This document shows, in pieces, positions 1-32,000 of a stretch of DNA of 32,000 nt. The notes below the pieces were generated by a model. The model made no database searches, was not told the DNA's origin, and saw only the letters and a list, made by a program, of their open reading frames with translations. The stretch covers positions 180,001-212,000 of the forward strand of contig CP188088.1 in assembly GCA_049942965.1 (NCBI GenBank), given 5' to 3'. Source of the DNA: Candidatus Saccharimonadota bacterium. GTDB lineage: Bacteria; Pseudomonadota; Gammaproteobacteria; Enterobacterales; Enterobacteriaceae. Position numbers and translations under genes: made by a program. Each line of letters opens with the position of its first letter. Position 1 is the stretch's first letter.

Positions 1-1196
1 ATTTTGATAGAATTACAACACAAACAGCTAAACAAGTTATCGTACAAAAAGTTCGTGAAGCTGAAAGAGCTATGGTAGTTGAAGAATTCAAAAATCACAA
101 AGGTGAAATTTTAACAGGTATTGTAAAAAAAATAAATAGAGAGAGTATAATTTTAGACGTAGGAGATAATGCTGAAGCAATGATAACAAAAGAAGACATG
201 TTACCTAGGGAAAATTTTCGTCCAGGAGATCGTGTTCGTGGAATTTTGTATCGTATTTCTCCAGAATCTAAAGGAATACAATTGTTTATTAGTAGATCTA
301 AAGATGAAATGCTTGTTGGATTATTTAAAATCGAAGTTCCCGAAATAGGAGAAGAATTAATTGAAATAAAAGCAACAGCTAGAGATCCTGGATCTAGAGC
401 AAAAATTGCAGTAAAAACAAATGACAAAAGAATTGATCCAGTAGGAGCTTGTGTAGGAATGAGAGGAGCTAGAGTTCAAGCTGTTTCAAGTGAATTATGT
501 GGAGAAAGAATTGATGTTGTATTGTGGGATGATAATCCACCTCAATTTGTCATTAATGCAATGTCTCCAGCTGAAGTTTCTTCTATTGTTGTAGATGAAG
601 ATAATCATACAATGGATATTGCGGTTGAAATTAGTAATTTGGCACAATCCATTGGAAGAAATGGACAAAATGTTCGTTTAGCTTCGCAATTAACTGGTTG
701 GGAACTAAATGTAATGACTATAGAAGAACTAAATAAAAAAAATGAAAAGGAATTGCTAGTAACAGTGAACAATTTTAAAAAGGAATTAAATATTACGAAT
801 GAAATTGCAGAGATCTTAGTAAATGAAGGTTTTTCTAAGATAGAAGAATTAGTTTTGGTTTCCCATGAAGATATATTAAAAATAAAAAAAATTGATAAAG
901 AAAAATTTTCCATAATACAGAAAAAAGCTCAATTAGCATTAATTAATATGAAAAATAAAGAAAAGTATAAAATGGAAAAAATGATTTTAGACAAAAGAAT
1001 TTTAGAATTAAAAGGAATGAATAAAACTATTGCAATTGAATTGTTTAAAAAAAATGTATTTACAATAGAAAATCTAGCTGAACAAAGTATAGATGATATA
1101 ATAAGTATTAAATTATTGGATTCTACAAAAGCAGGTAAATTAATTATGTTAGCTAGAAAAGCTTGTTTTTGGTTTAATAAAAATATTAAAAAATAA
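1..1196 (+). CDS. nusA: Transcription termination/antitermination factor NusA (5' end lies outside the window; reading frame starts at nt 3)
   Basis: Translation from nt 3 reads [26 protein letters not shown]..., continuous with the 72..1196 ORF. It is near-identical to E. coli NusA in the S1/KH region ([70 protein letters not shown]). It sits immediately upstream of infB, as in the conserved nusA-infB operon. Confidence 0.95.
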
Positions 1197-1208
1197 TAAG
1201 GAAATAAT

Positions 1209-3794
1209 ATGGTTGATAAAATTCAATTAAAATTTTTAGCAAATGAAATAAATATTCCTATTGAAATTATAGTGCAAAAACTAAATAAATTAGGTATAAA
1301 AAAGACAAAAAACGATTTTATTACGAATCAAGAAAAGACATATTTTTTAAATTTAATCAATAAAAAAAAAATTTTTAATGATGAAACTTTTACTTTGCAA
1401 CAAAAAACTCGTAGTGTAATAAATGTTTCTAGCATAACGGGAAAAAAAAAAATTATTAAAGTAGAAACAAGAAAAAAAAAAATGTATTTTAAAAGTGAAT
1501 TACAAAAAAAATTAGATACTACAATTAGTTCTTGTTTAAGAAATAAAAAAAATAATAAAACAGAAAAAAAAATAAATACAAAAAATAATGTACAAAAAAA
1601 AATATCTAAAGAAAGATTTTTTTTGAAGTCAAAAGATTTTAAAAAAAATAATTCTTTTTGTAAAAAAAATAAAATTACAACCGATAATTTTAAAAAAGAA
1701 GACATAATGATAGAAAAAAATAAGAAAAATAAGTTTTTTGAAAGTTCTATTGAAAACAAGAAGAAAAAAAATTCTTTTAACAAGCAATTAAAAGATATAA
1801 AAATAAATCCTAAATCATTTTTAAAAAAAAATGACCACATAAAAAAAAAGAAAGGGATTGTATTAAATATTTCAAAAAAAAAGGTTTTTAATAAAAAAAA
1901 TATTTTGAATATTAAAAATAACACAAAAGAAAATAAAGAAAAGATAAATATTCCCATTACTAATCAAAAAAATAAAACATTTGAAAAAAAAAAATCTATT
2001 ATTTTACAACAAAAATTTAAAAAACCGACTTCTAAAGTAAATAGAGATGTGATAATAAGAGATAGAATGACTATTCTTGAATTAGCAAAAAAAATGGCAG
2101 TAAAAGCTTCTGAAATAGTTAAGGTAATTTCTAAATTAGGTAAATGTTTTAGCAGTGAAAAATTTTTAAATAAAGAAATTCTACAGCTTGTTGCTGAAGA
2201 AATGGGTCATAAAGTTATTATTAAATCTAAAAACAATTTTGAAAAAGAATTGCTAAAAAATTGTTTAAGTTCTAATAAATTAAAAAAAAGTAGACCTCCA
2301 GTAGTAACGATCATGGGACATGTAGACCATGGAAAAACAACTTTATTAGATCGTATTCGATCAACTAATATAGTTAAAGGAGAATCAGGTGGTATTACTC
2401 AACATATAGGTGCATATCATGTAAATACTAAAAATCATGATTCAATTACTTTTTTAGACACTCCTGGACATGCAGCTTTTACAGCTATGAGAGCAAGAGG
2501 TGCTCATATCACTGATATTGTAGTATTAGTTGTAGCATCAGATGATGGTGTTAAACCACAAACAATAGAAGCAATTAATCATGCAAAATTAGCTAAAGTT
2601 CCAATAATAGTTGCAATTAATAAAATTGATAAAGCTAGCATTAACATTGAAGAAATAAAAAGTCAATTATCCAACTATGAAATAGTGTCAGAAGATTGGG
2701 GTGGAGATAATATTTTTGTTAAAATTTCTGCAAAAACAGGAAAAGGAATCAACGAATTGCTGAGTGTTATTTCATTGCAAGCTGAAATGTTAGAATTGTA
2801 TACATTTACTGATGGTATAGCAACCGGAGTTGTTGTTGAATCTTATTTAGATAAAGGAAGAGGTCCAGTAGCTACAGTAATAATAAAAAATGGAAAATTA
2901 AAAAAAGGAGATGTAGTTGTATGTGGTTTTGAATATGGAAGAATAAGAGCTATTTTAAATGAAAATAAAAAACTTGTTAATTCTATAGGAGCTTCCATTC
3001 CAGTAGAAATTTTAGGTTTATCAGGTGTACCTAATTCAGGAGATTTATTAACAGTTGTTAAAAACGAAAAAATAGCTAAAGAAATTTCAATAAAAAGAAA
3101 AGATAAAATTCGTTCTAAAAAATTCCAAGAAAGTAAAGAAATAAATTTAGAAAATATGTTTAAAAATATAAAAAAAGAAGGACTAAAAGAACTAAATGTT
3201 ATTTTAAAAGCAGATTGTAAAGGTTCATTAGAAGCAATTAGTGATAGTTTATTAAAAGAAAAAGATATCGAAAAAAATGATGTAAAACTAAATATAATTA
3301 GTTCCGGAGTTGGTGGAATTACAGAAACTGACGCTTCATTATCAATTGCATCTAATTCAGTTATTTTAGGATTCAATGTTCGTGCAGATTCTTCTGCTAA
3401 ACGAATTATAAATTTAGAGAAGTTAGACGTGCGATATTATTCAATTATTTATGATTTACTTAATGAAGTAAAATCTGCTTGTATTGGAAAATTATCTCCT
3501 AAAATTAAACAGAAAATAATTGGATTAGCAGAAGTTAGAAGTATTTTTAAATCTCCTAAATATGGAAATATCGCTGGTTGTATGGTAATAAATGGAATTA
3601 TTAAAAAAAATTCTCCAGTAAAAGTATTACGAAACAACATTGTAATATATACAGGAGAATTAGAATCGTTGAGAAGATTTAAAGAAGATATAAATGAAAT
3701 ACGAAACAACATGGAATGTGGAATAAGAATTAAAAATTATCATGATGTTAACATTAAAGATATAATTGAAGTATATGAAACAATTAAATTTTAA
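1209..3794 (+). CDS. infB: Translation initiation factor IF-2
   Basis: 861-aa ORF. The GTPase domain is present ([30 protein letters not shown]) and the C-terminal domains are conserved. The N-terminal third is Lys/Asn-rich and low in complexity. Position is the syntenic nusA-infB-rbfA-truB arrangement. Confidence 0.95.
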
Positions 3795-3853
3795 AAATAA
3801 ATTTATACTTTCAATAAATTTGACAATAAAAATTTTTTAAATAGGAAATAGTA

Positions 3854-4210
3854 TTGAAAAAAAAACCATATAGAAATATGCAATTATCAGAGGAGATAAG
3901 AAGAGAAATATCTAAAATTTTACAAATATATTGTAATGATTCTAGAATAAATAAATTAAATATCAATGTTATAGAAGTTTTAATAAATAAAGATTTTTCC
4001 TTTGCTAAAGTATTTTTTACCATTTTAGATGAATCAAAAAAAACAGAGATAATTAAAATATTACAGAATGCTTCTAGTTATATTAAAAAAAAACTAGTAA
4101 AAAATTTATTATTACGTGTAGTACCAAAGATAAAATTTATACATGATTGCTCGTTTGTTGAAGGAATAAAAATTTCTAAAATAATAAATAAAGTTATTAA
4201 TAATAAATAA
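3854..4210 (+). CDS. rbfA: Ribosome-binding factor A
   Basis: 118-aa ORF with a TTG start and AGGA 7 nt upstream. The N-terminus KKKPYRNMQLSEEIRREISKILQ aligns with E. coli RbfA [22 protein letters not shown]. It lies between infB and truB. Confidence 0.85.
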   Translation: MKKKPYRNMQLSEEIRREISKILQIYCNDSRINKLNINVIEVLINKDFSFAKVFFTILDESKKTEIIKILQNASSYIKKKLVKNLLLRVVPKIKFIHDCSFVEGIKISKIINKVINNK

Positions 4211-4237
4211 ATCAAAAAAATAGGATTTTATTGTTAT

Positions 4238-5170
4238 ATGAATTTATCTAAAATAGTTAAAAATGGAGTATTATTATTGGATAAACCCAAATTATATTCT
4301 TCTAATACTATTTTGCAATACGTAAAAAAAATATTAAAAATTAAAAAAGCCGGTTATATCGGAACATTAGATCCATTAGCAACAGGAATGCTACCTATAT
4401 GTTTTGGTGAGTCTACAAAGTTTTTAAAATATTTGTCTAATTCAAAAAAACGTTATTTAGTAATAGCTAAATTAGGTGTTCAAACTACAACTTTTGATTC
4501 ATTAGGAGAAATTACAAAAGAAACTTCAGTTACAAATATTAATAAAACTTTTTTAAATAAATGTTTAAGAAAGTTTATAGGTAAAATAGAACAAATTCCT
4601 CCTATGTATTCTGCTTTAAAATACAAAGGAATTCCTTTATACAAATATGCTCGTCAAGGAATTACAATATTTCGAGAGACTAGAAAAATTACAATCTATG
4701 AGTTAGACTACGTTATTCATAATGATAATTATTTAAAATTAAATATCTTATGTTCTAAAGGAACATATATTCGAACTCTTATAGATGACTTAGGAAAACT
4801 AATAGGATGTGGTGCTCACGTAATTTATTTACGTCGATTGGAAGTTTCGTTTTACTTGGAAAATCAATTAGTAAACTTAAACACAATAAATAAAATTAAA
4901 AATTGTTTTTATAAAAATAATTTTTCACTTTTTTTAAAAAAAATAATTTATCCCACAGAAAGTTTATTACCTAATTTTCCTACATTCAAATTAAATAATC
5001 ATTGTTCTGATTTTTTTAGTTGTGGTAAAAAAATTAATATTTTTGTTAAAAATAAACAACAAAACAAACTAGTGAAAGTTTTTAAAAAAAGTAATAATAA
5101 ATTTCTTGGAATTGGAGAAATTCAGCAAGACAACTATCTTATTCCAAAAAGATTAGTTTCTAAATTTTAA
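4238..5170 (+). CDS. truB: tRNA pseudouridine(55) synthase TruB
   Basis: 310-aa ORF carrying the catalytic motif GTLDPLATGMLPICFGE plus MYSALKYKG and CSKGTYIRTLIDDLG. The length is close to the roughly 314 aa I recall for the E. coli protein. Confidence 0.93.
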   Translation: MNLSKIVKNGVLLLDKPKLYSSNTILQYVKKILKIKKAGYIGTLDPLATGMLPICFGESTKFLKYLSNSKKRYLVIAKLGVQTTTFDSLGEITKETSVTNINKTFLNKCLRKFIGKIEQIPPMYSALKYKGIPLYKYARQGITIFRETRKITIYELDYVIHNDNYLKLNILCSKGTYIRTLIDDLGKLIGCGAHVIYLRRLEVSFYLENQLVNLNTINKIKNCFYKNNFSLFLKKIIYPTESLLPNFPTFKLNNHCSDFFSCGKKINIFVKNKQQNKLVKVFKKSNNKFLGIGEIQQDNYLIPKRLVSKF

Positions 5171-5215
5171 TAAATAACATGTTAATGTTTTAAGTAAATA
5201 GCAAAGAGGGATTTA

Positions 5216-5485
5216 ATGAATTACGATTTAAATACACAAAAAAAAATAATAAAAAAATTTGGAAAAAATGAATTTGATACTGGTAATACATCGGTACAAA
5301 TAGCTTTATTAACTAATAAAATTAATTATTTACAAAAACATTTTAATTATCATAAAAAAGATCATGGTAGTCGACGAGGATTATTGAAGATGGTTTCTCA
5401 TCGTCGTAAGTTATTAAATTATCTAAAAATCAAGTATATTTCTAAATATGTTTTTTTAATTGAAAAATTAGGGTTAAGACGATAG
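5216..5485 (+). CDS. rpsO: 30S ribosomal protein S15
   Basis: 89-aa ORF, the same length I recall for E. coli S15. It contains [13 protein letters not shown] and [30 protein letters not shown] lies 6 nt upstream of the ATG. Confidence 0.95.
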
Positions 5486-5610
5486 ATGTATTTTTTTTAG
5501 TTGCATGGTAATTTTTTCAAATATTTTCAGAAAATCATTTTTATATATTTTAAAAAAAACTCTGTTTTTCTATTTAATTAAGAAATTCGCTTTATCTTAA
5601 GGACGTTATT

Positions 5611-7701
5611 TTGTTTAATCCGATTGTACGTAAATTCAAATATGGAAAACATACTGTTTCTATAGAAACTGGTATTTTAGCTAGACAGGCAACTGCTGCT
5701 GTTATGATTAACATGGATGATACATCTGTTTTAGTAACTGTAGTTGAGGAAAAAAAACAACAGAATAAAACTAATTATTTTCCATTAACTATTTGTTATC
5801 AGGAAAGAACGTATGCAGCTGGGAAAATACCAGGTGGTTTTTTTAGAAGGGAAGGTAGACCAAGTGAAAATGAAATATTGATTGCTAGACTTATTGATCG
5901 TCCTATACGTCCTTTGTTTCCAAAAGGTTTTTTAAATAATATACAAATTATAGCTACTGTAGTTTCAGTTAATCCTAAAGTTAATCCAGATATTGTAGCA
6001 ATTATTGGAGCTTCAGCAGCTTTGAGTGTTTCTGGAATACCATTTTTAGGTCCGATAGCAGCTGCTAGGGTAGCATATATAAATAAAAAATATGTTTTGA
6101 ATCCTACTATAGAAGAAATAAAACATAGTGAATTGGATTTAGTAGTATCAGGAACTAAGAATGCTATATTAATGGTAGAAGCAGAATCAAACATGTTGAG
6201 TGAAGAAGAAATATTAAATGCTATTTTATTTGGTCATAAATATCAACAAATTGTGATTGAAAACATTTGTTGGTTATCTGAAAAAAAAGAAAAAAAAAAA
6301 TGGAATATACAAAATTTTCAAACAGATTCTTCTTTATATTTTAAAATTTCAACTTTAGTTGAAGAAAGAATTAGTGATGCATACAAAATTATAGAAAAAA
6401 AAAATAGACATGATAAATTGAATATTATTAAATCAGAATTAATTGAAATGTTATGTAACGAAAACGTTATAAGTAATGAGTTAGAAATAGAAAATATATT
6501 TAAAGAGTTAGAAAAAAATATAGTCAGATGTGAAATTTTAAATAAAGGTAAAAGGATAGATGGAAGAAAATTTAATGAAATCAGGAAGTTAGATGTAAAA
6601 ATTGGTATTTTACCTAGAACTCATGGATCTGCTCTATTCACTAGAGGAGACACACAATCATTAGTTACTACAACTTTAGGAACAGCTAGAGATGCTCAAA
6701 GTTTAGATGAACTTCTTGGTGGAGATAAGACAGAAAACTTTCTTTTTCATTACAATTTTCCATCTTATGCTGTAGGTGAAATAGGAGTTATAGGTTCTCC
6801 AAAAAGAAGAGAAATAGGACATGGAAAACTTGCAAAAAAAAGTTTATCTGCAGTTATGCCGAAAATAGAAGATTTTCCATATACTATAAGAATAGTTTCT
6901 GAAATTACTGAATCAAACGGCTCTTCTTCAATGGCGTCAGTATGTGGTGCGTCTTTGGCGTTAATGGACGCAGGAGTTCCTATTAAGTCTTCAGTAGCAG
7001 GAATAGCAATGGGATTAATAAAGGAGGGAGATAAATTCGTAATACTTTCTGATATTATAGGAGATGAAGACCATTTTGGAGATATGGATTTTAAAGTTGC
7101 TGGTGGAAGAGATGGTATAACTTCTCTACAAATGGACATAAAAATTGAAGGAATAAACGATAAAATAATTAAATCATCGTTATTACAAGCTAAAGTTGCT
7201 CGTTTACATGTATTAGATATTATGGAAAAAGTAATAAAACGACCAAAATTAGATATTTCAATTTTTGCTCCTAGAATTTATACCTTAAAAATTAACCCAG
7301 AAAAAATAAAAGACCTAATAGGAAAGGGTGGTTCTGTTATTCGTATGTTAACTGAAGAAACTGGTACTACTATTGAAATTTCAGATGATGGGACAGTAAA
7401 AATATCATCTATAATAGAAAAAAAAGCAAAACATGCTATTAAAAGAATAAAAGAAATTACAGCAGAAATCGAAGTCGGCACTATTTATTTAGGAAAAGTT
7501 ACAAGAATTGTTGATTTTGGGGTTTTTGTTTCTATTGGAGTAGGTAAGGAAGGATTAGTACATATATCTCAAATTTCAAAAAATAGAATAGGAAAAATTT
7601 CTGATTATTTTAAAGTTAATCAAAAAATATCTGTAAAAGTTTTAGAAATAGATAGACATGGTCGATTACGATTAAGTATGAAAGAAACAATAAAAAAATA
7701 A
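5611..7701 (+). CDS. pnp: Polyribonucleotide nucleotidyltransferase (PNPase)
   Basis: 696-aa ORF. The N-terminus [21 protein letters not shown] matches E. coli MLNPIVRKFQYGQHTV. Both RNase PH domains and the KH and S1 domains are present. The start codon is TTG (AGGA 7 nt upstream), the same unusual UUG start used by E. coli pnp. Confidence 0.95.
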
Positions 7702-8057
7702 TTTTTAAAAAAACAATTTTTTTGATATTAAACTTTAAATCAACGTTTTTTTACATATGCATTTTATATTTCGTGAAAAATCTTTTTTGAAATAAAAATA
7801 TTTTATATTTATAACAAAATCTTTATATGTTTTATTTAAATCAAAATATTTAAATTAATACGTAGATTATTTTAAATAATAAATTTTATATTTTTTTATT
7901 ATTTTTAAAAAAACAATATTTTATAAATATTTTCTAAAATAGATTTTTTATTTTTTCATTTTTTAAATTTGAGCCAGTTGACATTTTCTAATGAGAATAA
8001 AAAAAAATATTTTTATAATAAATTATGTATACTGGCCTGAATTAACTTAAGAGGCAC

Positions 8058-9926
8058 ATGTACTACATGACTCGTACTGAAAAAATTACGTTTTCTGTTT
8101 TTAATTTTAAATCTTCAATTATGAAAGTATTAAATGAAATTGGATATTTAAAACCTTCTCCAATTCAAAATGCTTGTATACCTTATCTTCTAGAAGGAAA
8201 AGATGTATTAGGTATGGCACAAACTGGTAGCGGAAAAACAGCAGCATTTGCTTTACCATTATTACAAAATATTAATTTATCTTTAAGGTTTCCTCAAATT
8301 TTGGTTCTAACTCCTACAAGAGAATTAGCTATACAAGTTGCAGAATCATTTTCGATATTTTCAAGATATATGAGTGGTATTAATGTTACTGCATTATATG
8401 GAGGTCAAAGATATGAAGTACAACTAAAATCTTTAAGGAATGGTTCGCAAATTGTTGTAGGAACACCAGGTAGATTATTAGATCATTTAAAAAGAGGTAC
8501 ATTAAATTTATCTAAATTACAAGGACTAGTCTTAGACGAAGCTGATGAAATGTTACGAATGGGTTTTATTGAAGATGTAGAATTGATTATGTCTAATATA
8601 CCGAAAGATCATCAAACGGCACTTTTTTCTGCAACTATGCCAGAAGTAATTCGTCGTATTTCTAGAAGATTTATGAAAAATCCTAAAGAAATAAAAATAC
8701 AATCGAATATTACAACTAGACCTGATATTAAACAAAGTTATTGGATTGTATACGGAAAAAAGACAGACGGATTAATTAGATTTTTAGAAGTAGAAGATTT
8801 TTCAGCAGTTATTATTTTTGTTCGAACAAAAAGTGCTACTTTAGAAGTTTCGGAAGCTTTAGAAAAAAATGGATATAATAGCGCTGCTTTGAACGGAGAT
8901 ATGAATCAGACATTAAGAGAACAAACTTTAGATCGTTTAAAAAATGGAAGGTTAGATATCTTAATTGCAACCGATGTAGCAGCAAGAGGATTAGATGTAG
9001 ATAGAATAAGTTTTGTTATCAATTATGATATACCAATGGATGCCGAATCATACGTACATAGAATTGGACGAACTGGAAGAGCAGGAAGAAAGGGTAGAGC
9101 TTTATTGTTTGTGGAACATAGAGAACGTCGTTTATTACGTAATATTGAAAGAATTGTTAAATTAAATATTCAAGAAGTAAAATTACCTAATGTAGAATTA
9201 TTGACTTCTTGTCGTTTAAAAAAATTTTCTGAACAAGTTAAAATACAATTAAAAAGTAAGGATTTAGAAGAATATAGCAGTTTATTAGAAAAAATAAAAC
9301 CTAAAAAAGATTTAAGCATCGAAAAGTTAGCAGCTGCTTTATTAAAAATGGCTCAGGGAGAAAGATTATTAATATTAAAACCTGATATTTTTCTTAAAAA
9401 TTTTTCAAATAAATCAAATAGAAAAGTATTTTTAAGAAATAGACCAGGAAATTTTATTAATTTTAATAAGTTTAGAAAAGAAAAACAAGATATTTATGAT
9501 AATAACAAGAATATGAATCTTTATAGATTAGAAGTAGGTAGAAACGATGGAGTTGAAGTTCGTCATATTGTCGGAGCAATTGCTAATGAAGGAAATATAA
9601 ATAGTCGAAAAATAGGAAATATAAAAATTTTTTCTTCATTTTCTACTATTGAATTACCAGTGTCGTTATCTAGAAATTTTTTAAAATTGTTTTCTAATAC
9701 TAGAATATTGAACAAATTAATGAATTTAAAATTATTAAGCAATATAAAATTTCGTAATAAATATAATAATTTTACAAATAATTTTAAATATAAATCTAAA
9801 ATTAATCAGTTTTGTTCTAGAAAAAAACTTGATAATAATAATAGATTTTCAGTTACAACCAAAAAATTTGTGAATTCTAAAAAAACGATTGCAGTAAAAA
9901 ACAAAAATAGAATACGTTCTTATTAA
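8058..9926 (+). CDS. deaD: DEAD-box ATP-dependent RNA helicase DeaD/CsdA
   Basis: 622-aa ORF with the helicase motifs PSPIQ (Q motif), [18 protein letters not shown] and [10 protein letters not shown]. The C-terminal tail is Lys/Asn-rich. The start could be ATG 8058 (AAGAGG 3 nt upstream) or ATG 8067; the latter aligns better with the E. coli N-terminus. Confidence 0.9.
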
Positions 9927-10017
9927 GAAGAACAAAAAAAAACTTTTTAATTAAATTATTTATAATAAAAAAAAGAAGAATACTATTTTTGTTTCATTGC
10001 AACCTTGATTATTTAAT

Positions 10018-10049
10018 GTGGTAGAGAATATTTCTACCACTGATTTTTT
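10018..10049 (+). terminator. Rho-independent terminator between convergent deaD and ridA
   Basis: The stem GTGGTAGA(GA) at 10018-10027 pairs with (TT)TCTACCAC at 10031-10040. That gives 8 Watson-Crick pairs plus G-U and A-U, with a 3-nt loop, followed by TGATTTTTTATTTTTT. It is a rare G+C-containing hairpin in an AT-rich spacer. The T-tract overlaps the ridA stop codon on the other strand. Confidence 0.55.
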
Positions 10050-10434
10050 ATTTTTTATAAGCCATAGTTTCAATTTCTATTTTTGAATTTTTTGGTAGTG
10101 AAGAAACTTCTACGCAAGATCTAGTAGGAAAATTAGTAATAAAGTTTTTAGTAAAAAAAGATTCGTAAATTTTATTAACTTTGTTTATTTCAGTTAAATT
10201 AGTCATAAAAACACTTGTTTTTATAATATTTTTTACTTCAAAATTTGATTGTTTTAATATTATTTTAATTTTTTTTAGTATGATTTCTGTTTGTTGTTCT
10301 ATGTCTTCTGGAATTTTTTTTTCATTAATTTCATTTGCAATTTGACCAGATATTAATAAAAATTTTTCAATTAAAATTGATTGCGAATAAGGTCCTATTG
10401 GACAAGGGATGTTTTTTTTATTTTTATGTTTCAT
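10048..10434 (-). CDS. ridA: RidA/YjgF-family enamine/imine deaminase
   Basis: 128-aa ORF, the same length I recall for E. coli RidA. Family motifs are present: PIGPYSQ near the N-terminus, SGQI, and PTRSCVEVSSLPK...EIE near the C-terminus. Confidence 0.88.
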   Translation of the reverse strand: MKHKNKKNIPCPIGPYSQSILIEKFLLISGQIANEINEKKIPEDIEQQTEIILKKIKIILKQSNFEVKNIIKTSVFMTNLTEINKVNKIYESFFTKNFITNFPTRSCVEVSSLPKNSKIEIETMAYKK

Positions 10435-10457
10435 AGTATTTTTTTATTTTTTTGGAA

Positions 10458-11488
10458 TTAAAAATTAAAGTTTATTTCTTTTTTGTTTAAAGTAAAAATT
10501 AATATTGATTTTATCGTATGTAATTTATTTATAGACTGTTCAAGAATAATTTTTTTGTTTTTTTGAAAAACTTCATCAGTAATTTCAATTCCATGTTTTA
10601 ATCCAAAATTTTTTATAATTTTTTTTCCTAACGTTGTTTTCAAGTCGTGTAAGGCAGGTAGACAATGAAGAATTTTTATTTGTGGATTGTTTGTTAATTC
10701 TAACATAGAATTATTTATTTGATATTTTTTTAATAGTGATATTTTTTCTTCCCATATTTCTAATTTTTCATTCATAGAAACCCAAACATCTGTATAGATA
10801 AAATCTACTTGATTAATTCCTTTTTCTATATTTTCAGTACATATTATGTTTTTGTTATCAAAATTATTATTTTTTTTAATTTTATGTAAAAAAGAAGGTT
10901 CAGGCCAGTATTTTTTTGGAGCTATAATTCTTAAATTAAATCCAATTAAATTTGAAGCTTCAATTAAAGAATTACTGATGTTGTTTTTTGCATCTCCAAC
11001 ATATGCGCAAGTTATTTCTTCTATTTTTTTGTTTTTAGGTAAATTTTCTTGAATTGTAAGTAAATCTGCTAATAATTGAGTAGGATGGAACTTATTTGTA
11101 AGTGCATTTAATACTGGTATTTTTGAAAGTTTTGAAAATGTTTCTATTGATTCATGTCTATTTCCTCGAAAAACAATTAGATCATATAAACTACTTAATA
11201 TTTCTGTAGTATCTTCTATTGATTCTTTATAGTTTAAATGAGTATCTTTTGGACCTAAATATGTGATATTTGCTCCTTGTTCAAATGATGCAACTTCAAA
11301 AGAACACCTCGTTCTAGTAGATTCTTTTTCAAAAATTAAAACAATTTTTTTATTTTTAAGTATTTTTTTTTTATTTATTTTTTTTTTTTTTTTTTTTTTA
11401 AAAAAGAAGCAAGATCAATTATTTTTTTTATTTCAGAAACAGAATAATCAGATAATTTTAAAAAATTTTTTTTGTATAAAGTATTCAA
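10458..11488 (-). pseudogene. argI: Ornithine carbamoyltransferase, full length but frameshifted once inside a 22-nt poly(A) tract (possibly rescued by slippage)
   Basis: I translated the minus strand by hand. The TTG start at 11488 (GGAG 8 nt upstream) gives [37 protein letters not shown], then TAA. The adjacent frame is open from the tract to the stop at 10458. It encodes [18 protein letters not shown]...[14 protein letters not shown]...[10 protein letters not shown]...[18 protein letters not shown]...[11 protein letters not shown], colinear with E. coli ArgI. The ORF track shows only the last 105 aa because that frame has no ATG further upstream. Confidence 0.85.
11378..11399 (-). repeat. 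Homopolymer: A22 on the argI coding strand (T22 on + strand); site of the argI frameshift
   Basis: Direct count of the T run from 11378 to 11399, confirmed by the antisense ORF-track peptide ...[13 protein letters not shown] (7 Phe codons plus the TTA). A length of 23 or 20 would keep argI in frame. Confidence 0.95.
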
Positions 11489-11640
11489 AAAAATTTCTCC
11501 TTTTTTTTGATTTATTTTTTTTTTGTTTTATTTAAATTTTCTTTTTTAAAAGATACTTTTTTATTATACTTATAAATAATGTATGAAATTTAATTCAATG
11601 ATTAAAAATCAATTAATTATACGATAAAAATGAGAAATTT

Positions 11641-13152
11641 ATGAAATTTTTTGTTAAAAATATAGATTTTAATAAAATTAGAACTGATTGTATTTTATTG
11701 GGCGTATTTAAAAACTCGAAAGAACAACTAAAAAATGGTTATTTATCTAAATTAGATATTTTTTTAAATGGAAAAATTAGTTTTTTATTTAATAAAGAAG
11801 GTTTTTCTGGAGAATTCAATCAAACTTTATTAATTAATGATTATAATGACTCGTCTTTCAAACGAATATTATTAATAGGATGTGGAAATTTTGAGAAATT
11901 TAATAATGTTCGTTATGAAAAAATAATAAGAAACAGCATTAAAATAATAAAATCGACTAATTCTTTAAATTTATTATTTTTTTTAAATGAATTAAAAGTA
12001 AAAAATAAAAATATGTATTGGAAAATACGATTAGCTATAAAGTATATAGAAGACGAATTATATGTTTTTTCAGATTTTAAAAAATCTTTAAAAGAAAAAA
12101 AAAACATTCTTTCAAAAATAACATTTAGTAGTATTTCGAAAAGATGCATAAATGAGATAATTCTAGCTATTAAACATGGTGTTTCAATTTCTGAAGGTGT
12201 AAAAATATCAAAAGATATTAGCAATTTACCTCCAAATATATGTACTCCAACTTATTTATCTAATAAATCTAGAGAATTGTTTGAATTTTCTAAATCTAAA
12301 TTTTCTATAGAAATTCTTAATGAAATAGATCTAAAAAAAAATGGTATGAATGCATATTTAGCAGTTGGTTCTGGTTCTAAAAATGAATCACTAATGACTA
12401 TCATTAGATATAAAAATAGTAGAAAACAAGAAGAAAAACCAATTGTTTTAATTGGAAAAGGTGTTACTTTTGATTCTGGAGGAATATCTTTAAAACCATC
12501 TAATAATATGCATCGAATGAAATATGATATGAGCGGAGCAGCTTCAATATATGGGGTTTTATTTGCAGTTATGAAATTATCTTTGCCAATTAATATCATA
12601 GGAATAATAGCAAGTTGCGAAAATATGCCAAGTGAAAATTCTTTTCGTCCAGGTGATATATTAACTACTATGTCAAAAAAAACAGTAGAAGTATTAAATA
12701 CTGATGCTGAAGGAAGATTGGTTTTATGCGATGTATTAACTTATATAGAAAGATTTAATCCACGTTTAGTCATAGATATTGCAACTTTAACAGGAGCATG
12801 CATTGTAGCGTTAGGAACAGAGATTACTGGTTTAATGAGTAATAATTCTAATTTAGCAAAACAATTATTAATTTCAGGTGAACAATCTGGGGACAAATTG
12901 TGGGAATTGCCTATTCTAGAAGAATCAAAAAAAGATCTAAATTCCAGCATTGCAGATATTACGAATGTTTCTAAAAATGGAGTAGCAGGTGGTGCAATAA
13001 CTGCAGCTTATTTTCTTTCTCTGTTTTGCAAAAAATATAAGTGGGCTCATTTAGATATTGCTGGAACAGCGTATTCAATATTAAAAGATAGTGCTACAGG
13101 GAGACCAGTTGATTTATTAGTACAATTTTTAATAAATAAAATTAATAATTAA
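11641..13152 (+). CDS. pepA: Leucyl/cytosol aminopeptidase PepA
   Basis: 503-aa ORF, the same length I recall for E. coli PepA. M17 peptidase motifs are present: GKGVTFDSGGISLKP, NTDAEGRLVLCD and TLTGACIVALG. Confidence 0.93.
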   Translation: MKFFVKNIDFNKIRTDCILLGVFKNSKEQLKNGYLSKLDIFLNGKISFLFNKEGFSGEFNQTLLINDYNDSSFKRILLIGCGNFEKFNNVRYEKIIRNSIKIIKSTNSLNLLFFLNELKVKNKNMYWKIRLAIKYIEDELYVFSDFKKSLKEKKNILSKITFSSISKRCINEIILAIKHGVSISEGVKISKDISNLPPNICTPTYLSNKSRELFEFSKSKFSIEILNEIDLKKNGMNAYLAVGSGSKNESLMTIIRYKNSRKQEEKPIVLIGKGVTFDSGGISLKPSNNMHRMKYDMSGAASIYGVLFAVMKLSLPINIIGIIASCENMPSENSFRPGDILTTMSKKTVEVLNTDAEGRLVLCDVLTYIERFNPRLVIDIATLTGACIVALGTEITGLMSNNSNLAKQLLISGEQSGDKLWELPILEESKKDLNSSIADITNVSKNGVAGGAITAAYFLSLFCKKYKWAHLDIAGTAYSILKDSATGRPVDLLVQFLINKINN

Positions 13153-13243
13153 TTTTATTTAGTATGATTAAAAAAAATTTTTTTCTTATTTTATCATAAT
13201 TAGTTTTTTTAAAATTTATTTAATATATTTATAGGTAATGAAC

Positions 13244-15886
13244 ATGAAAACAAAATTTGTACCAAAAAATATAGAAAGTTATTTATATGATTTTTGGGAG
13301 AAAAAAAAGTTTTTTTCTCCAAATTATAAAAATGAAGAAGGAAATTTTTGTATTGTAATTCCTCCTCCAAATATTACTGGAGAATTGCATATGGGACATG
13401 CTTTTCAACAAACTTTAATGGACATAATAATAAGATATCAACGAATAAAAGGAAAAAATACATTTTGGCAAACAGGAACTGATCATGCTGGAATTGCTAC
13501 TCAAGTTCTAATTGAAAAAAAATTTTTTAAATTAAAAGAGAATAGAAAAGAGAATAACAAGAAAAAATTAATAAAAAAAATTTGGGAATGGAAAAAAAAA
13601 CTCAATTTTAAAATAAATAATCAAATGCGTTGTTTGGGAAATTCCATAGATTGGAGTAAAGAAAGATTTACTTTAGATAAAGATATGTCAATAGCAGTAC
13701 GAAAATCTTTCATAAAATTGTATAAAAACAAATTAATTTATAAGAGCAAAAAATTATCTAACTGGGATGTATCTTTAAGAACAGTAATTTCTGATTTAGA
13801 AGTTGAGTATAGACAAGTATCAAGTAAAATGTGGAATATATGTTATCCTATTGTTAAAGACAATATAAATAATGAACAAGAATTTTTGGTTATTTCTACT
13901 ACTCGTCCTGAAACATTGTTTGGAGATGTGGCGATTTCTGTACATCCGAATGATATTCGTTATAAAAAATATATTGGTAAATTTGTTTGCGTTCCTTTAA
14001 CAAATAGGATAGTTCCAATCATTTCAGATAATGAAATAGATGTAAACAAAGGTACTGGTTGCGTAAAAATAACTCCAGCTCATGATTTTAAGGATTATGA
14101 AATAGCTAAAAGAAACAATTTACCAATGATTAATATATTTAAAAAAAATGGAAAATTAAGGAGTTCATTACAATTTTTTGATTCACATGGTGATCAATTA
14201 TTTGATGTGAATTTTTTTATTCCTTTGATTTTTAAAAATTTAAATCGATATGAACTTAGAAAAAAAGTTATTTTTGAAATTAATAAACTAGGTTTATTAA
14301 AAGAAGAAAAAATAATACAAAATGTTGTTCCATATGGAGATCGAACTGGAACTATTATTGAACCTATGTTAACAGATCAATGGTATTTAAACACTAAACC
14401 ATTGTCTATATTAGCAATAAAATCTGTAAAAAAAGGAAATATACAATTTATTCCAGATAAATATAAAAATGTTTTTTTTTCTTGGATGGAAAATATTAAT
14501 GATTGGTGTATTTCTAGACAGTTATGGTGGGGACATCAAATTCCTGTTTGGTACGATGAAAAAAACAATATTTATGTTGGAAACGATGAGAATGAAATTA
14601 GAGAAAAGTATAAAATTTCTAAAGACATAACTTTAACTCAAGAAAAAGATGTATTAGATACTTGGTTTTCTTCTGGATTGTGGTGTTTTGCTTCTTTAGG
14701 ATGGCCTAAACAGACAGATTTATTTAAAAACTTTTATCCAACGGATGTTTTAGTGACTGGTTTTGATATTATTTTTTTTTGGGTTTCTAGAATGATTCTT
14801 TTAAGTACATATCTTGTTAAAGATAAATGTGGAAATTCTCAAGTTCCATTTAAAAAAGTTATAGTTACTGGTTTGATTAGAGATGAATTTGGTAAAAAAA
14901 TGTCGAAATCACAAGGTAATGTTATTGATCCTTTAGATATTATACATGGAATTTCTTTATCTGATTTAATAAAAAAACGAACTAAATTTATTTCTAATAA
15001 AGAAACTATACAATCAATTTCTAATTTTATTAAATTTAATTTTCCTAATGGTATTGAAGCTTTTGGTACAGATTCTTTAAGGTTCTATTTTTCTTTTTTA
15101 TCTACTCCTAAACAAGATATTAATTGGAATTATTCTAGATTAAAGTTTTGTAAAAATTTTTGTACTAAATTATGGAATGCTAGTCGATTTGTATTTATTT
15201 ATATTAAAGAGATAAACATAAATACAGAAAATAAAAAAATAAATTTATCTTTTCCTGATCAGTGGATTTTAATTGAATTAAACGAATTAATAAAAAAATA
15301 TGATTTTGAAATGAAAAACTATCGTTTTGATGTAGTGGCTCAAAATTTATATGATTTTTTTTGGAATAAATTTTGTGATTGGTATTTAGAATTTTCTAAA
15401 ATTATTAGAATAAATCAAAAAAAAATAGAATTAGAGGGGACAAGATACTCTCTAAAAAAAGTCTTATTAGCTATATTGATTTTATTACATCCTATTATTC
15501 CATACATCACTGAGTATATTTGGAAAGAAATGAAAAAAATAGATTCTGTTCATGATAAAGAATCAATTTTAGAAGAATCGTTTCCTAGTGTTTTTTCTAT
15601 TGATGCTAATGAAAAAATTATTAAACAAGAAATGGATTGGTTTCAAAAAAAAATTATTGAATTAAGAAATATTAGAATTAAAAGTCATTTTCATCCTAAA
15701 GACATGGTTTTTTTATATTTAAAAAATATTGATTGTAAAAACAAAAAATATTTTGAAAAATATGAAAATTATCTAAAAAAAATGTCTTTTTTAGAAGAAA
15801 TTTTATTTTTATCTGATGAAAAAATGGAATTTAATAATAAATTTAAAAAAATAGATGGTGCAGAATGTCTTATGTTAAAAAAATAG
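13244..15886 (+). CDS. valS: Valine--tRNA ligase (C-terminal coiled-coil domain missing)
   Basis: Class I synthetase motifs are present: PPPNITGELHMGH (HIGH) and KMSKSQGN (KMSKS). The sequence is colinear with E. coli ValS to about ...KKIDGAECLM and then stops. The ORF track starts at 13238. ATG 13244 aligns better with the E. coli N-terminus (MKTKFVPKNIE vs MEKTYNPQDIE) and has better spacing from the AGG at 13233-13235. Confidence 0.93.
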   Translation: MKTKFVPKNIESYLYDFWEKKKFFSPNYKNEEGNFCIVIPPPNITGELHMGHAFQQTLMDIIIRYQRIKGKNTFWQTGTDHAGIATQVLIEKKFFKLKENRKENNKKKLIKKIWEWKKKLNFKINNQMRCLGNSIDWSKERFTLDKDMSIAVRKSFIKLYKNKLIYKSKKLSNWDVSLRTVISDLEVEYRQVSSKMWNICYPIVKDNINNEQEFLVISTTRPETLFGDVAISVHPNDIRYKKYIGKFVCVPLTNRIVPIISDNEIDVNKGTGCVKITPAHDFKDYEIAKRNNLPMINIFKKNGKLRSSLQFFDSHGDQLFDVNFFIPLIFKNLNRYELRKKVIFEINKLGLLKEEKIIQNVVPYGDRTGTIIEPMLTDQWYLNTKPLSILAIKSVKKGNIQFIPDKYKNVFFSWMENINDWCISRQLWWGHQIPVWYDEKNNIYVGNDENEIREKYKISKDITLTQEKDVLDTWFSSGLWCFASLGWPKQTDLFKNFYPTDVLVTGFDIIFFWVSRMILLSTYLVKDKCGNSQVPFKKVIVTGLIRDEFGKKMSKSQGNVIDPLDIIHGISLSDLIKKRTKFISNKETIQSISNFIKFNFPNGIEAFGTDSLRFYFSFLSTPKQDINWNYSRLKFCKNFCTKLWNASRFVFIYIKEININTENKKINLSFPDQWILIELNELIKKYDFEMKNYRFDVVAQNLYDFFWNKFCDWYLEFSKIIRINQKKIELEGTRYSLKKVLLAILILLHPIIPYITEYIWKEMKKIDSVHDKESILEESFPSVFSIDANEKIIKQEMDWFQKKIIELRNIRIKSHFHPKDMVFLYLKNIDCKNKKYFEKYENYLKKMSFLEEILFLSDEKMEFNNKFKKIDGAECLMLKK

Positions 15887-16003
15887 AAGTAAGAAACTAA
15901 ACAATATTGATTTTTAAAAAACAAATTTTTTATAATTTTAGTTAATTATTGTTTATTAAATTTTTGTTTATTTATTTTAATTTTGTTTAAGGAAATCATT
16001 CAA

Positions 16004-16978
16004 ATGAAAAATTTACATAATTTAGTTGAAAGAAAAATACTTAAAAAAAAAATTATGGCCAAAAAAGAAGAAAGAATAGTAGTTTCATTTTATAAATATT
16101 TTCATGTATCCGATATTTTTAATTTTCGTAATAATTTATATAAATTACTATTGTTCTTTAATGTTTTAGGAAGAGTGTATGTATCTAAAGAAGGAATTAA
16201 TTCTCAAATTAGTGTACCGAAAACACAATATTTAAATTTTAAAAAACAAATTCAGAATTTTAATGTTTCTTTGAAAAAAATACATTTTAATACAAGTCAA
16301 ATAAATTATTTAGTTGAACCATTTTGGCTATTAGTTGTAAAAATAAAAACAAAAATTGTCTCTGATGGAATTTCAAATAAAAATTTCAATTTTTTAAAAA
16401 ATAAAGGTTTTTATATAAATGCAGAAGAATTCAATTCAATGTATGTTTCTAATAAAAAAAAAAATGATTCAATTTTTCTTGATATGAGAAATTCTTATGA
16501 ACATGCGATTGGTCGATTTGAAAATTCTATAAATATTTCAAAAAGAACTTTTAAAGATCAAATGAAAAATATTGTTAGTTTTTTAAATCCTTATAAAGAT
16601 AAGAAAATAATAATGTATTGTACAGGTGGAATTAGATGTGAAAAAGCTACTGCATGGATAAAATATCATGGATTTAAACATGTTTATCAATTAAAAAATG
16701 GAATTATTGGGTATTATAATGAAACAAAGAAAAAAAAATTACCAATGTATTTTAAGGGAAAAAATTTTGTTTTTGATGCTAGAATGGGAGAAAAAATTAC
16801 AGATGATTTATTTACAAATTGTAAAATTTGTAAATCACCATCAAATAATTATATTAATTGTAGTTATGAGAGTTGTCATGTTCTTTTTATTCAATGTTTA
16901 CAGTGTTTTAATAAAATGAAAGGTTTTTGTTCTGAAATTTGTTTTTCTAAATTAAAAAATAATAAAAATTTGAAATAA
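16004..16978 (+). CDS. trhO: Rhodanese-domain tRNA uridine(34) hydroxylase TrhO (YceA / UPF0176 family)
   Basis: The ORF contains ISFYKYF-like VVSFYKYF, GRVYVSKEGINSQISVP, the active-site loop MYCTGGIRCEKA, and a C-terminal Cys-rich segment. The track ORF begins at TTG 15983. ATG 16004 (MKNLHNL...) aligns with the E. coli YceA N-terminus (MPVLHNR...) and has AAGGAAA upstream. Confidence 0.85.
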   Translation: MKNLHNLVERKILKKKIMAKKEERIVVSFYKYFHVSDIFNFRNNLYKLLLFFNVLGRVYVSKEGINSQISVPKTQYLNFKKQIQNFNVSLKKIHFNTSQINYLVEPFWLLVVKIKTKIVSDGISNKNFNFLKNKGFYINAEEFNSMYVSNKKKNDSIFLDMRNSYEHAIGRFENSINISKRTFKDQMKNIVSFLNPYKDKKIIMYCTGGIRCEKATAWIKYHGFKHVYQLKNGIIGYYNETKKKKLPMYFKGKNFVFDARMGEKITDDLFTNCKICKSPSNNYINCSYESCHVLFIQCLQCFNKMKGFCSEICFSKLKNNKNLK

Positions 16979-17942
16979 AATTTTTTAAAAAAATATTAAA
17001 TTTAATTTTTAGTTTTTTTAATTAGAATTTTTTTATAATGAAAATTACTTTAAAAAAATTGGGTTTTTAATCTTCTAATTTTTTAAAAAAGTTATATAAA
17101 TTTTAATTTTTTTTCAGTACAAATAAATTTTTATTTAAGTTATTGTTTTTATTTTTAGATTTTTTATTTTTAATTTTTATAAAAAATTTAAAAAAATATA
17201 TTTTTTAAAATATTTTTCACATTTAGTTTTAATTATTTTTTTGATTTTCATAACTGATATTTTTATTTACAAAAATTTAAGAAAATTAATAATAAGCTTT
17301 TTAAAATTAATTTATATGAATCATTTTTTTTTTAATTTTAATCTTTAATTAAAATTATTTAATTTTTAATTTTTATAAAAATTATCAAAATTATTTAGTT
17401 TGTTTTATTTTTTTTTTTTTGTTTATGATGAAATTTTCATTTTTTAATTAAAATTTTTATTTTTATTTAAAAAATAGTTAAATATTTTTTTTTAAATAAT
17501 TAATTTATTTTTTTATTTTTGTTGTTTTTTTTTGTTTTTTTTTTGTCTTTATTAAAAAAAAATATTTTGTTAGTTATTTATTACATTAAAACAAATTTTA
17601 TTCCTAAAATTTAAATTATCTTATTTTTTTTTGATATTTTAATATTTAAAAAATTTTATTTTTTTTAAAATAGTCATATTTATTTACATATGAATAATTA
17701 ATTTAATTAACTATATTAGTTAGTATAATTAATTGGAAAAAATTAGTCTATTGTTTAATTTTTAAAATTTATTTTATTTTAAATAATTTTAGTTTTTTAT
17801 TTATATTAAAAACATTTATTTAATTCTATTTTTTTAGACATTTATATATATAAAATATATTTTTAATGTTTTTGTGAAGTTTTGTAGGATTAATTTTATT
17901 AATAATGTATATATATTATATAATGTTTATATGGGAAAATTT

Positions 17943-19340
17943 ATGTTAATAGTTTCCGCAATAGAAATACAAAATGATGAAGTTAAAATAGGTGAATTAA
18001 TTACTATTAATGGATGGGTTCGATCAAGAAGAGATTCTAAATTAGGTTTTTCTTTCATAGATGTTAATGATGGATCTTCTTGCAATCCAATTCAATGTAT
18101 TGCTCATAATAATTTAAAAAATTATTATGAAGATGTATTAAAACTAACAATAGGTTGTTCAGTAACTATTATAGGAAATTTATTTTTATCTTCTGGAAAA
18201 AAACAAAAATATGAAATTATTGTAAATACAATTAAAATATTAGGTTTTGTAAACAATCCAGATAGATATCCTGTTTCTTCTAAAAATCATACAGTTGAAC
18301 ATTTAAGAAATGTAGTTCATTTACGAGCAAGAACTAATTTGATAGGTTCAATATCTAGAATAAGAGATTTTGTTTCACATTCTTTACGATCTTTTTTATA
18401 TAAAAATAAATACATTTGGATTCCTACTCCTATTATTACTAGTATAGATTCAGAAGGATTAGGAAAAATGTTCCGTGTATCTACCTTAGATTTTTATAAT
18501 TTTCCAAAAGGAAATAATGGAAAAATAGATTTTAAAAAAGATTTTTTTGGAAAAGAATCTTTTCTTACTGTTTCTGGTCAATTAAGTTTAGAAACTTATG
18601 CTTGTTCTTTATCAAAGGTATATACATTTGGACCTACTTTTCGTGCAGAAAACTCAAATACTAGTCGTCATTTAGCTGAATTTTGGATGTTAGAAATAGA
18701 ACAGTCTTTTTTAAATTTAGATCAAATAATTCAATTTTCTGAAAAAATGCTAAAACAATTGATTAATGCAACATTAAAAAATTGTCATCAAGACATTAAA
18801 TTTTTAGAATTAAGATCAAAAAAAGAAATTTTTTCTAAATTAAATTATTTCTTAGATAACGATTTTATTAAAAAGGATTATTCAGAAATAATAGAAATTT
18901 TAAATTTTTCTAAAAAATTTAAAGAAAAAATTAATTTTGGAATAGATTTATCTTCTGAACATGAAAAATATATTTTAAATTATTATTCTAACGTTCCAAT
19001 AATTATTAAAAATCATCCAAAAAAAATAAAAGCTTTTTATATGAAATTAAATTATGATAACAAAACTGTTGCTTCTTTTGATTTGTTATTACCGGGAGTA
19101 GGGGAAGTAATTGGAGGATCAGAAAGAGAAGAAAGAATTGATAAACTAAAATTGAGATTGAAAGAAATAGGGATGTCGTTTCAAGATTATCATTGGTATT
19201 TAGATCTTAGAAAATATGGTACCGTTCCTCATTCTGGTTTTGGAATGGGTTTTGAGCGATTTCTATCTTATATTACTAACATTACTAATGTTAGAGATTT
19301 AATTCCTTTTCCTAGAACTGCTAAAAATTCTCTTTTTTAA
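17943..19340 (+). CDS. asnS: Asparagine--tRNA ligase
   Basis: Colinear with E. coli AsnS from MLIVSAIEIQ.. (vs MSVVPVADVLQ..) through GWVRSRRDSK, FRVSTL, FGPTFRAENSNTSRHLAEFWMLE and GGSEREER to FPRTAKNSLF. The track ORF starts at GTG 17874. ATG 17943 gives 465 aa, close to the E. coli length. Confidence 0.93.
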   Translation: MLIVSAIEIQNDEVKIGELITINGWVRSRRDSKLGFSFIDVNDGSSCNPIQCIAHNNLKNYYEDVLKLTIGCSVTIIGNLFLSSGKKQKYEIIVNTIKILGFVNNPDRYPVSSKNHTVEHLRNVVHLRARTNLIGSISRIRDFVSHSLRSFLYKNKYIWIPTPIITSIDSEGLGKMFRVSTLDFYNFPKGNNGKIDFKKDFFGKESFLTVSGQLSLETYACSLSKVYTFGPTFRAENSNTSRHLAEFWMLEIEQSFLNLDQIIQFSEKMLKQLINATLKNCHQDIKFLELRSKKEIFSKLNYFLDNDFIKKDYSEIIEILNFSKKFKEKINFGIDLSSEHEKYILNYYSNVPIIIKNHPKKIKAFYMKLNYDNKTVASFDLLLPGVGEVIGGSEREERIDKLKLRLKEIGMSFQDYHWYLDLRKYGTVPHSGFGMGFERFLSYITNITNVRDLIPFPRTAKNSLF

Positions 19341-19398
19341 AATAAAAAAATAAAGATATAACAATATTTTAAAAAAAAAATATTTGTTTTTTTGATAA

Positions 19399-19444
19399 AA
19401 TAAACTATATTGGTTTTAGTTTAAAACAGTTTATTATTTTTTTT
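19399..19444 (+). terminator. Candidate asnS terminator (two-tier AT-rich hairpin followed by T8)
   Basis: The outer stem AATAAACT (19399-19406) pairs with AGTTTATT (19428-19435). The inner stem GTTTT (19413-19417) pairs with AAAAC (19423-19427) around a 5-nt loop. The sequence then runs A + T8 (19437-19444), about 60 nt after the asnS stop. The stem is AT-rich, so the call is weak. Confidence 0.3.
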
Positions 19445-19524
19445 AAATTATTTTTTAGAATAACAAATATAGAAATGTTGATTTTTTTTTTAAATATAAC
19501 ATAATGGTAAAATAATACATTCTT

Positions 19525-20664
19525 ATGAAGAATTATAAATTTTTAATGCTATTTCTTTGTTTAGTATTGCCTTTTAATTTTGTTCAGTCTGCAGTGTTAT
19601 ATAGTAATAAAGGTGATAAACTAGAAATCGATGCTCAAATTAAAAAAAATCAAAATGTTACTCATTCAAAAGAAAGATGTTTTGTATGTTTAAATAAAGA
19701 TAAAGAAAATGTTTCTGTTGCTCTTTTCGCTAAAAAAAAAATAACTCAAGATTTGTCTACTTATGGTTATATTCATTATTTTTCTAATTTAAATGAATTA
19801 AAATCTTTTTTTATGAATTCTAAATTTAAAAAAACTGATTTTGGTTATTTTGGAATACGTTCTAAAAATTTTGGAGAATTTGAATATAGTCGTAATAATG
19901 GAGTTATGCACGATTTATTATATTTGTTAAAAATGGATAATTTAAACAAAAATAATATAAATTTGGATCATCAAATTTTTTTAGACAACAAAAACTACAT
20001 TTTTACATATCGTACAAATAACTCTTATTTTTCTCCTAAATTTTTGAATTTTTCTTTAGAATTAAGAGGTAATCCTTTACATTCTAGTCTTTCTACGAAA
20101 AAAAATGAAATAGAGTTGAACGGTATAGGATGTTCAATAGCGTATAATAATAATAAAAATAAATTAGGATTTTCTTCAGTTTTATCTTATTTTGTAAAAG
20201 ATCGTCCTAAATTTGGTGTAGAAGATAAAAAAGGTAGATTAACTACTTCTTGTGGATTATCTATGAAATATGATTTTAAAAAATCATATATGATGCTTCT
20301 TCTTGGTACGAACAAAAACATTATTATTAATAAATTTTATAATTCAGTTTTAAAAAATGATGGGTTAGTTCAATTAATAGCTGGATATAATTTTGATAAA
20401 AACCTTAGTTCATTAGTTTCTTTTTCTAATTTACGAGAAAATGAGTTATTTGTTTTAAATAAGAATAATGTTTATCAAAATCAAGAAAAATTTAGTTACC
20501 ACAATAAGTTTAAAATATTAACTAATTATAGTTTTAACAAAAATTTAGATTCATATCTTGATTACACAATAAATTTGTCAAAAATAAATAATAGTTTATA
20601 TAATGATAAACAAAAAATTTTTAGAAACAATTTTTTAGAATTAGGGTTAAGATATCATTTTTAG
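19525..20664 (+). CDS. ompF: Outer-membrane general porin, OmpF/OmpC family
   Basis: 379-aa ORF. The N-terminal signal peptide is MKNYKFLMLFLCLVLPFNFVQSA. The mature protein starts AVLYSNKGDKLEI (cf. AEIYNKDGNK in enterobacterial porins). The C-terminus is ELGLRYHF, a terminal aromatic beta-barrel signature. It lies directly downstream of asnS, as ompF does in E. coli. Confidence 0.75.
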   Translation: MKNYKFLMLFLCLVLPFNFVQSAVLYSNKGDKLEIDAQIKKNQNVTHSKERCFVCLNKDKENVSVALFAKKKITQDLSTYGYIHYFSNLNELKSFFMNSKFKKTDFGYFGIRSKNFGEFEYSRNNGVMHDLLYLLKMDNLNKNNINLDHQIFLDNKNYIFTYRTNNSYFSPKFLNFSLELRGNPLHSSLSTKKNEIELNGIGCSIAYNNNKNKLGFSSVLSYFVKDRPKFGVEDKKGRLTTSCGLSMKYDFKKSYMMLLLGTNKNIIINKFYNSVLKNDGLVQLIAGYNFDKNLSSLVSFSNLRENELFVLNKNNVYQNQEKFSYHNKFKILTNYSFNKNLDSYLDYTINLSKINNSLYNDKQKIFRNNFLELGLRYHF

Positions 20665-20713
20665 AATTTGTTTTTTTTTAAAATTGTACATTTTTAAAGT
20701 TCATTATTTTAAA

Positions 20714-20809
20714 AAAATTCTCTTCTGAATAATTTTTCATAAAAAATATTTTTTAAAATTCATTTATTATATTTATTTTTTGAAATTTTAAAAATCAGAA
20801 GAGAATTTT
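20714..20809. repeat. Perfect 15-bp inverted repeat (AAAATTCTCTTCTGA / TCAGAAGAGAATTTT) separated by 66 nt, in the ompF-hinT convergent spacer
   Basis: The left arm is 20714-20728 and the right arm 20795-20809. The arms are exact reverse complements and include the G/C-containing core CTCTTCTG, which is unusual for this sequence composition. Confidence 0.8.
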
Positions 20810-20895
20810 ATAATTTTTTAATTATTTTAATTTTTAAATTAATTAAATAGAAAATATTTATTTTTATAAATGTTTTTTATTTTTTAATTCACTTA

Positions 20896-21252
20896 TTATG
20901 TAATTGGTCCTAATTTTTTTCCTCCTAAAAGATGAATATGTAAATATGGTATTTCTTGGCCACCATCTTTATTACAATTTATTACTATTCGATAGCCATT
21001 TTTTTCTATTTTTCTTTTTTTTGCGATTTTTACAGCAATAAATATCATTTCTGCTATTATATCTTTATTATTGATATTAATTTGATTAATATTTTTTATT
21101 TTTTTATTTGGAATGATTAAAATATGTATTGGTGCTTTTGGATTAATGTCTTCAAATGCTGTCAAAGTATTATTTTGATAAACAATTTTTGATTTAATTT
21201 TTTTTTTAATAATTTTTTCAAATATATTATCTTTATTTATTTTTTCTTTCAT
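20896..21252 (-). CDS. hinT: HIT-family purine nucleoside phosphoramidase HinT (YcfF)
   Basis: 118-aa ORF with [39 protein letters not shown] and the histidine triad HIHLLGG. It sits next to ptsG, as expected once the E. coli neighbour fhuE is lost. Confidence 0.88.
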
Positions 21253-21342
21253 TTTTATATAAAATATTATGTAAATTAATAATTTTTAAAAATCAATTTA
21301 AATTTTATTTTGTAATTTATTTTAAATAATTAATCTTTATTA

Positions 21343-22776
21343 TTAATTTTTCATATATTTTTCCATTTTGTTTTTTATTTGATCAGATTTTGTTCCAAAT
21401 ACTATTTGTATTCCAACTCCAGATATGATTACTCCTGAAGAACCAGTTTTCTTTATTTCTTTTACATCGACTTGATTAATATTAATTACTGTTATTCTTA
21501 ATCTAGTAATACAAGCATCTAAATTTTCAATGTTTTTTTTTCCTCCTAGAGCTATAATTAATCTTTTTGAAATTTTATTTATATCATTAGATTGAGGAAA
21601 AAAATTGTTTTTTTCTCTTCCTGGTGTTTTTAAATTTAATCTTGTTATCAACGTATAAAATATATAATAATATATAAATAAATAAATTATTCCAACAATA
21701 GGAAACAACCAAATTCTATGACTATTTCCACTTAAAATTAAAAAGTCTATTAGACCATGAGAAAAACTAGTACCTGCTCTCATGTCAAATAAAATACATA
21801 TAGTGAAAGCTAAACCAGATAGAATTGCATGTAATGCATATAATATTGGAGAGACCAATAAAAATGAAAATTCAATTGGTTCAGTAATTCCAGTTAAAAA
21901 TGCTGTTAATGCTCCAGGAATCATTATTCCTGCGACATTTGATCGATTTTCTTGTCTGGAAGATTTCCAAATAGCTAAAGCAGCTCCTGGAAGACCATAC
22001 ATTTTGAATAAAAACCCACCAGAAAGTTTTCCAGCAGTTGGATCTCCAGCCATGTATCTTGCAATATCACCATGAAAGGTTTGTCCAGTAGAATTTGTAT
22101 AATTTCCAATTTGCATTTGAAATGGTACATTCCAAATATGATGTAGACCGAATGGAACTAAAGATCTTTCAATTAATCCATAAATCCCAAATGCAAGCAT
22201 TGGATCTTGATAAGCTGACCATTCTGAAAATAATTGAATTAAATATCCAATTGGAGGCCATAAAAAAGATAATATAATTCCTAAGATTATTGAAAAAAAA
22301 CCAGAAACAATTGGAACGAATCTTTTTCCTGAAAAGAAACCTAAATATTCTGGTAAATGAATTTTATAAAATTTATTAAACAAATATGCAGATAAAGTTC
22401 CAGATAGAATCCCTCCAAAAATTCCAGTATCATAATAAAAACTTCCTTGTTGAAAATTTATATTTTTTATTTGTATCATTAATGGAGATATAGTTGATAT
22501 AGTACTTGTCATAATTCCATATGATATAACAGCTGCTAATGCAGATACTCCATCGTTTTTAGTAAATCCTAGAGCTACCCCAATAGAAAATATCAAAGGC
22601 ATATTAGAAAATACTGAAGTTCCTGATTTGTACATAATATTTGAAATTATTATAGGAATAAAAGAAAATTTTGCCGATCCTATTCCTAATAAAATTCCAG
22701 CTATAGGTAATACAGAAACAGGTAGCATTAATGATTTCCCTATTTTTTGTAGACTAGAAAATGAATTTTTTAACAT
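21343..22776 (-). CDS. ptsG: PTS glucose-specific EIICB component
   Basis: 477-aa ORF, the same length I recall for E. coli PtsG. The N-terminus [33 protein letters not shown] is nearly identical to E. coli. The EIIB motif LDACITRLR is present near the C-terminus. Confidence 0.95.
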
Positions 22777-22895
22777 TAATTTTTTTCTCTTTTTTAAAAT
22801 AAAAGTATAAAAAATTTTTTTGAATTTTATTAAAAATTAAATATAAATAAATTTATTTTTTAATGAAAAAAAATCATTTTTCTAAAAAAAGTATT

Positions 22896-23677
22896 TTATA
22901 TATTAATTGTTGGAAATAATTCATAAAAATTTTTTTTAGTGATATTCACTAGATTTTCAAAATCAATTTTTTTTATTTTAGCTACTTGTTTTGCTATATA
23001 AGGTAAATATGATGGTTGATTTTCCTTGCCTCTATTTGGAACTGGAGATAAATATGGTGAATCAGTTTCAATTAAAATTGACTCAAAAGGTATATATCTT
23101 AAAACTTTTTTTAGTTCATCAGTTTTGTTGAAGGTAATTATCCCTGAAAATGATATATAAAATCCTAAGTCTAGTAATTTTTTAGCATATATTATATTTT
23201 TTTCGGAAAAAGAATGAAGTATTCCTCGACAATCATTTGCTTTTTCTTCTTTCAGTATTTTAATGGTATCTTGAATGGATGATCTTGAATGTACGATTAT
23301 TGGTTTTTTAATTTTTTTAGCTATTTGAATATGTTTTCTAAACGATTCTTGTTGATATTTTATATTTTCTTTACTATGGAAATAATCTAATCCAGTTTCT
23401 CCTATTGCAATTACTTTTTTTATATTTGAAAAATTTTCTAAACTTAAAAAATTATTTTTATTTTTTTTAACATATAATGGATGAATTCCACAAGAATAAA
23501 AAACATTTTTTTTTTTATTGAATTTGATATTTTTTTAAAATTTTTAATAGAAGTAGATATAGTTAGGAATAAACGAACTTTGTTTAAAACCGCATTTTTT
23601 ATTATTTCATCAAGATTCATTCTTGTTTTTTTTAAATTTATTTTGTCTAAATGACAATGACTGTCTATCAAATACAT
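22896..23677 (-). pseudogene. ycfH: TatD-family metal-dependent hydrolase YcfH, full length but frameshifted once inside an A11 tract
   Basis: The N-terminal frame reads MYLIDSHCHLDKINLKK...NSIKKK and then runs out of frame. I translated the adjacent frame by hand from the tract to TAA at 22898-22896 and found no stop. It encodes NVFYSCGIHPL...IAIGETGLDYF...KPIIVHSRSS...GILHSFSE...GFYISFSGIITF...ILIETDSPYLSPVPNRGKENQPS..., colinear with E. coli YcfH. With one extra A the total is about 260 aa. Confidence 0.85.
23506..23516 (-). repeat. Homopolymer: A11 on the ycfH coding strand; site of the ycfH frameshift
   Basis: Direct count of the T run 23506-23516 on the + strand. A length of 12 or 9 would keep ycfH in frame. 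Confidence 0.9.
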
Positions 23678-23705
23678 AAAATTTACTCTTTAGATTTTTA
23701 TTTAT

Positions 23706-24680
23706 TTATAAGTTTAATATTTTTTTCCAATAAAGAAATTGTTCTACTATTAATAATTCTTGATTTATTCCTGCAATGGAAATAATTCTATTATAGCATC
23801 TTATCCAAGATTTAAATGATTTATTTAAACCTTCGAATGTACAATTTTTAGATAAAAAATTTATTAATTTTATTTGGTCTAAATTAACTAAATTTTTTTT
23901 TAAATTATGTTTGTATTTTATTGTATCTAGCAAAAAACAACAAATGCCATTAATGAATAAAAAATTATCTTTTTTGGAAATAATTGAAATAATTGATTTT
24001 ATTATTCCGTTTTTTATAAATTCTTTTAATAAAAAGAAAAATTCAATTCTTAATTTCCAAAAAATACTTTCAAATAATTTTTTTGAATCAATTGGAGAAT
24101 TATTACAAGTTCTTAATAAAATTAAATAATTATTGTTTTTTGTTTTTAAAGATTGATTTTTTAACCAAACAACACCTTCTTTTTCAGTAGGAGGAGGTAA
24201 AAAATGTAATAAACATCTGCTTTTTAAAGTTTTTGGAATATAATAATTATTGTTGTATTCAAAAAAAAACCAAGTATTTTTAGGTGGTTCTTCGATTATT
24301 TTTAATAAAGAGTTAATGGATGAAACTGTTAAATTTTCAGAGTTTTGAAAGAAAATAACTTTACCAACTTTTTGTTGTGAGGTAAGAAGAACTTTTCTTT
24401 TTAAAGAATTGATAAAATCTATTCCAATTTTGTTTTCATGACTTTCTTTTTTTATATGATACCAGTCTGGATGAGAGTTGGAATCCATTAATAAACAACT
24501 ATTACATACTTCACATTTTTTTTTTTTTAAACATAAAATTCGTTTTGCAATGTTCCAAACTAATTTAATAATATCTAAATTTTGATCAGATATTATCATT
24601 CTTGCGTGGTGGTTTCTTTTATTGTTGTGTTGTTTAACAATTTCTAAATAAATTTTTTTATGCCAAGAATATAAATTCAT
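23706..24680 (-). CDS. holB: DNA polymerase III subunit delta-prime
   Basis: MNLYSWHKKIYLEIVKQHNNKRNHHARMI aligns with E. coli HolB MRWYPWLRPDFEKLVASYQAGRGHHALLI. Also present are the Zn module CEVCNSCLLMDSNSHPDWY, LLKIIEEPP and LKSRC. The track ORF starts at 24701. ATG 24680 is the aligned start and forms an ATGA overlap with the tmk stop (24679-24677). Confidence 0.85.
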   Translation of the reverse strand: MNLYSWHKKIYLEIVKQHNNKRNHHARMIISDQNLDIIKLVWNIAKRILCLKKKKCEVCNSCLLMDSNSHPDWYHIKKESHENKIGIDFINSLKRKVLLTSQQKVGKVIFFQNSENLTVSSINSLLKIIEEPPKNTWFFFEYNNNYYIPKTLKSRCLLHFLPPPTEKEGVVWLKNQSLKTKNNNYLILLRTCNNSPIDSKKLFESIFWKLRIEFFFLLKEFIKNGIIKSIISIISKKDNFLFINGICCFLLDTIKYKHNLKKNLVNLDQIKLINFLSKNCTFEGLNKSFKSWIRCYNRIISIAGINQELLIVEQFLYWKKILNL

Positions 24681-25315
24681 TTTTTTGTTTTTTTTAACCA
24701 TGTTTTGATAGTTTCATATATTAAATTATTTACAACAGAAATGTTTTTGTTAGCTTTGATTTTTATTGCAATTGGATTAGAATTTACTAATTCTAAGTAT
24801 TTTTTTCTTACACGAACAAAAAAACTAATATTTTTTTGTTCTATTCTATCTAAATACATTCTATTTTTTTTTATTCTTTGTAGTCCTATGATTGGATCAA
24901 TATCCAAATATAAAATTAAGTTTGGATGCAATGGTTCTACTAAGAAATTTCTGAGATGATTAATAAAATTTATATTTATTCGAGATCCTGCTCCCTGATA
25001 AGCTATTGAAGACATATCAAATCTATCACAAATTATCCAACTTCCTTTTTCTAATTCTGGTTTAATAATTGTTTCAATTAGTTGTGTTCTAGCGGCATAC
25101 ATTAATAAAAGTTCAGCTTTTTTTGTAATTCTTCCAATTGTTTTTTTTTCTTTTATTATTTCTCTTATTTTTTCTCCAACTTTGGTACTTCCAGGTTCTC
25201 TGATTAAAATAGAGTTATTAATTCCAAATGATTCCAAAGTTTTTTGAACTTGTTTACAAGCATTCGTTTTTCCCGATCCTTCTATTCCTTCAATTACAAT
25301 AAATTTATTTTTCAT
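24677..25315 (-). CDS. tmk: Thymidylate kinase
   Basis: 212-aa ORF with the P-loop FIVIEGIEGSGKT and DRFDMSSIAYQG. It is in the syntenic tmk-holB-ycfH-ptsG order. Confidence 0.92.
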   Translation of the reverse strand: MKNKFIVIEGIEGSGKTNACKQVQKTLESFGINNSILIREPGSTKVGEKIREIIKEKKTIGRITKKAELLLMYAARTQLIETIIKPELEKGSWIICDRFDMSSIAYQGAGSRININFINHLRNFLVEPLHPNLILYLDIDPIIGLQRIKKNRMYLDRIEQKNISFFVRVRKKYLELVNSNPIAIKIKANKNISVVNNLIYETIKTWLKKTKK

Positions 25316-25407
25316 GTTATTTGTGTGAATTATTTTTAATAATTTTTCATTATATTAATTTTAATATGCAATTATATTTTTTTTTATATTTTTTATATTT
25401 TTTATAA

Positions 25408-25425
25408 GATCTTTTTAAAAAGATC
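25408..25425. repeat. Perfect 18-bp palindrome GATCTTTTTAAAAAGATC in the acpP-tmk spacer
   Basis: The sequence 25408-25425 equals its own reverse complement. It is flanked by two GATC tetranucleotides in an otherwise almost G/C-free 259-bp spacer. Confidence 0.8.
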
Positions 25426-25574
25426 AATTTTTAATAGTCTTTTTAAATTTTATAAGTTATACATGAACTTTTTATTTTAATTAAATTTATTTTTTTTATT
25501 GTTTAGTTTTTTTTAAAAAAATAATTTTAATAAAAAAACTTTTATTTATTTTATATATTATTTATTTTGAATTA

Positions 25575-25820
25575 TTAATTATTATTAATAATAATTTTAT
25601 TTTTAATATATTTAATTGTATTTTCTATTGTGTTTATGTATTTCATATCTTCGTCTGGAATATCAATTTTAAATTTTTCTTCTAGATTCATAACAAGTTC
25701 TATCATATCTAGAGAATCTGCTTCTAAATCTTTAACATAATCTGATTTTTTAAAAATTTTTTCTATTTTTTTATCTAATTGAATAGAAACAATTTGTTTT
25801 ATTTCTTTTTCAATGTCCAT
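25575..25820 (-). CDS. acpP: Acyl carrier protein
   Basis: MDIEKEIKQIVSIQL...DLEADSLDMIELVMNLEEKFKIDIPDED aligns with E. coli ACP, including the phosphopantetheine-attachment DSL motif. The aligned start is ATG 25820, with AGGAG 8 nt upstream. The track ORF's upstream extension to 25892 overlaps the fabG 3' end and is probably not translated. Confidence 0.92.
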   Translation of the reverse strand: MDIEKEIKQIVSIQLDKKIEKIFKKSDYVKDLEADSLDMIELVMNLEEKFKIDIPDEDMKYINTIENTIKYIKNKIIINNN

Positions 25821-25869
25821 TATTTTGTCTCCTAAAGGAATACTTTTAAATAGATCTTTTTTTAAGATA

Positions 25870-26604
25870 TTAAGTAGTTTGCATACCTCCATTTACATGA
25901 ATCACTTGTCCAGTAATGTATGAAGATTTTTTTGAAGATAAAAATGATACAACATTAGCAATATCAGACGCTGTTCCAAAACGTTTCATTGGTATACTTA
26001 ATAAGTATTTGTCTATTTGTTTTTTACTTAATTTTTTTGTCATATTAGACATGATAAATCCAGGAGAGATAATATTTACAGTAATTTTACGAGAGGCAAC
26101 TTCTATTGCAAGTGATTTATGAAAACCTATTAGTGCAGATTTTGAACTTGAATAGCTAATTTGACCACTATTTCCTATAGATCCTATAATAGATCCTATT
26201 GTAATTATTCTACCTTTTCTTTTTTTTATCATGTTCTTTATTACTGATTGTGATAAATGAAATATTGAGGTTAAATTTATTTTTAACGTTTCTTCCCATT
26301 CGAAGATAGAGATTTTTGGTAGTAAGTTATTGTAATTAATTCCTATGTTATTTACTAAAATATTAATATCTCCAAAATTCATATTAATAAAATTTATTTT
26401 TTTTTTAATATCATCAGGATCTTTAACGTTAATTATTATTCCTTCTCCATTTTTATCTAGTATCTTTTTTATTTTTTTTACTCCGTTTTTAGTTCTACTA
26501 GAACCAAAAACAAATATTTTTTGTTTTGATAGTTCTTGTGCTATTTTTTGTCCTATTTCTCCTGTTGCTCCAGTAACTAAAGCTATTTCTTTACCCTGAT
26601 ACAT
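25870..26604 (-). CDS. fabG: 3-oxoacyl-[ACP] reductase FabG
   Basis: 244-aa ORF, the same length I recall for E. coli FabG. SDR motifs are present: VTGATGEIG, NNIGI and YSSSKSALIGFHKSLA (the YxxxK catalytic motif). The C-terminus is GQVIHVNGGM. Confidence 0.93.
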   Translation of the reverse strand: MYQGKEIALVTGATGEIGQKIAQELSKQKIFVFGSSRTKNGVKKIKKILDKNGEGIIINVKDPDDIKKKINFINMNFGDINILVNNIGINYNNLLPKISIFEWEETLKINLTSIFHLSQSVIKNMIKKRKGRIITIGSIIGSIGNSGQISYSSSKSALIGFHKSLAIEVASRKITVNIISPGFIMSNMTKKLSKKQIDKYLLSIPMKRFGTASDIANVVSFLSSKKSSYITGQVIHVNGGMQTT

Positions 26605-26737
26605 CTTTTTTTTTCCTAATTATTTTTTTTAAAAAAAAAATTTTTTTTATTATTTAAAGAAATAGAAATAGAATCTTTTATGTTTTTATTTAAATTTGTT
26701 AATACTTTACTAGTTCCAACTTCTAATAATAGAAAAG

Positions 26738-26750
26738 TTTTTTTTTTTTT
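26738..26750 (-). repeat. Homopolymer: A13 on the fabD coding strand; second fabD frameshift site
   Basis: Direct count of the T run 26738-26750. A length of 14 or 11 would join frame (b) to frame (c). Confidence 0.9.
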
Positions 26751-27302
26751 AAAATAAAATTTATACTTTTTTTCCAGTTTATTGGTTCTACTAATTGTCT
26801 TATTAAAGCTGTCTTTATTTTTTTATTAGATTTTTCATACTTTACATCAACATTGTTAATAATTGGAAAATCAGGCTTTTTAAAAAAAACGTTTTTTAAA
26901 AATTTAGAAAATTTTTTAGATGCGTTTTTCATTAAAATACAATGTGAAGGAACATTTATTGATAAATGAAAAACAGCTTTCGCACCTAATAATTTACATA
27001 TTTTTTCTATTTTATGTAGTTTTTTTTTATTTCCAGATACTACAATTTCAGTGTCAGAATTTATACTAGAAATAGCAGCAAATTCATTTTTAAAAAAATT
27101 TTTGCAAATTTTTTTTATTATTTTTTTTTTCATTCCAATTATTGCCATCATAGATCCTGGATTATTTTTTGCTGATTCTTGCATAAGTTTATTTCTTTGT
27201 ATAACAGTTTTTAGCCCATCTTTTAATGAGATTGAATTAGAACAAACTAATGCTGAATATTCTCCTAGACTATGACCTGCGGCTATATTAGGAATTTTTT
27301 CG

Positions 27303-27312
27303 TTTTTTTTTT
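27303..27312 (-). repeat. Homopolymer: A10 on the fabD coding strand; first fabD frameshift site
   Basis: Direct count of the T run 27303-27312. A length of 11 or 8 would join frame (a) to frame (b). The two track ORFs 27283..27540 and 26723..27316 overlap here. Confidence 0.9.
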
Positions 27313-27722
27313 CCATGTATAATAAAGAGAAACTGAAGTTGTTAATATTAAAGCTGGAATATATTCATTGTTTTTGAAGTTATTATTATAGTTTCCGTTT
27401 ATATATTTCCACAAATTATGGTTAATGTAATCAGAAGCTTCATCAAAAGTATTTTTTATTATAGGGAAAGTTTTGGATAATTTAAATAATATATCTGTTC
27501 TTTGAGACCCCTGACCTGGAAATATCATTGCAAATTTCATTTTTTACCTGTTATTTAAAAACATATTTTTTATGTAATATTTTTTTAAATTTTGTAAACA
27601 AAAAATTTTTTTGAAATTATTAATTTTTCAAAAAATAAGAATTTCTACGAATTATTAATTTGTTAAATAGTATTTAAAAATTAAAAAAAAAAAAAAAATT
27701 CTTATTTTAATAACTTATGTTT

Positions 27723-27887
27723 TTAAATTACTTTTTTTCCTTTAAAAAATCCTTTTTTAGTTATGTGGTGTCTAATATGTATTTCTTTTGAGTATTTATC
27801 TATTGAAAAAGCAGGAATTTTTATTCTGTCATGAGATCTTCTCATTCCTCTTTTTGATCTAGTAGGTTTATTTTTTTGTACTGCCAT
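27723..27887 (-). CDS. rpmF: 50S ribosomal protein L32
   Basis: This gene is not in the ORF track because it is too short (54 aa). Hand translation gives [54 protein letters not shown], versus E. coli [22 protein letters not shown]...HLRHHITADGYYRGRKVI. AGAGGA lies 5 nt upstream of the ATG. Confidence 0.9.
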
Positions 27888-28884
27888 TTTTTCCTCTATT
27901 TTTTTTAGTTGCTTTACAATTTTTTAAATAATTTTTAAATTCTTTATCCAAAGGAGCTGATAAAATAGTTATTTTTTGGTTTTTAGGGTGTATGAATTGT
28001 ATTTCTTTTGCATGTAATAATAGACGAAACGGACCATTTCTATTTTTAATTTTTTTATCAAGCTCCTTAGAACCATATCGATTATCAAAAACAATTGGTA
28101 ATTTCATATGTGAAGTATGAACTCTAATTTGGTGTGTTCTACCAGTTATGGGATATATGTATAAAAGAGTTGTATTATTTTTAAATCTCTTCTTTACAAT
28201 AAAGTGAGTTTCTGATGGTTTTCCAAGATTATGAACACATACTTTTTTTTTACTTTTATTGGTATTCCATTTTTTTTTTAATAATGGTAAATTAATTGTA
28301 TTTATTGAATTAGGCCACTGTCCATGTACTAGTGCTACATATTTTTTTTTAATTTTATTGTTTTTAATTTGTTCATGTAAAAAATTTAAAGTAGACCTTT
28401 TTTTTGACATAATTAATACACCAGAAGTTTCTTTATCTAATCTGTGTACTAATTCTAGATTTTTACACAAAGGTCTTAATATACGAAATTTTTCTATAAT
28501 TCCTGTTGAAATACCACTCCCCCCATGAACTGCTATTCCAGATGGTTTATTTATAATAATTAAACATTCATCTTCAAATATAATATTTTTCAATATTTTT
28601 TTATCTATTATACATTTTTTTATACATTTTTTTTTAAAAATTTTATTTATATTAAAAATATATTTTTCTTTTATAGGTGGAATTCTAATTTTATCTCCAA
28701 TTTTTAATTTATATTTAGGAGGAGTTCTTTTTTTATTTACTCGAATATTTCCTTTTCTTAAAAGTTTATATATTTTATTTTTTGATATCAGTTTTATATA
28801 AGAAATTAAAAAATTGTCAATTCTTTGTGGAATCATTTGTTCAGTTACATTTAAAAAATGTGGTTTTTTTGTTATATTTTTCAT
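27868..28884 (-). CDS. rluC: 23S rRNA pseudouridine synthase RluC
   Basis: 338-aa ORF. The S4 domain is present ([12 protein letters not shown]...[33 protein letters not shown]), as are the RluA-family catalytic motif [13 protein letters not shown] and GRTHQIRVH. The last codons overlap the rpmF ribosome-binding site and start by 20 nt. Confidence 0.9.
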
Positions 28885-29209
28885 ATAGATAAATATCTAA
28901 AAGAAAATATTATATCTAGAATGATAATTCTAATCAATATTTTATGTATGAATAATTTCATAGTTAATTTATTTAAATTTTAAAAAAATTTTTTTATAAA
29001 AAATTTAAAAAAAATGAAAAAAGTATTGATTTATATATTTGTGGATTTAAATTAAATTATAAATTTGTAACTTTTAAATAAATTTTGTTTATATTAATTT
29101 TTTTTAGATTTAAGTTTATTTTTATATTTATATGAATTTATAAGAAGATATTCTAGTTATTTATTTTTTCTAATTATTTAATAAATTAAAAAAAAGAGAT
29201 CGTTTTTTT

Positions 29210-30466
29210 ATGAAAAGAATGTTAATTAATGCTGTTAATTCTAAAGAATGGAGAGTAGCTTTGGTAGATGGTAAAAGATTGTATGATTTAGATATAGATA
29301 ATCCTAACAATGACTTAAATAGAAAAAAATTAAATGTTTATAAAGGAGTTATTGATAGAATTGAACCTAGTTTAGATGCTGTATTTATAAATTACGGTTT
29401 TAAAAAACGTGGATTTTTACCAATAAAAGAAATTTCAAAAAATTATTTTTATGAAAAAAATATTACTAGAAATCATATTCTTTTTTTAAAAAAGGGTATG
29501 GAGGTAATTGTTCAAATAGAACAAGAAGAAAGAATGAATAAAGGAGCTTTATTAACAACATATATTAGTTTAGTAGGAAGCTTTTTAATTTTAATGCCAA
29601 ATAATCCCAATGTTTTAGGCATTTCTAAAAAAATAGAAGGTATTTATCGAAATGAATTAAAAAAGGTTTTTAAACGATTGATTATACCTAAAAATATGGG
29701 ATTAATAATTAGAACTGCTAGTTTAGGAAAATCTTTAAAAATTTTACAAAGTGATCTAGATTCTAGATTAAAACAATGGAAATTAATTATTGAAACAGCT
29801 AATAATTATTCATCTCCAATTTTGTTATGTCGAGAAAGTAATATTATTCATAGGTCTTTTAGAGATAATTTACATCAAGATATAGAAGAAATCATAATTG
29901 ATAATTACAAATTATTAAATGATATATATAGTTACATGAATATTTTAGGTCGTATAGATTTTTTACATAAAATTAAAATTTTTAATAAAAAAATCCCAAT
30001 GTTTAGCTATTTTCAAATTGAGTTACAAATTACTTCTATTTTTCAAAGAAAGATAAAATTATTCTCAGGAGGAGAAATTGTCATTGATTCCACAGAAGCT
30101 TTAACTGTAATTGATGTTAATTCGTCTCAATCTAAAAATGGAAAAAGAATGAAAGAAACAGCTTTAAATACTAATTTAGAAGCAGTTGAAGAAATATCCA
30201 AACAAATTAGATTGCGAGATTTAGGAGGTTTAATTGTGATAGATTTTATTGATATGAAATTAATTGATCATAAACGAATCATTGAAAAAAAAATTAAAGA
30301 AGAGATAAAAAAAGATAGAGCTCGTATTCAAATTGGTTTAATTTCTAGATTTGGATTATTAGAAATGTCTAGACAACGAGTAAAATACTCCATAAAAAAT
30401 CTTAATAATTATATTTGTTCTAAATGTAGTGGAACAGGTGTATTGAAGAAAAATTTTATTTTTTAA
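29210..30466 (+). CDS. rne: Ribonuclease E, N-terminal catalytic region only (418 aa; ends just after the Zn-link)
   Basis: MKRMLINAVNSKEWRVALVDGKRLYDLDI matches the E. coli Rne N-terminus. The S1 domain, 5' sensor and DNase I-like domain are present, with acidic catalytic residues conserved (TVIDVNSS, LIVIDFIDM). The Zn-link CSKCSGTG is followed by only 10 more codons. It is divergent from rluC, as in E. coli. Confidence 0.9.
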   Translation: MKRMLINAVNSKEWRVALVDGKRLYDLDIDNPNNDLNRKKLNVYKGVIDRIEPSLDAVFINYGFKKRGFLPIKEISKNYFYEKNITRNHILFLKKGMEVIVQIEQEERMNKGALLTTYISLVGSFLILMPNNPNVLGISKKIEGIYRNELKKVFKRLIIPKNMGLIIRTASLGKSLKILQSDLDSRLKQWKLIIETANNYSSPILLCRESNIIHRSFRDNLHQDIEEIIIDNYKLLNDIYSYMNILGRIDFLHKIKIFNKKIPMFSYFQIELQITSIFQRKIKLFSGGEIVIDSTEALTVIDVNSSQSKNGKRMKETALNTNLEAVEEISKQIRLRDLGGLIVIDFIDMKLIDHKRIIEKKIKEEIKKDRARIQIGLISRFGLLEMSRQRVKYSIKNLNNYICSKCSGTGVLKKNFIF

Positions 30467-30712
30467 ATTATTAATTTGAATTAAGTTTAAATTATATTAA
30501 AAAAATATTTTTTGAAATATTTTTTTTTGTTATTTTAAATATTAATTAATTTTTAATATTTTAGCTTCTTTTATTAATTAAAAGAAATAATATCTATTTC
30601 AGATAGTTTTTTTATAAATTTAAAATATAAAAAAACATAAATAATTTAAATTTTTATTTTTTTTAAATTTTTCAAAAAAAATATTTATCTATTTCAAATA
30701 AAATTCTAAATT

Positions 30713-32000
30713 TTAAAATTTAGAATTAAATATTTTTATTATTTCACTTATTTCATTAAGTGATGGTTCAAGAGATGACGTTTTATAATTTGATAAATGG
30801 AGATTGTCTAGATTCTTTGGTTTTTTATTTAAATTTTGAAAAAAAATATTATTATTTAATTCATACATATTTTTTTCTAATAGAATATTTTCTTCCTTAA
30901 CTTTTAATCGTTGATTTAATTTTAGTTGTTCTATTTTTTCTTGTATATGATTTTTATAATTTTCATAAGATTCTTCCATTGTTTCCTTATTGTTTATTAG
31001 CTTATAATTTTTTGAATCAATCATTTTCTGAAAATTTAAATAATCATCACGATCTGTATTGTTTGTTGGAAAATAAGCAATGTTTGTTTTTTCAGTTACG
31101 TTAGATTCAATGGAAAATTTATCAATTGCTGTAGCAGTTGATTGAATTAAATATTTATCGTTTTTTTTAAGAGATTTATTTAAATACTCGATTATTATTC
31201 CATCAAATTTTAGTAATGACAATGATAAAGCATTTTTTTTTTTTTCGGTCTTAAAATCAATAATTTCTTTATTATTAAAGAAATTTTTTATTTTCCATTT
31301 GTTTTTTCCTAAAAATTGAATTTCATATGTTTTTGGATAAAAAACATTGTAAGTATTCCATTTAGAATTTAATTTTTCCTTACCTTTATTATTTTTGTTA
31401 GGTATAATTTTTGGGTTGGTTTCTGAAAATATTTTTACTCCTGGATTACAATTAATATCATAACCATATCTATTTATAAAATTAAAATTATTGCTAAAAT
31501 TGTAAATTAGTTGTCCAATTTTATTTTTTGTTGATTCTAATTGTATTGTTCTAAATTTTAAAATAGCACCTAGAGTTCCTGTCGTGATAACTGGATCTAA
31601 AATTTTCATTGTTTTTTTTTTTTTTAATTGATATCCAACAGACATTTTATTAGAAAAATATGAACCATGAGCTGGAAAAATATCGTTTTTTTTAAAATTT
31701 TCTAATAAAATAATTTTTTTATTTAAAAATAAAAAAAAATTGTTGTTTTTTTCTAAAGATTTAATTCCAGCAATTTCATTTAATTGGTTAGATAAAATTT
31801 GTCTATCTACTATTAAATTTTCAATTTCATTTTTTTTATTAAAAATAATTGAATTAGGTTCATTTTTAATGTCATTAATTTTTTTATTAATATTTTTAAT
31901 TAATAGTAGATTATTGTTAATTTTTTTTATTTCTGATTTGATTTCTACGTTTAACAAAAATTCTAATTCTGACATGGATTTGTTAAATTTGTTTATCTGT
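30713..32000 (-). CDS. flgK: Flagellar hook-associated protein 1 FlgK (N-terminus lies beyond the window end)
   Basis: The central region LDPVITTGTLGAILKFRTIQLESTKNKIGQLIYNFSNNFNFINRYGYD aligns with E. coli FlgK LLNTGSLGGILTFRSQDLDQTRNTLGQLALAFAEAFNTQHKAGFD. The frame stays open upstream of the track's ATG at 31975 (..QINKFNKSMSELE), so the gene continues past nt 32000. It is adjacent to rne, as in enterobacteria. Confidence 0.8.
   Translation of the reverse strand, partial: QINKFNKSMSELEFLLNVEIKSEIKKINNNLLLIKNINKKINDIKNEPNSIIFNKKNEIENLIVDRQILSNQLNEIAGIKSLEKNNNFFLFLNKKIILLENFKKNDIFPAHGSYFSNKMSVGYQLKKKKTMKILDPVITTGTLGAILKFRTIQLESTKNKIGQLIYNFSNNFNFINRYGYDINCNPGVKIFSETNPKIIPNKNNKGKEKLNSKWNTYNVFYPKTYEIQFLGKNKWKIKNFFNNKEIIDFKTEKKKNALSLSLLKFDGIIIEYLNKSLKKNDKYLIQSTATAIDKFSIESNVTEKTNIAYFPTNNTDRDDYLNFQKMIDSKNYKLINNKETMEESYENYKNHIQEKIEQLKLNQRLKVKEENILLEKNMYELNNNIFFQNLNKKPKNLDNLHLSNYKTSSLEPSLNEISEIIKIFNSKF

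Follow-up and report, generated by a model that had tools for sequence, protein, structure and literature searches.

Frameshifted genes in the window

The 32,000-nt stretch of DNA analysed here (the window) is part of CP188088, the 530,863-bp genome of Buchnera aphidicola, symbiont of the aphid Tetraneura akinire, and its pnp protein is identical to XRY30862.1 from Buchnera of T. akinire. Three of its genes, argI, ycfH and fabD, change reading frame within runs of A. Six-frame translation placed each switch exactly inside one of the four tracts named by the initial annotation, A22 in argI, A11 in ycfH, and A10 and A13 in fabD (Table 1), and its statement that every one of them needs one additional A, or two fewer, is formally right for the sequence as deposited. 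As features of the organism, however, only three of the four frameshifts are real (ycfH A11, fabD A10 and fabD A13), and the fourth (argI A22) is an artefact.

Table 1. Genes, homopolymer tracts and an example peptide discussed in the text, with positions in the window.
Feature	Position	Strand	Remark
argI (ornithine carbamoyltransferase)	10458..11488	-	frameshifted in the window, intact in same-sample Illumina data
argI A22 tract	11378..11399	-	residual nanopore assembly error; true sequence most likely A13-G-A6 (20 nt, in frame)
ycfH (YchF/TatD-family metal-dependent hydrolase)	22896..23677	-	one genuine frameshift
ycfH A11 tract	23506..23516	-	needs +1 A; length unchanged in three lineages
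fabD (ACP S-malonyltransferase)	26616..27540	-	two genuine frameshifts; pieces of 85, 197 and about 42 codons
fabD first tract, A10	27303..27312	-	needs +1 A; ancient; common to four Tetraneura-Buchnera lineages
fabD second tract, A13	26738..26750	-	needs +1 A; one nt lost, in the T. akinire lineage only
holB A13	24516..24528	-	in frame; Illumina contig identical; A12 plus a substitution in T. sorini, also in frame
pnp A11	6290..6300	+	in frame in the window; A10 in nanopore-only assembly; control for platform under-calling
FabD downstream-frame peptide, example			IPNIAAGHSLGEYSALVCSNSISLK

Corrected by one A, YcfH matches the NCBIfam model PRK10812 end to end (positions 1-254 of 265), as doubly corrected FabD does TIGR00128 (NCBIfam; positions 1-288 of 290), and the part of argI lying 3' of the A22 tract fits OTCase models from about position 25-32 through the end. 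In the deposited annotation, ycfH appears as a truncated 'TatD family hydrolase' CDS, and fabD is divided into separate CDSs called 'hypothetical protein' and 'acyltransferase domain-containing protein'.

Long A runs are also common in intact reading frames: 18 sense-strand A runs of 10-14 nt and one sense-T10 are in frame within the window. The initial annotation had given at least sixteen such A runs and listed 17, omitting argI 11363-11372. Among them are tracts as long as the broken ones, including three A11 in infB and the A13 in holB. Two further candidates for frameshifts were rejected, the start of flgK, where the frame is open up to the window edge and the gene runs off the window end, and the truncation of rne, where no continuing frame follows the stop and a 98.7%-identical strain has the same 418-aa product. 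Neither Rfam matches nor tRNAs were found in the window.

Illumina and nanopore assemblies of the sample

According to its genome announcement, CP188088 was assembled from nanopore reads using Guppy 4.2.3, miniasm and Racon, followed by Pilon polishing (x3). For the T. akinire sample, an Illumina run (SRR33632138, read length 75 nt) and a nanopore run (SRR32628560) are on record, and we compared the window with an Illumina-only assembly (Logan contig SRR33632138_4420) as well as with nanopore-only Logan contigs. The comparison set further comprised the 98.7%-identical strain, represented by other read sets, the Buchnera of T. sorini (CP188087), the more distant L016 (ERR13998916) and the Buchnera of E. 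harunire. The announcement states that the Illumina library was prepared with a TruSeq RNA kit; because the 37-kb contig covers spacers and both strands, we read the input as DNA, and this coverage argues for that reading with a small doubt left by the TruSeq RNA wording.

Between window positions 19870 and 27698, the Illumina-only contig is 100% identical to the window, and ycfH A11, fabD A10 and fabD A13 were thus reproduced on an orthogonal platform, the kind of check that the initial annotation had called for. The call of A13 in fabD lies near the limit of 14 nt from which tracts are unreliable even in Illumina assemblies; in the rpmF-fabD spacer tract of the 98.7% strain (T14 vs T17), the MAG and the SRR14373458 contig disagree.

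The argI tract was contradicted by the same contig, which encodes a 342-aa in-frame ArgI (P0361) that is otherwise identical to the window and carries KKKKEK where the window has A22. From this motif the sequence A13-G-A6 was deduced for the same sample; in the 98.7% strain, three read sets (L017-L019) show it directly. Breaks in the nanopore-only contigs flank the tract, at window positions 11329 and 11516, and the discrepancy between platforms sits within a 37-nt purine run. A related error recurs in the T. sorini deposit (CP188087), where argI reads A25-GAAAG-A12, is out of frame and needs a correction of -1; the Illumina contig of T. sorini is in frame there. We therefore conclude that argI A22 is a residual assembly error and that the gene is intact in the organism; the purine-rich A13-G-A6 would have stayed as A22 through nanopore assembly and Illumina polishing. 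Since Illumina does not reproduce its frameshift, argI was left out of the class of endosymbiont genes rescued by slippage. In both CP188088 and CP188087 its annotation should be changed to that of an intact gene of arginine biosynthesis, which bears on the nutritional role of the symbionts.

These data also weigh on the proposal that all four shifts are nanopore homopolymers systematically under-called by one base, the technical explanation offered by the initial annotation. The assembly is indeed nanopore-based, argI is truly an artefact, and the nanopore-only contigs, besides breaking at long tracts, turn A11 into A10 both in pnp (the single 1-nt difference over 5.3 kb) and in ycfH, where A10 was deduced from a 69-aa product (P0368). 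Under-calling is thus present in the raw nanopore-only assembly, but it was removed from the deposit by polishing. The lengths of the ycfH tract and both fabD tracts are those of the Illumina-only contig and recur in unrelated read sets of the 98.7% strain, ycfH A11 and fabD A10 are found in T. sorini too, fabD A10 is found in L016 as well, and the 18 in-frame tracts have the same lengths as the broken ones. Even at argI, the one tract of the four where the deposited length departs from that of the same-sample Illumina assembly, the deposit is not under-called by one: it exceeds the Illumina sequence by 2 nt and lacks a G. A systematic one-base under-call behind all four shifts is accordingly hardly credible. 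The technical explanation holds for argI only, and there in this altered form, whereas the biological explanation set beside it holds for ycfH and both fabD tracts, on the strength of Illumina data, other strains and purifying selection, and fails for argI. Comparing tract lengths across strains, likewise suggested in the initial annotation, drew the same line, with the three tracts of ycfH and fabD reproduced elsewhere and argI A22 not.

In known terms, argI alone resembles the nanopore low-complexity errors that survive short-read polishing of a nanopore-first assembly, an error class recurring here in a sister genome from the same pipeline, and it differs from the classic one-base under-call of that platform in that the tract was expanded and a G was lost. 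Such an artefact can be told from a real homopolymer frameshift, with raw pile-ups unneeded, by comparison with sister strains and with an assembly of the same sample from short reads only.

Age and constraint of the ycfH and fabD shifts

The A11 of ycfH is identical in the Illumina contig, the 98.7% strain and T. sorini. In fabD, the window shares the length of its first tract, A10, with L012, L001 and L016, and the frame relation agrees among the four. At the second tract, the Illumina contig and the 98.7% strain both have the A13 of the window (two strains only), while in-frame versions occur elsewhere (A14 in T. sorini, A6-T-A4 in L016). Judged from these alignments, the ycfH shift and the first fabD shift arose before the Tetraneura-Buchnera lineages diverged, with tract lengths unchanged since; the second fabD shift is younger, one nt having been lost in the T. 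akinire lineage. Both genes are intact in the Buchnera of E. harunire, and ycfH of T. ulmi is annotated as a truncated 196-aa product (annotation alone). Compared with intact orthologues, FabD has one residue more when its first site is reconstructed by +1 and one residue fewer when it is reconstructed by -2, so that the alignment does not fix the ancestral length at this site. Intact Buchnera FabD proteins carry W-KKK-N at the position of this tract, and it is plausible that the position is a common frameshift hot spot.

According to the literature, gene loss in Buchnera usually begins with homopolymer indels, and each genome carries 1-18 such frameshifts; one might regard ycfH and fabD as dead genes, that is, young and unrescued pseudogenes heading for deletion. 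Two hits in fabD would be expected if constraint had ceased after the first, and Traverse and Ochman found zero transcription errors restoring a frame in their Buchnera data, which counts against rescue. Against decay stands the age of the fabD A10 and ycfH shifts, which predate the split of lineages now at dS of about 0.1-0.35 or more. Relative to T. sorini, the shifted frames of ycfH and fabD contain no stops or further indels, whereas spacers of similar size have accumulated many indels over the same divergence. Spacer tracts of at least 9 nt kept their length between T. akinire and T. sorini in only 1 of 14 cases, and both old frameshift tracts kept theirs. In the same comparison, dN/dS is 0.09 for ycfH after the tract and 0.10 for the middle piece of fabD, with 0.31 and 0.33 for its ends, values like those of intact neighbours (0.11-0.31 among 17 intact genes); against L016, fabD gives 0.14-0.28. 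We consequently regard decay as very unlikely. Because the codons after the shifts are under purifying selection, full-length YcfH and FabD must presumably still be made, and both genes appear to be still in use. Each would be better annotated as one frameshifted gene that is probably expressed.

Conserved poly(A) frameshifts in Buchnera are an already known phenomenon. Tamas et al. 2008 (PNAS) and Wernegreen et al. 2010 ('selection maintains ancient frameshifts') describe cases in which transcriptional slippage rescues the gene, from both Buchnera and Blochmannia. Like those cases, the shifts reported here lie in sense-strand A runs of at least 10 nt (A11, A10 and A13, with about 9 nt or more being typical of the class), in otherwise intact genes of an AT-rich, reduced endosymbiont genome, are conserved across strains or species, and show unaccelerated rates. 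Reproduction on an independent platform or sample was obtained for ycfH and both fabD tracts and not for argI, and conservation with purifying selection downstream extends over four lineages for fabD A10, three for ycfH and two strains for fabD A13. They differ from those cases in the genes and host group concerned (ycfH and fabD, in Buchnera of the Eriosomatinae genus Tetraneura), in the presence of two shifts in fabD, and in being known here from DNA alone. The class thereby gains a case from the Eriosomatinae in which fabD is shifted twice.

A close parallel for fabD is found in Aphidinae Buchnera, for which Table S3 of Degnan, Ochman and Moran 2011 records '-1A (10A)' in A. pisum and A. 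kondoi and '-1A (9A)' in U. ambrosiae. Gene, lesion type, tract length and polarity are the same as in Tetraneura, a likeness drawn from the table entry and not from DNA identity of the site. Because fabD is intact in S. graminum and many other Buchnera, an independent origin is probable for the Tetraneura event.

Polarity and possible rescue of the reading frame

The shared polarity of the four shifts had been called suggestive but not significant alone, and the two-sided binomial test bears this out (p = 0.125 for 4/4, p = 0.25 for the 3/3 real shifts). Table S3 of Degnan, Ochman and Moran 2011 lists 31 '-1A' against 4 '+1A' events in Buchnera, with fabD among the former, and the polarity in the window agrees with this published bias. 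The directional bias is thus real in Buchnera generally, although this window alone cannot establish it; when homopolymer lengths in the window were compared with those in the 98.7% strain and polarised on T. sorini, just eight tracts differed, most of them with an ambiguous outgroup state. The polarity probably has two causes acting jointly, namely deletion-prone replication slippage and a survivorship filter by which one-A-short alleles would be rescued far better than one-A-long alleles. Better rescue of the short alleles would be expected because, in the A/T runs of Buchnera, transcription errs overwhelmingly by +1 insertion: in the data of Traverse and Ochman, 151/157 insertions fall within homopolymers, compared with 16/57 deletions. 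A testable idea is that nearly all frameshifts surviving in Buchnera would be one A short as a result of this insertion bias in transcriptional slippage.

Overall, we consider it likely that argI is an artefact, that the ycfH shift and both fabD shifts are real, conserved and probably rescued by slippage, and that their polarity is the Buchnera pattern. Slippage rescue of ycfH and fabD is suggested by the selection downstream of the tracts together with the precedent in Buchnera and Blochmannia. On an A/T run, RNA polymerase would slip backward and add an extra A to a fraction of the transcripts; for conserved poly(A) frameshifts in other genes, 12-50% of transcripts were corrected in one source and about 30% in another. 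Since two independent corrections are needed per molecule, the yield of full-length FabD would be expected to be low.

Restoration could also be translational, with the ribosome slipping by -1 on the lysine codons of A-AAA-AAA, in a dnaX-like manner or by sliding on poly(A), and so correcting one-A-short alleles. Zero-frame A-AAA-AAA heptamers are present in all three real tracts, and a tract short by one nt calls for a ribosomal shift of -1, which such heptamers favour, as is established for the A-AAA-AAG of dnaX. The stimulators of a programmed frameshift of the dnaX type, a stem-loop or pseudoknot or a Shine-Dalgarno-like element, were not found at these tracts: for the 80 nt 3' of each, folding is no stronger than in shuffled controls (z = -0.68, -0.47 and +0.67), and sequence inspection revealed no Shine-Dalgarno-like or GGAG-like element upstream of the three. 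A review deems translational correction plausible in endosymbionts, but in the Buchnera and Blochmannia cases examined in the literature correction was seen at the mRNA level. We thus hold restoration by the ribosome to be rather doubtful as the main route; the two kinds of slippage are not mutually exclusive, and slipping of the ribosome by -1 on A-AAA-AAA may add to the transcriptional rescue that we favour.

That a homopolymer in the coding region determines the open frame recalls the phase-variable contingency genes of Haemophilus, Neisseria and Campylobacter. The tracts described here depart from these in that ycfH A11 and fabD A10 have fixed lengths across strains and species instead of varying among close populations, and in that the genes have housekeeping roles and encode neither surface nor restriction functions.

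A more speculative and, in our estimate, unlikely extension is that the out-of-frame length of fabD A10 and ycfH A11 is actively maintained as a low-yield expression valve, with the W-KKK-N site of fabD perhaps recruited independently in Aphidinae and Eriosomatinae. Slippage frequency would then set the dose of FabD and YcfH, and insertion-biased polymerase slippage would make the one-A-short length the only stable state. In favour of such a valve, neither tract differs in length between T. akinire and T. sorini, a divergence over which 13 of the 14 spacer tracts changed, and a one-step reversion into frame was available throughout but never became fixed in three to four lineages.

Frame switches in the window and the sequencing platform

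The pnp product of the window and XRY30862.1, from 'Buchnera aphidicola (Tetraneura akinire)' (genome 530,863 bp), are identical proteins. The window has a G+C content of 22% and contains the genes nusA-infB-rbfA-truB-rpsO-pnp-deaD / ridA-argI / pepA-valS-trhO-asnS-ompF, followed by hinT-ptsG-ycfH-holB-tmk-acpP-fabG-fabD-rpmF-rluC / rne / flgK, of which 11 were scanned against models and confirmed, and the others were named from gene order, as in the initial annotation. Six-frame translation of the minus strand confirmed the four proposed frame switches, each within its named tract. At argI, for instance, MNTLYKK...FLKKKKKKK* gives way to KKK... in the downstream frame. As had also been stated, the addition of one A or the removal of two restores the downstream frame at all four tracts of the deposited sequence. 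Once one A is inserted, the YcfH product aligns with PRK10812 over positions 1-254 of 265, and FabD with its +1 A corrections matches TIGR00128 over positions 1-288 of 290, the peptides encoded beyond the shifts including IPNIAAGHSLGEYSALVCSNSISLK and VLTNLNK; the portion of argI 3' of the A22 tract matches OTCase models.

Frame switches located in the window
Feature	Tract	Position	Strand	Method
argI frame switch	A22	11378-11399	-	six-frame translation
ycfH frame switch	A11	23506-23516	-	six-frame translation
fabD first frame switch	A10	27303-27312	-	six-frame translation
fabD second frame switch	A13	26738-26750	-	six-frame translation

The remark that many equally long runs stay in frame also held: on the sense strand, A runs of 10-14 nt are in frame at 18 sites (17 had been listed), and one T10 was counted as well. 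Within the window genes, a strong strand asymmetry was observed, with 22 sense-strand A runs versus one sense-strand T run at lengths of at least 10 nt, and 97 versus 11 at lengths of at least 8 nt. Two further candidates were rejected: flgK has an open frame as far as the edge of the window and a normal stop closes rne, so that the window holds no fifth frameshift. The RNase E encoded by rne (29210-30466; 418 aa) matches model positions 1-416 of 1068, and consists of the catalytic half only, ending just past the CxxC zinc-link region; its length is the same in a relative 98.7% identical to the window (hereafter the 98.7% strain).

The CP188088 assembly was generated from nanopore reads (SRR32628560; FLO-MIN111, Guppy 4.2.3) using miniasm and Racon, followed by three passes of Pilon with paired Illumina reads of 75 nt (SRR33632138) as polishing input (PMC12243488). 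One of the platforms suspected of under-calling homopolymers was therefore indeed used, though with short-read polishing. [quoted passage not shown] A 37-kb Illumina contig that crosses spacers and both strands argues that this input was genomic DNA.

The argI tract and homopolymer sizing

In the publicly available Logan assembly of run SRR33632138 (Illumina), contig SRR33632138_4420 (37,425 nt, with 100% identity over window 19870-27698) carries an in-frame ArgI of 342 aa (P0361), which equals the window translation except at the tract, where it reads ...FLKKKKEKINKKK.... Three read sets of the 98.7% strain (GCA_035718965.1, SRR7186527, SRR7186545) contain TTTT-A13-G-A6-T, versus TTTT-A22-T in the window. 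The deposited tract accordingly exceeds the supported sequence by 2 nt and has lost a G, so the description of argI as one A too short does not hold. Nanopore-only contigs end at window positions 11329 and 11516, flanking this stretch, and argI is intact in the T. ulmi Buchnera (336 aa).

A related situation was found in T. sorini, where argI of the deposited Buchnera genome CP188087 (L001:3264-3331) reads A25-GAAAG-A12, an out-of-frame length requiring -1, while the Illumina contig of the T. sorini sample (SRR33632137, L020) reads A13-GAAGAAAGAA-AT-A10 and is in frame. These two sequences share 99.88% identity over 9.2 kb, and the number of gap positions between them, 7 in total, equals their 7-nt difference in length at the argI site. 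The T. sorini case is the same class of artefact at the same place, from the same pipeline and with opposite polarity. Judged from these assembly comparisons, we concluded that argI A22 belongs among the assembly artefacts.

Under-calling by one base, the error foreseen in the technical explanation, was seen in the nanopore-only contigs, and the deposited sequence is free of it at the same places. At pnp 6290-6300, these contigs, which otherwise equal the window, read A10 versus A11, which would frameshift pnp and is the sole difference from the window in 5.3 kb. The nanopore-only assembly also yields a 69-aa N-terminal YcfH fragment (P0368), from which we infer A10 at the ycfH A11 tract. Polishing removed these under-calls from the deposited sequence. 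In the rpmF-fabD spacer, the Illumina contig stops exactly at window 27683-27698 (A16 on the plus strand), and in the 98.7% strain the MAG and the SRR14373458 contig differ in the length of this tract (T14 versus T17). Even short reads do not reliably size runs of some 14 nt and longer, which bears on flgK A13 (31233-31245) and A14 (31612-31625).

Conservation of the ycfH and fabD tracts

The Illumina contig SRR33632138_4420 reads exactly A11 in ycfH and A10 and A13 in fabD. The same lengths occur in the 98.7% strain (MAG GCA_035718965.1 and the SRR14373458 contig). The 197-aa FabD piece of this strain, in which the lengths of the two fabD tracts are both encoded, has been recorded from four contigs. 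T. sorini, about 94% identical in nucleotides over window 8097-29343, retains ycfH A11 and the first fabD A10, each in an unaltered frame relation; at the second fabD site it has an in-frame A14, whose 234-aa product appears in NCBI and Logan records. A more distant Tetraneura-Buchnera lineage (ERR13998916; 81% amino-acid identity), which is probably T. ulmi-like, carries an A10 that again needs +1 at the first site in fabD, and an in-frame A6-T-A4 at the second. Both genes are intact in the Eriosoma harunire Buchnera. These tract lengths indicate that the ycfH and first fabD shifts are old and shared, and that the second one in fabD came about in the T. akinire lineage by loss of a single nucleotide (A14 to A13). 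At the 3' end of fabD (26620-26640), adjacent T and A runs (T8/A10) in the last codons vary in length among the window, the 98.7% strain and T. sorini, and the FabD C-terminal tail differs by lineage.

Nei-Gojobori dN/dS values, calculated per frame segment between the window and T. sorini, were 0.17 before and 0.09 after the ycfH tract (202 codons in the latter), and 0.31, 0.10 and 0.33 for the N-terminal, middle and C-terminal pieces of fabD, as compared to 0.11-0.31 for 17 intact genes. No stop or gap codons were found in the shifted ycfH and fabD frames in this comparison. Against the ERR13998916 lineage, the fabD segments gave 0.14-0.28 at dS of at least 0.33. Spacers of the same divergence contain many indels, e.g. 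the 895-nt spacer between trhO and asnS with its 258 gap columns, and only 1 of 14 spacer tracts of at least 9 nt kept its length, versus 2 of 2 for the old frameshift tracts (ycfH and first fabD). Both genes thus appear to bear the signature of genes in use rather than of decaying pseudogenes.

On this sequence evidence, the three frameshifts in ycfH and fabD are real. The observation of four frameshifts was correct as read in the window, but its causes are heterogeneous, and each of the two explanations proved partly right. The technical explanation, systematic under-calling, retains argI as an artefact, though not in the predicted form, and fails for ycfH and fabD, whose Illumina lengths are identical; the biological one, slippage with a putative rescue, stands for these three tracts (Illumina data, other lineages, dN/dS) but not for argI, whose A22 was not reproduced in the Illumina data or across strains.

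Polarity, proposed rescue and consequences

The initial annotation considered four of four shifts in one direction suggestive but not significant alone, which is borne out for the deposited sequence (two-sided p = 0.125); the three validated window events give p = 0.25. In the E. harunire Buchnera CP188086, holB is frameshifted at A11 (L002:16419-16429) and also needs +1 A, and its 258-aa fragment occurs in NCBI and Logan records (the Logan run being Illumina or nanopore). Including this gene, 4 of 4 validated events need +1 (p = 0.125). For four Buchnera species of Aphidinae, Degnan, Ochman and Moran (2011, Table S3) give an inferred change for each homopolymer frameshift, and our tally for runs of at least 8 nt gave 31 '-1A' versus 4 '+1A' (binomial p = 3.5e-6). 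The polarity is a documented Buchnera property, though the window alone does not demonstrate it. The same table records fabD as -1A in three of these species, with a 10A tract in A. pisum and A. kondoi and a 9A tract in U. ambrosiae. Since intact Buchnera FabD proteins read W-KKK-N where the first fabD tract lies, the Aphidinae lesion may involve the same hot spot.

In Buchnera and Blochmannia, poly(A)-tract frameshifts, which number 1-18 per Buchnera genome, can be conserved among populations and species, and transcriptional slippage corrects part of the mRNA pool (about 30% in one report, 12-50% in another). Transcriptome-wide, A/T-run slippage in Buchnera is mostly single-base insertion, with 151 of 157 insertions versus 16 of 57 deletions lying in homopolymers, although that study found no frame-restoring events in its data. 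We infer that the ycfH and fabD frames may likewise be restored in part of the mRNA; as slippage is mostly insertion, a one-A-short allele would be the kind best repaired by the polymerase. Alternatively, a -1 ribosomal slip on A-AAA-AAA would mend the same alleles. Neither a stimulatory structure downstream (z = -0.68, -0.47 and +0.67) nor a Shine-Dalgarno-like motif upstream of the three real tracts was found, so that any translational contribution would be unprogrammed.

Agreeing with it in every sequence-level feature, ycfH and fabD would fall into the class of conserved poly(A) frameshifts rescued by slippage. They differ from programmed dnaX-type frameshifting in lacking a stimulator, and from phase variation in having tracts of fixed length. 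Already known are the directional pattern in published data and the same fabD lesion in Aphidinae, while the lineage, the genes and the doubly shifted fabD are new. In practice, the annotation of argI, ycfH and fabD is to be corrected, as had been anticipated, together with argI in a second genome (CP188087), and a testable explanation is obtained for the one-A-short state of the frameshifts that survive.

In the trhO-asnS spacer (16979-17873), several T runs of 9-13 nt occur, and neither an ORF nor a tRNA or Rfam match was found. The corresponding E. harunire interval carries uup (ABC-F ATPase) and pncB (nicotinate phosphoribosyltransferase), which are lost from the window without detectable remnants. 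The adjacent trhO (15983-16978) has an orthologue in T. sorini with a stop codon within the window reading frame, and the product on the Illumina contig (L020:377-1351) comprises 324 aa versus 331 aa in the window.

Follow-up and report, generated by a model that had tools for sequence, protein, structure and literature searches.

The analysed stretch, hereafter the window, comprises 32,000 nucleotides of CP188088, the sequence of Buchnera aphidicola of the aphid Tetraneura akinire, whose genome has a GC content of 22%. The genes of interest follow one another in the order rluC, rpmF, fabD, fabG, acpP, tmk and holB, an order that agrees with the conserved neighbourhood rpmF-(plsX-fabH)-fabD-fabG-acpP, while plsX, fabH and fabF are absent here. 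The gene for the ACP S-malonyltransferase, fabD, lies on the minus strand at 26616..27540 and is 925 nt long, 2 nt below an intact gene of 308 codons plus a stop codon. Directly 3' of it, on the same strand, is fabG (25870-26604), and further downstream acpP (25575-25820), both intact and with dN/dS values of 0.13 and 0.16, respectively, against the Buchnera of T. sorini. A Shine-Dalgarno (SD)-like AGG can be read in the sequence at 27547..27549 (minus strand), 7 nt 5' of the fabD ATG, and the fabG start is preceded by AGGA. A scan for promoters and terminators around fabD gave hit counts equal to those of shuffled sequences and is not informative in DNA so rich in A and T.

The fabD coding sequence is distributed over three reading frames, all on the minus strand. 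Segment a (frame a, 27313..27540) holds codons 1-76, from Met1 to Trp76, and includes the GQGSQ motif with the conserved Gln10; read without any bypass, the frame opened by the ATG at 27540 runs to a TAG at 27283-27285 and yields an ORF of 85 aa. It is followed by site 1, an A10 tract (27303..27312, T10 on the plus strand) that harbours an ancient frameshift, being one A below the colinear A11 (TGG AAA AAA AAA AAC, W K K K N). Segment b (frame b, 26751..27302) encodes residues ~80-262, among them the nucleophile Ser91 (codon 27269-27271, in GHSLGE), Arg116, His200 (codon 26942-26944, in VPSHC) and Gln249. The mechanical ORF of frame b, with the peptide IPNIAAGHSLGEYSALVCSNSISLK, spans 27316..26723 (197 aa); its start ATG overlaps the Trp76 codon and, if site 2 is not bypassed, it ends with LFYY* at a TAG at 26723-26725. 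Site 2 is an A13 tract (26738..26750), 552 nt from site 1 and one A below the in-frame A14 of T. sorini, and its frameshift is young and lineage-specific. Segment c (frame c, 26616..26737) contains the last ~42 codons, starting with TFLLLEVGTSKVLTNLNK, and closes with a TAG at 26616-26618; lacking a start codon, it is missing from the list of ORFs. The DNA therefore offers an 85-aa ORF, a 197-aa ORF and a start-less segment in place of one uninterrupted fabD frame. At site 1 homology places the shift within ~25 nt bounded by the Trp76 and Pro84 codons, a stretch with no other long run than A10, and at site 2 the shift is proved to lie inside the tract by T. sorini, which differs by exactly one A and is in frame.

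When the lengths of the two tracts were varied in 25 combinations, a long product was obtained only with +1 or -2 at each site, and the +1/+1 repair gives a protein of 308 aa. By profile, by residues and by predicted fold, this repaired product is an intact FabD. It passes the curated equivalog TIGR00128 with 274.1 bits (cutoff 260.9), its positions 1-290 being aligned with profile positions 1-288 of 290, and it is colinear with the Escherichia coli enzyme (1mla, 309 aa) across residues 2-299. The motifs GQGSQ, GHSLGE, VPSHC and LEVGTSKVLTNLNK are present, and Q10, S91, R116, H200 and Q249, which are invariant columns in an alignment of 28 sequences, are all kept; they correspond to Gln11, Ser92 (in GHSxG), Arg117, His201 and Gln250, the catalytic and binding residues of E. 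coli FabD. The AlphaFold2 model (pLDDT 90.6, pTM 0.91) is superimposed by Foldseek on 1mla with a TM-score of 0.93/0.94 and an rmsd of 1.6 A, and on 6smd with a TM-score of 0.95, so that the two-subdomain FabD fold is predicted over the full length, C-terminal segment included. Segment c would supply the core β-strand 271-274 and the C-terminal helices, and both lysine runs are placed by the model at the C-terminal ends of helices, right before loops, where one lysine gained or lost should be tolerated. An earlier, sequence-only reading of this locus, which had described three frames joining at the A10 and A13 tracts, a +1/+1 product of 308 aa colinear with the 309-aa E. coli protein, the three N-terminal and central motifs together with the C-terminal segment, and the absence of frame c from the ORF track, was accurate on all these points.

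Both 1-nt deletions are real. Nanopore reads (Guppy 4.2.3, miniasm, Racon) were the basis of the deposited assembly, which was polished with 75-bp Illumina reads only, and Nanopore-based assemblies typically shorten long homopolymers; under-calling of a true A11 and A14 would make both breaks an assembly artefact. For the same sample, however, the Logan assembly built from k-mers of Illumina reads alone (run SRR33632138) is identical in 935/935 bases, A10 and A13 included, and the tract lengths are therefore not a Nanopore homopolymer artefact. The two tracts recur together in a sister lineage diverged by 1.5%, represented by one TPA MAG and five separate SRA-run assemblies; moreover, the T. 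sorini genome, produced by the same pipeline, shows A14 at site 2, and the T. ulmi genome, from another laboratory, shows A10 at site 1. In the ~11 kb that could be aligned with T. sorini, the window has 24 coding runs of at least 9 nt: 16 have the same length in both genomes, 6 are interrupted by substitutions in T. sorini, 1 is not comparable, and fabD site 2 is the sole pure run that differs in length. An assembly artefact, already largely refuted by these data, is thus the least credible of the explanations considered.

The T. akinire symbiont shares the frameshift at site 1 with two close lineages, with the Buchnera of T. sorini, from which it is 5.8% diverged, and with that of T. ulmi, which is 13.7% diverged and represented by two independent assemblies, so that the comparison of tract lengths in sister strains suggested by the sequence-only reading returned A10 everywhere in the Tetraneura clade. 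In the Eriosoma outgroup the same position is in frame, as AAA AAA AAA ATA or AAT AAA AAT. By this distribution the A10 deletion is shown to be old, with an origin that predates the split among the symbionts of the three named Tetraneura species. Segment b, which lies beyond it, has a dN/dS (NG86) of 0.096 against T. sorini and of 0.21-0.24 against T. ulmi (binomial P from 2e-9 to 6e-7), and over the whole of fabD the values are 0.12-0.28, as compared with 0.11-0.31 in eight intact neighbours. When the observed substitutions were placed at random, the frame stayed open in 0.6-0.9% of the simulations (P 0.006-0.009). No further stops or indels were found in fabD, and after repair the gene translates at full length in each of four lineages. 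Neither a dN/dS of ~1 nor extra stops and indels, the marks of a decaying pseudogene, are thus seen in fabD, a comparison that has little power for the period since the deletion at site 2. Purifying selection and a frame kept open past site 1 imply that the downstream frame must be translated, and these sequence comparisons strongly support rescue at site 1 and refute its recent decay. In P0131, a non-Tetraneura Buchnera, the N-terminal ORF of FabD is likewise broken at the WKKK tract, with a polarity that is deduced at the protein level only.

The history of site 2 is different. The tract is A14 and in frame in T. sorini, and in T. ulmi it is interrupted but in frame (AAA AAT AAA). A13 occurs in three lineages only (T. 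akinire, the L004 type and the L011 type), which are at most 1.5% apart, hence a shallow conservation, and the shortening from A14 to A13 is, from this distribution, a recent event confined to T. akinire and the lineages nearest to it. A metagenome scan for further lineages of the Tetraneura clade with a conserved 38-nt fabD pattern gave no match.

The confinement of both deletions to homopolymers had been regarded as hard to reconcile with random decay, an argument that proves weak. The window has 30 A/T runs of at least 10 nt, four of them in fabD, and long homopolymers are indel hot spots at which endosymbiont genes first break. Two homopolymer hits are therefore expected from mutation bias alone and are no evidence for function; the support for rescue comes from the comparative data and not from the position of the hits. 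The same kind of break is found in the window in ycfH (A11) and argI (A22), and all four poly(A) frameshifts (two in fabD, one each in ycfH and argI) need +1 nt. The one further contig found for argI, assembled from a Nanopore run, begins just past the A22 tract.

The idea of rescue at poly(A) frameshifts is not new, being the mechanism of Tamas et al. (2008) and Wernegreen et al. (2010), and fabD is unusual only in that two bypasses are required. As summarised in later articles (PMC5009743, PMC3017870), the cases of Tamas et al. share with fabD an AT-rich insect endosymbiont, a 1-nt indel in a coding A run of at least 10 nt, a gene that is otherwise intact and a full-length product that requires an extra A in the mRNA; they are, however, single frameshifts with cDNA and protein evidence, whereas the two of fabD are known from sequence. 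For these cases, 12-50% of the transcripts at frameshifted poly(A) runs of Buchnera and Blochmannia were reported as corrected (PMC5009743); the figures come from RT-PCR, in which homopolymers can cause slippage of their own. In Blochmannia, ancient homopolymer frameshifts conserved under selection have been reported (Wernegreen, Kauppinen and Degnan, 2010, as summarised in PMC3017870) and are like fabD site 1 in that they are shared across species, with no degradation and a low dN/dS; they concern another symbiont and other genes, and fabD adds a younger frameshift on top of an ancient one. Annotators of Blochmannia accepted rescue as likely only for genes with a single indel (PMC3017870), a rule under which fabD, with two, would be left out. 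Genes joined across poly(A) frameshifts are already annotated as functional by curators in other Buchnera, e.g., pheA in those of Periphyllus/Chaitophorinae (Manzano-Marin et al., bioRxiv 10.1101/2022.08.28.505559). The T. ulmi ortholog of fabD (CAL4043075.1), which has the site 1 break only, as opposed to both in T. akinire, has been curated as a joined, rescued protein of 311 aa that equals the +1A repair of sequence L009. A preprint on the life cycles and symbionts of Tetraneura contains nothing on fabD, frameshifts or transcriptomes.

We propose that fabD of the T. akinire symbiont is functional, or was so until very recently, in spite of two 1-nt deletions in lysine-coding poly(A) runs, the A10 having been carried since before the divergence of T. 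akinire, T. sorini and T. ulmi with the rest of the gene under ordinary purifying selection. Most likely, RNA polymerase would slip on the A/T run and some of the mRNAs would gain one A (A11), whereby the frame would be restored. The RNA:DNA hybrid within RNA polymerase is ~9 bp long; the A10 run exceeds this length, and the transcript can therefore realign backwards. Both indels lie in A/T runs (A10, A13) at least about as long as the hybrid. In Buchnera transcripts, 151/157 insertions fell in homopolymers, most of them +1, with an exponential rise with run length (PMC5574713). Since slippage increases in this manner and A13 is longer than A10, site 2 should slip more often than the already tolerated site 1. 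With the same polarity as site 1, site 2 would be bypassed likewise, and full-length FabD would then derive only from molecules corrected at both sites, with a yield close to the product of the two frequencies; the need for two events per molecule had been correctly deduced before. By analogy with the cases above, we infer slippage as the mechanism, RNA polymerase as the main actor and rescue at site 2 as well; to the overall explanation, i.e., two real deletions bypassed mainly by RNA polymerase slippage at both sites, we assign a probability of about 0.6.

The same protein as from a +1A transcript could be made if ribosomes slid or shifted by –1 on A-AAA-AAA-AAA, with tRNA-Lys re-pairing one base back, and such a translational step may contribute to the bypass, the two mechanisms being compatible and not mutually exclusive. 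A perfect X-XXY-YYZ heptamer, AA[A AAA AAA], stands in the incoming zero frame at both sites, each of which needs –1; E. coli ribosomes are reported to slide on iterated AAA lysine codons (PMC4363877), a review argues that endosymbionts may keep indels compensated by translational frameshifting (PMC5009743), and frame-restoring transcription errors have not been seen in Buchnera. Stimulatory elements, on the other hand, were not found: the 90 nt past sites 1 and 2 contain no hairpin or pseudoknot more stable than in shuffled sequences (MFE -13.4 and -7.3 kcal/mol, z -0.31 and +0.65), and no GGAGG-like SD stimulator is present in tctctttattatacatgg and agtataaattttatttt, upstream of the tracts. 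In the absence of a stimulator, –1 ribosomal shifting is usually inefficient. The –1 ribosomal frameshift of E. coli dnaX combines an SD-like element upstream with a hairpin downstream and makes two useful products. fabD has neither stimulator, and its unshifted products are probably useless, but it resembles both dnaX and tssM of Citrobacter rodentium, which is rescued by transcriptional frameshifting (PMC4256274), in having an A-rich slippery sequence and a defined alternative product. As heterogeneity of cDNA has moreover been reported at such tracts, a bypass that is mainly translational appears rather improbable. Still less probable is a split enzyme, in which the N-terminal 85 aa and a C-terminal piece translated from the internal ATG at 27316 onwards would be made separately and assemble into an active FabD with no recoding. 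PGAP and Prokka do annotate two separate ORFs, and the ATG of frame b, right before A10, is present in all four lineages; its conservation, however, needs no separate cause, because it is made of the last base of the preceding codon and of the conserved Trp codon (acA TGG or atA TGG). On inspection, the sequence upstream of ATG 27316 has no SD-like element, unlike the fabD and fabG starts, the cut would, in the model, separate helix 61-80 from the strand that runs to the nucleophile elbow, and segment c has no start codon, so that a split enzyme could not deal with site 2. For these reasons the split-protein reading was rejected.

A more serious alternative, though in our judgement still an unlikely one, is that site 1 has long been bypassed but the change from A14 to A13 cut the output below usefulness, leaving a young pseudogene or only a truncated product of ~270 aa. 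The deletion at site 2 is indeed derived and recent (dS about 0.03-0.06 among the lineages that have A13), and in segment c the A13 clade shows only 4 substitutions, 3 non-synonymous against 1 synonymous (dN/dS 0.72, P=0.58). Given the core strand and terminal helices that this segment holds in the model, the uncorrected product is probably unstable, and the doubly corrected yield is two fractions multiplied. Fatty-acid genes have been wholly lost in some Buchnera lineages, and the genome paper counts 29 pseudogenes. Against this, A13 has been kept while at least three lineages (T. akinire, the L004 type and the L011 type) diverged, with no new indel or stop in fabD, and within the A13 clade the gene as a whole has a dN/dS of 0.115 (10 synonymous and 5 non-synonymous changes). 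The pathway partners that consume malonyl-ACP, fabG and acpP, are also still intact and under purifying selection, and malonyl-ACP is therefore still needed. Of the two outcomes offered by the sequence-only reading, slippage rescue or decay just begun, the former thus stands for site 1, where the age of the tract, a dN/dS of 0.10-0.24 and the open frame contradict recent decay; at site 2, where the four substitutions of segment c are too few to separate the two outcomes, the younger deletion may likewise be rescued, or with it the gene may have begun to decay.

For double slippage, the preferred reading, the question is also one of quantity. With correction at each site of roughly 10-30%, the full-length yield would be 1-9%, an amount that could be either sufficient or too small. 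That a very low output of FabD from doubly slipped molecules is sufficient, or even selected for, is a tentative proposal, which we hold to be possible but somewhat short of even odds.

Since 2008 the rescue of endosymbiont genes frameshifted at poly(A) runs has been an accepted phenomenon, which has already entered annotation practice, but its quantitative basis is disputed, since RT-PCR gave 12-50% corrected transcripts as against zero frame-restoring events in error-controlled sequencing. In this respect fabD is a natural calibration, joining an ancient frameshift, with a bypass backed by selection, and a younger one present in some lineages only: FabD protein levels and the tract lengths of transcripts in T. 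sorini, with one frameshift, and in T. akinire, with two, would show whether the bypasses are independent and how little FabD is needed. There is also a practical side, for automated annotation with Prokka and PGAP breaks fabD up into two entries, a 'hypothetical protein' and an 'acyltransferase domain protein', or labels it a pseudogene, and malonyl-ACP synthesis would thereby be wrongly dropped from metabolic reconstructions; the same risk applies in the window to ycfH and to argI, the latter in the synthesis of arginine, which is central to the symbiosis. If the double-slippage reading is true, slippage in vivo at A10 and A13 would exceed by far the efficiency indicated by error-controlled transcriptome data, and stacked frameshifts would act as a heritable dial that lowers an essential enzyme by one to two orders of magnitude.

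The fabD gene (ACP S-malonyltransferase; 27540 to 26616, minus strand) is split over three frames, which meet, as the re-reading of tracts and ORFs bore out for the sequence-only reading, at an A10 run (site 1, 27303-27312) and an A13 run (site 2, 26738-26750) of the same strand. Frame a extends from the ATG at 27540 to a stop at 27283-27285, frame b is a 197-aa ORF from 27316 to 26723, and frame c, ending at the TAG at 26616-26618, is missing from the ORF list because it has no start codon. Among 25 tract-length combinations tried, a long product was obtained only with +1 or –2 nt at each site, and the +1/+1 repair gives the 308 aa that had been proposed. On TIGR00128, the curated equivalog model for FabD, the repaired protein reaches 274.1 bits (cutoff 260.9); its alignment with FabDs of solved structure, the 309-aa one from E. 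coli included, runs from end to end, and it keeps all invariant columns of a 28-sequence alignment (Q10, S91, R116, H200 and Q249 among them), so that the claim of a colinear product with its key residues stands; the descriptive statements of the sequence-only reading are all correct. The predicted structure has the FabD fold (pLDDT 90.6, pTM 0.91; TM 0.93-0.95 against 1mla and 6smd), and in the model each lysine run closes a helix (61-80 and 256-266) at its C-terminal end, directly before a loop, where the products of a –2 or +4 slip, with one lysine fewer or more, should also be tolerated.

Long homopolymers are under-called by Nanopore reads, and an assembly artefact is the most serious technical rival to two genuine deletions. 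For the deposited genome, Nanopore reads were assembled with miniasm and Racon, and the result was polished with Illumina reads of 75 bp (PMC12243488). True lengths of A11 and A14 would have pointed to such an artefact, but Logan's assembly from Illumina reads only (run SRR33632138) contains both fabD ORFs on a 37-kb contig and agrees with the window over 935/935 bases, A10 and A13 included. The same two tracts are present in a lineage 1.5% diverged, both in the independent TPA MAG GCA_035718965.1 and in four runs (SRR71865xx) and SRR14373458, and T. sorini, assembled by the same pipeline as the window genome, has A14 at site 2. With all three disagreeing with under-called tracts, the artefact is essentially excluded. 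The methods of PMC12243488 name a TruSeq RNA Library Prep Kit for the Illumina libraries used in polishing. Should these reads have come from cDNA, polishing and Logan contig alike would represent transcripts instead of DNA; a contig of 37 kb, read here over five adjacent genes, however speaks for genomic DNA.

Comparison of tract lengths in sister strains, proposed earlier as a check, was made on fabD aligned across four lineage groups, and found the site 1 frameshift to be common to the clade. T. akinire (the window) and its sister lineages at 1.5% divergence (L004-L008 and L011) are frameshifted at both A10 and A13; T. sorini (5.8% from the window) is frameshifted at the A10 of site 1 and in frame at the A14 of site 2; T. 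ulmi (13.7%), whose aligned protein is identical to Buchnera (T. ulmi) entries, has a frameshifted A10-T-A9 at site 1 and an in-frame AAA AAT AAA at site 2. Buchnera from Eriosoma grossulariae and E. harunire, which serve as outgroup, have an intact fabD, with in-frame AAA AAA AAA ATA or AAT AAA AAT at site 1. By parsimony, site 1 would be a 1-nt deletion that was already present before the three named Tetraneura symbionts diverged, and site 2 a later 1-nt deletion (A14 to A13) that only T. akinire and its nearest relatives share. When the 24 coding A/T runs of at least 9 nt in about 11 kb of aligned sequence were compared with T. sorini, 16 had the same length, 6 were broken there by substitutions and 1 was not comparable, leaving fabD site 2 as the sole pure run that differs in length. 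The rpmF-fabD spacer carries a T16 run in gene orientation (27683-27698) that varies among lineages (T17 then C in L011, ATTTTA in T. sorini, in the aligned stretch), unlike coding runs of similar length, which keep theirs. A 98-aa RefSeq ORF (P0131, WP_367679230.1) from a Buchnera that is not of the Tetraneura clade (genome 626,868 bp) matches the FabD N-terminus and leaves frame straight after the same W-K-K-K lysine run; the protein alone suggests an independent frameshift at this position, and site 1 seems to be a recurrent weak spot.

Selection was estimated by the Nei-Gojobori method on +1-repaired coding sequences. Whole-gene dN/dS of fabD is 0.115 (against the L004 lineage), 0.157 (T. 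sorini) and 0.20-0.28 (T. ulmi), indistinguishable from ordinary functional genes, as eight intact neighbours (rluC, rpmF, fabG, acpP, tmk, holB, ptsG, hinT) give 0.11-0.31 against T. sorini. Segment b, the part between the two sites, can be read solely if site 1 is bypassed; its dN/dS is 0.096 (T. sorini), 0.21-0.24 (T. ulmi) and 0.13 in another pair, with binomial probabilities under neutrality of 2e-9 to 6e-7. When the observed number and spectrum of substitutions were placed randomly, the frame after site 1 stayed stop-free in just 0.6-0.9% of trials for the T. ulmi comparisons. Together, the substitution ratios, binomial tests and stop simulation show that decoding of the frame after A10 has continued for as long as these lineages have been diverging. 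In segment c, after site 2, only the time since the A13 deletion counts, and the 1 synonymous and 3 non-synonymous changes within the A13 clade (dN/dS 0.72, P=0.58), two of which fall in the extreme C-terminus, where conservation is poor, are too few to give the test power in either direction.

Two other genes of the window carry single poly(A) frameshifts. In ycfH (TatD/YchF-family hydrolase; 22790-23680, minus strand) the frame is lost in an A11 run (23506-23516), and +1 A gives 260 aa that pass TIGR00010 (278.6 vs 206); the frameshift is conserved, since T. sorini and the L011 lineage have it too. In argI (ornithine carbamoyltransferase, arginine synthesis; 10458-11500, minus strand), present in the ORF list only as a 105-aa C-terminal piece, it is lost in a 22-nt A run (11378-11399) whose length is taken from the window assembly alone, and +1 A gives about 340 aa that pass TIGR00658 (351 vs 280.85). 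The polarity is the same in 4/4 window frameshifts, fabD included, each tract being one A short.

Accordingly, all four would be restored by one extra nucleotide in the mRNA or by a –1 step of the ribosome, and at fabD either route would yield the same protein (W-K-K-K-N-E-K-I-P... and ...I-L-K-K-K-K-T-F-L-L-L-E-V-G). The RNA:DNA hybrid in the transcribing polymerase is about 9 bp, and on tracts longer than this the nascent transcript could realign backwards free of mismatches, so that slippage of RNA polymerase would add one A per tract and restore the frame. In Buchnera, 151/157 transcription insertions fall in homopolymers, mostly as one matching base, and their rate climbs exponentially as runs lengthen up to 11 nt (PMC5574713); the shared polarity matches this bias, n=4 being too few for significance. 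For cell-wall genes of Buchnera and a histidine gene of Blochmannia, all frameshifted in poly(A) tracts, 12-50% corrected transcripts are reported (Tamas 2008, as cited in PMC5009743), and PMC3017870, citing Tamas 2008 and Wernegreen 2010, gives about 30% full-length transcripts and frameshifts kept among species without degradation. RT-PCR itself, though, can slip on homopolymers, and error-controlled sequencing in Buchnera saw no frame-restoring transcription errors (PMC5574713). From tract length, the insertion data and these reports of corrected transcripts, bypass by RNA-polymerase slippage appears, by analogy, most likely. A translational contribution is plausible, with a perfect A-AAA-AAA heptamer in each tract and sliding of E. 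coli ribosomes on iterated AAA codons (PMC4363877), yet neither of the marks of programmed frameshifting sought at sites 1 and 2, downstream structure (z –0.31 and +0.65) and an upstream Shine-Dalgarno-like element, was found.

A split enzyme restarting at the ATG at 27316 was rejected: this ATG is formed by the last base of one codon and a conserved Trp codon, no ribosome-binding sequence precedes it, although one stands before the starts of fabD and fabG, the cut would adjoin the nucleophile elbow in the model, and segment c, lacking a start, would be left unexplained. It is unlikely, at roughly one chance in five, that the second deletion killed the gene. In the model, core strand 271-274 and the terminal helices come from segment c, so that without correction the product (residues 1-266 followed by LFYY) probably lacks activity, and the yield of doubly corrected molecules would be two fractions multiplied; the A13 deletion, however, has persisted while at least three lineages separated, and the gene has taken no further damage, whole-gene dN/dS within the A13 clade is 0.115, and the adjoining fabG and acpP are still constrained. 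Slippage rescue, as proposed from the sequence, is well supported at site 1 by the conserved frameshift and the selection downstream, and possible at site 2; the accompanying argument, that hits confined to homopolymers speak against random decay, was judged weak.

The window (GC about 22%) is from genome CP188088 of a 2025 genome announcement (PMC12243488); the ORFs round fabD match residue for residue proteins XRY30874-76, deposited for Buchnera aphidicola of the gall aphid Tetraneura akinire (contig of 530,863 bp), and the local minus-strand order is rluC, rpmF, fabD, fabG, acpP, tmk, holB, ycfH, ptsG. Between yceA/trhO and asnS, about 900 bp of 14% GC (16978-17874), dense in T10-T13 runs and devoid of an ORF of any size, have the look of a gene that has eroded completely, or of a spacer of unusual length. 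The rne ORF (29210-30466, plus strand) has just 418 aa, aligned to positions 1-416 of the 1068 of the RNase E profile; it spans the catalytic N-terminal domain, ends at the CxxCxGxG zinc link and has identical length in L004 and L011, with no continuation visible in the next 250 nt. A 420-aa ORF (30713-31975, minus strand) with a weak FlgK match (41 bits vs cutoff 170.75) carries in-frame A13 and A14 runs (31233-31245 and 31612-31625), which in sister lineages are broken by substitutions and not altered in length.

The fabD case belongs with the poly(A) frameshifts of endosymbionts described in Tamas 2008 and Wernegreen 2010. Site 1 has the sequence-level features that define them: the indel lies in a long run of A, the gene is intact in other respects, the frameshift is conserved, and selection downstream of it is purifying; on the level of expression, the class would show mixed transcripts and full-length protein. 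PMC3017870 gives a single indel per gene as working criterion, whereas fabD has two, and all that is unusual here is that a younger frameshift has been added to an ancient one. Buchnera curators routinely annotate poly(A)-frameshifted genes as functional (Manzano-Marin et al.), the T. ulmi fabD ortholog included, which RefSeq splits into 91 + 226 aa and the submitters' curated CAL4043075.1 joins into 311 aa. Automated annotation under-calls fabD, argI and ycfH in these genomes, and T. sorini, with one frameshift, and T. akinire, with two, offer a natural comparison for measuring bypass efficiency.
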